Shown here: positions 1-64,000 of the stretch, piece after piece
How positions within the stretch are numbered: the stretch's first letter is position 1
Layout of the letters: each line of letters opens with the position of its first letter
Origin: Nanohaloarchaea archaeon SG9
Lineage (GTDB): Archaea; Nanohalarchaeota; Nanosalinia; Nanosalinales; Nanosalinaceae
Reading direction: 5' to 3'
DNA length: 64,000 bases
Assembly: GCA_001761425.1 (NCBI GenBank)
Contig: CP012986.1
Span: 575,980 to 639,979, forward strand
Translations under genes and position numbers: made by a program
The notes under the pieces: generated by a model
The model's input: only the letters and a program-made list of their open reading frames with translations
The model's database searches: none
Told to the model about the DNA's origin: nothing

Positions 1-621
1 GTGTGTCTTCCCTGTTCCCGGCTTTCCGATAAGCAGCATGCTTTTATCCATGTCCATCCCCCATTCCTCGATTTTCTTCTGCTTATCAGAATTTAGCTGC
101 GCTCCGACGTTCGAGGAAAGATTTGTGATGACATGATCGAGGCCTCCTACGTCCTGGAAAGTGACATCTGTCCGGATTGGTTCAAATTCTGCGTCACGAC
201 CTCTCTCTACAATATCTGTTACTTTGAAACTGTTTGGATCCAGAGCTACTTCTGTTCCTGGCTGAAACTCTTTTGCGTCATATCCGTTCGGTACCTCGAC
301 TCCATAGCGGCCTTTCATGTTTCCACTGGCTTCTACCCAGATACGGTCTCCGTCGAATTCGGATACAACTACTCCTCTCAGAACAGGTGTCTTCAGGTTT
401 GTTCCGTTAGGATTCTTATCCCCTCTGTTCTGCTGTTGCTGGAAGTACTGTGGGAACTGAACCTTCTGCTTTTTCTTGTCCTCTTTTCCTTCCTGTCGCT
501 GTTCCTCCTTCTCTTGATTTTCTTTCTCTTCTACCTGTTCGGAAGTATTGTCATCAGTCATAGATCTCACCAACTTTTTCGCACGCTGAACTAACTCTCT
601 CAGCCTGATCTCTAAACCCAT
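1..621 (-). CDS. AAA+ ATPase, proteasome-activating-nucleotidase (PAN)-like; only the N-terminal ~207 aa are in the window, the gene continues past the window start
   Basis: Absent from the ORF track because it runs off the window edge. Hand translation of the reverse strand from ATG (complement of 619-621) gives MGLEIRLRELVQRAKKLVRSMTDDNTSEQVEEKENQEK... It shows a K/E/Q-rich coiled-coil-like stretch and an OB-like segment (GNMKGRYGVEVPNGYDAKEFQPGTEVALDPNSFKVTDIV). It then shows DVTFQDVGGLD and the Walker A motif LLIGKPGTGKT at the window edge. The + strand ORF 133-594 (L/F-rich) is its antisense shadow. Confidence 0.6.
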   Translation of the reverse strand, partial: MGLEIRLRELVQRAKKLVRSMTDDNTSEQVEEKENQEKEEQRQEGKEDKKKQKVQFPQYFQQQQNRGDKNPNGTNLKTPVLRGVVVSEFDGDRIWVEASGNMKGRYGVEVPNGYDAKEFQPGTEVALDPNSFKVTDIVERGRDAEFEPIRTDVTFQDVGGLDHVITNLSSNVGAQLNSDKQKKIEEWGMDMDKSMLLIGKPGTGKTH

Positions 622-743
622 CTATACACCTTAAAATGCCGCTCTTATCTTTATAAATCGAACTTACTCACCGCCTCTAACCCGAAAAAACGTTTTCAGC
701 GGAATCAACTATCTTTTAAGAATTCACAGGAAACACCAAAGGC

Positions 744-2150
744 ATGAAAAACACAAAAATAGTCTCCACCATAGGACCCTCAACAGACACCAAAAAACAG
801 ATCGACAGATTAATCGACGCAGGAGTAGACGTAATCCGTCAAAACTTCTCCCATGTCAGCCACGAACAACACGAAAAAATATTTGACAGAATCAGGGAAA
901 CATCCGAAAAGACAGCAGTCATGGCAGATACCAAAGGCCCTGAAATCCGGCTCAGAAAGGTAAAAGAAGGAACAGTGCTGGAACAAGGCCACAAAGTGAA
1001 AATAACTGTGGAAGACGTCGAAGGAGACGAAAACAAACTATCCGTCAACTACAAGGCCTTCCTCGACCACATAGAGTCCGGAGATGAAATCAGGATGGAC
1101 GATGGTAAGATAGAGCTGGAGGTCGACAAAGTAGGCGAAACAGCGGAATGTACGGTAGTTTTCGGCGGAGAAGTAACAGACAAAAAAGCAGTTAACGTAC
1201 CTGGAAAAGACATAGGCCTTTCGGCGCCGACAGAAAAAGATAGAGAAGATATAAAGTTCGCAGCGGACAAAGGATACGATTTTATCTCTCTAAGTTTCGT
1301 GAAAGAGGCCTCTGACGTCGAAGAAGTAAGAAAGATACTGGAGGAAAATAGTTCCAGCGCCCATATTATCTCAAAGATTGAACACCGGGAAGCTGTGGAA
1401 AACTTCGATGAGATACTTAAGGCCTCAGATGCTTTGATGGTCGCAAGAGGAGATCTCGGGGTAGAGTTGCCTGCTGCCAGGCTCCCCATGATGCAGAAAG
1501 AAATGATTGAGAAATGTAACAGAGCTGGCAAACCGGTAATCACTGCTACCCAGATGCTGGAGTCGATGACAGAAAATCCTACAGCGACGAGAGCCGAGAT
1601 CTCTGACGTAGCGAACGCTGTTCTTGACGGATCGGATGCAGTGATGCTTTCAGGTGAGACAGCGATCGGAGACTACCCGGTCAAGACTGTAGAGTTCATG
1701 TCAGAGGTTATAGAGGAAACAGAGCAAACTCTGAAAGGTCATACCCACCATACTGTCAAGGAAAGGCCTGAATCCACACGTGATATCATCTGCAAAAACG
1801 TCTGGCAGGCAGCGAGAGACAATGAGGCCGGATACATCGTCGCCCATACATCTTCAGGTTCTACAGCCAGAAATATCTCAAAGTACAGGCCTGAAAAACC
1901 TGTCATCGCCTTTGCAGACAGTGAACGTGTCGAGCGACAGCTCAAACTTGCCTGGGGCGTAAGGCCTTACTACGAGGAGTTCCCTGAGGATGTAGAAGGA
2001 ATGCTTGAGGCCTCAGCTAGAAGGATGAAGTCTCTGAACCTGGCTGAGGATGATACAGAGCTTGTGATGTCTGCTGGAGTGCCGACCAGGGTTACAGGTA
2101 CGACCAATATGCTTCAGATCAGGACGGTCAGCAGTATCCTGAATAACTAG
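744..2150 (+). CDS. pyk: pyruvate kinase
   Basis: 468 aa. N-terminal KIVSTIGPST...DVIRQNFSH and MADTKGPEIR are pyruvate-kinase barrel motifs. MVARGDLGVE and the C-terminal allosteric domain are present. A TATA-like tttataaa lies about 95 nt upstream of the ATG. Confidence 0.9.
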   Translation: MKNTKIVSTIGPSTDTKKQIDRLIDAGVDVIRQNFSHVSHEQHEKIFDRIRETSEKTAVMADTKGPEIRLRKVKEGTVLEQGHKVKITVEDVEGDENKLSVNYKAFLDHIESGDEIRMDDGKIELEVDKVGETAECTVVFGGEVTDKKAVNVPGKDIGLSAPTEKDREDIKFAADKGYDFISLSFVKEASDVEEVRKILEENSSSAHIISKIEHREAVENFDEILKASDALMVARGDLGVELPAARLPMMQKEMIEKCNRAGKPVITATQMLESMTENPTATRAEISDVANAVLDGSDAVMLSGETAIGDYPVKTVEFMSEVIEETEQTLKGHTHHTVKERPESTRDIICKNVWQAARDNEAGYIVAHTSSGSTARNISKYRPEKPVIAFADSERVERQLKLAWGVRPYYEEFPEDVEGMLEASARRMKSLNLAEDDTELVMSAGVPTRVTGTTNMLQIRTVSSILNN

Positions 2151-2196
2151 GCTTTAACAGTAGAAATACGCTGTTAGATCCTCTAAACTTTTGGGA

Positions 2197-2271
2197 CGAA
2201 CCCGCAGGGATTTGAACCCTGGGCCTAGCGGTCCGAAGCCGCTCGCTCTGTCCAGGCTGAGCTACGGGTCC
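2197..2271 (-). tRNA. tRNA-Arg (anticodon TCG), no intron
   Basis: Reverse complement is GGACCCGTAGCTCAGCCTGGACAGAGCGAGCGGCTTCGGACCGCTAGGCCCAGGGTTCAAATCCCTGCGGGTTCG. It folds as a cloverleaf with acceptor GGACCCG/CGGGTTC, D-stem GCTC/GAGC, anticodon stem AGCGG/CCGCT with loop CTTCGGA, and T-arm CAGGG-TTCAAAT-CCCTG. Confidence 0.85.
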
Positions 2272-2337
2272 AGTCTAATATGTTTCAAAAGCTGAAAGGT
2301 TAAAAATCAGGTACGCAGATGGAGAGGGAAAAAGGCC

Positions 2338-3084
2338 TTAGCCCAGGTGCATATCCCCGAGCTTGTCCCTTCGGTAAAGGTCGATCTCCGCAGCGTTGTT
2401 CCTGTCCTCCTGTCTCGCTGCATAGACTACTGATTCTGCGATATCCTCTGGTTCTGTTACTTCTCCTTTCTCGAATGCTTGCCTGAAGGCCTCGCCTTCT
2501 TCCGAGTTGAACTCTGTTCTGACCTCTGACGGATTGATCACGGTCACGCCGACGTCGTCGTCTCCTATCTGGCTGGAGAGGCTGAGGGCGAATCCGCGTG
2601 TCCACCATTTTGTCGCTGCGTACAGCGGATTTCCTCCACGAGGATACTTCCCTGCTATACTACCTGTAAAGATCAGATTTCCGTCTGTTTCTTTCAGATG
2701 CGGTATAGCTGCTCTTGCTGTGAAAAACATGCCGTCGACGTTGACATCCATGGTTTTCCGGTAGTGTTCTGTAGGCATGTCTTCTATCTCGCCGGTCATG
2801 GCAAGGCCTGCGTTGTCGAACACTATGTCAAGCTGTCCGAACTCTTCGACAGTCTCTTCTACCATTTCCTCGACCTGTAGTTCATCTGTCACGTCTGTAG
2901 GCCTTACAAACGTATCTACTCCGTGTTTGTCTTCGAGGTTTTTTGCTATCTGTTCCAGTTCTTCTCCTGTCCTTGATGCAAGTGCGATGTCAACTCCTTT
3001 TTCCGCCAGTTTATGTGCTGAGGCTTTTCCGATTCCAGAGGATGCTCCCGTGATCAAGGCCTTTTTTCCGCTGAGTTCTTTCAT
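2338..3084 (-). CDS. short-chain dehydrogenase/reductase (SDR family oxidoreductase)
   Basis: 248 aa. It has the Rossmann TGASSGIGKA motif, an NAG segment, and a catalytic YxxxK (YAATKWW) typical of classical SDRs. Confidence 0.85.
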   Translation of the reverse strand: MKELSGKKALITGASSGIGKASAHKLAEKGVDIALASRTGEELEQIAKNLEDKHGVDTFVRPTDVTDELQVEEMVEETVEEFGQLDIVFDNAGLAMTGEIEDMPTEHYRKTMDVNVDGMFFTARAAIPHLKETDGNLIFTGSIAGKYPRGGNPLYAATKWWTRGFALSLSSQIGDDDVGVTVINPSEVRTEFNSEEGEAFRQAFEKGEVTEPEDIAESVVYAARQEDRNNAAEIDLYRRDKLGDMHLG

Positions 3085-3140
3085 TGTATTTTTTCACCTG
3101 TAAACTGTTTTTGGAGGTTTGTCTGTTTTCAACATTGCTG

Positions 3141-3554
3141 TTAGAATCTGTGTTCCTTCCAGGTGTAGACTGTCTCGAAGCCGTAGTTAAAGGCGAAGCC
3201 TATGCATACTCCTATGATGTTTGCTAGAGGATACCAGATTCCCAGCCTGACACCGGCTTCAAGGGCCACGAGTGAGATAAGAATGCCTCCTGTACGGACA
3301 AGATTCGATTTCAGGAAACGAGTCATGATCTTTCCCGGTTCGCCGCTGTAAGTGTATCTGTTGTTCAATATGAACATCGCAGCGATCGAGGCCTCAGCAC
3401 CTACCAGCTTTGCGACCAGCAGAGGAGAATTCAGGATTTCAACCAGAAAGATCAGCACAACTGTCTCCAATCCAAGGCCTAATACACTGGTTGCACAGAA
3501 CTTGATAGTTCTTTTCACATCTGCGACCGTCTCCAGTAATTTCTTTACTTCCAC
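3141..3554 (-). CDS. GtrA-family small membrane protein (putative lipid-linked sugar flippase component)
   Basis: 137 aa with about 4 TM helices and an LNNRYTY motif matching the GtrA signature (LNR.WTF). It overlaps the upstream GT-C gene by 10 nt. Confidence 0.7.
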   Translation of the reverse strand: MEVKKLLETVADVKRTIKFCATSVLGLGLETVVLIFLVEILNSPLLVAKLVGAEASIAAMFILNNRYTYSGEPGKIMTRFLKSNLVRTGGILISLVALEAGVRLGIWYPLANIIGVCIGFAFNYGFETVYTWKEHRF

Positions 3555-4942
3555 TGTCCTAAGGCCTCCAGTTTCTCCTTGATAAACCTGTCGTAGATAT
3601 AGCCAAGGAATGTATAGTTGAGATTGTTTCTTTCGTTAAACCCTTCCAGGTAAGTTCTGTCGGCTTTACCAGGTTTTTTACACAGCTCGCTGTAGCCGTA
3701 AACTGTGAAACGCCCGTTATCCTCAAGAACTGGTGCGGAAACATTCCTGTAATCCGGGCCTTTGAAGCTTATCGATCTGTAACCGTCCTGAAGCCTCTCC
3801 ATAGTTATATTCTCGTTTGAGACAGGTCTTGTCGGTGCGCCTGCGTAGTTAGTCATCAACCAGTACTCGGACTCTGCCATACATCCGTTCACAGCATCAG
3901 CAGAATCAAGATACTTTCCAGGAGGTGTAAGACCACTTATACCGAGGCCTAGACCGCCCACCACCAGATTAACTGCTGCAAGCATATAAAAGATTTTTTC
4001 CCGATCTACAATGGTCCAGGTCTTTGATGCGTAGAATGCTGCCGGGACTGTTAACGGGTAAAGATATCTGAGCGATCTGTAGTCTGCTGTCAAGTATGAG
4101 AGCGTTACAAGGCCTGAGTAAGAGATTATCAAGACATCTTCTCTCGAGAAATTTATTTTTTCTCTGATTTCGGGTTTGAGATAGGCCAGGAGGATCGCTG
4201 CTGTCGGCAGAGTCATTATCAAAAGGTTATGAGGGTTCAAAGCTGTGCTTGTGTATCTCAGGAATACGTTAAGCATCAGGAAGTTTCCGAAGCTTGTTAG
4301 AGGGTTTCCTGTCTGGATATAGTTGTAGAGGAGCCATGGGACCAGTGTCAGGCCTGAAATTATCCCGGTCTTGACTATCTTTTTCAGGTCTCTCTGGAGC
4401 AGGATCAGCGGTATCAGGACGCCGAAGTTATACCTTGTCAGGAATGTAAGGCCGAGCCAGAGGCCTGACCGGGTTTTCTGGAAGTCGGCGAGGAAAAGTA
4501 ATGCAAAGGCTAGTGAAAGCATCTCGGTGCCGTTCATCGTCGAGAAAAATATCACGGCAGGAGTTAATGCGAAAATGTAGAACTTATCCGGTTCAAGGTC
4601 AAAGCTTTCCGAGAACTTTCTGGAACCGTAAAGGAAAAAAGCTGATGTCAGGCCTATAAAGACGTACTCGGAGATCTTTCTAGTGAAGATGTACTGAAGG
4701 AGGCCCATCGCTGTGGAGGCGAGTGGGGGCCTCAGCCATTCCATGTAGAAACCGCTGTGGAAGATATACTCCCCGATCATCGAGTAAGTGTTGAAATCCC
4801 AGGACCATCCTGTGCTGTGCTGGTAAAGCATCAGACCTGTAGCAAGGAGGAAAAAGACCAGAGTCAGATCTGTATACCTTTCTCTGATCCCTCCAGAATA
4901 TTCTTTGACTCTTTCCTCTATTTTCTCCGTCTCTATCTCCAT
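3545..4942 (-). CDS. GT-C fold membrane glycosyltransferase (ArnT/PMT/GtrC-like), polytopic with a C-terminal soluble domain
   Basis: 465 aa with at least 10 predicted TM helices and a first-loop WSWDF.Y segment. A roughly 130-aa hydrophilic C-terminal domain follows. It overlaps the GT2 gene (4933-5634) and the GtrA gene in an operon-like arrangement. Confidence 0.55.
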   Translation of the reverse strand: MEIETEKIEERVKEYSGGIRERYTDLTLVFFLLATGLMLYQHSTGWSWDFNTYSMIGEYIFHSGFYMEWLRPPLASTAMGLLQYIFTRKISEYVFIGLTSAFFLYGSRKFSESFDLEPDKFYIFALTPAVIFFSTMNGTEMLSLAFALLFLADFQKTRSGLWLGLTFLTRYNFGVLIPLILLQRDLKKIVKTGIISGLTLVPWLLYNYIQTGNPLTSFGNFLMLNVFLRYTSTALNPHNLLIMTLPTAAILLAYLKPEIREKINFSREDVLIISYSGLVTLSYLTADYRSLRYLYPLTVPAAFYASKTWTIVDREKIFYMLAAVNLVVGGLGLGISGLTPPGKYLDSADAVNGCMAESEYWLMTNYAGAPTRPVSNENITMERLQDGYRSISFKGPDYRNVSAPVLEDNGRFTVYGYSELCKKPGKADRTYLEGFNERNNLNYTFLGYIYDRFIKEKLEALGQWK

Positions 4943-5634
4943 AAATTGATCCTCAGTTCCACAGTCTTTCTCAGAAAGTAAACTGAATCTCTGAAAACAC
5001 TGACTTTCGAATCAGTGCTCTCCTCCCAGTCCACAGAAAACTCTTTCACATCCATATCTTTTCTCTGCGCTCTTACAAGCATCTCGGCATCCCAGAACCA
5101 GTGACTGCTCTCTACCTCGCTGAAAACATCCTCCACAGCCTCCGGGTCAAAGGCCTTGAACCCACACTGGTGATCTTTTATCATGGAGCCGAAGGCTTTT
5201 CTAATAAGTTCGTTGAAAACCATGCTCGGCATCTCCCGTTTAAGACCTCTGTCAAGGCCTTTTTCTATTCTTCTGGAGCCTACTGCTATGTCATAGCCTT
5301 TTTCCAGATGTTTTCCTGCGTCTTCTATATGTTTCAGTTCTGTTGAAAGGTCTGCATCCGAGTAGACGAATTTTTCTGCCTCTACTTCTTGAAAGGCTTT
5401 TTCAAATGCAAGGCCTTTCCCCAGTCTCTTATCGAATTTCAGGTGTTTGATTTCTGGTATCTCTTTTTCCAGTCTGTCTGCTTCTTCCTGTGTTCCGTCG
5501 GTTGACCCGTCTGTCACTAAAACTATCTGGAAAGGATCTATCTCGGTTTCTCTGAGGAACTCGATGGTTTTCTGTGCTGTATCCTCCAGTATCTCTACCT
5601 CGTTGTATACAGGGTAGACCACTGCGAGTTCCAT
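4933..5634 (-). CDS. family 2 glycosyltransferase, polyprenol-phosphate sugar synthase-like (GtrB/DPM1-like)
   Basis: 233 aa. LAVVYPVYNE...VLVTDGSTDGT...YSDADLS are GT2 (DPM1/GtrB-type) motifs. It is the first gene of an overlapping three-gene operon. Confidence 0.8.
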   Translation of the reverse strand: MELAVVYPVYNEVEILEDTAQKTIEFLRETEIDPFQIVLVTDGSTDGTQEEADRLEKEIPEIKHLKFDKRLGKGLAFEKAFQEVEAEKFVYSDADLSTELKHIEDAGKHLEKGYDIAVGSRRIEKGLDRGLKREMPSMVFNELIRKAFGSMIKDHQCGFKAFDPEAVEDVFSEVESSHWFWDAEMLVRAQRKDMDVKEFSVDWEESTDSKVSVFRDSVYFLRKTVELRINLWR

Positions 5635-5748
5635 AAAAAATATTTCGTGGAGTAAAATAGTTTAAACCTATAACCTTTCTCTGAAGTCTTCAAAGCTGTC
5701 CAGTACATGTAACGTACTGTAAGACAGTTTTTAGGCCTTCAGACCGGC

Positions 5749-6024
5749 TTGAAGCTTTGTGACACGATGAATATCGAATCAGTTGAACTGGAGGACGAAT
5801 ATTTTCATGTCAGGTTCAATGATCCTGAGAGATTTGAGGCTATCCGCACGCCTGACTGGGCAGCGAACGTTGCAACATCGGTTTCAGAAGGTGCAGAGGT
5901 CAGAATGGGTAATGAAAAGGAAGGTGATGACTGGGAGGTCCAGTCGGTTCTTATAGAGAAAAGTGAAGGTGAGGAAAAGGCTAGAGAACAGGCACAAAGG
6001 ATAGTTGAAAAATTAAATGATTAA
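5749..6024 (+). CDS. hypothetical small acidic protein
   Basis: 91-aa ORF whose acidic composition matches the rest of the window. An in-frame ATG at 5767 is an alternative start. Confidence 0.45.
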   Translation: MKLCDTMNIESVELEDEYFHVRFNDPERFEAIRTPDWAANVATSVSEGAEVRMGNEKEGDDWEVQSVLIEKSEGEEKAREQAQRIVEKLND

Positions 6025-6034
6025 AAAAAGTTTT

Positions 6035-6394
6035 TTAGACTCCTGGGACTCCTATGGCTTCGAAACTGCCGATACCTAGGAAAGCCAGTAAGTACAGTAT
6101 GACAAGGACTGATATCCAGGCAACCAGAGCTATACTGGCTGCGTTCACCCATCCGCCTTCGTACATCGAGTTGATAAGGCCTACCCAGGCCAGCAGTGTG
6201 ATCAAAGGTCCTAGAAGAGGTATCCATCCGAATAGAAATCCTACTACTGCCCAGACTATTGCTCCGAAGAGAGCAGTCATAAAGGCGTTTCCGAAATCCT
6301 CTGTCCCCAGGATTAGTTTAGCTGAGATATATATTCCTGTCGCTCCCAGTAAGAGGCCTATCAGGAAGACGATTATGGAATCAATCAGTGCCAT
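6035..6394 (-). CDS. hypothetical integral membrane protein (about 4 TM)
   Basis: 119 aa, strongly hydrophobic with helix-like periodicity. The overlapping + ORF 6054-6407 looks like its antisense shadow. Confidence 0.55.
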   Translation of the reverse strand: MALIDSIIVFLIGLLLGATGIYISAKLILGTEDFGNAFMTALFGAIVWAVVGFLFGWIPLLGPLITLLAWVGLINSMYEGGWVNAASIALVAWISVLVILYLLAFLGIGSFEAIGVPGV

Positions 6395-6491
6395 ATCCAG
6401 TAATTGACGTCTTTTATATAAACGGATTGTTGCATCCTTTCACCGTTTTTCACGGTTTTCAGGTTAGTTTAATATTCGAGTCCGCAGAAGT

Positions 6492-8090
6492 TTGAACTAT
6501 ATGAGTCGCCAGATATCCTATTTTACGATGGAGATAGGCCTCAAACCTGAGATAAAGACTTACAGTGGAGGCCTCGGTGTACTGGCCGGTGACACCGTGA
6601 AGGCGGCAGCTGATCACGACCTTGATTTCACCGCGGTCACACTTCTCTACAGGAACGGTTACTTTAGACAGAGGATTGAGGGAAAGGAACAGGTTGAAGA
6701 GCCTCAGAACTGGCCTTATGAAGAGATACTGGAGGATACCGGTGAGAAAGTCTCTATCAAGATCCGTGGAAGAACTGTCGATGTAAAGATCTGGCGGCAT
6801 AAAGTAAAGGGAGAGAAAGGAGACGCTGAAGTCCTGTTCCTGGACACAGGCCTTGAATCCAACACAGAGGAAGACAGAGAACTTACCTCACAGCTTTACA
6901 TGGGAGGACAGGAGAAAAGACTCTGTCAGGAAGCGGTCCTCGGGATAGCAGGGGTCAAAGCACTCTGGGAAACCGACAAAGAAACAGATTACTACCACAT
7001 GAACGAAGGCCACTCCGCACTCCTCGTAACCGAGGCCTCAGGAAAAAAAGTATTCACAACTCATACACCTGTTCCGGCAGGTCACGACACATTTCCACAG
7101 GATTTAGTCGAGAAAGTTCTGCCACAGGAGAAAATAGATGATCTAGGCCTTGAAGGAAAGCTTAACATGACTGAACTGGCTCTAGAAAACTCTACATACA
7201 ACAATGCTGTCTCTGACAGGCACGCAGAAGTTACAAGAGAGATGTTTCCGGGGTACGAGTTCGACGCGGTAACTAACGGCATCCACACAGATACATGGGT
7301 ATCAGAGCCTTTCAAAAAGCTCTTCGACCAGGAAATAAACCGCTGGTGCCTCGACCCGGCAAGATTGACAAAAGTAGCAGGATTCAGCGACAGAAAACTG
7401 TGGGAAGCAAAGAAAAAATCAAAGAAAAAACTTTCTGAACTCCTGAAACAGAACACGGGTCAAGGCCTCAACCCTGAAACATTTACAGTGGGCTTTGCCC
7501 GTCGAAGCACTTCCTACAAGAGGCCTACCTTGATCTTCAGGGATGTGGACAGGCTTGATTCTCTGGCCGAAGATTATGGTGGCTTACAGCTTGTATTTGC
7601 TGGAAAAGCCCACCCTGATGATGTAGAAGGCAAAGACCTTATAAAACGTGTTCTGGAGTATGCTGGAATGCTTGAAAATGTCGAGGTCTACTTTGTAGAG
7701 GACTACGGAATGGGTGAAGCTTCCAGGATGGTTTCAGGTGTGGATCTATGGCTTAACAATCCTGAACGTGGTAAAGAGGCATCAGGCACCTCAGGTATGA
7801 AAGCTGCGTTAAACGGTGCTCCCCAGCTTTCAACTCCTGACGGCTGGTGGCTTGAAGGACATGTCGAGGGAGTGACCGGATGGGATATTGGCGAAGACTA
7901 CGTTGAAGGAGAGGATGAAGAACTGATTGACAGCCGTTCTATCTACGAAAAGATGGATAGAATCCTCTCTATATACCATAACGACAGAAAGGCCTGGATA
8001 AAAATTATGAAAAACTGCATAACATTGAACGCCTCACATTTCAACACAGACAGAATGCTGAAAGAGTATCTGGCCAGAGCCTACAAGTAA
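6492..8090 (+). CDS. alpha-glucan (glycogen/maltodextrin) phosphorylase, GT35 family, short archaeal type
   Basis: 532 aa. FTMEIGL...YSGGLGVLAGD is the N-terminal GT35 signature. EASGTSGMKAALNGA is the pyridoxal-phosphate lysine motif of alpha-glucan phosphorylases. Confidence 0.85.
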   Translation: MNYMSRQISYFTMEIGLKPEIKTYSGGLGVLAGDTVKAAADHDLDFTAVTLLYRNGYFRQRIEGKEQVEEPQNWPYEEILEDTGEKVSIKIRGRTVDVKIWRHKVKGEKGDAEVLFLDTGLESNTEEDRELTSQLYMGGQEKRLCQEAVLGIAGVKALWETDKETDYYHMNEGHSALLVTEASGKKVFTTHTPVPAGHDTFPQDLVEKVLPQEKIDDLGLEGKLNMTELALENSTYNNAVSDRHAEVTREMFPGYEFDAVTNGIHTDTWVSEPFKKLFDQEINRWCLDPARLTKVAGFSDRKLWEAKKKSKKKLSELLKQNTGQGLNPETFTVGFARRSTSYKRPTLIFRDVDRLDSLAEDYGGLQLVFAGKAHPDDVEGKDLIKRVLEYAGMLENVEVYFVEDYGMGEASRMVSGVDLWLNNPERGKEASGTSGMKAALNGAPQLSTPDGWWLEGHVEGVTGWDIGEDYVEGEDEELIDSRSIYEKMDRILSIYHNDRKAWIKIMKNCITLNASHFNTDRMLKEYLARAYK

Positions 8091-8092
8091 CT

Positions 8093-8234
8093 CGGACCTG
8101 AAGGGATTTGAACCCTTGACTTCGAGGTATTTCCATTCGAAGACCAAGATCTTCTCTAACCCCCCAACTTTTGCGGAAGCTCAAGCAGGAGGTATTAGGA
8201 ACCTCGCGCTCTGTCCATGCTGAGCTACAGGCCC
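8093..8234 (-). tRNA. tRNA-Arg (anticodon CCT) with a 67-nt intron at the canonical 37/38 position
   Basis: Reverse complement is GGGCCTGTAGCTCAGCATGGACAGAGCGCGAGGTTCCTA|intron|ACCTCGAAGTCAAGGGTTCAAATCCCTTCAGGTCCG. The acceptor GGGCCTG/CAGGTCC, D-arm, anticodon stem CGAGG/CCTCG and T-arm AAGGG-TTCAAAT-CCCTT only pair if about 67 nt (approx. 8129-8195) are removed. Exons are approx. 8196-8234 and 8093-8128. Confidence 0.8.
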
Positions 8235-8314
8235 CTTTTCAGGTACTGTAAACTTTTGAGCATACTCCATTCTTTTAAAAAACCGGAGTTTGGAACTAGA
8301 AAACCGTATAAACT

Positions 8315-8992
8315 TTGCATAAAAACAGTAAAAATGTGGATCCTGCCTTCGGACAAGTTGAAATACTGGAACAGAGAAAAGCTGAACAGGTACTGCGGGA
8401 AACCGAGGAAAGAGTCCGTTCAGTAGCTCAGAGACAGGGAGTAAAACCTGTAGACGGCGAAGACACTTCATTCGAGATAAAGGCCTCCGCGGAAACTGTC
8501 GAAAGCCTTGAAGACCTGGAGCAGTATTTTGAAGGAATAAAAGGCCTGAGCTCCGCTGATATCGTTTTCTATGGCGAGTCACAGCAGAGAAGACATGGCA
8601 CTCAGGAGCTGTCTGAAGATATAGCTGTCAGAGTAGATTTCCCGGATCAAAGATTTCGAGATGTTTACCAGATGCTTGAAAAAGACTTTGGCGTTCAGAG
8701 AGTCCAGTTCTACATGACCGGAAGCGGTGAAGACAGTGTTGAGGCCTTCAGAGATACTTTGCCAGTTCTTGATGTCCGGACAGGAGATCTTGGGGATGCG
8801 AAAGGAGTCTATGTTAGTTACAGGAATGGAGGCACTGTTGAGGCGATGTGGTCGGAGAAAGAAGATATTAAAGAAGTCTATGACAGCCTTCAGGGCCTAG
8901 GCCTTGGATATTACGGTGCTGTAGTTACTGGAGAGCAGGATTCCGAATGGGTCATCGCCGAGAATCCTTACGATGACTTTTCCGACATGTAG
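8315..8992 (+). CDS. hypothetical acidic protein
   Basis: 225-aa ORF with acidic composition and no recognisable motif. The start is uncertain. Confidence 0.5.
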   Translation: MHKNSKNVDPAFGQVEILEQRKAEQVLRETEERVRSVAQRQGVKPVDGEDTSFEIKASAETVESLEDLEQYFEGIKGLSSADIVFYGESQQRRHGTQELSEDIAVRVDFPDQRFRDVYQMLEKDFGVQRVQFYMTGSGEDSVEAFRDTLPVLDVRTGDLGDAKGVYVSYRNGGTVEAMWSEKEDIKEVYDSLQGLGLGYYGAVVTGEQDSEWVIAENPYDDFSDM

Positions 8993-9241
8993 CTATTCTT
9001 CGTCTATAACGTCTTCTATCTGGTATGTCTGTTCGCACTGAGGATATCCTTCACATCCCCAGAAGAACCCGTAACGTCCCTCCTTGATCTTCATCGGCAT
9101 ACCGCATTCAGGACACGCAACTTCTTTCGGTTCATTTTCCCTATGCTCTTTGCAGACAGGCTGTCCTGCAGAATTTTTCTTCGTCGCATTCTCACCGCAG
9201 AACACGCACTTAGTCATCTTGGTTTCCTGAGGCATACCCAC
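8993..9241 (-). CDS. small zinc-finger protein with a topoisomerase-type C4 zinc finger
   Basis: 82 aa. It has CVFCGE...CKEH and CPECGMPMKIKEGRYGFFWGCEGYPQC, which resembles the zf-C4 topoisomerase DNA-binding finger (GRYGPFWGC..YP.C). Confidence 0.65.
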   Translation of the reverse strand: MGMPQETKMTKCVFCGENATKKNSAGQPVCKEHRENEPKEVACPECGMPMKIKEGRYGFFWGCEGYPQCEQTYQIEDVIDEE

Positions 9242-9313
9242 CTAAGGAACTTCTACAGTTAAAAACCAAAACAAACCCGGTTAAAAATTTGTCATCAAAC
9301 AGTAGAAAACACG

Positions 9314-10063
9314 ATGAGTTTCTCGGGTAAGACGCCAGAACAGCTCCTCGAAAAGGCCCAGGAATACGATGAAAAAGACCTGTACGGAAAGAGAGTCCAG
9401 GCCTTTAACAGCGTCTTACAGGTAGCTTTTGACGAGGCCTACAGGACGGGAGACGACGCTGATGCCATAGAGTTTGCGGAGGAGGTCTTCGCACCCAATA
9501 TACAGGCCTTTTACAGTGAAGAAACAGGAAATACTGTCGACTATGAGAAATGGTTCAATAAGTTCTCGGGTATCGATTCTGAAGCCGGTATCTTCCATAT
9601 ACCAGCGACAGACTCGGCCCCATACGATTATCTGAGGGGCTGTATGGAAACTGTAGAGGAAGATTACGACCACCTGGTAGGAGTCCATTCGGGAGGCCTT
9701 GCACCGCTCTATGCTGTTGAGGATCTTTTTGAAGCGGAGCCAGTAGTCCTGAGGTATTCTCACCGGGATAGAGAGGACGAAAACGTACAGATAACCCCGG
9801 GGATGGAGCAGAGAGCGGATTTCGATGGCTCAGAAATACTGGTTCTGGACGATGTAATCGAGTCTGGAGAGACTTTCCGGGAAGTAGGCCAGCACCTGAA
9901 AGATCAGGGAGCAGAAGGGATTGATGCCGTACCTGTAAGGACCTCTGTGTGGAATATGTCTCATGACACAGAGATGCTTGACCTCCTGAAAGGAGGAGTG
10001 AAAAATACAGTAATCGAATACGAGAAAAGAAAAGATTACACAGAAAAAGGATTCGAATCCTGA
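9314..10063 (+). CDS. phosphoribosyltransferase-domain protein (type I PRTase fold at the C-terminus)
   Basis: 249 aa. ILVLDDVIESGETF matches the type I PRTase PRPP-binding motif. The N-terminal 140 aa are unassigned. Confidence 0.55.
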   Translation: MSFSGKTPEQLLEKAQEYDEKDLYGKRVQAFNSVLQVAFDEAYRTGDDADAIEFAEEVFAPNIQAFYSEETGNTVDYEKWFNKFSGIDSEAGIFHIPATDSAPYDYLRGCMETVEEDYDHLVGVHSGGLAPLYAVEDLFEAEPVVLRYSHRDREDENVQITPGMEQRADFDGSEILVLDDVIESGETFREVGQHLKDQGAEGIDAVPVRTSVWNMSHDTEMLDLLKGGVKNTVIEYEKRKDYTEKGFES

Positions 10064-10076
10064 CAATGAAGGCCTT

Positions 10077-11009
10077 TTAGCTCTCTGATTTTTTCTCTTT
10101 GACATACTCAGCAGCGTTCAATCCTGCCTGACATCCCTGTCCTGCTGAAACCACTAACTGCTGTTCACCGAGGTCTGTTACGTCCCCTGCAGCGTAGAGG
10201 CCTTCTGTTCTGGTCTCCATCTCCGGGTTGACGTTGATGTAGCCTCCTTCGTCGGTCTCTACAAGATCTGAGATTCCTGAGTTCGGTACTGTACCTATCT
10301 CGATAAATGCTCCTGCGACCTCGAGATCCGTTTTTTCGCCGTCTTTTTCGTATTTGAGGCCTTCCACCATTGGATCTCCGTATATTTCTTTTATCTGGGC
10401 GTTTTCGTGGTGTTCTACGTTTTCGGCTTCTCTTACCTGTTTTATGGTGATTTCTTCTCCGCTGTATCCTTCGCTCCTGTTTATGACATGTACTTTTTCC
10501 ACGACATCGGTCAGGTAGGCTGCCGCTTCTGTTCCTGCGTATCCTGCTCCGACTACGGCGACCTCCTCGCCTTGATACAGCGGTCCATCACATACCGCAC
10601 AGTATGAGACTCCTTTGCCGGTTAATTCCTCTTCACCCTTGACATCGAGTTTTCTGCGGTGTCCACCAGTTGCTATGACGACAGCTCTTGATTCAAGTAC
10701 TTCTCCATCTTCCAGCTCGACTTCAAACGTCTCATCATCTTTTTTTCTTACTTCTGTAGCTCTGAGGCCTTTCTTTTCCTCTACATCGTATTCTCTCATG
10801 TGTTCGACGAATTTTTCTGCCATTTCCGGGCCCCCCATGCTTTTGATGCCCAGGTAGTTCTCCACTTTATCTGTGTTGTTTATCTGTCCCCCGTATTCGT
10901 CAGCTACCACAGTTGCTTCTATACCTGCTCTTATGGCATATATTGCTGCTGACTGTGCTGCCGACGCTCCCCCTATGATAATCAAATCTCTCATATGAAC
11001 ACAATTCAT
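10077..11009 (-). CDS. trxB: thioredoxin-disulfide reductase (FAD/NAD(P)-dependent)
   Basis: IIIGGASAAQSAAIY is the FAD-binding segment. CAVCDG is the redox-active disulfide. VAVVGAGYAG is the NAD(P) site and GLYAAGDV is the C-terminal FAD motif. The true start may be the second Met (end 10994). Confidence 0.85.
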   Translation of the reverse strand: MNCVHMRDLIIIGGASAAQSAAIYAIRAGIEATVVADEYGGQINNTDKVENYLGIKSMGGPEMAEKFVEHMREYDVEEKKGLRATEVRKKDDETFEVELEDGEVLESRAVVIATGGHRRKLDVKGEEELTGKGVSYCAVCDGPLYQGEEVAVVGAGYAGTEAAAYLTDVVEKVHVINRSEGYSGEEITIKQVREAENVEHHENAQIKEIYGDPMVEGLKYEKDGEKTDLEVAGAFIEIGTVPNSGISDLVETDEGGYINVNPEMETRTEGLYAAGDVTDLGEQQLVVSAGQGCQAGLNAAEYVKEKKSES

Positions 11010-11257
11010 GAACTATGATTTTTAACTCCGAACAAAACCGACAGGTAACCTCAACCAGGAAGGCCTACACTACACCAAAAATCTAAGTTTTCAAAAAAGG
11101 GCGGTTGATCGCCGAAAAACAGGATTAACACCTGGGCGATCCCGTTCAAAGGCCTCAAAAAAAGTTTTTGACCACAGACTAAAAGTGAAATCGATGATAG
11201 AATCCCGGAAACATATCCTTTAAAATAGTAACCAGATAGTCCATGATTAGACCTGAG

Positions 11258-11329
11258 GCGGCGTTGGTCCAGTGGCTAAGACTCCGGCCTTCCAAGCCGG
11301 CGACCCGGGTTCAAATCCCGGACGCCGCA
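11258..11329 (+). tRNA. tRNA-Gly (anticodon TCC)
   Basis: GCGGCGTTGGTCCAGTGGCTAAGACTCCGGCCTTCCAAGCCGGCGACCCGGGTTCAAATCCCGGACGCCGCA. The acceptor is GCGGCGT/ACGCCGC. The anticodon stem is CCGGC/GCCGG with loop CTTCCAA. The T-arm is CCGGG-TTCAAAT-CCCGG. Confidence 0.85.
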
Positions 11330-11450
11330 AATACATCGTATTTGCTCGAAGAAGCATTGAAAATTCGAATCCTTCGCCCCTCATCACTTTGTGCTCTTAA
11401 TTCCGGGATTTCTGAGAAAACTTGTTTTCGCCAATCCCGGACGCCGCAAA
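11314..11450 (+). repeat. 18-bp perfect direct repeat of the tRNA-Gly 3' end (AATCCCGGACGCCGCAAA) at 11314-11331 and 11433-11450
   Basis: Read directly from the sequence. The second copy lies about 100 bp downstream of the tRNA in non-coding DNA. This is an att-site-like scar. Confidence 0.7.
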
Positions 11451-11755
11451 CTGGTTACGCTCGTTTTCCCGAAAGCTCTCAGAGCTTTCTGAAACAAGAA
11501 GGCCTGTTAAAGGCCTTCGAGACACGCAATAAACCATGCTTTGCACGGCTTTCAGTATTTCAAGAAAATCTCCGATTTGCGGATCAAGTACCTTTCAACA
11601 GTAGCTTTTCCAATACCTGAAGAACCAATCATCATGATAGCAACTTTACCTTCCAGATCTGTAACAGGAACTAGATCGAAATTCCGAAGTAAGCTTCTGG
11701 CGAAAGATTTTAACAGGCCTGTCCTCTCAAAAAGAAAGCCGACGCATTACTTTCT

Positions 11756-12526
11756 ATGGAATCTGAACAGGTACAGAGAGAAACACAGAAATTTATTAGA
11801 GAGAAAGTAGATGAGGCAGATGCAGAAGGCCTTGTAGTAGGCCTCAGTGGAGGTATCGACTCAGCTACCTGTCTTAAACTGGCAGTAAGTGCTCTCGGCA
11901 GTGAAAAAGTCTTAGCATTGATAATGCCGGGAGAACCGAGCAGAAAGAAAAATATTGAAGATGCCAGAGGCCTGGCAGAAAGTTTATCTGTTAAAAGGAC
12001 TGAGATAGAGATAGATGAGACTGTGGAAAGTTTCCGGGAAAGTCTGTCCTTCGAACCAGGTAAAGAAGGCCTTGGAAACGTAAGAGCCAGGACAAGGATG
12101 GTATACACCTATGCACTTGCCAACAAAGAAAATCTTCTCGTCCTGGGGACAGGTAACAGGACAGAGTTCCTCCTCGGTTACTTCACCAAGTACGGCGACG
12201 CTGCAACAGATATTGCTCCGCTCCTAGACCTTTACAAGACAGAAGTTAGACAGTTAGCCAAACACATAGGCCTTGACAGGAAATTCATCGATAAAAAGCC
12301 TACAGCAGGCCTCTGGAAAGGCCAGACAGATGAAGACGAAATCGGCACAAGCTACGAAACCATGGACAGGATCCTGGAAGCCCTGGTGGACGAAGAAAAA
12401 TCCATGGAAAAGGCCTCTCAGTACTTGGAAGCGGAAAAAGATGTGATCAAGAGAATCGACGATATGTATAGAAATTCAGAGCATAAAAGGGAAGGTGTTC
12501 AAGGCCTGGAACTCGAGAAGGATTAA
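11756..12526 (+). CDS. nadE: NH3-dependent NAD+ synthetase
   Basis: 256 aa. LVVGLSGGIDSA is the PP-loop/SGGxDS motif. The overall NadE layout is present. Confidence 0.9.
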   Translation: MESEQVQRETQKFIREKVDEADAEGLVVGLSGGIDSATCLKLAVSALGSEKVLALIMPGEPSRKKNIEDARGLAESLSVKRTEIEIDETVESFRESLSFEPGKEGLGNVRARTRMVYTYALANKENLLVLGTGNRTEFLLGYFTKYGDAATDIAPLLDLYKTEVRQLAKHIGLDRKFIDKKPTAGLWKGQTDEDEIGTSYETMDRILEALVDEEKSMEKASQYLEAEKDVIKRIDDMYRNSEHKREGVQGLELEKD

Positions 12527-12540
12527 ACTCTTCAAGGCCC

Positions 12541-12547
12541 TTTTTTT
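12541..12547 (+). terminator. T7 tract immediately after nadE (archaeal oligo-T terminator candidate)
   Basis: ccctttttttacg lies 15 nt after the nadE stop codon. Confidence 0.3.
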
Positions 12548-12553
12548 ACGAAG

Positions 12554-12563
12554 TTTTATTTTT
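12554..12563 (+). promoter_or_regulatory. TATA-like box (ttttattttt) about 28 nt upstream of the giant-gene ATG (12586), implying a leaderless or near-leaderless transcript
   Basis: Position and composition match an archaeal TATA box. There is no SD-like sequence before the ATG at 12586. Confidence 0.3.
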
Positions 12564-12585
12564 GGACGGCTCTCTTATTGTATAC

Positions 12586-15500
12586 ATGGATTCAGGTAAA
12601 ATCTCGAAGCTCCTCCTGATTTTCCTCATCTTAGGCCTCATCCCTCTCTCAGCTTCTATATCAGAGGTTGACGTTCTCGTAGTTAACGATGGACACACCC
12701 TGGATCCATCGGCATCGGTAGATTATAGCCAGGAGGTCGATGAGAATTTTGAGGATATCTACAACGAGTCTCTTAAATCTATACAAGGGGTGGATGTAGA
12801 TTATAGTAAGACTTCGGACGATGAAAAGGAATCCGGACCTTCTCTGGAGACTATGAACCAGTATGACATGGTTGTCTGGTACACTTTAGCAGATAGTGCT
12901 AGTTCTCCGGGCGGTTTCAAAACTCTAACCAGTACTGATGAAGAAAATGTTCGCGAGTATCTGGATCAGGGGGGGACTTTCTATCTGACGGGCCATACCC
13001 TAGATGATGAGGAATCTCTTTACGGTGAAGGAGATTTTTTCAGGGAGGTCATGAATGCCAGATACAAGGATAATGATGGAAGTCCAAATTACTGGAGGTT
13101 TACTGATAGAGGCTCAAATGATGGAGAGGATTGGGAGTATGTACAGGTAACTGACGGGGCACTTTCAGATACGGATAGAATGCTGTTCGATCAGGACGGG
13201 AAAATTGTCCTGACAGGAGAAGACTCTCATGCTATAACTGAGGATATGTCCTTTGAACTCAATACATCCACTAACCCCCCAAGCTCTCTGGGAGTCCTGA
13301 CCGATAACTGTTACCATGAACAAGACAATGAGACCGAACTCGATCAGTGTGATCCTAATCCTTGGCAAAACGCAGATGATGGTCTCAGACTAGTCAATAA
13401 CAAACCTGTAGCTGATAGTAAGGGTGATACTGTAGATAAGGAAAATGTCAACATAAACGGAGCGGGTGATTCCAGCAGGATCACAGTAGACTACAGCGAG
13501 AGCCCTGACATGAAAACCGTAGCTGGAGTTGCTGTAAAAGATTCTAAAGACGTTGAAATGGAGCATTTTGACATCAGTAACGATGAAGGAAGTATTAAGA
13601 AGCTGAAGTCTATAGAAACCGAAGCCTTTGACGTCTACACGTTTCTTATAGACGATCAGTCCGACGGAAATGCAGAGTTCCTATTTAACGATACTGCAAG
13701 GCTAGCAGCTATTACTGTAACTGTGAAAAACGCTGTAGGAGCCTATCCTGCGACTGATGTAACTACCAAAAGTGCTCCGGAGGATATCAGTACTTCCGTA
13801 GAAAGCCAGGATGGGGACAGGGTTATAGACTTCCTGGCAGCCTCGGATAGTCCTAGCACAACAAATGACGAAATGAACGATATGGCCACTACCAATCTAG
13901 GAGGTAGCTCTACTTTCTTAACCAAAAGATTGGAAGGTTCCGACCCAGAGAGAACTATGGGATACAGCGGGCCGGAAAACATGGCCCACATAGTAATCAA
14001 CCTCAGAAAGGATAGGGCTGACGCTGAATACTATGTAGAGACTGATGGCTATGAAGACAACGGAGAGCCGGCAAGCAATCCAGGAAACAGCAATAATCAG
14101 GCAGATTACCCTGATGAGTACGCTCACACACTTGTGAACTCTAGAGAAGATAAGTACAGGACTTTGGTCAGTTCTATTGGCTTCGAATCTATCAAGGGAG
14201 AACAAAGCAGGAAGCAACTAATGGATAACACTCTAAGATTTCTTACAGGTCCGGTCGCCAATAATACAAGAGTTTACTCAGGAGAAAATATACCGGATAG
14301 CGGTGCAGACGAGTCAAGATACACTAACAGCACGCTAAATATTGAAGCTGAGGGAGAAAACCTTCAGCAAAATCCTTCAGGCCTCAGACGTGCACGCTTC
14401 CTGCATGAAGGAACTCCTCAGGAATTTAAGCCTACCTTTGAATCAGGATTTGATAACTTCACGGAAGCTAATCAGACATGGGAAGGCGATTCTGAAGATG
14501 GAGGTTATGCAACTGTAACTAGATCATGCGGGGTAAAGAAAGGAGATCAGGTCTTAACACTCTATGCAAGAGACGACGAAACTTTGTTAGATTCTCGCGA
14601 TGATGTAGCTGCTGTGAGGATGTCAGAACCTGTGGACGTATCAAATCACCAGAATCTTGTGCTTGAATTTTATGTCTCGGACGATGGAGTTGATTGCGAT
14701 GAGCCTGAATACGATTATGGCGAGCATCTCGATGTTATGTACAAAAATAATAATGGCTCCTATAGTAGGGCCAGAACAATCTATGCTGAATCTGACAACG
14801 TTAACTGGAGGAAGGTTCAGGTAGAGATTCCCGTGGATCGCAATGATCAGTTCAAGGTAAAGTTTAAGACTAGGGAAATGGATGTTGGTGATGCCTGGCT
14901 TGTAGATGAGGTTGAGATCAATCAAGGCCTTAGTTTAACCGATGGAAGATGGGGAGACCAGAAAGAAAGTGTGGAAGGCTTTATCAACGCTACTAAAGCT
15001 GTTGATAACCTTGATTCCAATCCTCGAGGAGTGAATCTCACCTATGGCGTCCAGTTTAAGGATGATTCCAACCAGGGTTACTGGGGTGTTCCGGAGAAAA
15101 GATGGGTCAAAATTGATACGGTCCCTCCTAATTCTCTGACAGATGTGAGTTTCGAAGATGACTATACCTCAGATGAAACTGTTAATATTTCGGTTACAAA
15201 TGACTTCATACTTGAAAAAAGGGCGAACCTGACCAGGTTCAGCTGTGATCCTGAAAATGGAGAGTGGTCGGAGTGGAGAACGAGAGATAGTCAACAGGTG
15301 AGTCAGAAGTTTGAAATAGATATCACTGATCAGGCCTTGGGGTGCAGTGATTCTCAGGGTAACAGGACGATAAGTGTTCAGACAAGGGATTATGCAGGGA
15401 ACCGTGCTCCGGAGATCAAGAAGGACTGGATAATCTATGATGCTGAAAGACCTGATTTCCTGGGTGCAAGGCCTGGGAACAGGTCTGCCGTTCAGTCGGA

Positions 15501-18500
15501 TGTCACTGTGAATATCACAGCTTCCGATAACTTCGGGATTTCTGACAGGTTTACGGAGTATAATGCTGGACAGGAGGACAGTATCTCTTTCACTCCGAAC
15601 GAGACTGTAGGGCTTGATTTCACTGGTGAAGGCTGGAGGACCCTTGAGGCCTGGATCTATGACAGGGCGTCGAATCTCAGGGAGGTGAGCCTTGACTACG
15701 ATATCGATGATACTGCTCCCTGGGTCAACGTTACTCCTGAAAGTAATAACGAGCCTAAAAACGATACTGCTGTGAAGCCGGATGAAACGTTCAGGATTGA
15801 GGCCTTTGACAGGAATTTTGAGTCTCTGACCGTGAATTCTGTAGGTAACAGTACTTTTTCGAATAATGTCAGTGACTTTGATCCTGAGTGGTCTGGTGGA
15901 AAGGTCAGGGATCTTGAGGTCTGGTTGAATGATTCTGCCGGTAACCAGCGTTTCAGGAATTACAGCTATACTGTTGATGGTCAGGCTCCTGTCTCTGAAG
16001 CGGTTGATACGGCTAATGAGAGTTATGTGAAGAGTGATGATGTTTTGAAGTTCAACTTTTCGGACTCCACTTCCGGAGTTGAAGGTGTCTCCACTTCCAA
16101 GGACAGGGAGAGAGGGGTTGACTGGGATCTTGGTGTAGGCTTTGGCTCGGATGCCAGTGGGGAGACCGATCTATCTGTATCTGCGACTGACCGTGCTGGA
16201 AACACTTTGACGGAGAATTATACCTATACTCTGGACGATGAGCCTCCGGTCGCCGAAACCAATTACAGCCGGGAGGCAGATTCCACGGATGGATGGTTCA
16301 ACAGAGACGTGGAGGTCGAGGTAAACGCCACGGATAACCAGGAGCTAGATACGATTATCTACGGTTCCAGCAGGGATGGAAGTGTATCAGCACCTGAACT
16401 TACAAGTAACACGAACACCAGTATCAAGGTCACCTGTCCGAATTCAAACATCTGTGAAAAAGTTGTAACTTACAACGCCAATGATTCGGCGGGCAACTAC
16501 TTCCGGGATTCCTACAGAGAATCCGAGACAGTTTCAATCGATAAGAAAGCACCTCTGATCGAAATAGGATCTCTCACACAGTCAGGCCTCATCGAGATAG
16601 AATCAGAAATCAGAGATCCTGGTATCGGAGTCCAGGACGCAAGCTTCAGAGTCCTCAACAGGAGCGATACATCACAGGTTCTCGAGTCAGGAGACCTGAA
16701 CGAATCGAATAACTGGTCCTACATCTGGGACTCGGAACAGGATATAGACAGCACACAGGAAGTCACTCTCAAGATAGAGGCCGAGGACAGGTTCCAGCAA
16801 AACAGCACAGAACAGACCGAGTTCAAAGTTGAGAACGAGAAAACAACAGCAACCATAACAAATCCGGAAGACGAGATAGTATCCGACAACTTCGACCTCT
16901 CAATAGAGGCTAACAGGCCTGGAAACTCCGAAGGGCTTAAATGGCATAACTTCACGGTGGATAGGAACGGAGAAGAGGTCTACAGCGAATCAAAGAGCCT
17001 TGAAGGAGCCGATACCCATCTTTTCGACAGGCAGTTCGATACTACAGAGCTGGATGGCGACGGTAATTACAGTTTGAATACTACTGCACTGAGCAATGGG
17101 ACATCAGAGTACGCAACGGCTGAAAAATGGTTCTACCTTGATACCAGGCCTCCAGAGGCCTTGATCGAGACGGATATCAACGATTCATGGGTCACAGGAA
17201 GGATAGAGATAGATTTCGCCGCCTCGGACAGTGTGGGCAACGGAACCCTAGAATCTTACTACATGAATGACTCTGACTGGCAGAGAATGAACAAGAACCT
17301 GAACTACTCGGATAAGGCCTTCAACTTCAGTACCTCCGACAGATGTCAGGACTCTGCCTCGAATACCTGTGGAGTCAAGATCGTCGCTGAGGATAAGGCA
17401 GGTAACCTTAACAGCTCAATGGTGGAGTTCAAAGTCGATAACAGTCCTCCGGAAGTTGATCTGACCGCACCGGATGCTGAGTGGCAGAACTCGAACTTTA
17501 ACGTAGCCAGAAACATCAGTGACAATGTAGTTGACTCGAGAGATCTCTACTGTGAGGTGAAAGTTAACTCTACAGGATGGCGGGAGACACAGCTCTGTAA
17601 CACCAACTACACTGTAGATATCTCGGAAAGCTGCGACAGGGAAGGAGGAATATGTCAGGTCGAGATAAATGCCTCCCATCCAGAACTTCCGCTATACCAG
17701 ACAGATCAGAAGTTCTACTCCATAGACACAGAGCAACCAGAAATATACACAGGACCGGAGCCAGCACCAGAAACAGTAATCAACGGCAGCGAAGATATAA
17801 GCCTAGGATTCCAGGAACCGACCTCAGACATGAACTACTCGAAATGGGACGAAGGAAAAGGCCTGAAAGACCTGGAAACCGACCAACCTTTCAAGCCAGG
17901 ATGGACCGAAAACGGAAACCGGACTTTGGAAATACTGCTGAACGACACGGCAGGAAACCTCAGAACAGAGCAGTACATATACACCTTCGACAACAAAGCC
18001 CCAGAACTCCAGAACTCAGGCCTCTCCGTATCAGAAGACGGATTCTTCGACGAAACCAGGGTGTACAGGGGAGAAGAGATCAAGCTGGAGCTGAACGTAT
18101 CCGAGAACATAGAGATGGAAAAAGTTACTGCCGAGATAAGCAGCGATGGGGAAAACTGGAACAAATCACTTCAACTCGAGGAAGGAAACCTGACCGAAGG
18201 CCTCTGGACCAAAAACCTGGCCAATACGACAACAGGCCTCTACACCGTCCAGAAAGTGTACCTGGAAGATAGAGCAGGGAACAGAACCAGGGTCTCCTCA
18301 AGCCTTCCGGAGTTCAGGATCATGAACTACTCCGAAAACGTTGAGATAGGTGGAATGAAAGAAGTAGATGCAGGGAACAGCACGGATTTCAACTACACAG
18401 TAGATTTCAACAGGACTCAAGGAGAGAGGCAGCTCAAAGTCTACGTTCCGCCCTCCGGTCCGGGAGAAACCTTTGACCCATACTTCCAGCTGGAAAACGT

Positions 18501-21500
18501 ATCCTGTAAAACATCAGAATGTAACGTGACCCATCAGGAAAACTTCTTTAACCTATCATACACCGGAGGAAGCCCTGAGGTATCGGTGACAGCTCATTCA
18601 GAGGCCTTCACTCCTGAACAAGATACTGAAGGTAATTTCACATCTCAACTGCTTGATAACACGAGGAAGAGCGAGGTAAAGATCAGTGCTCCCGAACTGG
18701 AGATAAACAGCAGTTCCTGTAGTCCTGCATGTACGCTGGACCAGTTTGACAGCTTCAACCTGACCCTCGAGCCAGTGAACAATATGACATCTACCAGCAC
18801 CGGTACAGCCCTGAACACGAGTCTCTCTATCTCCTCTGGAGGCCTCGAGGATAGATCGAGAGAACTTGGAAACCTTGGAACTGGAGAAAATCTCAGTGAG
18901 AGGTTCGCGGATATCTCATCGGACGAGGCAGGAAACTTCACCTATGACGCTGTCCTCGAGGATGCTACAGGAGTTTACAGGGACTCAAAGGAGATCGAGG
19001 TAGAGTTCCTGGACGCAGAGGAACCCGATATTGTTGATGCAGGGCCTTCCTCCAGAAGAGTAAACGTCAACGACTCCATAGATCTTCTGGCAGAACTAAC
19101 CGACAACGTCGAAGTCGCCGATGCAAACCTGACCCTTGAATATCCGAACGGCACGGCACAGAACCTCTCCCTGGACAGAGACATAGAAAACGAATGGGCA
19201 AACTCTTTCAACAAAACATCTGAAAAAGGAATCTACCAGCTCAAAAAAGTCTATGCCTCAGACCGGAGAGAAAACACAAACCAGACCACGCTCAACTCAC
19301 AGTTCAAGGTGACAGAACTCAGACTCAACTCCTCTGTTTCAAAGACCAATATACAAAACCGGGAAGCTGTCAACTTCACAGTAAACATAACAGGAAACTC
19401 CACAGAAGTCCAGAGAGTCACGGTAAACGCGTCCACACCAGAAGGCCTCAACCGGTCCAGAGAATACACCGATGTAGGCCTCAACAACACTCTTAAATTC
19501 GACCGGTTCGATAACTCAGGAAACTACTCCTTCAACGTCACGGTAAACGCAGGCCTCAAAGTCACTAATCAGACCTCAGACGTCTTCGTCAGGTACGGGA
19601 ACAGCTCAGTAGAATCTCTGGACTCAGGAAACAACAGGACTCTGGAGATACCGGAGACCATAAGTTCAGCATCCCTTGAATGGAGACTCACACCGATCAA
19701 CGGGAGCCTGAAAAACCTCGCCTTCGAGCCCGGTTCAAATGACGAAACAGTTCTCAGCACAGGATCTGCCCAGAGTGTAGATGATCTCGTCTACACTGAA
19801 GGAGCAAGGACCGAACAGCTTACAGTAAACCCGGAAAACACAGGATCAGCAGATATAACAGCTATCCTCGAGGCAGAAAACGGAGGAAACACGAGTAAAC
19901 AAGTCTCCGTAGAAGTCACAGAACAGGACAATGAAAGGCCTCAGATCAACTCCTTCAACCTATCGGAAAAAGACTTGAACCTTAATGAAACACTCGATTT
20001 CTCTGCAAATATAACAGACAACTCGATAATCAAAAACTCAACGCTAGAGATCGGCTATCCTAACCCGTCAAACGCTACAGAGACCATAAACATGGAGAGA
20101 ATCGGAGAACAGACCTATCAAACGGAGTTCAACAACCTGAACCAGACAGGAAATTACACAGCAACTCTCAAGGCCTACGATATCTCCGGAAACAGCTACA
20201 TGGTCGCAGAGAATTTCACAGTCACCGATAGATACAGTATAGAGATCGATACCGACAAAAGCATATACATGAAGGAAGAAGATGCGGTCATAAGCTTCGA
20301 TGTCCTGGACGCAAGCGGAGATCAGGTCAAAAACTACAGCCTGAACTCCTCGATAGAATACAGCAACTCCAATCATTCACTGGTCGAAGGCCAGAACGTT
20401 TCAAGGACAGAGTTCACAGTTGAAAGAGATTATCCGCCAGATATAACCAATGAACTTGGCGGAGACCCTATCTACTACAGCATATACGCTGAGGCCTCAA
20501 GCAGAGGAAACAAAGGAAAGGCCTCGGCCAGCATGCCGGTTCACAGGGTATTCGACGTAAGTCTGAACAACGATCAGTACGTTGCTCCAGGTGAGAACTT
20601 CCTCGTGACCTCTGACTGGAGAAAGAAGAATGGAGAGCTTCTGCCTCAGACATGGCAGCCGTTTATACTCTGTGATGCCTGTCCAAGCAACTACAAACTC
20701 ATGTTGAGAGATCTGGAGACAGATAATTATGTCAAGAACTTGACAGCCCCGAACCAGACAGGCAGCTATTCCTTCACGCTCAGAGGTTCATACCAGGGTA
20801 ACTCGGAGAGCCAGGATCCTACAGGTGCGGAGGACGAACCTCCATTCGGCACATTCGAAGTCGTACCAGGCGGGAAACCGCCGAACAGTGGCGATGAGGA
20901 ACAGGCTCTGCCTTCAGGAGGCGGTGGAGGATTCTCTGGAGGAGGGCCTTCGATGGAGATTGTAAGACGGTCGCCTCCTCCAAGCATCCCTTCGGGAACC
21001 GAACAGGTGAACCTGTCTGTGAACACCAATATCGCGGCCGAATGCGTTTATTCAAGGAACAGGGTTCCAGAGGCCGTCCCATTCGATGAGGCCTCAGATT
21101 TCCAGGAAACCGGCGGAGTGAATCACAGCACGCCGTTAACTGCAGAAGAAGGTGTGACGTACAGCTACAACATTATGTGTGCCTCTGGCGAAGCCAACTC
21201 GACCCAGGAGATTATTTTCTCCACAGAAACTCTGGAAGGCTTCTCATACGCAGGCCCTACATCAGTCACGCCAAACAACGAGTCCGTATCACAGAAAGGA
21301 AACTACAGTGCAAGAGTAGCTGTCTACAACGAGAAAAGCGAGGCCTTGACCGTAGACCTGGACGTCGAGGGAACCTGCTGCAACCTGAGCTTTATGATCG
21401 GCTCAGAGAAGAAAGAATCGGTCACGATACCGGCTGAAGGAGAGAAAAACCTGGATCTGAACGTCTACTCCCCGCTTCATGTAAAACCAGGATCCTACAA

Positions 21501-28325: not shown

Positions 28326-28946
28326 ATGAATCCGATTGAGGGCTTTGTAGAACGCTCCCATAGCCCTGAGAAAAGAGAGGATGAAAGAATAATAGAGGAA
28401 AGCAAACAGTTAAACGAGGATGGGAACAGGAAAGTCTATAGAGGCCTCAGAAATGATTATCTGGTGCCTCAAAGGAAGAAAGATGAGATCAGACAGGTCT
28501 ACAGGGATCTCAACGGTTCTGCCCGCGTTGTAGACATCTGGATCTTCACAGATGGTGAGCAGGACCTCGTGAAGAAAGACGACGTCCCGCAGAGTTTCGA
28601 GGACGCACTGGAAGAATACGGCCTGGACCACGTAGTCAGGGAATCGGTAGAGGTTTTCGAGAGCTTTGCTGAAAACGGTTATACGTACTGCGATCTATCG
28701 CCGGATAACGTAAGATTCCAGGACGGGAAGGCCCTGGCGATAGATTATCTAGATGAGGAAGCAGTTGAACCCCTAGAAGATAACGAAGAATTCTCCGCAG
28801 CAATGACATATCACCTTTTCACAGAAGAACTGGCGGAGATAGCTGAACAGGACCGGGAAACAATTGAGAGAAAGATAGGCCGGTACTCAAAACATCTGGA
28901 CGCAGAAGAATACACAGGCAACCCTTTGATCGATTTTACTTTCTAG
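28326..28946 (+). CDS. hypothetical protein with an atypical kinase-like catalytic segment (RIO/Kdo-kinase-like)
   Basis: 206 aa. YCDLSPDNVRFQDGKALAIDY resembles the HGDLsxxN...D catalytic/metal-binding loops of small atypical protein kinases. No glycine-rich loop is seen, so the assignment is weak. Confidence 0.45.
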   Translation: MNPIEGFVERSHSPEKREDERIIEESKQLNEDGNRKVYRGLRNDYLVPQRKKDEIRQVYRDLNGSARVVDIWIFTDGEQDLVKKDDVPQSFEDALEEYGLDHVVRESVEVFESFAENGYTYCDLSPDNVRFQDGKALAIDYLDEEAVEPLEDNEEFSAAMTYHLFTEELAEIAEQDRETIERKIGRYSKHLDAEEYTGNPLIDFTF

Positions 28947-29265
28947 CCGGTCTGAACGAAATCCTGTAAAATCCTCGGTCATAACCTTTAACCGAGCGAT
29001 CAGATACTCCATCAACCGGACTTGAATCACGGTACTTCTTTTCCGGTTTCACAACCCACTCCCAGCTCTCCATAACACCTTCCTTTCGAGCATCCTCAAG
29101 AACAGACCTGACCTCCTGGGAAATCCTCCTGAGGTCCCCGGAGATCTCTACCACATCAGAACCGGATACAGGCCTGGAAAAAAGCTCTACACGCAGACTA
29201 CCAGAAAACCGCCTAACAGCCTTCACACCTTCAAGGCCTTTCAGTTCGCCAACGACCTTCTCCAT
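28936..29265 (-). CDS. hypothetical protein
   Basis: 109-aa ORF in a gap otherwise lacking genes. Its composition is R-rich rather than acidic. Its end overlaps the convergent gene by 11 nt. Confidence 0.4.
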   Translation of the reverse strand: MEKVVGELKGLEGVKAVRRFSGSLRVELFSRPVSGSDVVEISGDLRRISQEVRSVLEDARKEGVMESWEWVVKPEKKYRDSSPVDGVSDRSVKGYDRGFYRISFRPARK

Positions 29266-29372
29266 GAACCAGTTTTAGACAACAACCGATAAAAAACACG
29301 CAAAGAGGTATATACAGTGAAAAGGCCTTCAGGATGAACTCTGGAAATTTTTTTCTGTAGACTCTGGTTTTG

Positions 29373-30824
29373 CTAGAGTTTTTCTCCTAGGACTGTTTCC
29401 TCTTCTAGGAGTGTGTCTACAGTCCTGTCGAATTCTCCGCTCTGTTCTTTTTCTTCCAGGATCTGGTCGGCTTTCTGCAGGGCTGCTACTTTAACTGCGG
29501 ACTGGCCTACAGGCAGTTGACCTCTTTCTGCGGAGTTAAGTATGTTGAGACTTTCCATGAGTTCTGCGAGCTTGTCTTGATCCTCTGAGAGGTTCTGCAT
29601 AAGGTCATTGAGTTCGCTCCTGTCTACCATCGATTCTATGTTAGGTTCTGTTTCCTCGTCCACGAAGTTATGATAGAAGGTATCTATATCCATGACTTCT
29701 TCCATCTGTTCTGTTAGGCTGTCTGCCTTCTTGAGATCTCCGCTCAGGCCTCCCATAGGATCGTATCCCTTCCTCTTCTCGGCTACGTAACCTGCCAGCA
29801 TTGTCGCTGCGTATTCGAGGCCTTTGTCAAAGTCCATGCCTGTGCCTGGATTTACAAGGTATGTTTGGCCAAGTGATTCGATCTGCGGTTCGATAGTTAC
29901 AATCGGTGTTCCGATTCCTACTTCGCTGGCTACGTGATAATGCCCGGCTTCGTGTACGGCAGTTTTCTCTCTTTCCTCCTTGCTCCGGGTGACATCGTTT
30001 TTCTGTTTCAGCCGATCCTGTACCAGCTCCTGAGCCAGGTCTTCTGTGGTCACCTCTAGGTCTGATCCATCAGTGTCCATTTCCTTTCTCATCAATGCGT
30101 TGGTATAGGCCTGGTTCACAAGGGCCTCTATATCTGCGGGTGTTGCCCGATCGTTGAACATCATGGCCAGTGATTCTGCATCTACATCATGTTCATCGTA
30201 TTTCCTGTCTACATAATGCTGGATTAGATGTTCACGCTGTTCCTGAGACGGTGTTGAGAAGTGATAATCTTCCAGACGGCCCTTTCTGAACAGCGCTCTA
30301 TCCGAATCATTTGAACGAGAAGGTATCTCGTTAGCTGTGCCCATGAAAAAGACTCCAGGAGAACTCGAACCTCCTGCACCTGAAAGTTGCTGCATGAGCT
30401 TGGTAGCCTGATCGCTCTTGCTACGTCCATTAAGATCAAACACGTCATCGAACTCATCCTGAAACAGCAAAACAGGATTACCGGTCTCCTCAAAATACTC
30501 TGTCGCAGCACTATATACATCATCCACCTCATTCGTCGGACTCCGGTCATTCCAGTCAAACTGTTGTGCATCTACAAAGGCAGCATCAGCCTCAGTAGCT
30601 GCATACCTCGACATCATGGTCTTTCCAGTACCACGTTTACCGACAAAGACAACGCCAGAAGGAAACTCCGCTCCCTGATCCTCAAAATACTCCAGATTAT
30701 TAATATAGGTAGCCAACTTATCAACAAAACCTTTAGTATGATCAAGGCCTACTATATCATCCGCTCTAACCTCCTCATAATCCGATTCCTCCAGAGGATC
30801 AGGCAGATCATAACCATCAGTCAT
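29373..30824 (-). CDS. FtsH-like AAA+ ATPase fused to an M41-type zinc metalloprotease domain, lacking any transmembrane segment (predicted soluble)
   Basis: 483 aa. The AAA module has Walker A VFVGKRGTGKT, Walker B LLFQDEFDD and sensor-1 MGTAN. The C-terminal half has the HEXXH motif (TAVHEAGHYHV) followed by an FtsH-like peptidase segment (IESLGQTYLVNPGTGMD...MLAGYVAE). The N-terminus (MTDGYDLPDPLEE) is hydrophilic with no TM helix. Confidence 0.7.
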   Translation of the reverse strand: MTDGYDLPDPLEESDYEEVRADDIVGLDHTKGFVDKLATYINNLEYFEDQGAEFPSGVVFVGKRGTGKTMMSRYAATEADAAFVDAQQFDWNDRSPTNEVDDVYSAATEYFEETGNPVLLFQDEFDDVFDLNGRSKSDQATKLMQQLSGAGGSSSPGVFFMGTANEIPSRSNDSDRALFRKGRLEDYHFSTPSQEQREHLIQHYVDRKYDEHDVDAESLAMMFNDRATPADIEALVNQAYTNALMRKEMDTDGSDLEVTTEDLAQELVQDRLKQKNDVTRSKEEREKTAVHEAGHYHVASEVGIGTPIVTIEPQIESLGQTYLVNPGTGMDFDKGLEYAATMLAGYVAEKRKGYDPMGGLSGDLKKADSLTEQMEEVMDIDTFYHNFVDEETEPNIESMVDRSELNDLMQNLSEDQDKLAELMESLNILNSAERGQLPVGQSAVKVAALQKADQILEEKEQSGEFDRTVDTLLEEETVLGEKL

Positions 30825-30861
30825 ATGTTGTTACTTAACAGTAACACTTAAGTAGTTGTCG

Positions 30862-31431
30862 TTATTTCGTATCAAGAATAAGTTCTGTCCTGTTCTTCAG
30901 CCTCCACTGAACGCTGTCACCTTCTTCCAGCTTCACGATCGCTGACAGTGTCTCCGGGATCTGAACCTTCTTGAAACCATCTTTCCCATCCTGGACTGAG
31001 GCCTCTCCAGCTCTATCGGAGGATCTGAAGCTGTAGGCCTCGATATTCTCCGCATCCATTTTATCCGTCACTTTTTCGTTTGAGTCAGTGAAAAGGATTT
31101 CTGTCCTGATCTCTCTGAAATCTTTCAGCCATTTTAACTGGCTGTGCCTCAAGCCATCGCCCTCTCCTTTGACCTCTACGAAGCAGTAATCTCCGTTGTC
31201 GTCAAAAGCCAGGAAATCCGGTATGCCAGGCCTGAAAACGTTTCCAAGATCTTCAACTCCTTCCCTTCTGACTTTTTCGCTTACCAGGTCACAGGCCTTC
31301 GGAAACTTTTCCTGGAAATCCTCCATAACACCTGGACTGGTCCGTATTACATTGTCCCAGTTACTTTCCAGTACTTCTCTGGCAGCCTTTTCTGTCGGTG
31401 TCAGACCTGGTTTTTCCTCGAAAGGTATCAT
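30862..31431 (-). CDS. VRR-NUC-type PD-(D/E)xK nuclease domain fused to a C-terminal AbrB/SpoVT-like DNA-binding domain
   Basis: 189 aa. GIPDFLAFDDNGDYCFVEVKGEGDGLRHSQLKWL matches the VRR-NUC motif (PD...EVK...Q). The C-terminal VQIPETLSAIVKLEEGDSVQWRL resembles the AbrB/MazE looped-hinge helix. Confidence 0.6.
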   Translation of the reverse strand: MIPFEEKPGLTPTEKAAREVLESNWDNVIRTSPGVMEDFQEKFPKACDLVSEKVRREGVEDLGNVFRPGIPDFLAFDDNGDYCFVEVKGEGDGLRHSQLKWLKDFREIRTEILFTDSNEKVTDKMDAENIEAYSFRSSDRAGEASVQDGKDGFKKVQIPETLSAIVKLEEGDSVQWRLKNRTELILDTK

Positions 31432-31568
31432 AAACAGTTACCGGGTTCCGATCTTTTTATCTGCTAAAACCTCTGTAGAATAATAACTGGAACCGAAAAA
31501 TAATACACTGAGAGGAATCCGAGGAAAAGAAGAATAAACCTGGAGGAGGGATCTGAGGCCTTAATTTT

Positions 31569-32432
31569 CTACTGCTGTCCTTCTTTCAGGTCCTCTATCT
31601 TTCCCTTGATCTCTTCACCCATTTCCTCTCCGTTCATGTCTTCAAGGTTTCCTATATCAAAGCTGGAGAGGTCTATATCGCTCACGTTATCCAGGACCTG
31701 CTGGAGGCCTTTCTCGTTTTCCTCTGACTGGAATCCTCCGATCAGTTCTGTCGGGAAGGTTACAATGGTGGAGTTTTCCGCTGCTACAGAGTCCAGAGTC
31801 TGTAGCGTTCTCATGCGGTAGCCTTTGTCACCGATGATCTCTGAGGCCTGACGTAGCTTGACTGCTGCTTCCAGTTCTCCCTGTGCGTTCGTTCTCCTTG
31901 CTCTTCTGTCTCTTTCTGCTTCTGCCTGGGCTGCCATTGCTCTTTCCATCTTTTCCGGCAGATTTATGTTCTGTATCTCGACGTCCAGTACTCTCACTCC
32001 AAAGCTGTCGGTCTTATTGTCCAGCTGGCTTTTGATCTCGTCTCCGATCTCGTCTCTTCTTTGCAGCAGATCGTCCAGTTCCTTTTTACCGACAAGATCT
32101 CTTAAAATACTTGTAGCGTAGTTCAGTGTCTGTTTCTTGTAATCCCCTACATTTACGATCGCGTCCTTGACGTCCTCTGTATTCTCCTTTACCTCGAAAA
32201 AGACCACGCCGTCCACTGAAACCGGGATGTTATCCCTAGTAATCGCCTCCTGCTTCATCACATCCACAGAATCCTCATAGACCGGCACAGTCACCGGCTT
32301 CTCAATAAAAGGTATCTTGAAATGCAGGCCTGATTTTCTGCTTCTTGAATAGCTACCAAATCTCAGGACGATACTTCTCTCCCATTCATCGTTCGTGAAA
32401 AACGGAAAAGGCCCTGAAAGCGAAAAACCCAT
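31569..32432 (-). CDS. SPFH/band-7 (stomatin/prohibitin-like) domain protein
   Basis: 287 aa. EWERSIVLRFGSY...ITRDNIPVSVDGVVFFEV is an SPFH core. It has an Ala/Glu/Arg-rich coiled-coil segment and an acidic C-terminal tail. Confidence 0.8.
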   Translation of the reverse strand: MGFSLSGPFPFFTNDEWERSIVLRFGSYSRSRKSGLHFKIPFIEKPVTVPVYEDSVDVMKQEAITRDNIPVSVDGVVFFEVKENTEDVKDAIVNVGDYKKQTLNYATSILRDLVGKKELDDLLQRRDEIGDEIKSQLDNKTDSFGVRVLDVEIQNINLPEKMERAMAAQAEAERDRRARRTNAQGELEAAVKLRQASEIIGDKGYRMRTLQTLDSVAAENSTIVTFPTELIGGFQSEENEKGLQQVLDNVSDIDLSSFDIGNLEDMNGEEMGEEIKGKIEDLKEGQQ

Positions 32433-32528
32433 CTCAATTATCCACCTAGAAAAAAATTTATCGGCTCGGCGATTTATATGTAACGGAGATACGAAAGAAA
32501 TTATAACAGAGAGTCAGAACACGCAAAC

Positions 32529-33383
32529 ATGAGACAGAAAACCGTACTCCTCATCCTCATAACCCTTATCGCATCAGGATGCACATCGACAGAAAACACA
32601 GAAACTCCAGAACAGAAGATGCAAGAACTCGTAAACCAGAGCCAAAATACCACGTACCAGGTAAAATACACGGCTACAGGCCCTGAAGCACCTGAAAACA
32701 CAGAAATCACGGTAAAAGGCCTTGAAGGAGGAGAAGTATACACTGTCGACAGGGAAACGCCGGGAGGAACTGTCTCGACAAAGGCCTATGTCCTGGAAGA
32801 AAAAACAGTTGTCTGCGGAACCGATCCCTCCAGTGAAAGCGTTTCATGCACAGTCGGAGAAGGAGAAGTCATTCAGAAGATGCTCCAGATCGAAAAATGG
32901 ACTCTGAAGAATCTGACCTATACCGGCGAAAAAAACATCTCTGGAAGAGTTTGTAAAGCCTTCTCAGCATCGGCAGAAAAAGCTGAAAGAAAAGGCCTTA
33001 CATCTACAGAAACAGATCTGGACTTCTGTCTTGACTTCGCCAACGGTTTTCCATCCGGCATCGAAGTAATCGGAGACGGAACCATACTGAACTTTACGGC
33101 GGAAAACGTAGAGACAAATACTGGCGGAGAACTGGAACTGCCGAAAACCTTAGGCGTCACACCTCACTGCACTGACTCCTATGAAATCGATCTCACACCC
33201 CTGAAACAGGTGGAGGAGGCTGAGATAGAACTGAACAGTTACTCGAAGATTGTCAGGCTTCCCAAAAGGTTTGAAACACAGTCCTACAACATACCTGAGC
33301 AGAAGATAGACGAGGGAGAAAACAACATCACAGTCAGAACAGAGGGAGAAATTAGTCACATAATCTGCTACAGAAGGCCTTAG
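32529..33383 (+). CDS. secreted lipoprotein, function unknown
   Basis: 284 aa. MRQKTVLLILITLIASGC is a signal peptide with a lipobox-like cysteine. The rest is Thr/Glu-rich with several Cys and N-x-S/T sequons. Confidence 0.65.
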   Translation: MRQKTVLLILITLIASGCTSTENTETPEQKMQELVNQSQNTTYQVKYTATGPEAPENTEITVKGLEGGEVYTVDRETPGGTVSTKAYVLEEKTVVCGTDPSSESVSCTVGEGEVIQKMLQIEKWTLKNLTYTGEKNISGRVCKAFSASAEKAERKGLTSTETDLDFCLDFANGFPSGIEVIGDGTILNFTAENVETNTGGELELPKTLGVTPHCTDSYEIDLTPLKQVEEAEIELNSYSKIVRLPKRFETQSYNIPEQKIDEGENNITVRTEGEISHIICYRRP

Positions 33384-33425
33384 TAAGCGGATAAAAAATT
33401 ACAGTTCAAAATTAGGAACCCAGAG

Positions 33426-33731
33426 ATGAACTCCGGGACCACAGTTCTTGAAGACGAAGACGAGGAGGAACAGGACAGCTGGAGGTACATGCATTTCCGG
33501 GGCCATGTCTCGGATCAGGAAGTCGAGAAAGCACTTGAACGGAAGTACAGCCATGTCTACAGTACTTTTGTCGAACCTGTTCTCGAAACAGGAGAAGAGT
33601 TCTCTGTCCAGGAACTGATGAACGAGATAAGGCCTCCATACAGTGAGGATGAGATCCAGGGAGCGCTCCAGTACGGTGTTGAGAACGAAGGCCTTGAATA
33701 TGTTTCCAGTGATTCTGTGAAGAAGATTTAA
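33426..33731 (+). CDS. small acidic protein immediately upstream of the Mre11/Rad50-like pair
   Basis: 101-aa ORF ending 6 nt before the Mre11-like start, probably co-transcribed with it. Confidence 0.5.
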   Translation: MNSGTTVLEDEDEEEQDSWRYMHFRGHVSDQEVEKALERKYSHVYSTFVEPVLETGEEFSVQELMNEIRPPYSEDEIQGALQYGVENEGLEYVSSDSVKKI

Positions 33732-33737
33732 GGCTCG

Positions 33738-34787
33738 GTGAATAAATCTGGAGATGTGAGGATAGTTCATACTGCGGACGTCCATCTCTCACAGGACCAC
33801 CCTGAGAGGACGGAAGCGCTTGAAGAGATCATAGAAATATGTGAAAAAGAAAAGGCCGAACTACTTCTGATCACGGGAGACCTCTTCGATGCAAACGTAA
33901 ATATAGAAAATTTGAAGACCGAAGTAAGGCCTCTATTCTCGGAAAACAGTTTCCAGACACTTGTAATACCTGGAAACCACGATAGATCCGCCTTCAGACA
34001 GGAGGATTACTTCGGGGAAGACATCGAAATCCTGCAGGACAAAACTTACTCACAGAAACTGTTCGACGATGTAAACATAGTATCACTGCCTTATACTAGT
34101 AAATCTTTCTCGGAGCTTGTTCAGCCTCTTTCAGAAGCCGTCGAGGAGGACAGGGAAAATATAATGATGATTCACTGTACACTGGCAGGAGCTTCAGGAG
34201 GCTTTGGAGAGGAGACAGAATATCTTCCTGTAAAGCCTTCGGAGATAGTTCAGACAGGTTTTGACTACGTTCTAGCCGGACACATCCATTCATCGGCGAC
34301 AAGAAAAACCTTTGGACAAACCACTTTCGCCTACTCCGGATCACCTGTCTCCATATCAAGCACCGAGATAGGAAAGAGAAAAATCTGGATCCTGGATACA
34401 GAAAAAGGCCTGGAAACCCGCGAAATCGACACAGAATACTTCATAAGAAAGGAAAAAGAGCTTCTGCCCGGAGAGGAAGAAAAAATAGAGGAGGAGATAG
34501 AAGAGGATCTGGAGGAAAAAGACCTGGAAAAGGCCTCAGTTAAAGTAAAGATCCGGGGATTTACAGAGGAGAATGTAGAAGAAATTTCAGAAAGGGTCGA
34601 GAAAACACTGAAAGGCCTTGATCCTGCGGAGGTCAGCGTTGACACATTGAATCTTGAATCTGTTTCCTCGATTGTAGATTCGGAGATCTACAGAGAGTTC
34701 AGGAGGAAGATGGAGGAAAAAAGCTTTGAAAACCCGGAGGAAGTCGAGGAAAAGTTTTTGAGAGGTCTTTCAAGACATGAGCGATAA
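33738..34787 (+). CDS. Mre11/SbcD-family metallophosphoesterase nuclease
   Basis: 349 aa. The phosphoesterase motifs are IVHTADVHL (I), ITGDLFD (II), IPGNHD (III) and LAGHIHS (V). The C-terminal third is acidic and coiled-coil-like. The stop overlaps the start of the Rad50-like gene. Confidence 0.8.
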   Translation: MNKSGDVRIVHTADVHLSQDHPERTEALEEIIEICEKEKAELLLITGDLFDANVNIENLKTEVRPLFSENSFQTLVIPGNHDRSAFRQEDYFGEDIEILQDKTYSQKLFDDVNIVSLPYTSKSFSELVQPLSEAVEEDRENIMMIHCTLAGASGGFGEETEYLPVKPSEIVQTGFDYVLAGHIHSSATRKTFGQTTFAYSGSPVSISSTEIGKRKIWILDTEKGLETREIDTEYFIRKEKELLPGEEEKIEEEIEEDLEEKDLEKASVKVKIRGFTEENVEEISERVEKTLKGLDPAEVSVDTLNLESVSSIVDSEIYREFRRKMEEKSFENPEEVEEKFLRGLSRHER

Positions 34788-36747
34788 ACTGGAGATCAAG
34801 AAAGTGGATATAAGTCATTACGGACCGGTTCATGACCTGGAACTGGATATAGGGGAGGGCCTGAACGCCTTCTACGGGAAGAACGAGTCAGGTAAGACAT
34901 TGATCGTCGAGGCCCTGACAAAGATGCTTACAGAAGATTCCTCCGATTTTGACGGGATCGGCCGTGTCCCTCAACAGCCTAACGGCCTTCTAACCGTGGA
35001 AAAAGATGGCAGAGAGTTCGATGTTTCCCAGGAAAGCCTTGGAGAGATATTCGGTGACGTGACTGCTGGAGATATCAGGAACGCGTTTGTTGTCCGGGAC
35101 TTTGATCTCAGGCTTCCGGAGAGGGAAAACGATTTCGGCAACGGCGATTACTTCAAAGACGTGACCGACAGGGTTCTCGGCTCGAAGACCCAGAAAATAG
35201 AATCTCTGCGAAGTGAAATATCGGATGTAGGCTTCCTGACCAACAAAACCAGTGAAGCAGGCCTTGAAAACAGGAAAAGTTCAGGAAAACTGGCTGACAG
35301 GAAAGAGAAAGCCGAAAGCCTGAGAAACGAGATCGAAGAATTCACGGATCAAGTCGAAGAGGAAGACCTTTACGGGAAGTACTCGAAGATAGACTCTCTG
35401 GAGAAAAAGATAAATTCGAAACACAGAGAAATAAACGAGCTGGAAAACGCCAGGAAACAGAAAAAACACGGTAAAGGCCTTCAACTACTGAAAAATCTCA
35501 GACAGGCAGAGGAAAAAATCCAGGAAATCAAAAAGGAGAGACACGGATTCGAGGAACTGGACGAACTCAGGAAAAAAGCTGAGGCCTTCCAGGAAAAAGA
35601 GGTAAAGGTCCAGGGTTCAAAAACAGGAGCTCTGGTATCAGGCCTTGTATCTCTGAGTGCCTTCACCGCAGCCGCGTTCAACCCTGTACTCCTCGTTATC
35701 GGTGCAGCCGTTGTTTCCCTATTCGTCGCAGCTTTCTTCGCTGAAAAATACAGGAGAAGTTCAAAGCAGGTCAGGAAGCAGGAGAAAGAAAAAGAAAAAA
35801 TTATAGAAAATGCAGAGGCCAGAGAAATCGAAACTTCTTCAATACCTGGCGTTGTCAAAGCAGTGGACAGCTACGAGGAAGAACTGGATAGAAAAGAGAA
35901 AAAAGCCGACAAAAGGAAAAGCCAGACACTGGGCGAGCTTAAAGGCCTTTTCAACGCTGACCTGGAGAGCATAGAGGACTGGCAGAAGGAGCTGGACAGT
36001 TTCTCCAACAGTTTTGAATCTGTCGACCGACAGTTCGAAGAAGGAGACCTCGAAAAAGCTGAAAAAAACGTTGAAGAGCTTGAAACGAAGAAAGAAAGTC
36101 TTGAAGAAGACATAGAAGAATACGATGAAGTGATCGCCAATTTTGACACAGCTATTTCGGATGCGATAGCCGAAAGGTTCGTGGAGAACGAGGTAGTTGA
36201 CCTGGCTACTGTCCAGGATCTTGATAAGGCCTTGAGGCAGCTAGATGAATTTATCTCGACTCTTGAAGACGGTGTTCAGGCCTCTGTTGATGCTATCAGT
36301 GTGCTTGAAGAGATGGAGGAGGAAGAGGAGGATGAGTTCAACAAAGTGTTCGATGAGGGCAGTTATGCTGTCGAAATGTTCAGGGAGGCGACAGACAGTA
36401 ACTACACTGATATAAAGTATGATAAGGCCTCTAGGAAGATCAAGGTCGTGCGTAAGGATGATAGAGAGCTTGAGCCGGAGGCCCTGAGTCAGGGGACGTA
36501 TGATCTTCTGTACATGGCTGTCAGGTTGAAGCTTGCGAAAGAGATTCTTGGAGGTCCTGGCTTCCTGATACTGGATAATGCCTTCGTTCACTCGGATAGA
36601 GAAAGAGTGGAAAAAGAGATCGAGTTCCTGGAAAAACTTGAGGATGAAGGATGGCAGATAATCTATTTCACGTTTAGAGATGACGTAAGAAAGATTCTCG
36701 AGGAAAGAACAGAAGTTGAGGACCTTGAAGGCCTTCAATTCCAGTAA
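34777..36747 (+). CDS. Rad50/SbcC-like SMC-type ATPase, short (656 aa), with a central ~40-residue hydrophobic hairpin in place of a zinc hook
   Basis: The N-terminus has Walker A FYGKNESGKT. The C-terminus has the signature LSQGT, Walker-B-like FLILDNAF and a D-loop HSD. The middle is a K/E-rich coiled coil interrupted by GALVSGLVSLSAFTAAAFNPVLLVIGAAVVSLFVAAFFAEKY. The protein contains no cysteine, so no CxxC hook is possible. Confidence 0.75.
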   Translation: MSDKLEIKKVDISHYGPVHDLELDIGEGLNAFYGKNESGKTLIVEALTKMLTEDSSDFDGIGRVPQQPNGLLTVEKDGREFDVSQESLGEIFGDVTAGDIRNAFVVRDFDLRLPERENDFGNGDYFKDVTDRVLGSKTQKIESLRSEISDVGFLTNKTSEAGLENRKSSGKLADRKEKAESLRNEIEEFTDQVEEEDLYGKYSKIDSLEKKINSKHREINELENARKQKKHGKGLQLLKNLRQAEEKIQEIKKERHGFEELDELRKKAEAFQEKEVKVQGSKTGALVSGLVSLSAFTAAAFNPVLLVIGAAVVSLFVAAFFAEKYRRSSKQVRKQEKEKEKIIENAEAREIETSSIPGVVKAVDSYEEELDRKEKKADKRKSQTLGELKGLFNADLESIEDWQKELDSFSNSFESVDRQFEEGDLEKAEKNVEELETKKESLEEDIEEYDEVIANFDTAISDAIAERFVENEVVDLATVQDLDKALRQLDEFISTLEDGVQASVDAISVLEEMEEEEEDEFNKVFDEGSYAVEMFREATDSNYTDIKYDKASRKIKVVRKDDRELEPEALSQGTYDLLYMAVRLKLAKEILGGPGFLILDNAFVHSDRERVEKEIEFLEKLEDEGWQIIYFTFRDDVRKILEERTEVEDLEGLQFQ

Positions 36748-36776
36748 AAAACAGGGTTAAATAAGGAAAAAAGGAT

Positions 36777-37157
36777 TTACTTTTCTGAGGCCTCTTCTTC
36801 GGCTTTTTCGCTTTCTTTGTTGTCGAGGAATGGTTGGCAGATTTTGTGGCTGAAGGATTTGAAGTAGAAGATCGATACTGTGAATGACAGTGATACTGCT
36901 GCTATCAGGACTGCGATAAACAGGTAGTTGGCAAACCTGACAAGTGGATGGCATCCGCACAGCACCATGTCGCTTGATGCGATAATTGAGAGCCTGGAAA
37001 AGGCCTGGAGAGCGACCAGGAACATCACTCCCGATACCAGTATATCTTTCTCCTTGCTCGTGTCGAACATAAGGAAACAGTCGAGGTTTCTACTATTATA
37101 CTTTTGTGAAACAGTAATGGAACCCGGATCTTTTTTCCGGAACCTTTTTCCATTCAA
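36777..37157 (-). CDS. hypothetical small membrane protein
   Basis: An ORF with 2-3 hydrophobic helices and an acidic C-terminal tail. The start is probably the internal Met (end about 37070). This call is weak. Confidence 0.35.
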   Translation of the reverse strand: MNGKRFRKKDPGSITVSQKYNSRNLDCFLMFDTSKEKDILVSGVMFLVALQAFSRLSIIASSDMVLCGCHPLVRFANYLFIAVLIAAVSLSFTVSIFYFKSFSHKICQPFLDNKESEKAEEEASEK

Positions 37158-37174
37158 AACACTGTATTATCTTT

Positions 37175-37447
37175 ATGAAACAGGTCCATCTCATGATCTC
37201 CGGTAACGTCCAGGGTGTCGGATTCAGGGCTTCGATGCGGAGAAGAGCCAGGAACAACGATGTCACAGGATGGGTGAAAAACCTAGAGAACGGGAAAGTA
37301 GAAGCAGTTCTTGAAGGCGAGAAAGACAGTGTAGCAAAAATAATGGAATGGGCGAGAAAAGGCCCCAGCATCGCAAATGTAGAAAATATCGAACTAGAGG
37401 AAAAAGAGCCGGAGTATATCGAGACATTCAAAATCAAAAGAAACTAA
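37175..37447 (+). CDS. acyP: acylphosphatase
   Basis: 90 aa. ISGNVQGVGFR and GWVKNLENGKVEAVLEG match the two acylphosphatase signatures. Confidence 0.9.
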   Translation: MKQVHLMISGNVQGVGFRASMRRRARNNDVTGWVKNLENGKVEAVLEGEKDSVAKIMEWARKGPSIANVENIELEEKEPEYIETFKIKRN

Positions 37448-37565
37448 GCTTGAAAAGGCCTGAACTCCCCGTAATTCCTAGCGTTTGGTTCGAGGCCTTG
37501 AGATTTTTCCACAGGTTCAGGATATTGAAAAAGGTTTCTGTTCTAAGTGATTTTTTATTGAGGAG

Positions 37566-37766
37566 GTGTTAGCTTTGCAAGGAGAGGTTAAGTTCTTCCA
37601 CGACGAGAAGAAGTACGGATTCATCGAGACTGAAGACATGGATGATGACGTATTCTTCCACATCAACGACCTGGAGATTGAAGGTATTGAGGAAGGCATG
37701 GAAGTCGATTTCGACACAGAGGAAGGAGACAAAGGACCGAAAGCAGTCAACGTAACAGAGGCCTAA
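37566..37766 (+). CDS. csp: cold-shock protein (CspA family)
   Basis: QGEVKFFHDEKKYGFIETEDMDDDVFFHINDL is a cold-shock domain (RNP-1-like KYGFI and FFH motifs). An AGGAGG Shine-Dalgarno-like sequence at 37561-37566 lies 8 nt before an in-frame TTG (37575). The likely product therefore starts MQGEVKFF rather than at the GTG at 37566. Confidence 0.8.
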   Translation: MLALQGEVKFFHDEKKYGFIETEDMDDDVFFHINDLEIEGIEEGMEVDFDTEEGDKGPKAVNVTEA

Positions 37767-37877
37767 AACCTGGAAAAAGGTTTCAAAGGCCTTGAGCGGG
37801 TCAAATCTCTTTTTTCTTACACTCTATCATCTTATCCGTAACTTCTTTGAATCTGAGATTCTCCAGTTTTACTGTAG

Positions 37878-38431
37878 ATGAATTATATCTTTGATCTGGA
37901 TGAGACGGTATTTCTCAACTCCGATGTAGCCCTTCCAGCAGTCAAAAAATGGTGAAAGATGCTTTTGACGGAGAACTTTTCGAGACACTGAAAAATCCGA
38001 AAAAGAGATACTCAGAAGCACATTTCCAGGAGACAAAGAAAAGGGTCGATGAAGGCCTTATCTGTTTCGCGAGTGGAGCAGAAAAATGGGTCGGATCAAC
38101 GTCTTACTCCGCAGGCCTTACAAACGCGCCCGGAGAAAGCACCGATTACAAGGCAGAGAAATTCGGTTTAGATGACAGGATGGATCTCCTGCTGAGCACA
38201 AGAGATGTGGAGAGAAAGCCGAATCCTGAAGGCCTTGAAAACATAATAAAAAGCTCTGGAAAGGACAGAGACAGCTTCATGTTTGTCGGAGACTCGTTAA
38301 GAGATCTTATAGCAGGAAAAAGAGCAGGTGTAAGAACAGCACTGATAACCCGGAGAAGATGGATACAGTTACTCGCTGACGAACACTACAGAACCTTTCA
38401 ACAGTTCCTGGAGAAACATCAGGACTGCTAG
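37878..38431 (+). pseudogene. HAD-superfamily hydrolase split by an apparent -1 frameshift in an A6 run (pseudogene, programmed shift or sequencing error)
   Basis: ATG at 37878 gives MNYIFDLDETVFLNSDVALPAVKKW* (HAD motif I DxDxT) and stops at 37953-37955. The ORF 37949-38431 in another frame carries HAD motifs III/IV (RKPNPEG, FVGDSLRDLIAGKRAG). Adding one A to the AAAAAA run at 37944-37949 fuses both into a single ~185-aa HAD hydrolase. Confidence 0.55.
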
Positions 38432-39597
38432 AATTTTCCACGGATCTCTCCCACCAGGTGAAGAGAACCGGTTACAAGAGTACGGCCTTCAGCCCCATCA
38501 ACAGCTTCAACAGGATCATCAACCACCTCAAAATCAAGCTCCTCCTCCGAAGGCCTCCAGGCATGATTTTTATCCGGTAAAGTCAGAACAAAACTATCAG
38601 CATTAGGCCTCAAAATTTTTAACATCTCCATGTAAGGCTTCTTTTCCATGCAGCCGAACACAACTGTATCAAATTTTTTTATAGACTCTGAAAGAGCCTT
38701 GATTCCTCCAAGGTTATGAGCGCCGTCGAGAACCAGTTCAGGGTCTTTTCTGATAACCTCCATTCTACCAGGTACTTCAAGTTCTTCAAGACCTTCAGAG
38801 ATATCTTTGGCCGAAATCTCCAAGTTTTCAGCTCTTTTCAGGGCCTCTACTGCCAGATTTATATTTTTCTCCTGGTAATCTCCCTGGACAGAAGGCCTGA
38901 AAGTCTTCCCCTTGTGAGAGAATTCCAGAGGCCTTTCATTTACTTTTTTGACGTGTCCATCAGGTTTTGAAAGCTCCGAGTTTTTCCTGAGTGCTTTCTC
39001 TTTGATAACTGACAGTGCTGGTTCTTCGGCCTGTGTTACGGAGGGTTTTCCTTCTTTGATTATACCTGCTTTTTCCTCTGCGATCTCGGGAATTGTTCCG
39101 CCAAGTATATCGCTGTGATCAAGGCCTACATTGGTTATGGCAGAGATTTCTGGTTCTACGATGTTTGTGGCGTCTCTTTTTCCTCCGCATCCTGTCTCGA
39201 TCACTGCGATGTCTACATCCTGGTTTATGTAGTGTTTGAAAGCTATGATGACGAGGGATTCGAACATGGAGAAGTCTTTGTTCCTGATTTCTCTGTAAAG
39301 ATCTGCAATTTCCTCTCTTTCGATCAGTTCGCCGTCTACCTCTATCCTTTCTACAAGTTCTCCGAGATGCGGTCCTGTGAACAGGCCTACAGAGTAACCT
39401 GCCTCTCTGAGAATCTGGTAGAGGATGTTGCAGACTGAGCCTTTCCCGTTCGTCCCGGCTACATGGATGACAGGAACCTGTTTCTGTAGGTCTCCCAGTT
39501 CTCTGACCTGTTCTCTGTACTCTTCGAAGCCGAACTCGTCAGGATCTGAGATATCCTCCCTCATCTCGCTGACTGCTTCACTGTAATCCATTAACAA
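38428..39597 (-). CDS. folC: folylpolyglutamate synthase/dihydrofolate synthase-like Mur-ligase family protein
   Basis: 389 aa. IHVAGTNGKGSV is the Mur-ligase P-loop. The FolC-like central and C-terminal domains are present. Confidence 0.8.
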   Translation of the reverse strand: MLMDYSEAVSEMREDISDPDEFGFEEYREQVRELGDLQKQVPVIHVAGTNGKGSVCNILYQILREAGYSVGLFTGPHLGELVERIEVDGELIEREEIADLYREIRNKDFSMFESLVIIAFKHYINQDVDIAVIETGCGGKRDATNIVEPEISAITNVGLDHSDILGGTIPEIAEEKAGIIKEGKPSVTQAEEPALSVIKEKALRKNSELSKPDGHVKKVNERPLEFSHKGKTFRPSVQGDYQEKNINLAVEALKRAENLEISAKDISEGLEELEVPGRMEVIRKDPELVLDGAHNLGGIKALSESIKKFDTVVFGCMEKKPYMEMLKILRPNADSFVLTLPDKNHAWRPSEEELDFEVVDDPVEAVDGAEGRTLVTGSLHLVGEIRGKF

Positions 39598-39644
39598 GCA
39601 GTAACTTGAGCGGAAGCTTTTAGAGAAAGACCATTTCCTGAAAG

Positions 39645-40061
39645 TTACCTTCCCTCAGGATGTTTGTCCACAAACTTCTGTGCATCCTCCTCAGCGAACT
39701 CTCTATCCGAGTAACCGTACATAGGAGTATCTACACTGTCTTCAAGGCCTTCAGTTTCGACATTCCAGAAACCGTTTTTCTTCCTGACAACCTCAACTAT
39801 TGCACCGGTCTTCGAATGAACCCATGAAAACTCGTCTCTTTCCCATTCTCCAACAGACCTCAAATCCTCACAGTAAGAGGAATAACGCCTATTACCCTCC
39901 TTCGAAACAAGCAAAGTCCCTTCATCTGTAAAAATCTCGTACCTCCCGCCGTTAGGACCTTCAACCACGGCCCTGTCCTCGTCTTTCTCTTCGACAGTCA
40001 GAGGAGTCTTCCTGTCATTGAAAAGTATCTTAAGGCCTTCCTCCAGATTTTCAAAATCCAT
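39645..40061 (-). CDS. hypothetical acidic protein
   Basis: 138-aa ORF with no motif recognised. Confidence 0.5.
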   Translation of the reverse strand: MDFENLEEGLKILFNDRKTPLTVEEKDEDRAVVEGPNGGRYEIFTDEGTLLVSKEGNRRYSSYCEDLRSVGEWERDEFSWVHSKTGAIVEVVRKKNGFWNVETEGLEDSVDTPMYGYSDREFAEEDAQKFVDKHPEGR

Positions 40062-40155
40062 CTCTCACAGAAAAAATCTACCTCGACATTTATGAACAGG
40101 CCTTACACACGATCATCTGCTTTTGTGGCGGTAAGATAATAAAAGTTGTAATCCA

Positions 40156-40473
40156 GTGTATATTTCAGTCATGGAGTTCGAAAACGAATCCGCAGAAAAG
40201 GCCTACAAAACAATCGCAAACTCCTCGGGAATAGGCCTCTACGAACTCGTCTCGAGGCCAGAGGACTACCGAGATATCATGCACAGGAAAGACTCTCTAA
40301 GACCTGAAGATCTGGACAAGAATGACCAGGCCTTGAGAGCTCTCAACATACTGGAAGAAGCAGGCCTGGTAATGCAGAACGGAGATTTCCGGACTTATGA
40401 CGTGGTCTCCGACCCTGAAGTCTATGGAGAAACTCTGGAAAAACTCGGGGAGAAAGGAAAGCACCTGGTGTAG
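40156..40473 (+). CDS. hypothetical small protein
   Basis: 105-aa ORF with acidic composition. Confidence 0.5.
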   Translation: MYISVMEFENESAEKAYKTIANSSGIGLYELVSRPEDYRDIMHRKDSLRPEDLDKNDQALRALNILEEAGLVMQNGDFRTYDVVSDPEVYGETLEKLGEKGKHLV

Positions 40474-40633
40474 TATAAAAAGGCCTGTAAGGATTTTTTA
40501 CGCAGAGGTTTATCTTCGTTAAAAAATAGGTCGCAGGGACAGAGGGGAAAGAGGCTTTGAAGCATTGAGTACGTTCCTTTTCTTTCGAACAGTTTCCCTG
40601 TGATTTAAATTAGGTATTTCGAATAGTTTCTTT

Positions 40634-42538
40634 ATGAAAAATTACTTCGCTATCTCAGCTTTTACAGCTTTGCTTGTCGCCACAGCTTTACTCGGTATCT
40701 CAAACCTTGTAACGTCGCCAGGCCCTGAGCCAGCTGGTGAAACCAGCGTTCAAAAATTCGAGTCAGAGCAGGCCTTCAGGCAGTTTGTCTCTGGATCTTC
40801 AGGTGTTAGAGAGTCTTTCCAGGGAAGGACCAGAGATTTCAGTACGAATTTTGAGAGTTCTCTTGACGGATCTTCAGGAAGCTCAGGTTCTGATGTAGAG
40901 AGAAGCTCGGATACCAACATACAGGTCTCAGGTGTTAATGAGCCGGATATACTGAAGAACGGCGGTGAAAAAATATTTTACTCCTCAGAACACACAGACT
41001 ACAGTTACTACCGGACAGGAAGCCAGAGAAATACATCGGTGTTCAATACTTTACCAGCCGAGAACTTTTCGGAAACCGATGAACTACCAGATAACGGAGA
41101 CATGTTCCTCACAGAGAACTCAGTCATCTTTATCGGAGACTCAATGGCCTCATACGACAGGGAGAACTACGATAAAAACTGGGATCTAGGCCTCAACGCC
41201 TCAGTCGAATCAGCGAGAAGGATAAACGACAGCATCTACCTCGTGACACGTGAAAGACCATCCGAGTCAGATCCGTGTCCTGTAAGGCCTCTTGACTCAG
41301 TAAGCATGCCATGTACAGATTTCTACAGGCCTACAGGAGCTGAGGGCGGTGATACTGCCTATACAGTTTCAAAGATAGACGTGGAAAGCGGGGACGTCGA
41401 GAAGACCACAGGTTTTGTCGGTTCAGGCGACAATACTGTTGTCTATGTTTCACATGATTCGATCTACCTGACATATCTTGAGAGAAAGTCGGAGATGGAG
41501 GTCTGGCTGAACTTCCTCGAACAGAGAGGAGACGAATTCTTCGACCAGGAAACTATGGAGAGAATAGAGGAGATCCAGAGCTATGATATAAGCGATAGAG
41601 CGCTCGAGACAGAGGTCCAAAAGGCAGTAAGAAACTATATGGAAGGCCTCTCCGGAGATGAGAGGACGGAGATGCGTGAAAACTTCCAATATGCCTGGGG
41701 CAACTACACGGATGAGAGAAAGCGGCAGCTCTCGACCACAGGCATAGCAGAGTTCAACACAGACCTTGAACTTGAAAATGAGGGACAGGTCCCCGGAGAG
41801 GTCAACGACCAGTTCTCCATCAGCGAGAAAGACGGCGACCTGAGGATTGCTACGACAGTCGGAAACTCATGGGAGTTTGAAGCGGAGTCAGCGAACGATC
41901 TCTACGTCCTCGACGGACAGCTGGATAGAAAGGGCGAGATCCAGGGATTGGGCCTTACAGAGGAGATCTACTCTGTCAGGTACGTCAATGACAAGGCCTA
42001 TGTCGTAACGTTCAGAAGGATCGATCCTTTCCACACAATCGATCTCTCAGATCCTTCGAATCCGGAGCTTGAGGGAGAGCTGAAGCTTCCAGGTTACTCG
42101 TCTTACCTACATCCGCTTTCAGATGAGAGAATCCTGGGCATCGGAGAGGAAGATGGAACTGTAAAGGCCGTGATCTTCGATGTCTCAACTGAGGAACCTG
42201 AGATAGAATCCTCAAAAGTTCTGGACGACTGGTACTCCGAAATCGCGGATTCACATCATGCGTTCACGATCGATAGGAAGCACGAAGTATTCTTCCTGCC
42301 TGGAAGCGAAGGAGGTCACGTCTTCGACTACAGTGAAGGCCTTGAACAGGTCAAAGAAGTCAACATGACTGACGTGAAACGTGCAGCCTATGTCAACGAT
42401 AACCTATACGTCTTCAGTGACACGAACGCAACAGTTATCGACCAGAACAGCTGGGAGACAGTCAAAGAGATCCGGTTCCACGAACCAAGCTACAGGCCTA
42501 TAGAACCGCCAGTGATAGACCCTCCGGTAGTCCGGTAA
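40634..42538 (+). CDS. secreted beta-propeller-domain protein (archaeal 'Beta_propel'-like family)
   Basis: 634 aa. An N-terminal signal/anchor (MKNYFAISAFTALLVATALLGI) is followed by FESEQAFRQFV, which resembles the F-x-S-x-EL..YL start of the secreted beta-propeller family. The rest is long and Asp/Gly/Tyr-rich with repeated blades (e.g. YVVTFRRIDPF, LYVFSDTN). Confidence 0.55.
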   Translation: MKNYFAISAFTALLVATALLGISNLVTSPGPEPAGETSVQKFESEQAFRQFVSGSSGVRESFQGRTRDFSTNFESSLDGSSGSSGSDVERSSDTNIQVSGVNEPDILKNGGEKIFYSSEHTDYSYYRTGSQRNTSVFNTLPAENFSETDELPDNGDMFLTENSVIFIGDSMASYDRENYDKNWDLGLNASVESARRINDSIYLVTRERPSESDPCPVRPLDSVSMPCTDFYRPTGAEGGDTAYTVSKIDVESGDVEKTTGFVGSGDNTVVYVSHDSIYLTYLERKSEMEVWLNFLEQRGDEFFDQETMERIEEIQSYDISDRALETEVQKAVRNYMEGLSGDERTEMRENFQYAWGNYTDERKRQLSTTGIAEFNTDLELENEGQVPGEVNDQFSISEKDGDLRIATTVGNSWEFEAESANDLYVLDGQLDRKGEIQGLGLTEEIYSVRYVNDKAYVVTFRRIDPFHTIDLSDPSNPELEGELKLPGYSSYLHPLSDERILGIGEEDGTVKAVIFDVSTEEPEIESSKVLDDWYSEIADSHHAFTIDRKHEVFFLPGSEGGHVFDYSEGLEQVKEVNMTDVKRAAYVNDNLYVFSDTNATVIDQNSWETVKEIRFHEPSYRPIEPPVIDPPVVR

Positions 42539-42601
42539 GGCCCCAACACCTTTTTCCTCCTTTTTGTTTTTCTCCAGTTACAAATTTCTGCAGTTATTTA
42601 T

Positions 42602-44068
42602 TTGTTACTTCTAAGTAATATTAGTATGTCTGCTGTGGAAGGTATCGGTACTGGCTGGCAGCTGGAGTTCGAGGATATCGATGGCTGGCAGAGCGAAAGT
42701 AAGGAACCGTACGCTAGTTTCCGGGATGAGCCGATGTCTTTCATGAGCTATGGTCAGCTATCCGATGAGAGAAAGCCTTTCTACCAGAGCAGAAGAAACG
42801 TTCTAGCAGGGACTTCAGGCCTTCAGGACCGTTTCTCTCATGAAGGCCCTCCAATGTCCAACTGGTCAAATCATTACCATACACCAGAGTCATGGCAGAA
42901 TGTCAGAAACCTTCACGGCCTTGAAGAAGGCGATAATTATGTTATCAACATGTCGAACAAGGCCCGGAAATGTGCGAAGCCAGAGTTCAAGGATTACCTG
43001 AAACAGAGCGACGACGATGTAGTCATCAATCCGATCGATATGATCAACCTGTTCAAGGACAAGTACCAGACATCAAAGCATTTCGAGGACAAAGGCCTTC
43101 CCGGGATACCAAGTATCAAAGGCGATGAGTTCCTGGAAGGAGGTAAAGAACACGTAGAAAAACAGATCGGTGACGGAGGAAAACACGGTTTTATCGCAAA
43201 GCCCTACAACGGCTCGTTCGGTGACGGAGTTCAACCTCTTGACAGCATGACCGAGGTCTACAACTTCCTGGACGGCGGTATCGAAAGAGAGGACGAAGAA
43301 GAGCTTATAGACCCTGATGAATACATTGTTCAGCCACGTATACCTCATGAAAGCGATCTAAGAGTCATAACAGTTGGAGAAGATGTCGTAAACGCGGAGA
43401 GAAGAAACAATACTGATGATGACATTAGAACCAACCTTTCACAGATGGACGGGATCATAAACGGAACAGATTACAGAGTCTACGGAAAAGCCCTGAAGGC
43501 CTTCAGAGGCCCTAATCCACGTGTGGAGCATATAGATGTTAACTACAAAGAAACACGGATGGAGATGGGAAGGTTCAACGATCTGGCGGATGAAAATTCC
43601 TCTCTCCTGGGTAGACAGGCCAGAAACCTGGCGAATGATATCATAGGTTCCTTCGGGCCTGAAGAGTTCAACTACAACCAGAATCTGGACAGGAAGCCGT
43701 TCAAGATCGGTATGGACTTCATAGAGACAAGTATTGAAGACATCCAGCACCTGCCGGACCGCTACGTTGAGAGGGCCAGTCAGTACGAGGAAGAGGATGG
43801 CACAGTATACCTTTCACCAGAGCTTAACGGCAGCCCCGGATCAATGGCAGATCTTGTCGCACGCTTCTCCAACCACCATGAACAGGTCTCGGCACTTCAC
43901 GTGAACAAACTGATGAGAGATCTAGCTGATCAAGAAACAAAACCGATCAGCCACCACGTTCAGAACCCCAGAAGCGATGTATGGAAAAACATCAAGGACT
44001 GGTACCCAGACCTCGGAGACGACTACCTCCAGAGAGGTTACTACAACCTCAAACCTAAGAACAAGTAA
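42602..44068 (+). CDS. ATP-grasp domain protein (RimK/glutamate-ligase-like) with a long N-terminal extension
   Basis: 488 aa. GFIAKPYNGSFGDGV and YIVQPRIPHESDLRVITVGEDVV resemble the ATP-grasp B- and C-domain motifs. The start may be the Met at 42626. Confidence 0.5.
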   Translation: MLLLSNISMSAVEGIGTGWQLEFEDIDGWQSESKEPYASFRDEPMSFMSYGQLSDERKPFYQSRRNVLAGTSGLQDRFSHEGPPMSNWSNHYHTPESWQNVRNLHGLEEGDNYVINMSNKARKCAKPEFKDYLKQSDDDVVINPIDMINLFKDKYQTSKHFEDKGLPGIPSIKGDEFLEGGKEHVEKQIGDGGKHGFIAKPYNGSFGDGVQPLDSMTEVYNFLDGGIEREDEEELIDPDEYIVQPRIPHESDLRVITVGEDVVNAERRNNTDDDIRTNLSQMDGIINGTDYRVYGKALKAFRGPNPRVEHIDVNYKETRMEMGRFNDLADENSSLLGRQARNLANDIIGSFGPEEFNYNQNLDRKPFKIGMDFIETSIEDIQHLPDRYVERASQYEEEDGTVYLSPELNGSPGSMADLVARFSNHHEQVSALHVNKLMRDLADQETKPISHHVQNPRSDVWKNIKDWYPDLGDDYLQRGYYNLKPKNK

Positions 44069-44099
44069 CTCAAAAAACTTTCATCCAACAACACCTTTC

Positions 44100-44732
44100 A
44101 TGACAGAAGACGAAGGCCTCGAAAAGAGATACGTACTGGACACATCCGCATTCCTCACCAACTACATCAGAGACGAAGAAACCATGGAATCCGCGGTCAG
44201 AGGCCTTCTCAACACTTTAGAGGAAGCGACAAGAGAAGAGGAAATCAACTTCTACATGCCTCCTTCCACTTTCTCAGAGTTAAGAGATATCCTGCGGTCC
44301 AACGATGCAGAGGACGAAACCGTGGAAATGCTGGAAGCCTGGGTCACGAGAAAAAGTCCCTCACGCTACGAGATTTCAGTCCCAGGGGAAGTCGTAGCAG
44401 AGTTCATCGAAGATATGAGAGATCGTGTCAATAAAGGCCTCAGAGACGCAGAGAAAGCCATCAGAGAAGTTGGGGAAACCGAGGAGCCTGATAAAAAACA
44501 TTACTCAAGTGAAGATGTCGTTGTCTCCGACCTGAGGGATAAATACAAAGAAACTATGAGGAAAGGAATCCTTGATTCCCGTGAAGACCTGGACATGCTT
44601 CTCCTTTCACGTGAAATCGATGCAACCGTTGTAACAGAAGATAAAGGAGTCATCAACTGGGCCGAGGACTTCGGAGTCAGCTACATAAAAGGCCGTAACT
44701 TCCCAGATGTCCTGGAAAAGTACATGGACTGA
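44100..44732 (+). CDS. PIN-domain protein
   Basis: The track ORF 43977-44732 overlaps the previous gene. The in-frame ATG at 44100 gives MTEDEGLEKRYVLDTSAFL..., and YVLDTSAF is the PIN motif with the first conserved Asp. This gives about 210 aa. Confidence 0.65.
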   Translation: MTEDEGLEKRYVLDTSAFLTNYIRDEETMESAVRGLLNTLEEATREEEINFYMPPSTFSELRDILRSNDAEDETVEMLEAWVTRKSPSRYEISVPGEVVAEFIEDMRDRVNKGLRDAEKAIREVGETEEPDKKHYSSEDVVVSDLRDKYKETMRKGILDSREDLDMLLLSREIDATVVTEDKGVINWAEDFGVSYIKGRNFPDVLEKYMD

Positions 44733-44786
44733 AACCAGGCGTATCCAAAAACCCGTTAAAAACCTGGAAAAAGATTCTCACATGAT

Positions 44787-45413
44787 ATGAAAGTACTGTT
44801 CATCGTATCCGAGAAAGGCTTCTGGGCGGAAGAATGTTTCACACCCCTGAATAAAATCTCAAAAAAACATGAGGTCACGGTAGCAACCCCAACAGGAGAA
44901 AAACCAAGGCCTGACGAAAAATCCCTTGAGGAAGGCGACCAGGAACTTATGGAAGAAAATAATGAACTAAACTCGCCAATTTCCGCATCAAAGGCCTACA
45001 GAAAAAGGCAGGAATACGATGCCGTCGTCCTGCCTGGAGGCCACGGCACCCTCTGGGATATCAACCAGGACGTACACGTACAGCAAATCCTGAAGGAGAA
45101 AACGGAAAAAGGCCCTGCACTTGTTATATGCCACGCAGTCGGAATCCTCGGTTTCACACCCGAGCTTACAGAGGGCAGGGAAGTCACTGGCTTCCCGAAC
45201 CAATGGGAGGATGGACAGGTCGATGAAAACGAGGTCAGGAACGGAGAAAAACTTCCTTACAGAGTCGAAGACCTGGTGAAAGAAGCAGGCGCAGAATGGG
45301 ACGCAGAACTAGATAAAGACACCTCTGTAACTGTCGACGGCAACCTCATTACCGCAAGAGGCCCTGACTCCAGCGAGAAAGGTGCGGAAAAGTTCCTGGA
45401 AAAGGCCTCATAA
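44787..45413 (+). CDS. DJ-1/PfpI-family protein (class I glutamine amidotransferase-like fold)
   Basis: 208 aa. YDAVVLPGGHG...ALVICHAVGIL is a DJ-1/PfpI nucleophile-elbow-like segment with Cys-His. Confidence 0.75.
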   Translation: MKVLFIVSEKGFWAEECFTPLNKISKKHEVTVATPTGEKPRPDEKSLEEGDQELMEENNELNSPISASKAYRKRQEYDAVVLPGGHGTLWDINQDVHVQQILKEKTEKGPALVICHAVGILGFTPELTEGREVTGFPNQWEDGQVDENEVRNGEKLPYRVEDLVKEAGAEWDAELDKDTSVTVDGNLITARGPDSSEKGAEKFLEKAS

Positions 45414-45476
45414 CTCTCCGTTTTTTTAACAAAAAAGAGCGTAACCCGGTTAAAGGATTAGGCCTCAAATAATCCT

Positions 45477-48047
45477 GTGAAGACTCAAAAAGCAAAGAAT
45501 CTTGACCAGGTCTACGAAGAAGTCAGAGAATATGACCTGGTTATCACCGCAGAGGCCTCGACAGCTGACTCACTGAAGCGGAGACTTGAAGAAACCAAAC
45601 TCGGCAGATTCGCAGTCACACCTCAGAGACTGGCATACGGCGACGAACTCGCAGAAGAAGATTTCAAGCGAGACATATTTCTCAAACTCGTCAAAGAAGA
45701 AGGCCTTCGCTGGAAACAGGCATCTTACCTTCTCAGGAACGCTATAAGCTGCTGGAAAGAATGCGGAGACCTAGAAAAAGTGAAAGAACACGGCTTCACA
45801 GGCGAGGCAATGGAGAAAGTCATAAAGATCCTGCAAAATACTGACAACCCGCTCAAAGCCCTGGAAAATTACAGAGTCCCGGAGGATAAAAATGTGGCGG
45901 TCCTGGCACCTTACCAGTTAAACGAACTGGATAAAAAAATCCTGCCGGACGATTACGAGGAGATAGGCCTCTTCCTTGACGATGAACAGGATTTACCGGA
46001 GTTCAAGGTCTTTAATTCATCGAACGAGCTGATACAGGCCCTGAAAGAAAGTATAGAAAAAGTGGGGCCTCAGAACGCCGGTGTCGTCGTCGATCCTTCT
46101 TCCGGTTACCAGGCCTTGCTTGAGTCTGCTCTGGAGTCCTCTGATATTCCCTATCTGAAGCAGCAGGATCTTTCTGAGGACGAGGATCTGAGGACTTTTC
46201 TCTCCCTGATGCGTACAGGCCTCTCTTCGAAGCGTGTGCGTGTGAAAGATATAAGACCTGTTTTACAGGAGTTGAACGTGCCTGTCTCCTCCGTTGAGAG
46301 CGAGAAGTTTATCGAGGATCTTGAGGAGGGAAGGCTTCAGGAGTTCAGAGATGTTTTCTCAATGATGCAGCATCTGCCGTTCGAAGAAGTGGTGAGAAAG
46401 TACGAAGAGTTCACAGGGAGACATCTCGGACCGGTGAAATCTATACTGAGTGAGCTTGACGTCGAAGATGAAATGGTCTCAGAGGCACGTATAAACCAAA
46501 TAGAGTATTACCTAGACAGTTTCGCACCAAGCGAAGACATAGAGGAGGACGGGGTTCTGTTCGCCGATCCGAAAAAGGTCTCACGTGTTGACAGACCGGC
46601 AGTCTTTTTCGTTGGCATGGATACAGAATGGAGACAGGAGCCTGAGAACCTGGCATGGATAGATCAGGAGAAAAGGGAAAAAGAGAATTTGAAAGACTTC
46701 AGATCGCTGCTTCAGAGCGGGAAACCGGTTTTCATGGTCCAGGACAGGGAGATGAACGAGGACATCAAGCCCTGCTTCTATCTCAACGAGCTGATCGATG
46801 AAGATTTCCAGAACTTCCGCCAGCTACCGCACAGACGTGTAAGGCCTGAAGAGACAGAGACAGAGACAGGCTTCGAACGCCAAGGCCTGGAAATCGAACA
46901 GGAAGAAGTGGAGGTCCTGAGCCAGTCCTCTCTCAATGATTTTGCGATGTCCCCACGCTACTACTACATCTCCAAACTTGTCTCCGACGTCGATGAAGAA
47001 GCCCTGGAAAAAGGAAACCTGTTCCATGACTACGCAGAGTTCTACGTCAACTATCCAGGCTTTATGGACGATAAAGGAGATGAAGAAGTCATCAGTTTCA
47101 TGATGAACAGGATAAGGCCTTTTGCCGATGACCTGGATCTTGAGAAGCTGGAGACAGAGTTCAAGGTAGGCCTGAAAAATATCAGAGAGTTCATCAAGAA
47201 CAGAGATATCTCGAGAGAGGAGATAGACGGCTACGAGAAAAAAGACAGGGATGAAAACGTGTTCTCAGAGGAGTACGGAAAACCGGTCCGGTCAAAGATA
47301 ACAGAACTCTGGTTCAAGGACAAGGATCTGGGAGGTAAGGGAAAAATCGATTTCCTCCAGGACCAGCAGAACCTTATCGATTACAAGTCAGGGAGAAGAA
47401 AATCTGAGAAAAAAGTCGTCAAGAAATCAAAAGTCGCTTTACACGGCGACGAGCAGTATCCTAACTTCCAGGCACCGATGTACCTAGCCTACCACCGCAA
47501 AAAGAACCCCGGAGAAAAAATTAACTTCACATTCTTCCATTTCCTCGACAACCTCGGCGATGAGGTAACAGGTAAGGCCTCAAACGGCGATAACGTTGTA
47601 ACAGTTACATACTACCCGGAAAAATTCAGCAAAGCGGTCGCATCCAACCAGGCCTTCGAACTACTGATAAAAGACGTTGCGAAGAGCAACGACCGGAGGA
47701 AAACCCTGGAAAAACTTGGCTGTCACCAGTTCAAAAAGTTCATGGAGGAAAACGAGTTCCCGAAGACGCATGACAAGAAAGAGGTTCTGGCCTCCAAGTT
47801 CGCCGAGGATTTCAAGGCCTATGCGAAGAAAGAGGTAGGAGACTACAAATACGTGAAAAACGGGGTTAAATCCGCGTTAAAAAAACTCGTTGAGTTCCAC
47901 ACCGAGAACTATTTCAGGGATGATATTGATCTCTTCGAGGAGTTTCTTGAGGAGAAGCTGGAGGAGTTGAACGATTACAGAGGAACCAGGTTCCCACTGG
48001 ATGCAAAAGCAGATAACATACCTGAAAGAGACCTGATAGTCAAATGA
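45477..48047 (+). CDS. AddB-like subunit: inactivated helicase-like N-terminus with a C-terminal RecB-family PD-(D/E)xK nuclease
   Basis: 856 aa with no Walker A. The C-terminus has SLNDFAMSPRYYY (Cas4/AddB-type nuclease N-motif), LFHDYAEFY and GKIDFLQDQQNLIDYKSG (RecB nuclease motif III). The ATGA stop/start overlaps the next gene. Confidence 0.6.
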   Translation: MKTQKAKNLDQVYEEVREYDLVITAEASTADSLKRRLEETKLGRFAVTPQRLAYGDELAEEDFKRDIFLKLVKEEGLRWKQASYLLRNAISCWKECGDLEKVKEHGFTGEAMEKVIKILQNTDNPLKALENYRVPEDKNVAVLAPYQLNELDKKILPDDYEEIGLFLDDEQDLPEFKVFNSSNELIQALKESIEKVGPQNAGVVVDPSSGYQALLESALESSDIPYLKQQDLSEDEDLRTFLSLMRTGLSSKRVRVKDIRPVLQELNVPVSSVESEKFIEDLEEGRLQEFRDVFSMMQHLPFEEVVRKYEEFTGRHLGPVKSILSELDVEDEMVSEARINQIEYYLDSFAPSEDIEEDGVLFADPKKVSRVDRPAVFFVGMDTEWRQEPENLAWIDQEKREKENLKDFRSLLQSGKPVFMVQDREMNEDIKPCFYLNELIDEDFQNFRQLPHRRVRPEETETETGFERQGLEIEQEEVEVLSQSSLNDFAMSPRYYYISKLVSDVDEEALEKGNLFHDYAEFYVNYPGFMDDKGDEEVISFMMNRIRPFADDLDLEKLETEFKVGLKNIREFIKNRDISREEIDGYEKKDRDENVFSEEYGKPVRSKITELWFKDKDLGGKGKIDFLQDQQNLIDYKSGRRKSEKKVVKKSKVALHGDEQYPNFQAPMYLAYHRKKNPGEKINFTFFHFLDNLGDEVTGKASNGDNVVTVTYYPEKFSKAVASNQAFELLIKDVAKSNDRRKTLEKLGCHQFKKFMEENEFPKTHDKKEVLASKFAEDFKAYAKKEVGDYKYVKNGVKSALKKLVEFHTENYFRDDIDLFEEFLEEKLEELNDYRGTRFPLDAKADNIPERDLIVK

Positions 48048-50785
48048 CAGAAGAATCACGTGAGGTCAGTCCTAACAGGCAACAGCAGAAACTTATAGAT
48101 AACATTGAAGGCCTTTACCTGGTAAACGCCGGTGCAGGGACTGGAAAAACTTTTACTATAACTCATCGCTACATCGAGATACTGGATGAGGTGGAGCCGG
48201 AGGATATCTTCCTTGCTACCTTTACAAGGAACGCTGCGGACGAGATGGCAGAGAGGATTGTATCAGAATCTGATTACCAGGCCTCGGATATCTGGGATGC
48301 TCCGATCTCGACTTTTCACAGTCACTGCCAGAAGATACTGGAGAGAAACGGCTTTTCAGTGCCGGAGGAACTGGGAATCCAGGACAGCATAGAGAACATC
48401 GATGTCCTGGAAAGCCAGATACGTGAACGCCAGGAATTCCACCGGTTCATGGACCGATTTATAGAAAACAACCCTGAGTACTCAAATTTCTACAGGATCT
48501 CACGTAACTACGATAATTTCCTGCACCTGATCAAATCCCTGGCCTCCAAAGGCATTATACCGGAGAAAGAAGGATGGTACCGCGACACAGAGGCCTTCCT
48601 CAACGGAGATAAAAAAGAGTTCATGGAGCTGTTCGAGGAAGCAAACAGGCCAAGACACAGCAGTAACGGCAAGAGACAGAGCGATCTTCGAAACAGGCTC
48701 TACAGCTACAGGTACAAGAACTTTCCCGAAGACGCGCCGGAGGGAGAGGAAGTCCGCGGAGGATACGGTACAAAAACTGTGAGAAAGGATTTTGGGGAAA
48801 AGGCCTTTGAAGAGGATAGAGAAGAACTCAAGGCCTTTGTACATGATCTTTACTTCGAGTACGTCCGTTACTGTCTTTCAAGAAACTATCTTAATTTCTC
48901 GTTCCTGATGATGTTCGCCTACGTCCTTCTGAGAGAAAATGAGTACGTCAGGAGGCAGGAGAGCTTCGAGTATATGATGATTGACGAGTTTCAGGATACT
49001 AACCCCCTCCAGTTCAAGCTTGCGTTGCTTCTGGCGGAGAGGCCTAATATAGCGGTTGTAGGTGACTGGAAGCAGAGTATTTACAGTTTCCAGTATGCTT
49101 CTGTAGAAAATATTCAGGAGTTCCGTCAGCGCCTGAAAGATTTCAGGGATGAGCTGAATCAGGAGAGGGAGAGAGTGAGTTTTTCCGTCGAAGGCGTCGA
49201 GGAGATCGAGCTGAGGAAAAACTACCGCTCCACCCAGGACATACTGGACTATGCGGAGCAGAGTCTCCAGTTATCTGCGAATAAGTACGAGGAGGTCGAT
49301 GAAAAAGATGTTACAGGCCTTGAATCTGAGATAGAGAATCAGGAGTCAAGTATTGAGAAATACATTGCTGAGGAAGAGGTAGAGGCCGTGCTGACAGAGA
49401 TCCTTGAGATAGTTGACAACGAGGATTACAGGTATGGAGACGAGAACAAAAAGCTGGATTTCAGGGATATAGCAGTTCTGACCCGTACCCGTGGTTTCGG
49501 CCTTCAGCTCCAGGAGGAGGCCCGTGAACACGGTATCCCCGTCGCCTATGAGGGAGGTGTAGAACTTTTCAAGACGAATCCTGCGATCCTTCTCCTCGCG
49601 TGGCTCCGCGTACTTAACAACGAGGATTCCAGGAAGGGCTGGGCTGTGATCCTTGAAGAAGCCGGTTACAGGCTTGAAGAAGCAAAGAAAATTCTCGATC
49701 CCGAGGAAGAAGAATACAAGTATCCCGAGGATATGGAAGAGTTCCGGGAGCGTCTGGAAGGCCTTGAATCGATAAGTTCTGTAGCGAGAACGGTCTTCCA
49801 CAGGTATGGATATTCGAACGCATTCACTGACAAAATAATAGAAGTTCTAAGCAATGTTTTCACGTCAAGCTACATGAATCTAGGTGAACTGATCCAGTTC
49901 ATACAGGAGAATATCGAGGAAAACGAGATATACGAGGTCGATTCATCGCGTAACAGGAATACCGTCAAAATACAGACGATACACGCAGCGAAAGGCCTTG
50001 AGTACCCTGCTGTCTTTATCTCGGACGTGAACCAGGGAAAGTTCCCGTCGAAGAACTCTGATTCCAAGGCTATCACCTATGCGGATCCTGTAGGCCTCAG
50101 GCAGAGAAAAATCTACAGGAACGGAGGCCTTGCATTTGAGTATGATAACTGGAGGACTGAGATCCTCATGAAATGTCTTTCCGGGAACTACGATGAAGAG
50201 AGAAGGCTGATGTACGTCGCCATGACCAGGGCACAGCAGCATCTCTTTATCACAGCGGAGAAGGATCGGGGATCAACGTTCTTTGAAGGCCTCAGTGGAG
50301 AACCGGAGCTGCTGGAAGCTGATGTCGAGGATGTAAAAGTCGATAAAGAGGACCTGGAAGTATTCGAAGTGGAGAGTGTAAACTCAGAAAGAAATGAGCT
50401 GAGATCCGTCCATTCAGAACTTGATGTGGTTGAAGGAGATAAGGAAAAAGGCAACGGTCTACATGAGTTCGCTGAGGCCTATGCTAACGGAGAGGATGTA
50501 GAGGCCTCGAACAGCAGGGAAAAAGAGGTCAAGGAATTTATAGATTCCCTGGAAGGTGAGTTAGAGGCTGAAAAGCATGTCAGCATACCGGTTGACGGAA
50601 AAGTCTATGAAAGCGTGATAGACCTGGTACACGTGACTGAGGAGAAAGTTGAGGTCATAGATTACAAGACGGACTCAAATCCTGATAACATGAAGGAGTA
50701 CCAGAAACAGGTCGAATGCTACAGGAAAGGCCTTGAACAAATATTTGACAGGCCTGTGGAGAAAAGGATAGTGACTCTGGAATGA
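48044..50785 (+). CDS. AddA/UvrD-like SF1 helicase with a C-terminal RecB-family nuclease domain
   Basis: 913 aa. It carries Walker A NAGAGTGKT and motifs Ia TFTRNAADEM, II MIDEFQDTNP, III VGDWKQSIYSFQ, IV YRSTQ, V TIHAAKGLEYPAVF and VI YVAMTRAQQHLFI. The C-terminal nuclease motif is VIDLVHVTEEKVEVIDYKTD. Confidence 0.8.
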   Translation: MTEESREVSPNRQQQKLIDNIEGLYLVNAGAGTGKTFTITHRYIEILDEVEPEDIFLATFTRNAADEMAERIVSESDYQASDIWDAPISTFHSHCQKILERNGFSVPEELGIQDSIENIDVLESQIRERQEFHRFMDRFIENNPEYSNFYRISRNYDNFLHLIKSLASKGIIPEKEGWYRDTEAFLNGDKKEFMELFEEANRPRHSSNGKRQSDLRNRLYSYRYKNFPEDAPEGEEVRGGYGTKTVRKDFGEKAFEEDREELKAFVHDLYFEYVRYCLSRNYLNFSFLMMFAYVLLRENEYVRRQESFEYMMIDEFQDTNPLQFKLALLLAERPNIAVVGDWKQSIYSFQYASVENIQEFRQRLKDFRDELNQERERVSFSVEGVEEIELRKNYRSTQDILDYAEQSLQLSANKYEEVDEKDVTGLESEIENQESSIEKYIAEEEVEAVLTEILEIVDNEDYRYGDENKKLDFRDIAVLTRTRGFGLQLQEEAREHGIPVAYEGGVELFKTNPAILLLAWLRVLNNEDSRKGWAVILEEAGYRLEEAKKILDPEEEEYKYPEDMEEFRERLEGLESISSVARTVFHRYGYSNAFTDKIIEVLSNVFTSSYMNLGELIQFIQENIEENEIYEVDSSRNRNTVKIQTIHAAKGLEYPAVFISDVNQGKFPSKNSDSKAITYADPVGLRQRKIYRNGGLAFEYDNWRTEILMKCLSGNYDEERRLMYVAMTRAQQHLFITAEKDRGSTFFEGLSGEPELLEADVEDVKVDKEDLEVFEVESVNSERNELRSVHSELDVVEGDKEKGNGLHEFAEAYANGEDVEASNSREKEVKEFIDSLEGELEAEKHVSIPVDGKVYESVIDLVHVTEEKVEVIDYKTDSNPDNMKEYQKQVECYRKGLEQIFDRPVEKRIVTLE

Positions 50786-50840
50786 CCTGGAAATCTTTGG
50801 TGCATCAGATTTTTTCTTCTCCGTATCGAGTTTAAAAGAA

Positions 50841-51254
50841 ATGGAGCACAAACGCTTAGACATGGACAGACAAATCCTTGCGGTATCTGCTGTGGTATTC
50901 CTGGCTGCTGTTGTAACAGGATTTGCCCTCGGCTCGCCAGAAGAAAAAGCAGCTTCTACCTACCGGGAAGATGTCAGCTACACCGCCAATGCCAGCAATC
51001 CTATAGAGGAGGTCAGGTTCGATGACAGGAACATAAGCCTGATCGTCCAGAGCGGTGAAAAAGCACAGTTCTTCATAGAAGCAGATAACGAAGTAGAACC
51101 TATACAAGGCCTCAAACACGACGGAAACATAAACGAGTACTCAGAGTTCATCACACTTGAAGAAGATATGTACCTGTTGAACTTTCGGTACAGAGATGAC
51201 TCCGAGGCCTCAGAAGATGAATGGATAACACTTTACAGAATCACAAAACTCTAA
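50841..51254 (+). CDS. hypothetical membrane-anchored protein
   Basis: 137 aa with an N-terminal TM anchor and an acidic ectodomain. Confidence 0.5.
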   Translation: MEHKRLDMDRQILAVSAVVFLAAVVTGFALGSPEEKAASTYREDVSYTANASNPIEEVRFDDRNISLIVQSGEKAQFFIEADNEVEPIQGLKHDGNINEYSEFITLEEDMYLLNFRYRDDSEASEDEWITLYRITKL

Positions 51255-51401
51255 TCCTCGAATATCCTTCCCAGTTTCTGAAGGCCTTCACTTCTTCTCC
51301 GATAATCCGTAGCTTCTACAGTTTCCAGAGTCTGGACCGGTCAAAGGTTGGGGCTACGTGAAGGTTTATGAACAGAAATGATCAATTAATCGACAGGGAA
51401 C

Positions 51402-51725
51402 ATGATTGAGTTACAGGTGCTAATTGAACTGAGCACAGCTTTAATCGCTGCATTGATCAGTATGGCTGCAGGTAAACTTTACTGGAACATCAAAGAGGAT
51501 TCTGAAACTGTACTTACATCTTTCAAGCTGAGAGCGGATCTTACCCGATACGATTTCCTCGCATACCTGGTAGGGGAGCTTTTTCTCGTAATAACTTTTC
51601 TTATATATGTCGCAGGAGGCCTAATGGAAAACAAAGCCCTGGTACTGTTCTCAAGAGTACAGATCGTGGGCTTTCTCGGCGTGATAACCTACGGAGTGCT
51701 TAGAATGTGGTGGAGATCAAGATGA
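51402..51725 (+). CDS. hypothetical small membrane protein
   Basis: 107 aa with 3 predicted TM helices. It overlaps the next gene by 19 nt. Confidence 0.5.
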   Translation: MIELQVLIELSTALIAALISMAAGKLYWNIKEDSETVLTSFKLRADLTRYDFLAYLVGELFLVITFLIYVAGGLMENKALVLFSRVQIVGFLGVITYGVLRMWWRSR

Positions 51726-52177
51726 ACCTTATAATAACTCTATTCGCAGCACTTTCGGCATTGATTACCACGCTCATATTCTATTACAACCTGAAGATCG
51801 TCAATAAATTCAGAGAGGACGAAGAACTCACAGCAACAAAACTCGTGATCAAGGAAAGAGTACCAGACGCGTTCATGGCACTGTCAATATCATCACTGTT
51901 CTTCTCACTGGGAGCCTTCATAGGAGCAACACTCATACTGTTCAGACTCCAGATATTCCAGTACTTCACAGAAATAGGGATCATCACCATGCTCGTAGGC
52001 CTGCTGACATTCATGAAAAGAATAAGCGATGCAGTAACCGAAGGAAAGAAAGACGAAGTAGAAAACGAACAGAGAAAAGAAGAAAAATCAGAGCCTCAGG
52101 AAGACGAGAAAGAAAACATGGAAACCGAAAACGAGAAAGCCTCGAAAAAAGACTCTGAAGAAGAAAAAGAAGAATAA
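51707..52177 (+). CDS. hypothetical membrane protein with an acidic K/E-rich C-terminal tail
   Basis: 156 aa. Its architecture resembles the preceding gene (a possible tandem paralog) plus a low-complexity tail. Confidence 0.5.
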   Translation: MVEIKMNLIITLFAALSALITTLIFYYNLKIVNKFREDEELTATKLVIKERVPDAFMALSISSLFFSLGAFIGATLILFRLQIFQYFTEIGIITMLVGLLTFMKRISDAVTEGKKDEVENEQRKEEKSEPQEDEKENMETENEKASKKDSEEEKEE

Positions 52178-52183
52178 AGGCCT

Positions 52184-52978
52184 TTACCAGGGAGCGAACT
52201 CTGGATCTACCCTTCTATCTCTTCTCTCAAGGCCGTCGATCTTCTCGATGTCTTCCTCATCAAGTTCAAGGTCCAAGGCCCTGTAATTGTCCTCTATATG
52301 TTCTTCAGAAGTTGCCTTGGGAATCACAACAACATTGTCTTTCTGCATCAGCCAGGCAAGTGAAACCTGTGCAGGAGAAACACCGTGTTTCTCTGCGATA
52401 TCTCTAAGCTCCGGGATCTCGAAGACCTTACCTCTCGCAAGAGGAGAGTAAGCCACCAGATAGATATCATGTTCTCTGCATTTCTCCAGGATCTCTTCCT
52501 GCTGGAGCAGAGGATGCATCTCAACCTGGTTCGCAACAATATGCTCGCCAGCAATCTCCATAGCCTCATCCACCTGCTCCGGTTCAAAGTTACTGATACC
52601 GATGTTATCGATTCTTCCCTCCTCTACAAGCTCCCTGAACGCACCCAGAGTCTCCTCAGGCCTGTAATCACCGGAAGGCCAGTGAACATACATCAAGTCA
52701 ACGGAATCAACGCCAAGCTTATCCAGACTCTCCTCTGTCGAGGCCTTAACCTTCTCAGCCGAGAGCTTATTGATCCAGACCTTTGAAGCAAGGAAAAAAT
52801 CCTCTCTGTCTACATCCGCTGCTGAAAGGCCTTCGCCGACATCTTCCTCGTTGCTGTAGGCCTGGGCGGTATCGATATGCCTGTATCCCATGTCCAGCGC
52901 GGTTTTAACTGATTCACTGCATTCTTTTGGGTTTGAGTTCTGCCAGGTGCCGAGACCAAGCTCAGGTATCTCTTTCAT
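52184..52978 (-). CDS. aldo/keto reductase
   Basis: Start chosen at the internal Met (MKEIPELGLGTWQ...), which matches the canonical AKR N-terminus (LGLGTW). Catalytic HID...AQAY and the C-terminal IPKS-like VIPKATS are present. The 61-codon upstream extension of the track ORF (to 53161) is Cys/Ser-rich and non-genic in character. Confidence 0.8.
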   Translation of the reverse strand: MKEIPELGLGTWQNSNPKECSESVKTALDMGYRHIDTAQAYSNEEDVGEGLSAADVDREDFFLASKVWINKLSAEKVKASTEESLDKLGVDSVDLMYVHWPSGDYRPEETLGAFRELVEEGRIDNIGISNFEPEQVDEAMEIAGEHIVANQVEMHPLLQQEEILEKCREHDIYLVAYSPLARGKVFEIPELRDIAEKHGVSPAQVSLAWLMQKDNVVVIPKATSEEHIEDNYRALDLELDEEDIEKIDGLERRDRRVDPEFAPW

Positions 52979-53331
52979 AACACCAAGAAGAGGCCTCAGT
53001 GCTTTTACCTCTTGCTTTATTCTACCGGAACTGCCGGAAAGCTGTCTCTTTTCGTTTTTAATAGGGGGTTCGAATAATGAGGTGAGGGGAGAACAAATGA
53101 AACACATTGAGAAGGGGGAACTTGACTTTCCAACACAGAAAACGCCGTTCGAGGCCTTCAACTCCAGGATAGAGGAGGGAACTATATGAGAGCCGAGGAG
53201 TTCCGGAGCCTTGAGGCCTTGCCAGGTGATCCTGATGAGGATCTGTCCGGATTAAGAAGGAGGTTTGCCATAAAGCTGAGGAGGTCTTTCGCCCGGGTAT
53301 CTGGGTAGAGTCCTTCCCAAAGCTTTCTTTT

Positions 53332-53352
53332 TCCTACCGGAAACGGCGAAAT
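53332..53352 (+). promoter_or_regulatory. ORB-like element (TCCTACCGGAAACGGCGAAA) about 30 nt upstream of orc1; a related TTCTACCGGAA copy lies at 53021-53031
   Basis: It resembles the archaeal origin-recognition-box core (TCCAGTGGAAACGAAA). Two copies flank a ~400-bp intergenic region that also contains several G5 tracts. Confidence 0.25.
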
Positions 53353-53383
53353 TCCCTTAAGATTTGAGGTTTAATTACGGGTT

Positions 53384-54391
53384 ATGATTGTCCAGGATGC
53401 ACGTGTTCTGCGCGATGACTTTATCCCGAAAGAGGTTGTCCACAGAGATTCCGAGGTACAGGAGCTTTCAAGAGCTCTGGAACCGCTGGTGGAAAATGAA
53501 CAGGCGCGCAACATACTTCTGTACGGGCCTCCAGGAACAGGGAAAACCTGTCTTTCACAGTACGTCATGGAAAAACTGGAGGAGGAACTCCTTGACTTTA
53601 ACTACATGTATATCAACTGCTGGGAAAACTACAACAGGTTCAAAGTCCTTTATAAAGCGTTAGAAGGAGTCGGGAAGACTTTACACGTCCACAGACAGTC
53701 AACACCTACAGATGAACTTTATTCAAAGCTGAAAGATTACGACAGGGCACCTTATGTACTGATACTTGATGAGGTCGACCAGTTAGAGGATGAAAAAGTC
53801 CTTTACGATCTTCAAGGCCTTAACAACGTACATATCGTGATGATAGCGAACACCCAGGAATCTGTTTTCTACAACATGGATGACAGAGTCAGAAGCAGAC
53901 TGATCGACTCGAAGAGAATCCAGTTCAAGGCTTACACCTCTGATCAGTTACAGGATATACTCATGGACCGTGCGGAGTGGGGTCTAGATTCTTCTGCTGT
54001 CGATTCTTCTCTTATCAAAAAGATCGCTCTCTCCTCGGAAGGTGATGCACGCATAGCGATTGGAGTTCTACGTGCAGCGGCCAGGATGGCTGAGGAAAGA
54101 GATAAGAAAGAGATTACCCGGGATATGATACAGGAAGCAGTTCCAGAAGCGAAGGACAACAACAAGAAGAAAAACGAAGAGAAACTGAACAACCACCAGG
54201 AGAAACTGTACGAAATAGTAAACGAGGAAGAAGAGATCCAGCCCGGCGATCTCTACGAAAAATACAGAGAAGCCATGGATGAACCGAAAAGCGACAGGAT
54301 GCTCAGAAAATACCTTCAGAAAATGGATCACTACAACCTGATAGAAGCCGAAGGAGAAGGTCGCTGGCGAAAATATCGGTCAGTGGAATGA
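53384..54391 (+). CDS. orc1: Orc1/Cdc6 replication initiator (AAA+ with C-terminal winged helix)
   Basis: 335 aa. LLYGPPGTGKT is Walker A and VLILDEVD is Walker B. The HRDSEVQELSRALEPL N-terminal pattern is Orc1-like. The C-terminus has the winged-helix-like LYEKYREAM...RKYLQKM... Confidence 0.8.
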   Translation: MIVQDARVLRDDFIPKEVVHRDSEVQELSRALEPLVENEQARNILLYGPPGTGKTCLSQYVMEKLEEELLDFNYMYINCWENYNRFKVLYKALEGVGKTLHVHRQSTPTDELYSKLKDYDRAPYVLILDEVDQLEDEKVLYDLQGLNNVHIVMIANTQESVFYNMDDRVRSRLIDSKRIQFKAYTSDQLQDILMDRAEWGLDSSAVDSSLIKKIALSSEGDARIAIGVLRAAARMAEERDKKEITRDMIQEAVPEAKDNNKKKNEEKLNNHQEKLYEIVNEEEEIQPGDLYEKYREAMDEPKSDRMLRKYLQKMDHYNLIEAEGEGRWRKYRSVE

Positions 54392-54798
54392 AAAAAGGAA
54401 GCTACATACTCCTCATAGAACTGGAGGAAAAAGAAACAGTAAAAATAGGTCCTGGAAACCGGGAACTAGAGAAAGGATTCTACACCTACTTCGGCACTGC
54501 ATTCGGACCCGGAGGCCTCAAAAGAGTAGAAAGACACAGCAAACAGGCCTCAGGAGAAAAAAATGTAAAACACTGGCATATCGACTACCTGACAACCCTG
54601 GAAAAATCAAGGATGATCAAGGCCGTGAAATTCCCGGAGAAAGACCTTGAATGCGAACTCGCATCTCAGGCACAAAACATGATAGAGGCCTTCGGATCCA
54701 CAGACTGTAAATGCGGTTCACACCTCGCATACTTCCATGAAAGAGAGGAAGGAGAGGCCCTTCTGGAGAAGATGAAAGCGAAATACCTTAATTCTTAA
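54388..54798 (+). CDS. conserved archaeal DUF123-like (GIY-YIG-related) protein
   Basis: 136 aa. GSYILLIEL...GFYTYFGTAFG...HWHIDYL matches the conserved motifs of the DUF123 family. The start overlaps the orc1 stop (ATGA). Confidence 0.55.
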   Translation: MKKGSYILLIELEEKETVKIGPGNRELEKGFYTYFGTAFGPGGLKRVERHSKQASGEKNVKHWHIDYLTTLEKSRMIKAVKFPEKDLECELASQAQNMIEAFGSTDCKCGSHLAYFHEREEGEALLEKMKAKYLNS

Positions 54799-54823
54799 AT
54801 CCTGAGACCTTTCCCTCTGTTAA

Positions 54824-54964
54824 GGGCTCTTAGTTCAGTCTGGCAGAACGCCTGCTTCGCAACACCACTTGCTTGAATCTAGGTGAAAGCTGGAGGTTAG
54901 AGAAGAACAAAGATCTTCAAAGCGGAATAGCAGGAGGCCTCGGGTTCAAATCCCGAAGGGTCCA
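54824..54964 (+). tRNA. tRNA-Ala (anticodon CGC) with a 67-nt intron at 37/38
   Basis: GGGCTCTTAGTTCAGTCTGGCAGAACGCCTGCTTCGCA|intron 54862-54928|AGCAGGAGGCCTCGGGTTCAAATCCCGAAGGGTCCA. The G3:U70 alanine identity pair is present. The anticodon stem CCTGC/GCAGG and T-arm TCGGG-TTCAAAT-CCCGA only pair after intron removal. Confidence 0.8.
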
Positions 54965-55076
54965 AATTTATTTCGTCCAGGATTTGATATCCTCCGAGAA
55001 GATTCTCTGATCTTCGGACGGGTTCAAATCATCGAAAATTTCCCTGAGAAATTTTCTGGAGATGCAGAAACTCTGC

Positions 55077-55115
55077 GAGTTTCGAATCCCGAAGAGTCCA
55101 AGTTTATTCCGTCCA
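55077..55115 (+). repeat. degenerate (32/38) duplicate of the tRNA-Ala 3' end plus its first 19 nt of downstream flank; original at 54942-54979
   Basis: Original GGGTTCAAATCCCGAAGGGTCCAAATTTATTTCGTCCA versus copy AGTTTCGAATCCCGAAGAGTCCAAGTTTATTCCGTCCA. A third partial copy (GGGTTCAAATC) lies at 55021-55031. Confidence 0.6.
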
Positions 55116-55130
55116 TGACTTTTCCTGGTT

Positions 55131-55490
55131 CTATGCAAGGTTTTCAGGCAATCTGTAGAACAGGTTTTTCCGCGGGTATGATTCGTTCGGCAGGTCCACA
55201 TGTTTGACCTCTCTTTCAAGGAGTCCCTGTTCCACTGCTCCGTTCAACAGGTTTTCAAGCCGGTTCCAGTCACTTTCTCCAGCGATCTGTGCCGGTACCC
55301 CGCTGTATTCCCCGGTTTCTGCGTATTTTTCTCTAAGCTTTTTCATCGCGTCCAGAGTGTTGAACTCGTTTTCCTGTATATGACTGGAGTAAAGCCTGTC
55401 TCCTGAGTTGTAAAGGCCTCCAAGATCTTCTACCAGGTTATGTGCTGTATACTGTCCTGTATCTGCGTCCTGAGTTTCTGTGCCTGACAT
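55131..55490 (-). CDS. hypothetical acidic protein
   Basis: 119-aa ORF with no motif recognised. Confidence 0.5.
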   Translation of the reverse strand: MSGTETQDADTGQYTAHNLVEDLGGLYNSGDRLYSSHIQENEFNTLDAMKKLREKYAETGEYSGVPAQIAGESDWNRLENLLNGAVEQGLLEREVKHVDLPNESYPRKNLFYRLPENLA

Positions 55491-55644
55491 GGGAAAGTAG
55501 ATATATACCTCACAGTTTAAAAAGTATTACGTCGTAATATCTTTTCTCTGCGTTCTACTTTACCGGGAAAACACAGGCCTTGATCTGGGAGGGGGATAGT
55601 TGATTTACAAAGGTTTTATTTAAGGCCTTACGGAAGTTAGATGT

Positions 55645-56268
55645 ATGTCATCTAGTATTCAGGAGTTGCTGGCGGATGGTGAGCAGGTTCAGGTAAGGAC
55701 CAGTCCATCCATCATGGATTCGAGTTTTGTAAAGAGCTATGTTGTTGCCTCTGTACTGGCGATAGGCATCTTTGTGACTTCTGTCCTGCCTATCCAGTTG
55801 CCGTTCAATAGCCTCTACTTGAACGTTTTGCTGGTTCTCCCTCTTGGTATTGTTTTGAAGTCGGAGGTTGAGAGAAGGTTTATCAAGTACTTTGTCACCA
55901 GTCAGAAAGTTATCGAGAGAAGAGGAATGCTTAGTCAGACGACGGAAAGCACGATGTATGAAAATATTACAGATGTCAAGCTGAGTAAAGATATCAACGA
56001 AAGACTTTTCGACGTCGGAGACCTTAAAGTCAACACAGCAGGCCATGACGGGGCCACGATCAGGCTGAGAGGCCTTAAAGATCCTGAACAGTACAAGAGA
56101 ACTATCGAGAACAATATAAACAGAGCAGAAGGCAGTCCTCGGCCAGGACAGCAAAACAGCTTCGGAAGCGGAAACAGTGATATGGGAGGCTCACAGGATG
56201 ATCTCGGCGGAGGCCTTGAAGACTCCGATCTTGGAGGTATCGGTGACGACGATGACTTCGGCCTCTGA
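55645..56268 (+). CDS. membrane protein with a bacterial-type PH domain (bPH_2/YdbT-like) and a Gly/Asp-rich tail
   Basis: 207 aa. Two TM helices are followed by YFVTSQKVIERRGMLSQTTESTMYENITDVKLSKDINERLFDVGDLKVNTAG, a typical bPH_2 pattern. Confidence 0.65.
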   Translation: MSSSIQELLADGEQVQVRTSPSIMDSSFVKSYVVASVLAIGIFVTSVLPIQLPFNSLYLNVLLVLPLGIVLKSEVERRFIKYFVTSQKVIERRGMLSQTTESTMYENITDVKLSKDINERLFDVGDLKVNTAGHDGATIRLRGLKDPEQYKRTIENNINRAEGSPRPGQQNSFGSGNSDMGGSQDDLGGGLEDSDLGGIGDDDDFGL

Positions 56269-57564
56269 TCAGTAAAGACTAGAGTCCGAGGCCTTCATCT
56301 CCTCGATATACTTCTGTCCAATACCTGTTTCCAGGTCTTTATCCAGCTCCTTCAGTTTTTTCTCCCTCATCTCACCGATCTTGACAGCTCTCAGTACGCT
56401 TGTCTCTTCAGGCCTTGGAACATAGCTTATCAGAGCCAGTAATTCAATTTCTTCCTCGCTCAGTGTTCCATCCTTCTTCAGTTCCTGTACTTTCTCTTCT
56501 GAGGCCTTTGTAGCTGGATCCGTACTTTCCTGGTAGTATATAGTCGATTCTCTCGGGTATCCGAGGAATTCGCCTACTCCTCTATCCGAGAAACCGTAGA
56601 ACCTTCCTTCTGACTGTTCAAGTCTTTCCAGGGCTTTTTCATCTCTTGCTATGAAGAATCCATCCTTGAACATGCGTGTATCTCTTCTCAAAATTTTGTC
56701 CAGTAGCGATCTTTCTCTTCCTCCTGTGACTCTGTAGCTCAGGTCAAGTTCATTACACAGCTCTTCCAAGGCCTTTTTCTGCTCCATATCAGGGCTCATC
56801 ACGAGGCTTCCAGGTTTTTCTCCTGTCAGCATCATCAGTATGTCGTATGTGTGTTCGAAACCGATTTTCTCCGGCAGGTACTTCATGAAGTATTTTTCCA
56901 GTTCTCCGGTCTCATACGTCATTATGAAGTCGATATAAAGCATCTCTATCTTCTGCTGAGTTACGAAGTTGCGGGCAGAATAGACCTCTTCCTCAAGAAT
57001 CTGCGAACCGATCTCAAGGCCTGAATCACTGTCTTTCTGGAGAACAGATTTCTCACGTTCTTTTCCAAGCTCTATAGCCTCCTTAACATTCTCCTCAGAA
57101 AGCTCTGGAATGTACTGAACCAGATACAGGTACTGAAGCTCCTCAACATCTATCTCACCGTCATCAAGAAGCTCTTCAAGAAACTGGATGTATTTCCAGT
57201 TCAAACGATTTCCCTGGTACTCATTAAAAAATTCTACAGCACTTTCAGGATAGCCAAGGAACTCTCCCATAGACTCGACCCTCTCAAGCTCCTCCTCATC
57301 ACATGAAATAAAGTACTCGTTTCCTATATCATTTTCTCCAGCTTTCCTGTACTCAAGGCCTGTCAGATCACAGAAGTATTCCAGTTTTGAAGGTCTGTCG
57401 GTTATGATGGACGCGCCGGGTTTTTCACCGTAGAGGACCAGTGTAACTGAGATCCGGGCCTCCGGTTCCAGGCCTTCCCGCAGCTCGTTCATAAGAAGTT
57501 TTTTCGCCCTCTCTATCTGTTTCCTGGATTCGGCATCCATCTTATGTTCGATTATTGTTCTCAA
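56269..57564 (-). CDS. hypothetical protein built from two homologous ~200-aa halves (internal duplication)
   Basis: 431 aa. Repeat 1 runs ...TLVLYGEKPGASIITDRPSKLEYFCDLTGLEYRKAG...GEFLGYPESAVEFF...LYLVQYIPELSEE. Repeat 2 runs ...MMLTGEKPGSLVMSPDMEQKKALEELCNELDLSYRVTGG...GEFLGYPRESTIYY...LALISYVPRPEET. Confidence 0.55.
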   Translation of the reverse strand: MRTIIEHKMDAESRKQIERAKKLLMNELREGLEPEARISVTLVLYGEKPGASIITDRPSKLEYFCDLTGLEYRKAGENDIGNEYFISCDEEELERVESMGEFLGYPESAVEFFNEYQGNRLNWKYIQFLEELLDDGEIDVEELQYLYLVQYIPELSEENVKEAIELGKEREKSVLQKDSDSGLEIGSQILEEEVYSARNFVTQQKIEMLYIDFIMTYETGELEKYFMKYLPEKIGFEHTYDILMMLTGEKPGSLVMSPDMEQKKALEELCNELDLSYRVTGGRERSLLDKILRRDTRMFKDGFFIARDEKALERLEQSEGRFYGFSDRGVGEFLGYPRESTIYYQESTDPATKASEEKVQELKKDGTLSEEEIELLALISYVPRPEETSVLRAVKIGEMREKKLKELDKDLETGIGQKYIEEMKASDSSLY

Positions 57565-57852
57565 GGTTTAAACCTCGAACTCTCTGGTTTCCAGGCCTGA
57601 AAATTTTTCCATTTGAAGGTGGCTGTGGAGGTTTGCGGGAAAAACCGGATGAAGTTTTTCGAAAAAATTTAGTAGGCATCAAAAGTGGAAGTGATCGATG
57701 GCCCGTTATTCAGGCGACTTCACGTCAGAGCCGGGTTAGGGATGAGTTAAGGTCTAGAATCTCTGGAATAAGTGGGAGAGGACCGGGCTTCGAGTCCTGA
57801 AGGCCTTTCGACAAGTTTCATACTTAAAAGGATTTGAGGCCTTTGTAAGGTT

Positions 57853-58497
57853 ATGAGTTTGAAAATTCTGGTTACCAGTGATTTCCACGCTATCGATGAT
57901 TTGAAGGAAGCAGCTGTGGAAGAGGCTAACTCTGGGGATTATGATCTTTTTGTTAATCTTGGAGACTATATGGATGAGGAATATGCCGAGGAGCTTTTCG
58001 AAGAGATTGATATTCCGGGGATAGGCTGTACCGGTAACAGGGATATGATGTTCAGCGATGAATTTCTTGACAGTTCCGTACCAGTCTACAACTTTCTGGA
58101 AGCAGATATTGACGACGAATACAAGCTGATTCTTGTGGGAGGAGACTTTCCGGATGAGATCAAGGAAAAAATAAGAGACCTGATAGAGGACCATGACCCC
58201 GGAAAAGTCATTATCGGGACACACTACCCGCCGAAGAAACTGGGCGACAGAGTACACTCCGGTAAAAGAATAGGTTTCGACCAGTTCAGAGAACTCATAA
58301 TTAAACACAAACCAGCTCTCTGGATGAGCGGACACGTCCACGAAGACTTCGGGGAAAAAAGCCTTATGGGCACCACAGTCCTCAACGCAGCGGCAGAATC
58401 CACAGGAAAGGCCTACTCTGTGACTATCGGTGATGAAGGAGGAGTAGAAGAGGTTAAAGAGGTAAAGCTAGTAGAAAATACCGAGAAAAATTTATAA
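57853..58497 (+). CDS. calcineurin-like metallophosphoesterase (YfcE/MJ0936-type)
   Basis: 214 aa. The motifs are ILVTSDFH, NLGDY, GNRD and GHVH. Confidence 0.75.
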   Translation: MSLKILVTSDFHAIDDLKEAAVEEANSGDYDLFVNLGDYMDEEYAEELFEEIDIPGIGCTGNRDMMFSDEFLDSSVPVYNFLEADIDDEYKLILVGGDFPDEIKEKIRDLIEDHDPGKVIIGTHYPPKKLGDRVHSGKRIGFDQFRELIIKHKPALWMSGHVHEDFGEKSLMGTTVLNAAAESTGKAYSVTIGDEGGVEEVKEVKLVENTEKNL

Positions 58498-58520
58498 GCC
58501 GGATATCCCCATCCTTATCT

Positions 58521-59735
58521 ATGGGATTAAGTACAGGTGCTGCTTTTTCTGACGCAGATAAACCGGAAAAAATCGGCGAAGAACTGAGCAATGAGCTGGG
58601 TGAACAGATATCCAGTCCCAGGATAATCTTTGTATTCACAAGTTCAGAGTACGCGGAAAAATCTCTTCTCTCGAAGCTGGACAAGGCCTATGAAGAAGCG
58701 AGGATAGTAGGATCATCAACCGGAGGAGAGCTTTACGCAGGCGGGATAGGCACCGGAAACTCCGTGGCTATCGCTCTGGAAGGAGACTTGGAAGTAGGTG
58801 TAGGCGTCGGAAAAGGCATCTCCGATGATGAACGCAAGGCAGGAATGACAGCAGCTGGTAAGGCCTTGACAGATCTTGATGAGGATTACTATATCACCAA
58901 CGAACTTCATAAGAGAGGTATCGAGTGGGATGAGAAGAATCCTGTCAGCTTCACTGTCTTTTCCACCGCTCTCACAGGAAACGGCTCGGAGGTTATGAGA
59001 GGAGTACAGGAAGTCCTTGGAAGAGGAGCACAGGTCACCGGCGGAATAGCCGGAGACGACTGGAAACTGGACCAGACCTATGTCTACAGAGACGGTGAAG
59101 TGATAACCGACGGTCTCGTGGTCACAGCTATAGATTCAGTGTACCAGACCTCTCATGGAGTAAAACACGGCCTTGAGAAGACAGACCACCGGTACAGAGT
59201 GACCAGCTCAGAGAACAATATCGTGGAGGAGCTCGATGAAAGGCCTGCAGCGGACGTCTATGAGGATGTATTCGGAGCCAAGGGGCGAACAGCGAATTTT
59301 ATAATGACCAAGCCTCTCGGAATAGAGACAGCGGAAGAGGAGCCGAGAGCAAGAGATCCTCTGGATGTACAGGACGATGGAAGCATCGTTTTCGCCGCAG
59401 AGATCCAGGAAGGAAGCCTGGTCTACATGCTGGAAAGCCCTGAGGAACAGGTCATAGAAGCAGCAAGAACCGCTGCTGAGAAAGCCATCGAAAACGCAGG
59501 TAACCCTGATAAGGAAGACATCAAAGGCGTGATCATGCACGACTGCGTCTGCAGATGGAACTGCCTTAAAAATGATGAAACAAGAGAGAAAGAGGTAGAG
59601 GCTGTAAAAGACGTGGTCGGCGAAGACACGAGTATAGTAGGATGGTACACATACGGTGAGATCGCCCTGCCCCGTGCACTGGCCGGAGTCCACAACCAGA
59701 CCATGGTCCTGCAGCTCTTCACGGAGAGTGAATAA
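58521..59735 (+). CDS. FIST-domain sensory protein (FIST N + FIST C)
   Basis: 404 aa. The C-terminal GWYTYGEIALPRALAGVHNQTMVL matches the FIST_C terminal signature (GFYSYGEI...HNQT). The length fits. Confidence 0.65.
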   Translation: MGLSTGAAFSDADKPEKIGEELSNELGEQISSPRIIFVFTSSEYAEKSLLSKLDKAYEEARIVGSSTGGELYAGGIGTGNSVAIALEGDLEVGVGVGKGISDDERKAGMTAAGKALTDLDEDYYITNELHKRGIEWDEKNPVSFTVFSTALTGNGSEVMRGVQEVLGRGAQVTGGIAGDDWKLDQTYVYRDGEVITDGLVVTAIDSVYQTSHGVKHGLEKTDHRYRVTSSENNIVEELDERPAADVYEDVFGAKGRTANFIMTKPLGIETAEEEPRARDPLDVQDDGSIVFAAEIQEGSLVYMLESPEEQVIEAARTAAEKAIENAGNPDKEDIKGVIMHDCVCRWNCLKNDETREKEVEAVKDVVGEDTSIVGWYTYGEIALPRALAGVHNQTMVLQLFTESE

Positions 59736-59738
59736 AGA

Positions 59739-60020
59739 TTGGACGATAGCCAGATAGCTGAGATAGCTATACAAAATCAATCCGACCTATCCAGTGAAGA
59801 ACTGGCAGTGAGACAGGCAAACCAGGTAGAAGGCCTCCAGGTGAACGACGAAGGAGAGGTAGAATCATTCAATGGAGACAAGAAAGAAATTCTCTCCCAG
59901 CTGGTAGAAAAATACGAGGAAATGATGGGAAACGTCGCCACGAACCTGATCGCAGAAGAAATGAAAAACAGAGATGTCGAGGCCTCTGAACTGCCTGAAA
60001 AACTTTCAGAAAAAATATAA
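59739..60020 (+). CDS. small acidic protein (tandem paralog 1)
   Basis: 93 aa. ...LAVRQANQVEGLQVNDEGEVESF...YEEMMGNVATNLIAEEMKNRDVEASELPEKL. Confidence 0.55.
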   Translation: MDDSQIAEIAIQNQSDLSSEELAVRQANQVEGLQVNDEGEVESFNGDKKEILSQLVEKYEEMMGNVATNLIAEEMKNRDVEASELPEKLSEKI

Positions 60021-60169
60021 TAGCACCTCTCACCCCGTATCAACTTTTTTATTCTATCAATAAAATCTCTATATATGAGGTTACATATAGGTAACTTTGA
60101 ACAGGTTGTATCTCCGGGGAAAAATCTGGACGCTATCAGGCAGTCTATGAGAGAGCTGTCAGGAAGTGA

Positions 60170-60457
60170 GGTACAGTAGAAGCCAGGGAGCTTGCACAGA
60201 TAGCTATTGAGAAGGAGGCAGAACTTTCTAACGAGCAGCTTGCGATCAGACAGGCCAACAAAGTTGAAGGCCTTGAGGTTGGAGAAGATGGCGAGGTCAA
60301 ATCTGTAGACCTGGAGAAATCAGAGGCCTTGAAACGCCTGATTGAAAACTTTGAGGAGATGATGGGTGAGGTCGCGGCAAATCTGATTGCGGAAGAGATG
60401 AAGAGCAAGGAGGTTGAGGCCTCAGATCTTCCGGAGGAACTGTCGGGACGTTACTAG
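60170..60457 (+). pseudogene. tandem paralog 2 of 59739-60020, lacking an in-frame start (short ATG ORF at 60147-60179 in another frame)
   Basis: The stop-to-stop frame translates ...ARELAQIAIEKEAELSNEQLAIRQANKVEGLEVGEDGEVKSV...FEEMMGEVAANLIAEEMKSKEVEASDLPEELSGRY*. This is clearly homologous to the upstream gene, but the only nearby ATG (60147) is in a different frame and terminates after 10 codons. A local duplication (AGAGAGCTG / AGGGAGCTT) sits at the junction. Confidence 0.5.
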
Positions 60458-60501
60458 GTAGTTCGAAAAACCGGGAATTTTTATCTTTTTCTTAACAGAA
60501 A

Positions 60502-60906
60502 GTGTCTATGGATCAGAAAGACGAAAAAATCCTTGAAATCCTCAAACAGGATGGAAGAGCGAGCTACACGGATATAGCGGAGGAGGTAAATGTTTCTGAG
60601 GGCACGGTCAGGAACCGCGTTGAAAAGATGCAGGAAAACAGTGTAATAGAGAAATTCAGTGTCCAGACAGGAACCAGAGGCTCCAGGGCAGTAGTCATGG
60701 TCGAACTCAGGACAGGAAAGGATATAGAAAAAGTCCTGAAAGAGTTCCCGGAGAAAATACAGATAATGGAGGTCGCAGGAGAATACGACCTCGTACTCGA
60801 GATAGAAAGGCCTTCAAACAGAGAGATCAACAACCTGCTCGATGATATAAGAAGTATTGAAGGCGTGGACAGCACAGAGACCTATATGGTCCTCAACGAG
60901 AGATAA
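60502..60906 (+). CDS. Lrp/AsnC-family transcriptional regulator
   Basis: 134 aa. The N-terminal HTH (DEKILEILKQDGRASYTDIAEEVNVSEGTVRNRVEKM) and the C-terminal RAM domain are present. Confidence 0.85.
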   Translation: MSMDQKDEKILEILKQDGRASYTDIAEEVNVSEGTVRNRVEKMQENSVIEKFSVQTGTRGSRAVVMVELRTGKDIEKVLKEFPEKIQIMEVAGEYDLVLEIERPSNREINNLLDDIRSIEGVDSTETYMVLNER

Positions 60907-60915
60907 AAAATTATT

Positions 60916-62037
60916 TTAGAGCATGTCTCTCTTCTTCAGATACAGCTCCATCGACTGACGGGCGGTCCACGTCGCACCACGCCTCAGATTATGGCTTAAC
61001 GAAAACAAGGAGATCCTGTCGTCATCAAGCTGCCTCAGGTCGCCTACAACCACACTCATACCTTCCTGATCGAAAACATCTTTCTTCGGCTCCGGCTGTC
61101 TATCAAGAACTTTCACAGGGTTCTCCGCAGTTGAAGGCAGACCCATAACTCTCTCATCAGGCCTCCAGGACTTCAAGGCCTCGTGAACTTCTTCAACACC
61201 GACTTCTTCGGAAAAACTGATCCTCAACGACTCCAGATGACCGTACTGGACAGGAACCCTTCCGGTCTGAGCGTCAATACTAAGGCCTCCGCTTCCTGCC
61301 TCTTTTCTGCTCTCGGCGAAACCAAGAATCTTCTGAGGCTCGATCTCGGACTTTATCTCCTCTCCGTTGTGATTACTGTTCCGATTCCAGTCATCGACAA
61401 CATTACCTGAAATCCGTGAAGCATATTCATCGCCCGCCACCCTGTCTCCTTTTCCAGAGATAGCCTGGAAAGTAACAAGATCAACCTTCTTAACTTCAAA
61501 ACTGTGTCTCAAGGCCTCTATCACAGGGACGTAACCTGCTGTCGTACAGTTAGGATTATTCGCCTGTTTTCCAGGCTTCTCCTGATCTTCCAGCATCTCG
61601 ATATCTTTAGGGTTAACTTCCGGGAGCATCAGAGGAACTTCTTTTTCCCAGCGGAACTCGCTGGCGTTCGAGAAGACGTGAACACCTCTTTCTCTTAATT
61701 CTGGCTCGATTTCTTTCGCTACAGAGCTTGGAAGAGCGGAAATCACGTAATCAATTTTTTCAGCGATCCTGTCGGCGTCAAGGCCTTGGACAGTCATTTC
61801 TTCGTATTTTTCCGGGCATTTCTGTGGCTCCCAGAATTCGTACTTCTCCGATAACGCTTCTTCTTTTTCCCTGAAGATTTTTCCCAGGTTTTTTCCCTGG
61901 CTGCTGGGGCTTCCTGTCACTATTTCAAGTTCTGCGTAGTCGTATCCGTTTTCCTCAAGTTTTTTCTGGTGTATGACGGCCTCTCTGCCCGCCATGCCCG
62001 TCGCACCTAGAATTCCAAGTCTAATTTTTTCTGTCAC
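60916..62037 (-). CDS. asd: aspartate-semialdehyde dehydrogenase
   Basis: 373 aa. The N-terminal GILGATGMAG is an NAD(P)-binding motif. NPNCTT is the active-site cysteine motif. Confidence 0.85.
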   Translation of the reverse strand: MTEKIRLGILGATGMAGREAVIHQKKLEENGYDYAELEIVTGSPSSQGKNLGKIFREKEEALSEKYEFWEPQKCPEKYEEMTVQGLDADRIAEKIDYVISALPSSVAKEIEPELRERGVHVFSNASEFRWEKEVPLMLPEVNPKDIEMLEDQEKPGKQANNPNCTTAGYVPVIEALRHSFEVKKVDLVTFQAISGKGDRVAGDEYASRISGNVVDDWNRNSNHNGEEIKSEIEPQKILGFAESRKEAGSGGLSIDAQTGRVPVQYGHLESLRISFSEEVGVEEVHEALKSWRPDERVMGLPSTAENPVKVLDRQPEPKKDVFDQEGMSVVVGDLRQLDDDRISLFSLSHNLRRGATWTARQSMELYLKKRDML

Positions 62038-62042
62038 TGTAT

Positions 62043-63227
62043 CTATCTCTCCAGGTTTTCCTGTATTATTTTCAGTGCTTCTTCTCTGACATCATAGGCG
62101 ACGAAGACGATGACGCTAGAAGCCGATGTCACGATCTCGTGGATGTTTATATTTACGTCAGCGAGAGGGGTGACGATATCTTTTACCACGCCAGGCCTGT
62201 CTGGAAGTTTTCCTCCAGCCACCCGTACTACGCCGATCCCGTCGTCGACGGTTACAGAGGAAATCTTCTCCTTATCCAGGACCATGTTATGCAAGGCCTC
62301 GTTTGCCTTCTCAGCTCTTTCTTCTTCTATGAAAAGGCTTACACTGTCCATTCCTGTCGAAGCGGCCTCAATATTGATCTCTTCTTTATCCATTGCAGAA
62401 GTCATCTTCGCCAGGATACCTGGCTCAAGCCTTATCTCCCTGCCCGCTACAGTCAGACACGCGAACTCTTTCTCATCAGTATTGATTATACGCTCGAACT
62501 CGCCCTCGATACTCGTTCCCGAATCAAGTAAATCCGCGTTCTGGTAATGGACAACAGTAACATCCATAACGTCTTCTTTGTAAGGCAGGGCCTCGGGAGC
62601 CACAACTTCAGCACCTTTGAACGAAAGATCCCGCAGCTCATCGACGCTGATCTCGCCCACGTTGTGAGCAGACTCTACAATTTCAGGATTGCCTGTCAAA
62701 ACACCTTCAACATCCGTAACAATTACTGTCCTGTCCGCATCCATGTAGTTTCCAAGCATCACCGCAGTGATATCAGAGCCTCCACGACCAAGCGTGGTAA
62801 CTTTCTCTTCAGTACCTTCCGCCAGGAAACCTGTTATCACAGGAACCTCTTTTTCAAGTTTTTCAGCAAGCTCTCCAGATCTTTTTCGAGTTTTTTCTTT
62901 CTCTACAGATCCTGTTTCGTCAACCTTTACCGGCCACCCTTCCTTCCCTGGCTCATAGAACTCTGCGTCAAGGCCTCGAGCGTTCAAAGCTGCTTTAAGC
63001 ATCCTCACGCTTGTCCTTTCTCCCATCGAGACTATTTCATCCCGGTCATCTTCTTCTGCGCTGAAATTAATGTTGTCGAGCAGTTCATCTGTAGTGGAGC
63101 CCATGGCCGATGCGACGACAGCTATCTCATGGCCTTCCTCCACAGCTTTTTCGATAGAATCGGCGGCGTTCTCGATCCTGTCGCCGTCTTTCAAACTGGT
63201 GCCTCCAAATTTTGCGATTATCCTCAC
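62043..63227 (-). CDS. lysC: aspartate kinase with C-terminal ACT domains
   Basis: 394 aa. IAKFGGTSL is the kinase N-terminal motif, and VVVSAMGSTTDEL follows. Two ACT-like repeats lie at the C-terminus. Confidence 0.85.
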   Translation of the reverse strand: MRIIAKFGGTSLKDGDRIENAADSIEKAVEEGHEIAVVASAMGSTTDELLDNINFSAEEDDRDEIVSMGERTSVRMLKAALNARGLDAEFYEPGKEGWPVKVDETGSVEKEKTRKRSGELAEKLEKEVPVITGFLAEGTEEKVTTLGRGGSDITAVMLGNYMDADRTVIVTDVEGVLTGNPEIVESAHNVGEISVDELRDLSFKGAEVVAPEALPYKEDVMDVTVVHYQNADLLDSGTSIEGEFERIINTDEKEFACLTVAGREIRLEPGILAKMTSAMDKEEINIEAASTGMDSVSLFIEEERAEKANEALHNMVLDKEKISSVTVDDGIGVVRVAGGKLPDRPGVVKDIVTPLADVNINIHEIVTSASSVIVFVAYDVREEALKIIQENLER

Positions 63228-63976
63228 TCTTCAAGCACCTCTGAGAAGCTGTAAAACCCTGGCTTTTTGTCTTGAAGCCATTCAGCAGCTCTGAGTGCGC
63301 CGGAAGCGAAGACTTCTCGTGATTCGCTTCTGTGTCTGATCTTCAGGACTTCTTCATCTCCGGCCAGGAGAACTTCATGTGTTCCTTTTATGTCGCCTGC
63401 TCTCTTTGCGTGTACGCCGATTTCTCCTTTTTCTCTAGGCTGTTTTCCTTCACGGCCGTGAACTTCCTCGAAACCTCCTCTTGCTTCCTCAATTTCACTC
63501 AGGAAAGTTTTTGCGGTGCCTGACGGTGCATCTCTCTTCCTGTTGTGATGTGTCTCCGTGACTTCTATATCATACTTCTCAAGTTTTCCAGCAGCTTCTC
63601 TGACAAGTTCCCTCATCACGTTGATGCTCGGAGAAAAATTCGAGGCCTTCAGTACAGGGATTTCCTCGCCAGCTTCCTCAATTCTTTTTTCTTGATCTTC
63701 TGAGAATCCTGTGGTTCCGATGACGATAGCAGTTTCGGTTTTCCGTGCTGCCTCCAGGTATTTCATCGTTGCTTCCGGGACTGTGAAATCTACGATAACA
63801 TCGACTTTGTTTTCTCTGAGAAGCTGTTCAAGGTTTTCATCGCTTTCGACTTCGAGGCCTCTGTGTTCTGTTTTTTCCCTGTCTACCGCTATCGAGATGT
63901 TTTCTCCGCGGTCTCGTGTGACTTTCATGACGTTGGTTCCCATCTGGCCTGTGGCTCCGGTCGCCGCTATATCCAT
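63224..63976 (-). CDS. dapB: 4-hydroxy-tetrahydrodipicolinate reductase
   Basis: 250 aa. ETHHNRKRDAPSGTA matches the DapB signature (E.HH..K.DAPSGTA). The N-terminal Rossmann GATGQMG is present. It overlaps lysC by 4 nt, giving a dapB-lysC-asd operon. Confidence 0.85.
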   Translation of the reverse strand: MDIAATGATGQMGTNVMKVTRDRGENISIAVDREKTEHRGLEVESDENLEQLLRENKVDVIVDFTVPEATMKYLEAARKTETAIVIGTTGFSEDQEKRIEEAGEEIPVLKASNFSPSINVMRELVREAAGKLEKYDIEVTETHHNRKRDAPSGTAKTFLSEIEEARGGFEEVHGREGKQPREKGEIGVHAKRAGDIKGTHEVLLAGDEEVLKIRHRSESREVFASGALRAAEWLQDKKPGFYSFSEVLEE

Positions 63977-64000
63977 TGTATAACCTCTATATTAGGCCTT

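Follow-up and report, generated by a model that had tools for sequence, protein, structure and literature searches.

The palindromic hexamer AGGCCT is present in 274 copies in the 64,000-bp stretch of nanohaloarchaeal DNA analyzed here (the window), corresponding to one copy per 234 bp or approximately 4.3 per kb. It ranks first among all hexamers of the window, and the next non-overlapping hexamer, GAAAAA, occurs 158 times. We tentatively regard AGGCCT as a highly iterated palindrome (HIP) of a subset of Nanohaloarchaeota, which may serve genome maintenance as the target of a lineage-specific DNA enzyme. Extrapolation to the 1.1-Mb genome gives about 4,800 copies, and no earlier report of AGGCCT hyper-abundance was found in the literature.

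Abundance and location of AGGCCT in the window

The copies are evenly distributed across the window, with 12–21 per 4 kb. Markov models of order 0 and order 1 predicted 13.3 and 15.8 copies, respectively, indicating a 17- to 21-fold excess (17.3-fold at order 1). The raw expectations at order 3 (126) and order 4 (255) are circular because 68% of the GGCC tetramers in the window lie within AGGCCT. When the sites were masked, Markov orders 0–4 predicted 12–20 copies, an excess of 14- to 22-fold. An earlier note on this DNA had claimed an extreme excess of more than 20-fold, and the full count with masked models agrees with it at about 20-fold, far above 2–3-fold. Its spot counts of about eight were also accurate, with exactly 8 copies in 744–2150 and 8 in 3000–4500 (at 3057, 3389, 3475, 3562, 3945, 4110, 4350, and 4461), and copies that it had placed in the last kilobases were located at 62294, 62971, and 63643. 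AGGCCT is also an outlier among palindromes: GATATC, ranked second, reached only 2.7-fold at order 1, and CAATTG, TGCGCA, CTAG-containing hexamers, and many other palindromes were depleted in the window.

Selected sites and loci are listed in Table 1. The intergenic copy between convergent genes is abutted by ORFs 51707–52177 (+) and 52184–53161 (−). The longest AGGCCT-free stretch lies in the 5′ part of a 3,224-codon surface-protein gene, which contains 3.1 copies per kb overall compared to the window mean of 4.3.

Table 1. AGGCCT sites and associated loci in the window
Feature	Position	Strand	Remarks
AGGCCT copies	dispersed, 1..64000	none	274; exact count
First 10 AGGCCT starts	140, 1054, 1214, 1306, 1420, 1764, 1887, 1962, 2008, 2333		exact positions
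AGGCCT starts 11–20	2487, 2804, 2899, 3057, 3389, 3475, 3562, 3945, 4110, 4350		exact positions
Pyruvate kinase gene	744..2150	+	8 AGGCCT; one of five orthologous genes compared across four genomes
Rare close AGGCCT pair	11500..11516		starts 11500 and 11511; non-coding, downstream of tRNA-Gly
Longest AGGCCT-free stretch	12639..14378		1,746-bp gap between sites 12633 and 14379
Intergenic AGGCCT between convergent genes (TAA-AGGCCT-TTA)	52178..52183	none	0 bp to both stops

Coding context, recognition unit, and spacing

ORFs contain 241 of the copies and 33–45 lie outside them, and the density is higher in non-coding (5.2–5.7 per kb) than in coding DNA (4.1 per kb). The coding copies are found in all three codon phases: 38 as AGG-CCT, 87 as xAG-GCC-Txx, and 116 as xxA-GGC-CTx. 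Synonymous-codon shuffles, which preserve every protein and the codon usage, yielded 32 ± 5 copies compared to the 241 observed (7.5-fold, 40 SD), and codon-order shuffles yielded 17. The three phases, the non-coding copies, and the codon-preserving shuffles bear out the view of the earlier note that this is a DNA-level signal, present in every frame and between genes, rather than a codon or dipeptide effect.

Of the 317 contexts in which synonymous codons permit the hexamer, 241 (76%) are occupied. Such permissive contexts are 1.6–2.3 times more frequent than in amino-acid shuffles and approximately twice as frequent as in the same five orthologous genes of the non-enriched relative L002. In this four-genome comparison, the enriched genomes had 33, 28, and 27 permissive contexts, with occupancies of 82, 82, and 44%, whereas L002 had 15, with an occupancy of 7%. 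This doubling relative to L002 means that protein sequences have been altered, and the replacements at AGGCCT sites in the five genes included EGV>EGL, EVF>EAF, and KP>RP, among others. The upkeep of AGGCCT fixes synonymous codons and replaces amino acids.

Four extended forms had been described as frequent; AAGGCCTT (n = 59) and GAGGCCTC (n = 22) are indeed common, but TGAGGCCTCA (n = 4) and TAAGGCCTTA (n = 2) are rare. Each half-site prefers A or G at −1 and T at −3/−4, and the two flanks are statistically independent. These preferences are weak and symmetric, extend to about ±4 bp, and are the same in coding and non-coding DNA; flank information in the window does not exceed 0.2 bit per position and falls to near zero beyond ±4 bp. 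The preferred flank varies between lineages, whereas the AGGCCT core is constant. Palindromic 8-mers numbered 93, close to the 87 expected with independent flanks, and the suggestion that 8- to 10-mers are the true unit was not upheld. Since the flank preferences are symmetric but uncoupled, the recognition unit is six base pairs at the DNA level, with weak symmetric flank preferences. No longer repeat was detected around AGGCCT, the repeat search giving only chance families of approximately 70% identity; a REP/MITE-like dispersed repeat was rejected, as no sequence outside the core is conserved.

The gaps between sites are more even than expected by chance (CV = 0.835, P = 0.0015, window). 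Gaps under 25 bp occurred 7 times in the window compared to 27.7 expected, and among 881 pooled sites, pairs at 1–30 bp numbered 28 compared to about 102 expected, a 3.6-fold depletion. Occupancy of permissive contexts was 47% when another AGGCCT lay within 30 bp and 74–88% further away. Given the permissive contexts, both short gaps (P = 0.0006) and long gaps (P = 0.01) were fewer than under random occupancy. No helical phasing of 10–11 bp was seen between the pooled sites. The force acting on AGGCCT is distance-dependent, with neighbors within about 30 bp disfavored and long gaps filled. The short-range exclusion could alternatively reflect the avoidance of closely spaced inverted repeats.

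Maintenance and distribution among relatives

Between L066 and L068, whose DNA identity is 79%, 56 of 74 AGGCCT sites (76%) were retained, compared to 28% for other hexamers. At contexts with unchanged amino acids, nucleotide identity was 89% for AGGCCT compared to 39%. These results demonstrate that AGGCCT is actively maintained, as the earlier note had argued, and its conservation at orthologous positions is compatible with selection or with a saturating drive. The origins of the sites are diverse, with many different source sequences that include transversions such as GGA>GGC.

Enrichment is patchy. Three clades each combine members with 13- to 21-fold and 0.4- to 5-fold enrichment (bootstrap 98–100%; 84% for the placement of L002). 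L007 (21-fold), L090 (17-fold), and L079 (2.3-fold) form a clade with 100% bootstrap, to which L002 (0.4-fold) is sister with 84%, and L070 and L084 (17- to 20-fold) are split from L074 and L077 (3- to 5-fold) with 98%. One relative of similar GC content and proteins has only 0.07 AGGCCT per kb. The trait is turned on and off between sister lineages. Apparent decay was observed in L079, L074, L077, and L001, and the decaying lineages show C>T changes at both C positions of AGGCCT.

No one-nucleotide neighbor of AGGCCT is depleted in the window. The deamination products AGGTCT/AGACCT occur at 1.4–2.5 times, and AGGCTT/AAGCCT at 1.2–1.5 times, the expected frequency. The summed observed/expected ratios of one-off variants were 1.44 for positions 1/6, 1.13 for 2/5, and 1.02 for 3/4, a weak trend in the direction reported for HIP1. 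Repair-system bias had been among the four mechanisms that the earlier note put forward without preference; its simple Vsr-type form is disfavored because no one-off neighbor is depleted and the deamination products lie above expectation.

Possible explanations and comparison with known systems

Our best guess is that a lineage-specific cytosine methyltransferase recognizes AGGCCT and that genome maintenance in turn makes use of the sites. The hexamer would be targeted by a lineage-specific, sequence-specific DNA enzyme, most probably a cytosine methyltransferase of StuI/HaeIII-like specificity producing G-meC at the center. The marked sites may be read by genome maintenance, for example in strand discrimination or nicking during post-replicative repair, an idea put forward for HIPs by Elhai (PMC4390886). 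If the reader process needs a site at intervals of a few hundred bp, new AGGCCT would arise where it is sparse and existing copies would be preserved, through selection or a repair-coupled ratchet. Lineages that acquired or lost the enzyme gene would then account for the patchy phylogeny and for lineages in decay. Among mechanisms, the methyltransferase is the best lead, suggested by cyanobacteria, in which the alternate HIPs GGCGCC, rCCGGy, and GCsGC each co-occur with a methyltransferase of the same specificity (PMC4390886). Nanohaloarchaea also encode Dcm-like methyltransferases, and Ca. Nanohalococcus has two, only one with an assigned motif (PMC11001535). A search of the window, its ±10 kb flanks, and 615 kb of related nanohaloarchaeal loci revealed neither a DNA methyltransferase gene nor a methyltransferase motif, which counts against the proposal. 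Two further observations do so as well: the pattern expected of a single methylated cytosine is not seen, given C>T at both C positions and no depleted neighbor, and the density is 4-fold above the roughly 1 per kb predicted by Elhai's repair model.

A dimeric DNA-binding protein of high abundance (a nucleoid-associated, segregation, or condensation factor) acting on unmodified DNA, with selection for chromosome organization keeping one site per few hundred bp, is unlikely. The symmetric flanks, identical in coding and non-coding DNA, the even spacing, and an exclusion zone of roughly 30 bp resembling a footprint would suit it, and a role in nucleoid structure has been argued for HIP1 (Xu et al., PMC5861425). 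However, the flank preference shifts between lineages around a fixed core, helical phasing is absent, no candidate gene was identified, and a core chromatin system would have been lost repeatedly among sister lineages, which seems costly. Moreover, no archaeal chromatin protein is known to us to recognize a specific hexamer. A neutral drive, for example a sequence-specific mismatch-repair or gene-conversion bias that turns near-cognates into AGGCCT and leaves it a functionless by-product, is slightly less likely still. Near-saturated permissive contexts and overridden amino-acid sequence are expected under a strong drive, the on/off lineages and decay fit one repair gene gained or lost, and selection is hard to sustain over thousands of individually weak sites. 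This explanation is opposed by the creation of sites from many sequences, by one-off neighbors that are not depleted, in contrast to the CTWGG depletion seen for Vsr/Dcm, and by the dependence of occupancy on the distance to a neighboring site, which is unexpected for a bias acting on each site autonomously.

A DUS/USS-like role in uptake or self-recognition, by which these host-attached cells would preferentially import or spare DNA of their own kind and AGGCCT would accumulate through uptake bias and recombination, is improbable. The hexamer is about 12–20 times denser than in unrelated DNA and could discriminate self, its all-frame dispersal, peptide effect, and even spacing resemble the Haemophilus USS, and the symbiotic lifestyle involves DNA and nucleotide traffic with hosts (PMC10266531). 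The specificity of a hexamer is nevertheless weak, and Pfam analysis detected no competence or uptake genes in the window. Known uptake sequences are 9–12 nt long, non-palindromic, and often paired as terminators. In its form, a palindromic hexamer with close pairs depleted, AGGCCT does not match a typical DUS/USS. A Chi-like sequence regulating an AddAB-like helicase-nuclease is very improbable. The window does encode a pair unusual for archaea, a PD-(D/E)XK nuclease gene (45477–48047) and then a UvrD/AddA-like SF1 helicase gene (48044–50785), but the helicase scored far under every NCBIfam AddA/RecB cut-off, the density and fold-excess far exceed those of known Chi sites, and AGGCCT, being its own reverse complement with symmetric flanks, lacks the strand orientation that defines Chi. 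An artefact of codon usage, of a single favored dipeptide, or of an unnoticed family of dispersed repeats can be practically dismissed. Although the raw order-3 and order-4 expectations appear near the observed count, they drop to 15–16 after masking; the shuffles, the three phases and non-coding copies, the five-gene comparison with L002, the relative with scarcely any AGGCCT, and the repeat search, with nearly information-free flanks, refute it.

AGGCCT can be compared with several known systems. As a target of StuI/Eco147I-type restriction-modification, the six bases are identical, but active restriction targets are normally avoided, whereas AGGCCT is the commonest hexamer here. The Dcm/Vsr system of Escherichia coli (CCWGG) is likewise a methyltransferase target made commoner by repair bias; however, the Vsr effect is modest and depletes the T-containing neighbor, unlike the about 20-fold excess with undepleted neighbors observed here. 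DUS (Neisseria) and USS (Haemophilus) share genome-wide over-representation, occurrence in several frames, peptide effects, and fairly even spacing, but occur at about 1 per kb and often as inverted pairs, whereas close AGGCCT pairs are avoided.

The closest likeness is to HIP1 (GCGATCGC) of cyanobacteria (Xu, Lawrence & Durand 2018, PMC5861425; Elhai 2015, PMC4390886), also a short GC-rich palindrome of unexplained function, 15- to 300-fold over-represented, dispersed in all frames of genes and between them, conserved between related genomes above background, and lineage-restricted with losses. HIP1 is an octamer with a GATC/CGATCG core at about 1 per kb, whereas AGGCCT is a hexamer without that core, approximately 4-fold denser, and found in archaeal symbionts of the DPANN group whose genomes measure 1 Mb; the short-range exclusion zone observed here is a further difference. 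A periodicity of 10–90 kb has been reported for HIP1 density (PMC5861425), compared to the 64 kb of this window. The alternate HIPs of Calothrix PCC 7103 (GGCGCC), Oscillatoria PCC 10802 (rCCGGy), and Cyanothece PCC 7822 (GCsGC) are, like AGGCCT, palindromic 5- to 6-mers; their O/E is around 15, and each is restricted to a single lineage and is gained and lost over short evolutionary scales (PMC4390886). Their matching methyltransferase gene is, for AGGCCT, a prediction. Other nanohaloarchaeal lineages show a weaker enrichment of WCCGGW (4- to 5.5-fold), which recalls one HIP replacing another. As with HIPs, AGGCCT is an outlier among palindromes at 17.3-fold, dispersed rather than repeat-borne, conserved, and lineage-restricted with low-frequency exceptions. 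These results suggest that AGGCCT is an archaeal counterpart, in a subset of Nanohaloarchaeota, of cyanobacterial HIP1 and the alternate HIPs.

Abundance and coding context of AGGCCT

An exact count yielded 274 copies of AGGCCT in 64,000 bp, or 1 per 234 bp, which placed it at the top of all hexamers and confirmed the local tallies made by eye in the earlier note. The copies were spread evenly, with 12–21 in every 4-kb bin, and both flanks of the window (9–10 kb each) had the same density. Base composition predicted 13 copies and a first-order model 16; raw Markov models of orders 2–4 predicted 49, 126, and 255 copies, respectively. The values of orders 3–4 (126–255) were rejected as an explanation of the count because they are circular: their sub-words stem mostly from AGGCCT itself, with 68% of the GGCC tetramers of the window falling within it. 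Masked models of orders 0–4, for which sub-words were counted outside AGGCCT sites, predicted only 12–20 copies, corresponding to a 14- to 22-fold excess. When the 64 palindromic hexamers were compared, the observed/expected ratio was 17 for AGGCCT and 2.7 for the runner-up, GATATC.

Other palindromic hexamers were strongly depleted in the window, including CAATTG (1 vs. 15.5 expected), TGCGCA (0 vs. 5.5), TTGCAA, GAGCTC, and CTTAAG. All hexamers containing CTAG were found at 0.13–0.29 times expectation, and the remaining NGGCCN palindromes were depleted as well (GGGCCC, 0.26-fold; TGGCCA, 0.54-fold). This depletion points to avoidance of restriction next to the excess of AGGCCT.

The 241 sites within ORFs occupied all three codon phases (38 AGG-CCT, 87 xAG-GCC-Txx, and 116 xxA-GGC-CTx), and the density was higher in non-coding DNA (5.2–5.7 per kb) than in coding DNA (4.1 per kb). 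Shuffling synonymous codons with every protein and the codon usage kept left 32 ± 5 sites, and shuffling the codon order left 17. These results bear out the proposal of the earlier note that AGGCCT is a DNA-level signal and not a coding artefact; codon, dipeptide, and repeat artefacts were excluded as the cause of the excess. About 30% of the GGC and 27% of the GCC codons in the window sit in AGGCCT sites. The hexamer therefore biases codon usage and amino-acid composition, and it distorts Markov gene models and k-mer-based binning.

Permissive contexts, where the amino-acid sequence allows AGGCCT silently, were filled in 241 of 317 cases (76%). All three context types were over-represented compared with amino-acid shuffles: R-P was observed 55 times (shuffle mean, 34), [EKQ]-A-[CFLSWY] 124 times (55), and x-G-L 138 times (84). 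Five orthologous genes (gatA, gatB, gatB-like, AAA ATPase, and pyk; ~2,110 codons) were compared among four genomes. The focal genome (L066, the locus at base 9258 of which the window begins) had 33 permissive contexts with 82% occupancy, L007 had 28 with 82%, and L001 (M3_22) had 27 with 44%. The equally related but non-enriched L002 had 15 with 7% occupancy, a number of contexts that equals the shuffle expectation (17–18). Site-creating replacements in the alignment included EGV>EGL, EVF>EAF, KP>RP, and LNL>LGL, and at shared amino acids L002 carried GGA-CTx where the other genomes carried GGC-CTx. Protein sequences are altered in favour of AGGCCT sites.

Spacing, flanks and maintenance across lineages

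The gaps between sites were more regular than random (CV 0.835, P = 0.0015), with 7 gaps below 25 bp against 27.7 expected and 5 above 700 bp against 13.6 expected. The deficits persisted given the actual permissive contexts, where short gaps numbered 10 vs. 18.5 under random occupancy (P = 0.0006) and long gaps 5 vs. 10.1 (P = 0.01). Moreover, 47% of the contexts at 30 bp or less from another site were occupied, compared with 74–88% of those further off (P = 2e-4). These results indicate that occupancy is not independent between sites. Among 881 sites pooled from ten enriched loci, pairs at 1–30 bp were 3.6-fold depleted, and helical phasing at 10–11 bp was absent, the only periodicity being the period-3 coding signal.

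The positions flanking AGGCCT held little information. At -1 the pooled half-site favoured A or G and seldom had T, and at -3/-4 it favoured T; these preferences were equal inside and outside coding DNA. Palindromic extended flanks had also been described from the first reading, but no coupling between the two flanks was found (93 palindromic 8-mers vs. 87 expected). The preference at -1 was A in the focal genome and C in L070, and L007 and L090 favoured tAG-AGGCCT-CTa; in L090, G at -1 (57%) and A at -2 (59%) gave AGAGGCCTCT. Because the flanks vary by lineage and are independent of each other, the conserved unit is the hexamer. Neither flank information nor a repeat search revealed a longer or hidden repeat family around AGGCCT.

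The source organism, Candidatus Nanopetramus SG9 from Atacama halite, has a 1.1-Mb genome with 46.4% GC (bioRxiv 10.1101/029934). The window has a GC content of 46.6%, encodes very acidic proteins, and contains an intron-containing tRNA; of the named genomes, Ca. Nanosalina sp. VS9-1 and nanohaloarchaeon M3_22 come closest by pyruvate kinase (79% amino-acid identity). Another assembly from this organism (SRR2630167), examined for strain polymorphism, was 100% identical and gave none. Maintenance was evident from L068, a locus collinear with L066 across 18.3 kb at 79% DNA identity. AGGCCT was retained at 56 of 74 sites (76%), compared with 28% for other hexamers matched in codon phase and 33% for hexamers matched in composition. 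Where the amino-acid context was identical, all six bases were identical at 89% of AGGCCT sites vs. 39% of other hexamers. Eighteen sites were specific to L066 and 23 to L068, and their counterparts departed from the motif in many ways.

A survey of 48 nanohaloarchaeal loci from one metagenome scan showed enrichment of 13- to 21-fold in ten lineages, 8- to 10-fold in L001 and L101, 2- to 5-fold in L074, L077, and L079, and about 1-fold or less in about twenty lineages, including L002 and contig NAR1_12. By genome, the values were 17-fold for SG9 (Ga0136257_100001), 21-fold for VS9-1 (NZ_CP180230.1), and 8-fold for M3_22 (CP046106.1), with NAR1 and MAG JBEQAZ01 among those not enriched. In a tree of five proteins (200 bootstraps), L079 (2.3-fold) nested within the clade of L007 (21-fold) and L090 (17-fold) with 100% support, and L002 (0.4-fold) was the sister of the L007 clade (84%). 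L074 and L077 clustered with L070 and L084 (98%), and L001 and L101 with the focal clade (95%). Since high and low members are mixed within supported clades, the enrichment has been gained or lost repeatedly. Low-density members lacked most sites common to two high relatives; the decayed sites showed heterogeneous replacements, with C>T at both cytosines. AGGCCT can mark the lineage of nanohaloarchaeal DNA, as well as foreign stretches inside such DNA. Overall, the hexamer was shown to be kept in place at the DNA level. The force behind this fixes synonymous codons and replaces amino acids, depends on distance, and switches on and off between sister lineages.

Some non-enriched lineages had a weaker excess of WCCGGW (4- to 5.5-fold). 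In L091 and L097, in L098, and in L081, L085, and L089, all without AGGCCT enrichment, TCCGGA/ACCGGT reached 4- to 5.5-fold, and GCCGGC reached 7.9-fold with 8 copies only. Possibly these are "alternate" iterated palindromes of a weaker sort.

Genes and RNA features of the window

The nuclease content of this stretch is unusually rich for a 1-Mb genome, with the VRR-NUC and PIN_5 proteins adding to it. The nuclease–helicase pair forms an AddAB-like arrangement, unusual in an archaeon, and its helicase lies far under every NCBIfam AddA/RecB/PcrA cut-off. After the Orc1/Cdc6 gene come a DUF123 protein and then the tRNA-like stretch; this part possibly represents either a replication origin region or an element acquired recently. 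The tRNA-like pieces were uncalled by ARAGORN, and an Rfam search of 54700–55200 gave no match; they may represent tRNAs that are split or contain an intron, or scars of integration. The 3' ends of tRNAs are partially duplicated ~120 bp downstream, at this location and also behind tRNA-Gly. Another tRNA, of 142 nt, was matched by Rfam only, and it is therefore considered an archaeal tRNA that contains an intron and escaped ARAGORN.

Coordinates of genes and RNA features in the window
Position	Strand	Feature	Remark
2194-2272		tRNA-Arg	
8093-8234	-	tRNA match	142 nt
11306-11332		tRNA-Gly 3' end	
11425-11451		tRNA-like piece	partial duplicate of 11306-11332
12562-22236	+	giant acidic surface-type protein, 3,224 aa	C-terminal transmembrane segment; first 1.7 kb of gene lacks AGGCCT, the window's longest such stretch
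30862-31431	-	VRR-NUC domain nuclease	
33738-36747		Mre11 and Rad50 homologues	
43977-44732	+	PIN_5 ribonuclease-domain protein	
45477-50785	+	PD-(D/E)XK nuclease-domain protein (856 aa), then UvrD/AddA-like SF1 helicase (913 aa)	stop/start overlapping
53384-54798	+	Orc1/Cdc6	only 1 AGGCCT in 1 kb, lowest density of sizeable genes
54826-54966		tRNA-like piece	
~54833-54851		D-arm-like stretch	
54941-54955		T-arm GGGTTCAAATCCCG	resembles tRNA-Arg
55060-55100		tRNA-like piece	

Candidate mechanisms and relation to highly iterated palindromes

By analogy with the highly iterated palindromes (HIPs) of cyanobacteria, a lineage-specific cytosine methyltransferase may act on AGGCCT, and a genome-maintenance process would read the marked sites. 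The methyltransferase is proposed because each of those palindromes, HIP1 as well as the alternates GGCGCC, rCCGGy, and GCsGC, occurs together with a methyltransferase that matches it in specificity (PMC4390886). Every ORF of the window and of 50 related loci (615 kb) was screened with motif regexes, and Pfam was applied to a few candidates, nearly all window ORFs, and the flanks; no DNA methyltransferase gene was found in the window, its ±10-kb flanks, or the 50 loci. The candidates obtained were an HD-domain protein and proteins without a Pfam match. The signature of a single methylated cytosine was sought in the decay spectrum of low-density sister lineages, where no single position was hot.

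Alternatively, AGGCCT could be bound by an abundant sequence-specific protein, serve as a signal for uptake or self-recognition, or result from a functionless repair or conversion drive. A plain deamination-repair (Vsr-type) bias is disfavoured, because no one-off neighbour of AGGCCT was depleted in the window and both transitions and transversions give rise to sites. The AddAB-like pair raises the idea of a Chi-like site, which is unlikely since AGGCCT is a palindrome. A dense-triplet scan for viruses sharing or avoiding AGGCCT gave, among the matches listed, only chance or tandem-repeat matches (e.g., TTAGGG arrays). It is conceivable, but rather doubtful, that AGGCCT is the first archaeal HIP and a true functional signal, a genome-wide "self" mark read by a dedicated enzyme and guiding repair or recombination, or the discrimination of symbiont from host DNA.

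A full-text literature search (AGGCCT with nanohaloarchaea, archaea, palindrome, and methylation) yielded no account tying the hexamer to nanohaloarchaea or describing any archaeal HIP, and AGGCCT is not mentioned in the papers on SG9 and cultured nanohaloarchaea. To our knowledge, hyper-abundant palindromes have been documented essentially only in cyanobacteria so far. AGGCCT provides an independent instance in another domain of life, in 1-Mb genomes of ~1,300 genes, some of them cultured or complete, and sister lineages variously have, lack, or are losing it. Because the trait is on, off, or decaying between sister genomes, the responsible gene could be findable by simple phyletic comparison. 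The HIP question thereby becomes tractable by comparison and experiment, through a co-varying gene, possible site methylation, and a putative reader, and a functional signal, if true, would offer a mechanistic handle on a 30-year-old problem. AGGCCT is classified here among the highly iterated palindromes. The cyanobacterial family is its closest precedent and resembles it in fold-excess, dispersion, conservation, and restriction to lineages (PMC4390886, PMC5861425). AGGCCT stands out as an archaeal hexamer that has about four times the density of HIP1 and varies from one sister lineage to another.

Follow-up and report, generated by a model that had tools for sequence, protein, structure and literature searches.

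Architecture of the giant protein

The window analysed here is a stretch of 64,000 nucleotides from Nanohaloarchaea archaeon SG9 (contig CP012986.1). A single, uninterrupted open reading frame at 12586-22236 (+), intact as an earlier note on this DNA had claimed, encodes a protein of 3,216 aa from the ATG at 12586, a start which is also used by the homologues P0001 and P0003; the first TTG would extend the frame to 12562..22236 (+). A T-rich TATA-like box (12554..12563, +), recognized from general knowledge of archaeal promoters, lies about 28 nt 5' of the ATG, and therefore the gene is probably transcribed from a promoter of its own, into an mRNA with little or no leader. The locus belongs to the Nanohaloarchaeota (DPANN). 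The relatives of the protein are named Nanohalobium, Nanoanaerosalina, Asbonarchaeum and Nanohaloarchaea, which agrees with the description of a secreted, sequon-rich giant of a small-genome halophilic archaeon. An intron-containing tRNA is also present within the window and was counted towards the taxon assignment.

Collinear full-length homologues with 91, 54, 44 and 30% identity were found in at least four independent assemblies (JGI, ENA, Logan), and relatives occur in MAGs of Nanohaloarchaeota and Aenigmarchaeota. In every region of the gene where it could be computed, dN/dS was 0.05-0.46. The protein itself gave no Pfam match above the cut-off, and no protease family was recognized in it in Pfam or NCBIfam. 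Its net charge of approx. -306 is in keeping with an extracellular character.

A Kyte-Doolittle scan (19-residue window, threshold 1.6) detected only two hydrophobic segments, aa 1-33 and aa 3086-3112, as expected for the type I topology suggested earlier, with a signal peptide and one C-terminal transmembrane helix. The predicted signal peptide (aa 1-24, MDSGKISKLLLIFLILGLIPLSAS, followed by I; 12586..12657, +) is kept in P0001 and P0003 and is of the Sec type, with a lysine-containing n-region, a Leu/Ile-rich h-region and a cleavage-like site between SAS and I; no Cys lipobox, twin-Arg or class III pilin motif could be read from its sequence.

The membrane-distal head starts with a domain which is split in the window protein. 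Its first part (aa 25-252; 12658..13341, +) has an alternating beta/alpha pattern and invariant columns including the motif D-x-L-x-V-x-D-x-H, W98 and LTG134-136, and its second part (aa 468-600; 13987..14385, +) contains an invariant GFE...R...M helix region. Between them lies a clade-specific insertion (aa 253-467; 13342..13986, +) which is missing in the homologues of loci L002, L009 and L011, where the two halves of the N-domain, 9-245 and 510-645, adjoin each other in blastp alignments; it shows 2% identity to P0004 and no Pfam match. A low-confidence AF2 model displays beta-alpha-beta alternation across the first 135 residues (pLDDT 30-57). The strings DVLVVNDGH, YDMVVWYT and GGTFYLTGH, in which a ThuA/GATase1-like fold had been seen, are indeed located at aa 29-37, 93-100 and 129-137. 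However, the fold assignment itself found no sequence support: a Pfam search of four orthologous N-domains, taken up to E <= 10, gave neither ThuA nor DUF4350 nor any further GATase1-like family, a profile of the N-domain with the insertion removed gave no relevant match in the PDB, and the model of the region is too poor for a fold search (mean pLDDT 40).

The head is completed by a beta-rich, Cys-containing region (aa 601-845; 14386..15120, +). The jelly-roll-like domain proposed here receives weak backing from PF21471 (Reelin_subrepeat-B), which was recognized in three of four orthologues including the window protein, at 16-20 bits, under the cut-off of 27 (E 6e-4 to 1e-2). AF2 strands (pLDDT 50-67) and reelin structures among the Foldseek matches point in the same direction, the model being of low confidence.

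At the strain level the head is hypervariable or mosaic. In a stretch of 1.8 kb (13120..14900, +; approx. aa 180-775) the nucleotide identity to locus L004 is 59-86%, while elsewhere in the gene and in its flanks it is 96-100%. The dS values are 1.9 in the head insertion and 0.58 in the jelly-roll region versus about 0.06 elsewhere, with dN/dS of 0.18-0.27. Hypervariability between otherwise 96-100% identical strains, combined with purifying selection, fits a ligand-recognition surface.

The greater part of the protein is a stalk of tandem Ig-like beta-sandwich modules of about 100 aa (aa 846-2760; 15121..20865, +), approx. 19 in number by periodicity, with conserved invariant Cys pairs. Two module families could be distinguished by hhalign: family A, starting at 955, 1043, 1133, 1521 and 1716, with probabilities of 84-99 for most pairs, and family B, starting at 1804, 2146 and 2450, with a probability of 98 for 1804/2146 and 2146/2450 and of 65 for 1804/2450. 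Ten boundary motifs of the form D-x-x-(A/P/Q)-P are spread over aa 844-1802, those at 1618 and 1625 overlapping, and looser ones are found at aa 952, 2143 and 2448. The AF2 model of aa 846-1135 is all-beta (pLDDT 50-77) and its Foldseek matches include SiiE, csg, GhpA and FN3. The window protein stays below every Pfam Ig cut-off (Big_3_3 10.5 bits versus 27), and its orthologues exceed them: Big_13 reaches 40.3 bits in the protein of L009, 38.0 in that of L011 and 27.4 in P0003, and Big_3_3 35.6 bits in P0004. A beta-sandwich fold of the repeat modules is supported, and the tandem Ig-like modules with D-x-x-(A/P)-P boundaries of the earlier note were borne out by the hhalign repeats, the all-beta model and the Big_13 matches of the orthologues. 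As a rough estimate, the fully extended stalk would be on the order of 80-90 nm long. It is followed by the Gly/Pro-rich flexible linker noticed before, PGGKPPNSGDEEQALPSGGGGGFSGGGPS (approx. aa 2761-2788; 20866..20949, +), recognized by sequence, in which G2778-2782 are invariant.

An exact count gave 118 N-x-S/T sequons, versus 45.9-46.7 +/- 5.7 expected from shuffled sequences (z about 12, 2.6-fold), and the remaining 27 ORFs of the window, when pooled, showed an observed/expected ratio of 1.14. All 118 lie within aa 25-3084 and none in the transmembrane helix and tail. They had been described as scattered along the entire ectodomain; the strong enrichment and the restriction to the ectodomain hold, but the distal head is sparse, with 9 sequons in the first 800 aa, and the stalk is dense, with 7-15 per 200 aa across aa 800-2600. 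The homologues bear 93-154 sequons. Dense N-glycosylation of the protein is predicted on this basis.

The anchor module and the KaiC-family neighbours

The membrane-proximal part begins with two FN3-like beta-sandwiches (aa 2789-2879 and 2900-2993; 20950..21570, +), the second of which opens a conserved C-terminal anchor module. An extracellular antiparallel three-helix stalk follows (aa 2996-3084; 21571..21837, +), and its third helix runs on into the single transmembrane helix (aa 3085-3112; 21838..21921, +), which was located by hydrophobicity and alignments and ends in a conserved P-Y-Y-R. The cytoplasmic tail (aa 3113-3216 and the stop codon; 21922..22236, +) contains the conserved motif ARKK(A/G)EKQYFxRxIDxxTFxxxMTERQxE(V/I)LxLRG. 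It is predicted to be helical, 41% of its residues are charged, 36% are K, E or Q, and the heptad a/d occupancy is up to 6/8. The K/E/Q-rich character attributed to the tail stands, with its length corrected from about 110 to 104 aa.

The transmembrane helix and the tail are the best-conserved part of the protein, since the invariant columns are densest at aa 3085-3216. The tail is 100% identical to that of P0001 and 88-90% identical to those of P0002 and P0003; against the nearest strain, dN is 0 in helix and tail, at dS 0.135-0.25, with 0.135 for the tail. Helix and tail keep 86-90% identity in comparisons in which the stalk has dropped to about 40-54%. The tail matches no Pfam family, has no P-loop, and gave no ATPase family in Pfam even at E <= 1. 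A SHOCT-like tail was also considered and rejected: none of nine diverse tails matched SHOCT at E <= 10, and it was not among the best 25 of 56 families for the A2 tails.

We define the anchor module as an FN3-like sandwich, an extracellular three-helix bundle, a transmembrane helix ending in P-Y-x-R and the motif EKQYFxRxIDxxTF; the giant protein possesses all of these, at the C-terminus of a secreted protein. The module has no match in Pfam or NCBIfam. A search with it gave 1,299 matches with E up to 1e-3, of which 397 reached 1e-10 or better and 70 reached 1e-30 or better. Among 155 profile-matched proteins, which are chiefly the 150 matches listed, 99 span the transmembrane helix and tail, C-terminally placed, in proteins of 244-3,715 aa, the shortest of which are probably fragments; a further match of 6,221 aa contains the module without the full tail span. 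The named members are Aenigmarchaeota. The anchor module is thus carried by surface proteins of approx. 600 to more than 6,000 aa.

Directly 3' of the stop codon of the giant gene, and about 28 nt before the next ATG, lies a conserved intergenic element, AACTCTTTTTCAAGGGGCGGA (22237..22257, +), which has two matches in the window versus 0.13 expected and recurs at this position in L001, L003, L004, L005 and L016. It is a candidate oligo-T terminator and/or TATA-like promoter; since a T-rich element occupies here the position of an archaeal TATA box or terminator, the downstream gene may be transcribed separately. This gene encodes KaiC1 (22272..23807, +; 511 aa; PF06745 197 bits; PDB KaiC E 1e-58), composed of an approx. 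100-aa N-terminal domain, an approx. 170-aa K/E-rich linker and a single C-terminal KaiC/RecA-type ATPase domain, and its PDB matches include the single-domain archaeal homologues PH0186, PH0284 and SSO2452. Convergent with it is the gene of KaiC2 (23864..24550, -), a single-domain KaiC-family ATPase of 228 aa (PF06745 205 bits). Membership was judged by the PF06745 cut-off of 26.6 bits and by the Walker A, Walker B and catalytic Glu motifs, which are intact in both proteins (GKTGTGKT and GGTGTGKT; VVIDSVS and VILDSMS; TEE).

In 23 of 25 loci (the window, L001-L006, L008-L013, L015-L020 and L022-L025) the tail-bearing gene is followed directly, and on the same strand, by a KaiC1-type gene. Of the 14 loci in which the spacer was measured, 13 have 9-41 nt, and L018 has 381 nt to the first in-frame ATG. 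Adjacency persists where tail identity has fallen to only about 30% and at 31-38% GC, and the KaiC1 ATPase domain is 50-83% identical across loci. There are near-duplicates among the 25 loci, so independent lineages are fewer than loci. The two exceptions are L007, where KaiC is represented by the convergent KaiC2 type alone, and L021, with no KaiC within 2.4 kb. The convergent KaiC2 partner occurs in the Nanohaloarchaeota loci as well as in L002 and the Aenigmatarchaeota locus L013, and was not seen adjoining KaiC1 in L019-L025. The giant-gene loci lie among housekeeping genes, outside any island. The cultivated Ca. Nanohalococcus occultus has only two KaiC-type ATPases in its transcriptome table, neither of them beside a giant gene, thus the fibre-KaiC module may not be universal in the phylum.

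Two familiar systems could be set aside. A KaiABC clock does not fit, both KaiC proteins being single-domain and no KaiB- or KaiA-like gene being recognized among the window ORFs scanned. KaiC1 is not ArlH either, with 56.4 bits against the cut-off of 215 of the NCBIfam ArlH model, and no type IV pilus or archaellum genes lie near the locus in the window.

Comparison with known giant surface proteins

The earlier note had suggested a search for homologues among the SPEARE-type giants of Nanohaloarchaeota, described in Ca. Nanohaloarchaeum antarcticus and as SVXNc_0300 and BNXNv_0298 (PMC6642349, PMC10266531). The likeness is considerable: the giant protein is from the same phylum, it has the Sec signal peptide, long array of tandem Ig-like modules and single transmembrane helix followed by a cytoplasmic part which mark a SPEARE, and both types are coupled to P-loop ATPases and have a presumed role in host contact. 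However, the SPEARE-type proteins are 5,000-9,400 aa long, carry a VirB4/TraG-like ATPase fused after the transmembrane helix and have a VirB4-like ATPase gene next to them (PMC10266531), while in our case a 104-aa helical tail without an ATPase domain is found and the neighbouring ATPases are of the KaiC/RecA family (PF06745). Since neither a serine protease domain, which belonged to the original definition of SPEARE, nor a VirB4/TraG-like ATPase domain is present, and no gene of the VirB4/TraG family lies immediately downstream, the published architecture (PMC10266531) is not matched. None of the homologues found is named SPEARE, and no halomucin relative is among them. The family is also present in a Nanohalobium MAG; the cultivated Ca. 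Nanohalobium constans was reported to be without SPEARE (PMC7443923).

With the bacterial BIg-repeat adhesins (SiiE, the LapA/MpIBP-type extenders, GhpA; Big_13, Big_3_3) the giant protein has tandem modules of about 100 aa and D-x-x-x-P boundaries in common, and the Foldseek matches to these giants have a probability of 1.0. The bacterial proteins use other export routes, e.g. type I secretion, are retained at the outer membrane, and are not known to have a transmembrane helix, cytoplasmic tail or ATPase partner. The haloarchaeal S-layer protein csg (PDB 7ptp), another Foldseek match, is likewise an acidic array of Ig domains, N-glycosylated and C-terminally membrane-anchored. It has about 800 aa, forms a lattice and is lipid-anchored via PGF-CTERM/ArtA. 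The giant protein differs from it in its transmembrane helix and conserved tail, its four times greater length, its variable head and its KaiC partner, and it gave no NCBIfam match to PGF-CTERM or an S-layer family.

In the archaellum, the single-pass ArlX (FlaX), with a cytoplasmic coiled-coil, acts together with the single-domain KaiC-like ArlH (FlaH). This pair can serve as a working analogy only. Makarova and co-workers (2016, 2017) reportedly described archaeal KaiC-like ATPases as signal-transduction hubs and regulators of surface structures. Genes of single-domain KaiC-family ATPases adjoin those for archaeal surface structures, and a regulatory role is ascribed to them (PMC4858521; PMC9563170), and paired kaiC copies were noted in some Nanohaloarchaeota MAGs (PMC9563170). 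These descriptions tie KaiC to type IV pilus and archaellum loci, whereas here it is tied to the tails of giant Ig-repeat proteins, a pairing of which no account was found in the literature searched, though an earlier description may exist.

Possible role of the fibre and its ATPase partner

With slightly more confidence than doubt, we propose that the giant protein is a glycan-shielded adhesion fibre, the tail of which docks a KaiC-type ATPase; the glycosylation itself, the adhesive role, the ligand, the binding of KaiC by the tail and the direction of signalling are what we infer in this proposal. From outside to inside the fibre would consist of the sequon-poor variable head, the sequon-dense Ig stalk, the Gly/Pro hinge and the anchor module. 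The head, made up of the alpha/beta-type N-domain with its insertion and the jelly-roll-like domain, would bind a ligand presented by a host cell or a surface. The tail would prolong the transmembrane helix into the cytoplasm and dock KaiC1, which is encoded immediately downstream and is expected to be hexameric, and KaiC2 probably works together with KaiC1. Engagement or clustering of the fibres could be coupled outside-in to the ATPase or autophosphorylation state; alternatively, the ATPase may set the state of the fibre inside-out. A precedent is offered by other nanohaloarchaeal giant Ig-repeat proteins in which a cytoplasmic P-loop ATPase follows the transmembrane helix (PMC10266531). That the best-conserved part is the tail, almost always encoded beside a KaiC-type ATPase, points to a link between outside contact and inside machinery. 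The idea of information transfer across the membrane, raised by the earlier note, is strengthened by this conservation and genetic coupling, from which a physical coupling may follow.

The same type-I anchored, sequon-rich Ig array would also suit a structural part of the envelope, either an S-layer protein or a stalk anchoring the S-layer, with the tail held by an abundant KaiC-type scaffold, in which case it would be neither a host-specific adhesin nor a signalling device. Likeness to csg (its in-situ structure 7ptp is among the Foldseek matches), the conserved housekeeping context in many lineages and the purifying selection over the whole length are all consistent with it. In Nanoarchaeum equitans the single-domain KaiC NEQ174 ranks third in protein abundance, directly behind the S-layer protein (PMC3149612), and a regular S-layer-like surface was seen on cultivated nanohaloarchaea (PMC7443923). 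Nevertheless, we regard it as unlikely, because a protein of 3,216 aa and about 21 modules exceeds both the 941-aa NEQ300 (PMC3149612) and the 725-residue csg chain several-fold in length, no PGF-CTERM or other known S-layer family was matched, ectodomains varying from approx. 600 to more than 6,000 aa are unfit for one lattice-forming unit, and the head is hypervariable among near-identical strains.

The neighbourhood of the KaiC genes could also have regulatory or historical reasons only, the KaiC proteins being e.g. general regulators of surface structures, as proposed for type IV pili, and the fibre a passive adhesin whose tail serves only membrane retention or oligomerisation. Many surface-structure loci of archaea have KaiC ATPases in their vicinity, to which a regulatory role is ascribed (PMC4858521, PMC9563170), a separate promoter or terminator may lie between the giant gene and KaiC1, and L007 and L021 are arranged differently. 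Yet a tail for retention alone would need no motif conserved across phyla with dN = 0, the 9-41-nt adjacency is kept from the Nanohaloarchaeota to low-GC lineages while the remaining neighbourhood changes, and type IV pilus genes are lacking near the locus in the window; such a passive role seems to us rather improbable.

Much less likely is an export or injection device of the kind proposed for the SPEARE-type giants, in which the KaiC/RecA-type ATPases would power secretion or the assembly of fibre or cargo. Two ATPase genes adjoin the fibre gene, in parallel with giants which bear a VirB4/TraG-like ATPase, have a second such ATPase and were read as secretion 'straws' (PMC10266531). The fibre has, however, an ordinary Sec signal peptide and one transmembrane helix per chain, and the conserved core lacks a polytopic channel component. 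To our knowledge, no KaiC-family protein has been reported to act as a translocation motor. Finally, in spite of the unusual length and of the lack of Pfam matches above the cut-off, an assembly chimera or decaying pseudogene is effectively refuted by the collinear full-length homologues in at least four independent assemblies, the dN/dS of 0.05-0.46 wherever computable with dN of 0 in the transmembrane helix and tail, and the 96-100% nucleotide identity to L004 over both gene ends and flanks.

The adhesion fibre with a KaiC-docking tail may belong to something more general. As a tentative suggestion, held at rather less than an even chance, the anchor module and the adjacent KaiC ATPase would form an undescribed transmembrane coupling device common to Nanohaloarchaeota, Aenigmarchaeota and related low-GC archaea, in which a KaiC ring docks the tails of fibres of very different length and reports contact or controls clustering and adhesion. 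If true, this would be a counterpart of integrin-type outside-in and inside-out signalling, in archaea which mostly lack two-component systems.

DPANN archaea live attached to hosts, and the locus bears on how they recognize, hold and sense them. In the literature searched, only the SPEARE-type giants of nanohaloarchaea have been discussed. The locus presents a second, more widespread class of fibre, with a strain-variable head and a deeply conserved tail which is genetically tied to a KaiC-type ATPase. The anchor module is a marker definable by an HMM for such fibres in metagenomes, and the tail peptide, the soluble ATPase and the defined motif make the pair a concrete candidate, open to testing, for the sensing of contact or the control of adhesion, which would suggest what the single-domain KaiC proteins abundant in DPANN cells may do.

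The giant gene and its ectodomain

The giant gene lies in a single open frame at 12562-22236 of the forward strand, in which an ATG at 12586, the start also used in the close homologues P0001 and P0003, gives a product of 3,216 aa; a T-rich box is situated about 28 nt upstream of this ATG. The earlier note had allowed that the frame might be an assembly chimera, which was not borne out. Collinear full-length homologues of 91, 54, 44 and 30% identity are present in four independent assemblies, dN/dS relative to the locus of the nearest strain, L004, was 0.05-0.46 in all computable regions, and nucleotide identity to L004 was 96-100% over the gene ends and flanks. In the transmembrane (TM) helix and the tail dN was 0, at a dS of 0.135-0.25. 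By these sequence comparisons both the chimera and the pseudogene readings are effectively excluded. MAGs in which the genome scan found relatives bear the names Ca. Nanohalobium, Ca. Asbonarchaeum, Ca. Nanoanaerosalina and Nanohaloarchaeota, and one further MAG is of the Aenigmatarchaeota.

The window has an acidic proteome and housekeeping genes; a 142-nt Rfam tRNA match at 8093-8234 (reverse strand), for which ARAGORN made no call, is consistent with an intron-containing archaeal tRNA. At 45477-50785 (forward) overlapping genes code for a PD-(D/E)XK nuclease-domain protein (856 aa) and a UvrD-type helicase (913 aa), which resemble an AddAB-like pair. A protein with FIST N plus C domains, a putative sensory domain, is encoded at 58521-59735 (forward), and its other neighbours are metabolic.

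The signal peptide and the one C-terminal TM helix described in the earlier note were both recovered by a Kyte-Doolittle scan, which found two hydrophobic segments only, aa 1-33, signal-peptide-like with an SAS|I cleavage-like site, and aa 3086-3112. The Gly/Pro linker and all the quoted N-terminal strings were found as well, and 10 D-x-x-(A/P/Q)-P motifs were counted where D-x-x-(A/P)-P boundary motifs had been claimed. Composition-preserving shuffles gave an expectation of about 46 +/- 6 N-x-S/T sequons, against 118 observed (z about 12), and the observed/expected ratio in the other 27 ORFs of the window, pooled, was 1.14. All 118 belong to the ectodomain, the TM helix and the tail being free of sequons; the claim that they run along the entire ectodomain holds for location and enrichment but not for spread, since the first 800 aa hold only 9 and it is the stalk that is dense in them. 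Elsewhere in the window, a 634-aa Beta_propel (PF09826) protein at 40634-42538 (forward) is followed by a 488-aa ORF at 42602-44068 (forward) whose one match, to ATP-grasp, is weak (PF08443, 22.7 bits). This ORF has 9 sequons versus 3.3 expected (z = 3.6) and may likewise encode a glycosylated protein of the envelope.

No Pfam or NCBIfam model reached its cut-off on the whole giant protein, and a PDB search with its whole-length profile returned nothing. The tandem Ig-like modules proposed for the stalk (aa 846-2760) found support in several ways. Profile-profile comparison of segments of about 100 aa revealed two internally repeated families, family A starting at aa 955, 1043, 1133, 1521 and 1716 (probability 84-99% for most pairs) and family B starting at aa 1804, 2146 and 2450 (98% for 1804/2146 and 2146/2450, 65% for 1804/2450). 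The corresponding modules of the orthologues reach the Pfam Big_13 or Big_3_3 cut-offs. The AF2 model of aa 25-1135, made from a 5-sequence alignment, was poor overall (mean pLDDT 40); its aa 846-1135 are all-beta with a pLDDT of 50-77, and among its Foldseek matches are tandem-Ig adhesins and the csg S-layer protein.

The membrane-distal head was less tractable. Its N-domain has a beta-alpha-beta pattern in the low-confidence AF2 model and is split at aa ~253-467 by a clade-specific insertion, as seen by comparison with three related loci (L002, L009, L011). The ThuA/GATase1-like fold suggested for this domain found no backing from sequence: neither Pfam nor the PDB yielded a sequence match for it, even with E <= 10 allowed, and the PDB profile search with the insertion removed gave nothing. 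For the proposed jelly-roll-like domain that follows, aa 601-845 gave Reelin-subrepeat-B matches that are consistent, though all sub-threshold.

The head is also the variable part of the protein. Over 1.8 kb at 13120-14900 (about aa 180-775), a sequon-poor stretch, nucleotide identity to L004 is 59-86%, compared with 96-100% in the rest. The dS relative to L004 was 1.9 in the insertion and 0.58 in the jelly-roll region, versus about 0.06 elsewhere, and dN/dS in the variable head was only 0.18-0.27. On sequence grounds it looks as if the head had been swapped for a diverged allele with its function maintained. A DGR-type mechanism is disfavoured by the 14-41% divergence over 1.8 kb and by the high dS; the pattern looks like allelic replacement or recombination, unlike a short A-targeted variable region.

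The conserved C-terminal anchor module

Conservation of the giant protein peaks in the TM helix and tail rather than in the ectodomain. The TM helix and tail are 86-90% identical to those of the full-length homologues P0002 and P0003 (stalk about 40-54%) and 39-44% identical to those of P0004 (stalk about 30%). The tail that follows the TM helix (aa 3113-3216) has 104 residues, 41% of them charged, with a heptad occupancy compatible with a coiled coil. Where the tails of 11 loci leave the membrane they carry P-Y-Y-R in common, and they share the motif ARKK(A/G)EKQYFxRxIDxxTF...ERQxE(V/I)LxLRG. No Pfam family matches the tail; a SHOCT-like motif was considered and dropped, as Pfam gives no support for it. 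Some members extend past the conserved tail (L002, at P0004 aa 3368-3450, and L007), and the P0004 extension has a sub-threshold match to the CdvA-like coiled coil PF18822 (20.0-25.6 bits, cut-off 30).

The AF2 model of aa 2786-3216 (mean pLDDT 68) consists of two beta-sandwiches, an extracellular three-helix bundle predicted with confidence (pLDDT 85-94), a long helix that crosses the membrane into the cytoplasm, and two further helices. Word-indexed homologue searches were very insensitive here, giving 4, 3 and 1 matches, and the tail query missed P0001-P0004; the low yield is possibly due to poor coverage of giant-protein C-termini in the word index. A large anchor-module family was uncovered because an exhaustive HMMER search was used instead, with aa 2786-3216 as query against 1.84 billion cluster representatives: 1,299 proteins matched at E <= 1e-3, 397 at <= 1e-10 and 70 at <= 1e-30. 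The TM helix and tail motif are spanned in 99 of the 155 profile-matched proteins (chiefly the 150 matches listed), where the module is C-terminal in proteins of 244-3,715 aa, the shortest being probably fragments; the rest of the listed matches cover the first sandwich only, a common repeat. Among the matches listed the named members are Aenigmarchaeota, and eight family members that were scanned have almost no Pfam content. The same C-terminal module is found in an 859-aa ORF (L023 1573-4152, one of the tail-bearing loci), and a library match of 6,221 aa (P0089) carries it without the full tail span. Since the module occurs on ectodomains of such different sizes, it is the module, and not giant size, that is the conserved unit.

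The neighbouring KaiC-type genes

Directly downstream of the giant gene lies KaiC1 (22272-23807, forward, 511 aa), with a KaiC-family ATPase domain, aa 265-511, as its C-terminal half, and convergent to it KaiC2 (23864-24550, reverse), a single-domain KaiC-family ATPase of 228 aa. In both, Walker A, Walker B and the catalytic Glu are intact. The KaiC1 domain matches solved KaiC (E 1e-58) and the single-domain archaeal proteins PH0186, PH0284 and SSO2452; its assignment as ArlH was rejected by the NCBIfam model. The N-terminal extension of KaiC1 (22272-23063), a beta-looking domain of about 100 aa with a K/E-rich linker of about 170 aa, has no PDB match; among the loci its length ranges from 0 to perhaps about 500 aa, and it is absent in L002, L013 and L019-L025.

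A KaiC1-type gene is next on the same strand in 23 of the 25 tail-bearing loci (the window and 24 others), the exceptions being L007, which has the KaiC2 type only, convergent, and L021, which has no KaiC. Spacers were measured in 14 loci: 13 have 9-41 nt, and the fourteenth, L018, has 381 nt up to its first in-frame ATG. The adjacency persists in loci of 31-38% GC with only about 30% tail identity, one of which lies among archaeal housekeeping genes (ABCE1, NusA-KH, Obg-like GTPase), and KaiC1 identity across loci is 50-83%, far above ectodomain conservation. Given this linkage, a passive adhesin with KaiC genes as merely neighbouring regulators is less likely. Earlier work has connected KaiC-like ATPases of archaea with the loci for type IV pili and archaella (PMC4858521). 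No type IV pilus or archaellum genes that could explain the KaiC pair were found near the locus in the window. In some nanohaloarchaeal MAGs, kaiC is reported to occur in pairs (PMC9563170).

Right after the giant gene stop codon is a 21-nt element, AACTCTTTTTCAAGGGGCGGA (22237-22257); five loci have it unchanged and two others in recognisable form, even though the coding flanks diverge. It has an oligo-T run and lies about 28 nt before the KaiC1 ATG, the expected position of an archaeal TATA box. Against 0.13 copies expected, the window holds exactly two of the motif AACTCTT(N0-4)CAAGG, one at 12526-12537 after the nadE stop codon and one at 22237-22257; the second copy is in the same position in five related loci (L001 19805-19819, L003 9851-9865, L004 10912-10926, L005 8339-8353, L016 6493-6507). 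The element is a candidate terminator and/or promoter for KaiC1. Thus the two genes are tightly linked, though KaiC1 may be transcribed separately.

Function of the giant protein and relation to known systems

With the architecture, distribution, selection pattern and gene linkage of the giant gene as observed, an adhesion fibre is the best-supported reading. The exposed, fast-changing head would do the recognition. It sits on a stalk in which predicted N-glycosylation sites are dense and which would give a fibre of very roughly 80-90 nm at full extension, and the fibre would be anchored by the conserved module, whose cytoplasmic helix would engage a KaiC-type ATPase. Tail-KaiC1 binding, the direction of coupling, the ligand and the glycan occupancy are what we infer in this scheme. 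Its chief competitor is a structural role, in the S-layer or in anchoring, with which the housekeeping context of the locus agrees. In the proteome of Nanoarchaeum equitans, moreover, the single-domain KaiC NEQ174 ranks third in abundance, directly behind the S-layer protein NEQ300 (PMC3149612), and this hints at a possible envelope-associated, near-structural role of DPANN KaiC-type ATPases. The length of the giant protein, the wide range of ectodomain sizes on one anchor module and the variable head, however, speak against such a role.

The giant nanohaloarchaeal proteins SPEARE, SVXNc_0300 and BNXNv_0298 combine Ig-like arrays with a TM helix and with a VirB4/TraG-like ATPase fused on the cytoplasmic side, and a second such ATPase is encoded downstream of them (PMC10266531). 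The protein described here has the design principle in common with the SPEARE type but not the defining parts, and an export device is a less likely reading of it. Its family is also present in a Nanohalobium MAG, and cultivated Ca. Nanohalobium constans was reported to be without SPEARE (PMC7443923). The observation of the earlier note on the giant protein was confirmed, while its interpretation was partly supported and is extended here.

A giant surface protein of a DPANN archaeon with a putative cytoplasmic ATPase partner is a variant of a kind already known. No published description of a tail-KaiC or giant-protein-KaiC module was found in the literature searched, though an earlier mention is possible. 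The transcriptome table of Ca. Nanohalococcus occultus contains two KaiC-type ATPases only, and since neither is beside a giant gene, the phylum may include members that lack the module. The anchor/KaiC module is widely distributed and possibly new, and it is directly testable.

Follow-up and report, generated by a model that had tools for sequence, protein, structure and literature searches.

The locus examined here raises the question of whether a nuclease gene and an ATPase gene, adjacent on the forward strand of a nanohaloarchaeal genome, encode an aberrant Mre11-Rad50 complex or belong to another branch of the same superfamily. The window (the whole stretch of DNA that was analysed, 64,000 nucleotides) was searched for related genes, and both products were compared with homologs at the level of sequence and predicted structure. 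We favour, with a probability of roughly 0.6, the reading that the locus is an archaeal, short-armed YhaO/YhaN (SbcF/SbcE) member of the Mre11-Rad50/SbcCD superfamily, a figure that includes the membrane-anchored, hydrolysis-poor mechanism proposed below. The three open reading frames lie where the original prediction had placed them and are tightly packed, with a spacing of 6 nt between small ORF and nuclease and an overlap of 11 nt between nuclease and ATPase in the window sequence:

33391..33400, + strand: A/T-rich TATA-like box (ATAAAAAATT), read from sequence, about 26 nt 5' of the small-ORF ATG
33426..33731, + strand: small acidic ORF, 101 aa, pI 4.3
33738..34787, + strand: Mre11/SbcD-fold nuclease (YhaO/SbcF-like metallophosphoesterase), 349 aa, GTG start
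34777..36747, + strand: YhaN/SbcE-like SMC/Rad50-type ABC ATPase, 656 aa
36785..36816, + strand: T-rich tract 3' of the ATPase stop codon, recognised solely by its T-runs

The spaces between the three ORFs are too small for a promoter, and the small ORF is probably co-transcribed with the nuclease-ATPase pair; ATAAAAAATT is a candidate archaeal promoter for a leaderless or short-leader three-gene transcript. The T-rich tract at 36785..36816 is a possible archaeal oligo-T terminator; RNA folding at this tract was no better than that of shuffled sequence. The small ORF had been counted as part of the module, an assignment that did not hold: its 101-aa product had no match in Pfam, NCBIfam, PADLOC or PDB sequences, and homologs were found at just 3 of about 11 nanohaloarchaeal loci (L006 and L009, adjacent to the pair; L010, 4 kb off). 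By these comparisons it is a lineage-specific gene and no conserved member of the module.

The nuclease showed the fold of Mre11, a nuclease domain with a capping domain, and its phosphoesterase motifs I-V are all intact, as had been claimed:

33777-33785, + strand: motif I, DVH
33876-33890, + strand: motif II, GDLFD
33972-33983, + strand: motif III, GNHD
within 34170-34178, + strand: motif IV, H146
34278-34289, + strand: motif V, GHIH

The metal ligands (D14, H16, D48, N80, H81, H146, H182 and H184) are invariant in 34 nuclease homologs and are all shared with Mre11/SbcD. Pfam Metallophos matched at E = 1.4e-16, the PDB sequence matches were SbcD and Mre11, and the AlphaFold2 model (pLDDT 91.3) retrieved only Mre11/SbcD among its best 50 Foldseek matches in the PDB. 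The true start may be the alternative GTG at 33756, which gives 343 aa, the length of most homologs. The C-terminal helices 316-327 and 333-348 are candidates for binding the coiled coil of the ATPase.

Like Rad50 and SbcC, the ATPase combines an ABC head fold with an antiparallel coiled coil, its gene is translationally coupled to that of the nuclease, and the top matches of both Foldseek and PDB-sequence searches were Rad50. The resemblance stops short of canonical identity. The protein falls about 220 aa short of archaeal Rad50 (NCBIfam profiles of 872-888 positions) and holds no cysteine (0 of 656 residues), hence no CxxC zinc hook, both as anticipated in the original prediction; the catalytic Glu and the H-loop His of Rad50 are both replaced (N601, F633). 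The NCBIfam Rad50 equivalogs scored 41.9 bits against a cut-off of 700, 33.8 against 1000 and 21.9 against 1000, and for the nuclease TIGR00619 (sbcd) reached 59.5 against 77.65 and Mre11_Halo 42.6 against 550. With the Rad50/Mre11 equivalogs overall at 22-47 bits against cut-offs of 500-1000, missed more than 10-fold, canonical archaeal Rad50/Mre11 was rejected as the identity of the pair.

A closer counterpart is B. subtilis SbcE (YhaN; COG4717): it lacks CxxC, its hydrophobic central domain is conserved and includes a conserved Pro, it is insoluble, and its gene lies beside the sbcD-like yhaO (Krishnamurthy et al. 2009, PMC2811018). The window pair shares with SbcE/SbcF the gene order (SbcD-like nuclease, then SMC-like ATPase), the absence of the CxxC hook, the hydrophobic central domain (in Listeria YhaN a Lys-flanked, 42-aa uncharged stretch at 429-470; also present in Paenibacillus P0241), the (A/G)F(V)H(S/F)D motif after Walker B, and colinear head-hairpin-head similarity. 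Listeria YhaN, encoded in a yhaO-yhaN-yhaM operon, gave three colinear BLASTP matches (N-terminal head, centre with the hairpin, C-terminal head), the C-terminal head at 60 bits, 36% identity and 3.4e-13, compared with 24.8 bits for P. furiosus Rad50 by phmmer; outside the heads, similarity to bona fide YhaN is weak (E = 5.8e-4). The nuclease matched Listeria YhaO at 8.6e-11. Alignment with hhalign against long YhaN reached a probability of 100% (E = 6e-42), over the C-terminal head only. Pfam AAA_27 matched the ATPase at 22.0 bits (cut-off 22) over residues 7-51 only, and all 35 aligned homologs at E < 1e-3, the matched region being short and generic. Homologs carry the JGI name 'uncharacterized protein YhaN'.

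The ATPase belongs to a distinct short-armed subfamily of 640-790 aa found in many archaea and bacteria. The family is very large: a cut-off of E < 1e-30 gives 1,975 representative clusters, from Bacillota, Chloroflexota, Thermotogota, Leptospira, Halobacteria, Asgard and DPANN archaea. In about 80 of 88 loci, drawn from many phyla, the gene directly upstream in the same orientation encodes a nuclease homolog, and 71 of 81 nuclease homologs retain intact active-site motifs. The differences from the Bacillota proteins are nevertheless clear: long YhaN has 907-1066 aa, so that the arms of the 656-aa window ATPase are about half as long, and the heptad regions of about 300 aa in a YhaN of about 900-1000 aa are not matched by arms of about 110 and 200 residues; Walker B is DD in YhaN and DN here; the His of the 'TCH' of long YhaN stands against 'TFR'; YhaO has 411 aa and the window nuclease 349; yhaM, downstream in Listeria, is missing from the window locus; and the host is archaeal and the ATPase extremely acidic. 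The original prediction of a Rad50/Mre11 paralog with odd traits was right in naming an Mre11/SbcD-type nuclease and a Rad50/SMC-type ATPase, and needs amending in that the traits are not one-off but hallmarks of SbcE/SbcF (PMC2811018). The traits called "non-canonical" are for the most part shared by the family; what is specific here is the Asn at the position of the second Walker B acid.

The head motifs of the ATPase are recognisable throughout:

34876..34899, + strand: Walker A GKNESGKT, residues 34-41 (G34, N36, E37, G39 and K40 family-invariant)
36484..36498, + strand: ABC signature LSQGT, residues 570-574 (L570, S571 and T574 invariant)
36562..36579, + strand: Walker B FLILDN, residues 596-601, aligned to LLILDE of P. 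furiosus Rad50
36589..36597, + strand: D-loop HSD, residues 605-607 (D607 invariant)
36655..36675, + strand: H-loop equivalent QIIYFTF, residues 627-633, aligned to Rad50 QVILVSH, with Phe at the place of the switch His

Alignment of the family profile with P. furiosus Rad50 placed LLILDEPTPYLD opposite FLILDNAFVHSD, so that the catalytic Glu of Rad50 corresponds to N601, and QVILVSHD opposite QIIYFTFR, so that the H-loop His corresponds to F633. The replacement of the catalytic Glu by Asn had been predicted and stands; the implied norm of DE does not, the second Walker B position giving DD in 144, DN in 28, DE in 7 and DS in 2 of 182 relatives. The family norm, as judged from these alignments, is DD, and the Asn is a D-to-N change confined to one nanohaloarchaeal clade, throughout which Asn, rarely Ser/Thr, takes the place of the second acid; in the phylogeny the DN/DS sequences group as a single clade whose sister carries DD/DE. 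By alignment, the catalytic base may be the second Asp of 'DD', though another residue could serve. Loss of the H-loop His, which the original prediction had not mentioned, extends to the whole set, with no His at the aligned column in any of the 182 relatives. Walker A, the signature motif and the D-loop are invariant among sequences just 44-73% identical, and their combination with Asn suggests an ATP-binding, hydrolysis-poor switch.

Mechanistically compatible with the favoured reading, and differing from it in cellular role only, is the idea that the pair is the only Mre11-Rad50 equivalent of a reduced (about 1.1 Mb) genome that lost canonical Rad50/Mre11/HerA/NurA, and serves general double-strand-break end processing with an AddAB-like helicase-nuclease 9 kb downstream. 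Consistent with this, neither HerA nor NurA, which the original prediction had correctly described as missing beside the pair and which are linked to canonical Rad50-Mre11, was found among the window ORFs scanned, and tblastn revealed no second Rad50/Mre11-like ORF in the 64 kb; a PD-(D/E)XK nuclease and UvrD/AddA-like pair lies at 45477-50785, and all nanohaloarchaeal genomes sampled have kept the nuclease-ATPase pair, reduced though they are. The searched window, however, covers 64 kb of a 1,125,078-bp contig, and a hydrolysis-poor ATPase would be odd as the sole MR complex. The family also co-exists elsewhere with canonical systems (B. subtilis has SbcC besides SbcE, PMC2811018) and occurs in Halobacteriales, an order in which Haloferax is reported to have canonical Mre11-Rad50 (PMC2700283). 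We consider a sole-pair role possible, but unlikely.

The most distinctive element of the ATPase lies at the apex of its coiled coil:

35623..35742, + strand: uncharged hydrophobic hairpin, residues 283-322, at the coiled-coil apex; predicted membrane anchor

Its sequence reads TGALVSGLVSLSAFTAAAF-NP-VLLVIGAAVVSLFVAAFFA, with helix 1 at 283-301, an N-P turn and helix 2 at 304-322. The hydrophobic apex segment of about 40 residues that had been predicted is therefore present, as 40 uncharged residues, the sole such stretch found in the protein (Kyte-Doolittle 19-residue maximum 2.79). Its flanks are enriched in K/R and depleted of D/E, though the protein is otherwise very acidic. The AlphaFold2 model showed continuous helices with a turn at N302-P303, at low pLDDT in the hairpin (51-71), and arms of about 110 residues on the N-terminal side and a much longer 200 or so on the C-terminal side. 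The central hydrophobic segment is present in 178 of 182 relatives, with a median uncharged run of 39.5 aa, and the lowest-energy 19-residue window on the delta-G(app) scale is central in all 182; CxxC is absent in 179 of them and in Listeria YhaN. The hairpin and the motif features of the pair are not due to chance: homologs with as little as about 20% identity retain them. The apex is best read as a conserved hydrophobic hairpin, predicted to anchor the protein in the membrane and to dimerise it at the apex in place of the zinc hook, and we infer membrane insertion from these sequence properties. The central domain was not treated as a membrane anchor in the literature searched.

The same segment might instead lie outside the membrane, buried inside a soluble four-helix bundle that joins two apices and serves as a proteinaceous substitute for the hook. 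Its Gly/Ala/Ser-rich helices would suit tight packing, and helix 1 is only marginally hydrophobic (delta-G(app) +2.7 kcal/mol, helix 2 having -2.6 kcal/mol). In B. subtilis, SbcE-YFP forms polar foci in competent cells but also nucleoid foci, in about 10% of growing cells, and the latter favour the soluble reading. However, about 40 residues are uncharged on every face within a 39%-charged protein, the positive-inside flanks are family-wide, the helices of 19 residues each have bilayer-spanning length, and the central domain of B. subtilis SbcE was completely insoluble on expression (PMC2811018). We regard the soluble bundle as improbable.

On the favoured reading of a membrane-anchored YhaN/YhaO-type complex, the C-terminal helices of the SbcD-fold nuclease would bind the base of the ATPase coiled coil, by analogy with Mre11-Rad50, and two ATPase chains would bring their ABC heads together around ATP, for which the binding motifs are intact. 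The arms (about 110 residues on the N-terminal side) would end in the two-helix hydrophobic hairpin instead of a Zn hook, inserted in the cytoplasmic membrane with both flanks inside; as it is Gly/Ala/Ser-rich, the hairpin would probably also give apex-to-apex association, as the hook does in Rad50. Anchoring by the hairpin would keep the nuclease head near the membrane, within about 15 nm or less, where it could process DNA ends or hairpins, comparable to the roles of B. subtilis SbcE in double-strand-break repair and transformation known from genetics (PMC2811018). With Asn/Ser/Thr as second Walker B acid and no H-loop His, the nanohaloarchaeal proteins are predicted to hydrolyse ATP very slowly or not at all, in the manner of a natural 'EQ' mutant, and the complex may act as an ATP-binding clamp or switch and not as a cycling motor.

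Nanohaloarchaeota live as obligate ectosymbionts on haloarchaea and have little biosynthesis of their own, their capacity for it being minimal. It is conceivable, if a long shot, that in this phylum loss of the catalytic acid turned the membrane-anchored complex into a non-hydrolysing, ATP-gated clamp/exonuclease at the inner membrane face that captures and processes DNA coming in from the host, for DNA uptake or nucleotide scavenging and not for chromosome repair. Such a role would recall B. subtilis SbcE/SbcF, which localise to the poles in association with competence.

The least probable reading, a module at the envelope that serves defence or restriction by cutting foreign DNA as it comes in, is unsupported because the surroundings are housekeeping genes and no PADLOC or mobile-element signal was found. 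A nuclease tethered to the membrane would sit at the site of DNA entry, Lamassu and Wadjet employ SMC-like ATPases, and LmuB, JetC, PtuA and Gabija GajA share the SMC/ABC head and coiled coil (JetC and LmuB were among the Foldseek matches). The weak PADLOC matches, however (best 24-28 bits; LmuB at 24.6 bits, E = 3e-6; small ORF to LmuC at E = 0.026), reflect generic SMC-head similarity or are non-significant, and conservation of the small ORF is lacking. Genes such as LmuA or JetABD are missing from the neighbourhood, the partner here being an Mre11-fold nuclease in place of LmuA, JetD or the like, and, unlike those ATPases, the window ATPase has a membrane-type hairpin. The metabolic and housekeeping neighbours, themselves unlike the context of such systems, vary between genomes, and neither the window nor 8 homologous loci inspected showed defence genes beside the pair; GC content equals that of the surroundings, the searches revealed no true copies on plasmids or phages, and the pair looks vertically conserved and near-universal in its clade, unlike patchy defence islands. 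The role in defence against incoming DNA that had been suggested for the locus accordingly finds no support in its context.

To our knowledge, the SbcE/SbcF (YhaN/YhaO) branch has been essentially unstudied since 2009. The comparisons made here show the K/R-flanked hairpin, near-universal in a very large family, the absence of the H-loop His from the whole short-armed subfamily, and the additional loss of the catalytic carboxylate from one archaeal clade that keeps all ATP-binding motifs. If the favoured reading is true, Rad50-like machines can exchange the zinc hook for a membrane hairpin, and ATP hydrolysis is dispensable in at least one lineage. The genes are better named YhaN/YhaO-like than Rad50/Mre11 or generic 'ATP-binding protein', and the Cys-free ATPase is a convenient model for Cys-scanning topology studies.

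The three genes proposed to form a non-canonical Mre11/Rad50 module share one strand and lie exactly where the original prediction had placed them, and all of its factual statements were confirmed; the observation at this locus is correct and non-random. The features of the locus are:

33391-33400, A/T-rich box ATAAAAAATT, ~26 nt upstream of the first ATG
33426-33731 (+), small acidic ORF, 101 aa, pI 4.3
33738-34787 (+), nuclease ORF, 349 aa, GTG start
34777-36747 (+), ATPase ORF, 656 aa

The small acidic ORF is separated by 6 nt from the nuclease gene, which overlaps the ATPase gene by 11 nt; an alternative GTG at 33756 gives a nuclease of 343 aa, the length of most homologs. There are T-runs downstream of the ATPase stop codon, and the GC content of the locus (~0.46) is the same as that of its surroundings. 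The three ORFs may belong to one transcript, leaderless or with a short leader; the small acidic ORF is probably co-transcribed with the pair here and is apparently the first gene of the operon. A sigma-70 promoter scan, a bacterial model not relevant to the archaeal host, returned nothing in the + orientation, and the 3' region folded as RNA no better than shuffled sequence.

The assignment of the nuclease to the Mre11/SbcD phosphoesterases, with intact motifs, was borne out by the Pfam match (Metallophos, E = 1.4e-16), by the top PDB sequence matches (SbcD and Mre11) and by the metal ligands (D14, H16, D48, N80, H81, H146, H182, H184), which are invariant in 34 homologs. Its AlphaFold model (pLDDT 91.3) combines a phosphoesterase core with a capping region rich in β structure and a pair of C-terminal helices, and Mre11 or SbcD accounted for all of the 50 best Foldseek matches in the PDB. 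The PDB matches include SbcCD structures in the ATPγS 'resting' state and in ADP-bound cutting states. The nuclease scores under every NCBIfam Mre11/SbcD cut-off (sbcd, 59.5 vs 77.65; Mre11_Halo, 42.6 vs 550).

The AlphaFold model of the ATPase (pLDDT 77) consists of a split ABC head and long confident helices (170-301 and 305-525) joined by a turn at N302-P303, and Foldseek related it to Rad50, JetC, SMC, Smc5/6 and LmuB. The family profile matched P. furiosus Rad50 (E = 4.5e-19), and the NCBIfam Rad50 equivalogs scored 22-42 bits on the ATPase vs cut-offs of 700-1000. Three other NCBIfam readings were set aside because their scores were far under the cut-offs (ASRP, 34.6 vs 300; TrlF, 29.3 vs 350; a mycoplasma two-TM family, 28.9 vs 125), the similarity being compositional or generic. 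The C-terminal helical arm (326-525, ~200 residues) is far longer than the N-terminal one (170-282, ~110 residues), and therefore an extra helical insert or fold-back must be in the C-terminal arm, which is broken at 349-355, 393-398, 411-423 and 464-480.

The pair is a short-armed archaeal variant of YhaN/YhaO = SbcE/SbcF, a family that already had a name, is widespread and is poorly understood. The B. subtilis SbcE (YhaN) was described as an SMC-like protein nearest to SbcC, without CxxC and with a unique central domain kept in all homologs, whose first half is hydrophobic, which carries a conserved proline and which was completely insoluble when expressed; its gene lies directly downstream of yhaO (SbcF), encoding an SbcD-like nuclease (Krishnamurthy et al. 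2009, PMC2811018). The mutants showed sensitivity to double-strand breaks and a mild transformation defect, and SbcE and SbcF gathered at the poles of competent cells (PMC2811018). This is the only substantive paper on the family found: searches of the literature on nanohaloarchaeal Rad50/Mre11/SbcCD/HerA/NurA/AddAB and on later YhaN work returned nothing beyond it.

Listeria provided a direct comparison, with yhaO (411 aa), yhaN (907 aa) and yhaM consecutive on a 2.9-Mb replicon in PLSDB. Like the window ATPase, the Listeria YhaN has an uncharged stretch, here of 42 residues (429-470) and with lysines on its flanks; its Walker A is GENEAGKST, its Walker B IIIDDGFVHFD, and it has one Cys and no CxxC. 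BLASTP aligned the two ATPases in three colinear matches (N head, 2.8e-5; centre across the hairpin, 5.8e-4; C head, 3.4e-13, 36% identity), and the two nucleases at 8.6e-11. A profile-profile comparison of the window family with the long (900-1200 aa) YhaN-type proteins, from which the short-armed subfamily of the window ATPase (640-790 aa) is distinct, gave a probability of 100% and E = 6e-42 over the C-terminal head only. Pfam AAA_27 was matched by all 35 close homologs over a short P-loop region only, the window ATPase being exactly at the cut-off, and several homologs are named 'uncharacterized protein YhaN' by JGI. The proposal of a membrane-tethered SbcCD/Rad50-Mre11 paralog is essentially right, although these traits define the known YhaN/YhaO family.

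The profile search over 1.84 billion representative proteins returned 1,975 representatives at E < 1e-30. A phyletic scan, using one genome per species, found archaeal holders in Nanohaloarchaeota, Halobacteriales (Natronomonas, Haloparvum, Halorubrum), Thor-/Lokiarchaeota, Thermoplasmatales and Hadarchaeota, and bacterial holders in Bacillota/Clostridia, Fervidobacterium, Anaerolineae, Leptospira, Bacteroidales, KSB1, Zixibacteria, Planctomycetota and others. The family co-exists elsewhere with canonical systems, as in B. subtilis, where SbcC and SbcE are both present (PMC2811018), and it is also found in Halobacteriales. A nuclease homolog is immediately upstream on the same strand in ~80 of 88 loci, mostly overlapping or abutting, and a pattern search for four phosphoesterase motifs (D.H, GD, GNHD, GH.H) found all of them intact in 71 of 81 upstream nucleases.

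The apex of the coiled coil had been said to carry a hydrophobic segment of about 40 residues in place of a zinc hook. Residues 283-322 are 40 residues with zero charged in a protein that is 39% D/E/K/R and has no Cys at all, hence no CxxC. The central hydrophobic segment is present in 178 of the 182 full-length family members, while any CxxC occurs in only three. Across these 182 sequences, analysed with delta-G(app) on the Hessa scale in 19-residue windows and with 15-residue flanks, the uncharged run has a median of 39.5 residues and a core rich in L, A, G, V, I, F and S, and the window of lowest delta-G(app) is central in every sequence and negative in 128. K/R residues are over-represented in the flanks (C-terminal flank, 3.7 vs a background of 2.28) and D/E residues under-represented (2.0 vs 3.0). 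In the window ATPase the second helix (304-322) has -2.6 kcal/mol and the first (283-301) +2.7, with an N-P joint between them and EKYRRSSKQVRKQEK directly after the stretch; the AF2 confidence is low over the hairpin (pLDDT 51-71). This pattern has the signature of a putative helical hairpin with both ends cytoplasmic, the topology needed if the two termini are to build one ABC head. A soluble four-helix bundle with the segment as its core, instead of a membrane anchor, is improbable: it would require amphipathic helices, and those of the hairpin are hydrophobic on all faces. Insertion into the membrane is what we infer, and the family-wide evidence for the predicted membrane hairpin is new here.

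The ATPase head keeps its Walker A (GKNESGKT), signature (LSQGT) and D-loop Asp intact. In the profile alignment with P. furiosus Rad50, LLILDEPTPYLD is opposite FLILDNAFVHSD and QVILVSHD is opposite QIIYFTFR; therefore N601 takes the position of the catalytic Glu, in agreement with the Asn read earlier at the Walker B acid, and F633 that of the switch His. The loss of the H-loop His is a further deviation, beyond those listed in the original prediction. Across the 182 members, the Walker B Asp and the next residue are DD in 144, DN in 28, DE in seven and DS in two, and none has a His in the column of the Rad50 switch His (A 102, F 31, S 17, V 15, others); the long YhaN proteins differ in having a His one residue after this column. 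This family-wide absence of His at the Rad50-aligned column, as judged from the alignment, is also new here. E-to-Q mutants of ABC/SMC ATPases bind ATP and have their heads trapped in the engaged state. Carried over by the alignment, this behaviour and the SbcCD structural states predict that the nanohaloarchaeal ATPase would engage its heads in an ATP-dependent way and hydrolyse little or no ATP.

In neighbour-joining trees, all the DN sequences and one DS sequence form a single clade of 29, which takes in named Nanosalina and Nanohalobium proteins and whose sister is a DD/DE clade. Candidatus Nanosalina and Nanohalobium are the closest named relatives, which assigns the host to the Nanohaloarchaeota; DT and DS occur in additional nanohaloarchaeal genomes, and Walker A, signature and D-loop are invariant among the nanohaloarchaeal sequences down to 44% identity. 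The single DN/DS clade and the DT and DS genomes place the loss of the acid at the root of the nanohaloarchaeal clade, after which the position drifted among N, S and T. That the Nanohaloarchaeota have lost the catalytic acid across the clade is likewise new.

The small acidic ORF is outside the conserved module. Searches of Pfam, NCBIfam, PADLOC and PDB sequences returned no match for it, and its homologs were found only in some nanohaloarchaea (adjoining the pair in loci L006 and L009, 4 kb off in L010), most nanohaloarchaeal loci lacking it. A kleisin- or LmuC-like accessory role was dropped because the PADLOC LmuC match was not significant (E = 0.026) and the ORF is missing from most of these loci.

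The suggestion that the module acts in defence or on incoming DNA found no support. The upstream neighbours are an FtsH-like AAA protein, VRR-NUC, SPFH/Band 7 and a lipoprotein-like ORF, the downstream ones acylphosphatase, cold-shock protein, HAD hydrolase and folylpolyglutamate synthase, and the remainder of the window consists of metabolic genes. The flanks vary in other nanohaloarchaea, in the contig of the homologous protein P0031 and in a Fermentibacteria contig, the pair alone being conserved. PADLOC gave at most 28 bits, a generic SMC-head similarity, and a Lamassu-like reading (LmuB, 24.6 bits) was rejected on this ground and on the non-defence neighbours. No genuine plasmid or phage copies of the pair were found in PLSDB and INPHARED: the PLSDB 'plasmid' match is the chromosomal yhaN of the Listeria replicon, and the INPHARED 'phage' matches (Staphylococcus, Listeria, unannotated) are probably host yhaN DNA.

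Some records and neighbouring genes deserve mention. The Listeria monocytogenes replicon of 2.9 Mb (L090, NZ_CP030101.1 954074-966394), which PLSDB lists as 'plasmid unnamed' with only 12 annotated features, bears the chromosomal yhaO-yhaN-yhaM operon; the INPHARED records with a YhaN-like C-terminal head include OR850024, OR845005 and OR848367. The VRR-NUC and SPFH/Band 7 genes adjoin in the window (30862-31431 (-) and 31569-32432 (-)), in L006 (6052-7607) and in another nanohaloarchaeal locus, L008 (14117-15777), and in these three genomes they stay only a few kb from the nuclease-ATPase pair, an arrangement that may reflect synteny alone or a functional connection. The window also contains a giant orphan ORF of 3224 aa (12562-22236 (+)) without Pfam match at E < 1e-3, two KaiC/RadA-superfamily ATPases (22272-23807 (+) and 23864-24550 (-)) and an Orc1/Cdc6 AAA+ protein (53384-54391 (+)), which may indicate a replication origin nearby. 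Two overlapping genes encode an 856-aa PD-(D/E)XK nuclease-domain protein (45477-48047 (+)) and a 913-aa UvrD-type helicase (48044-50785 (+)), the latter with NCBIfam AddA (187 bits) and full-length RecB-like PRK13909 matches, all under the cut-offs; the two genes appear to form an AddAB-like pair 9 kb from the YhaO/YhaN pair, and hint at bacterial-type end resection in a DPANN archaeon.
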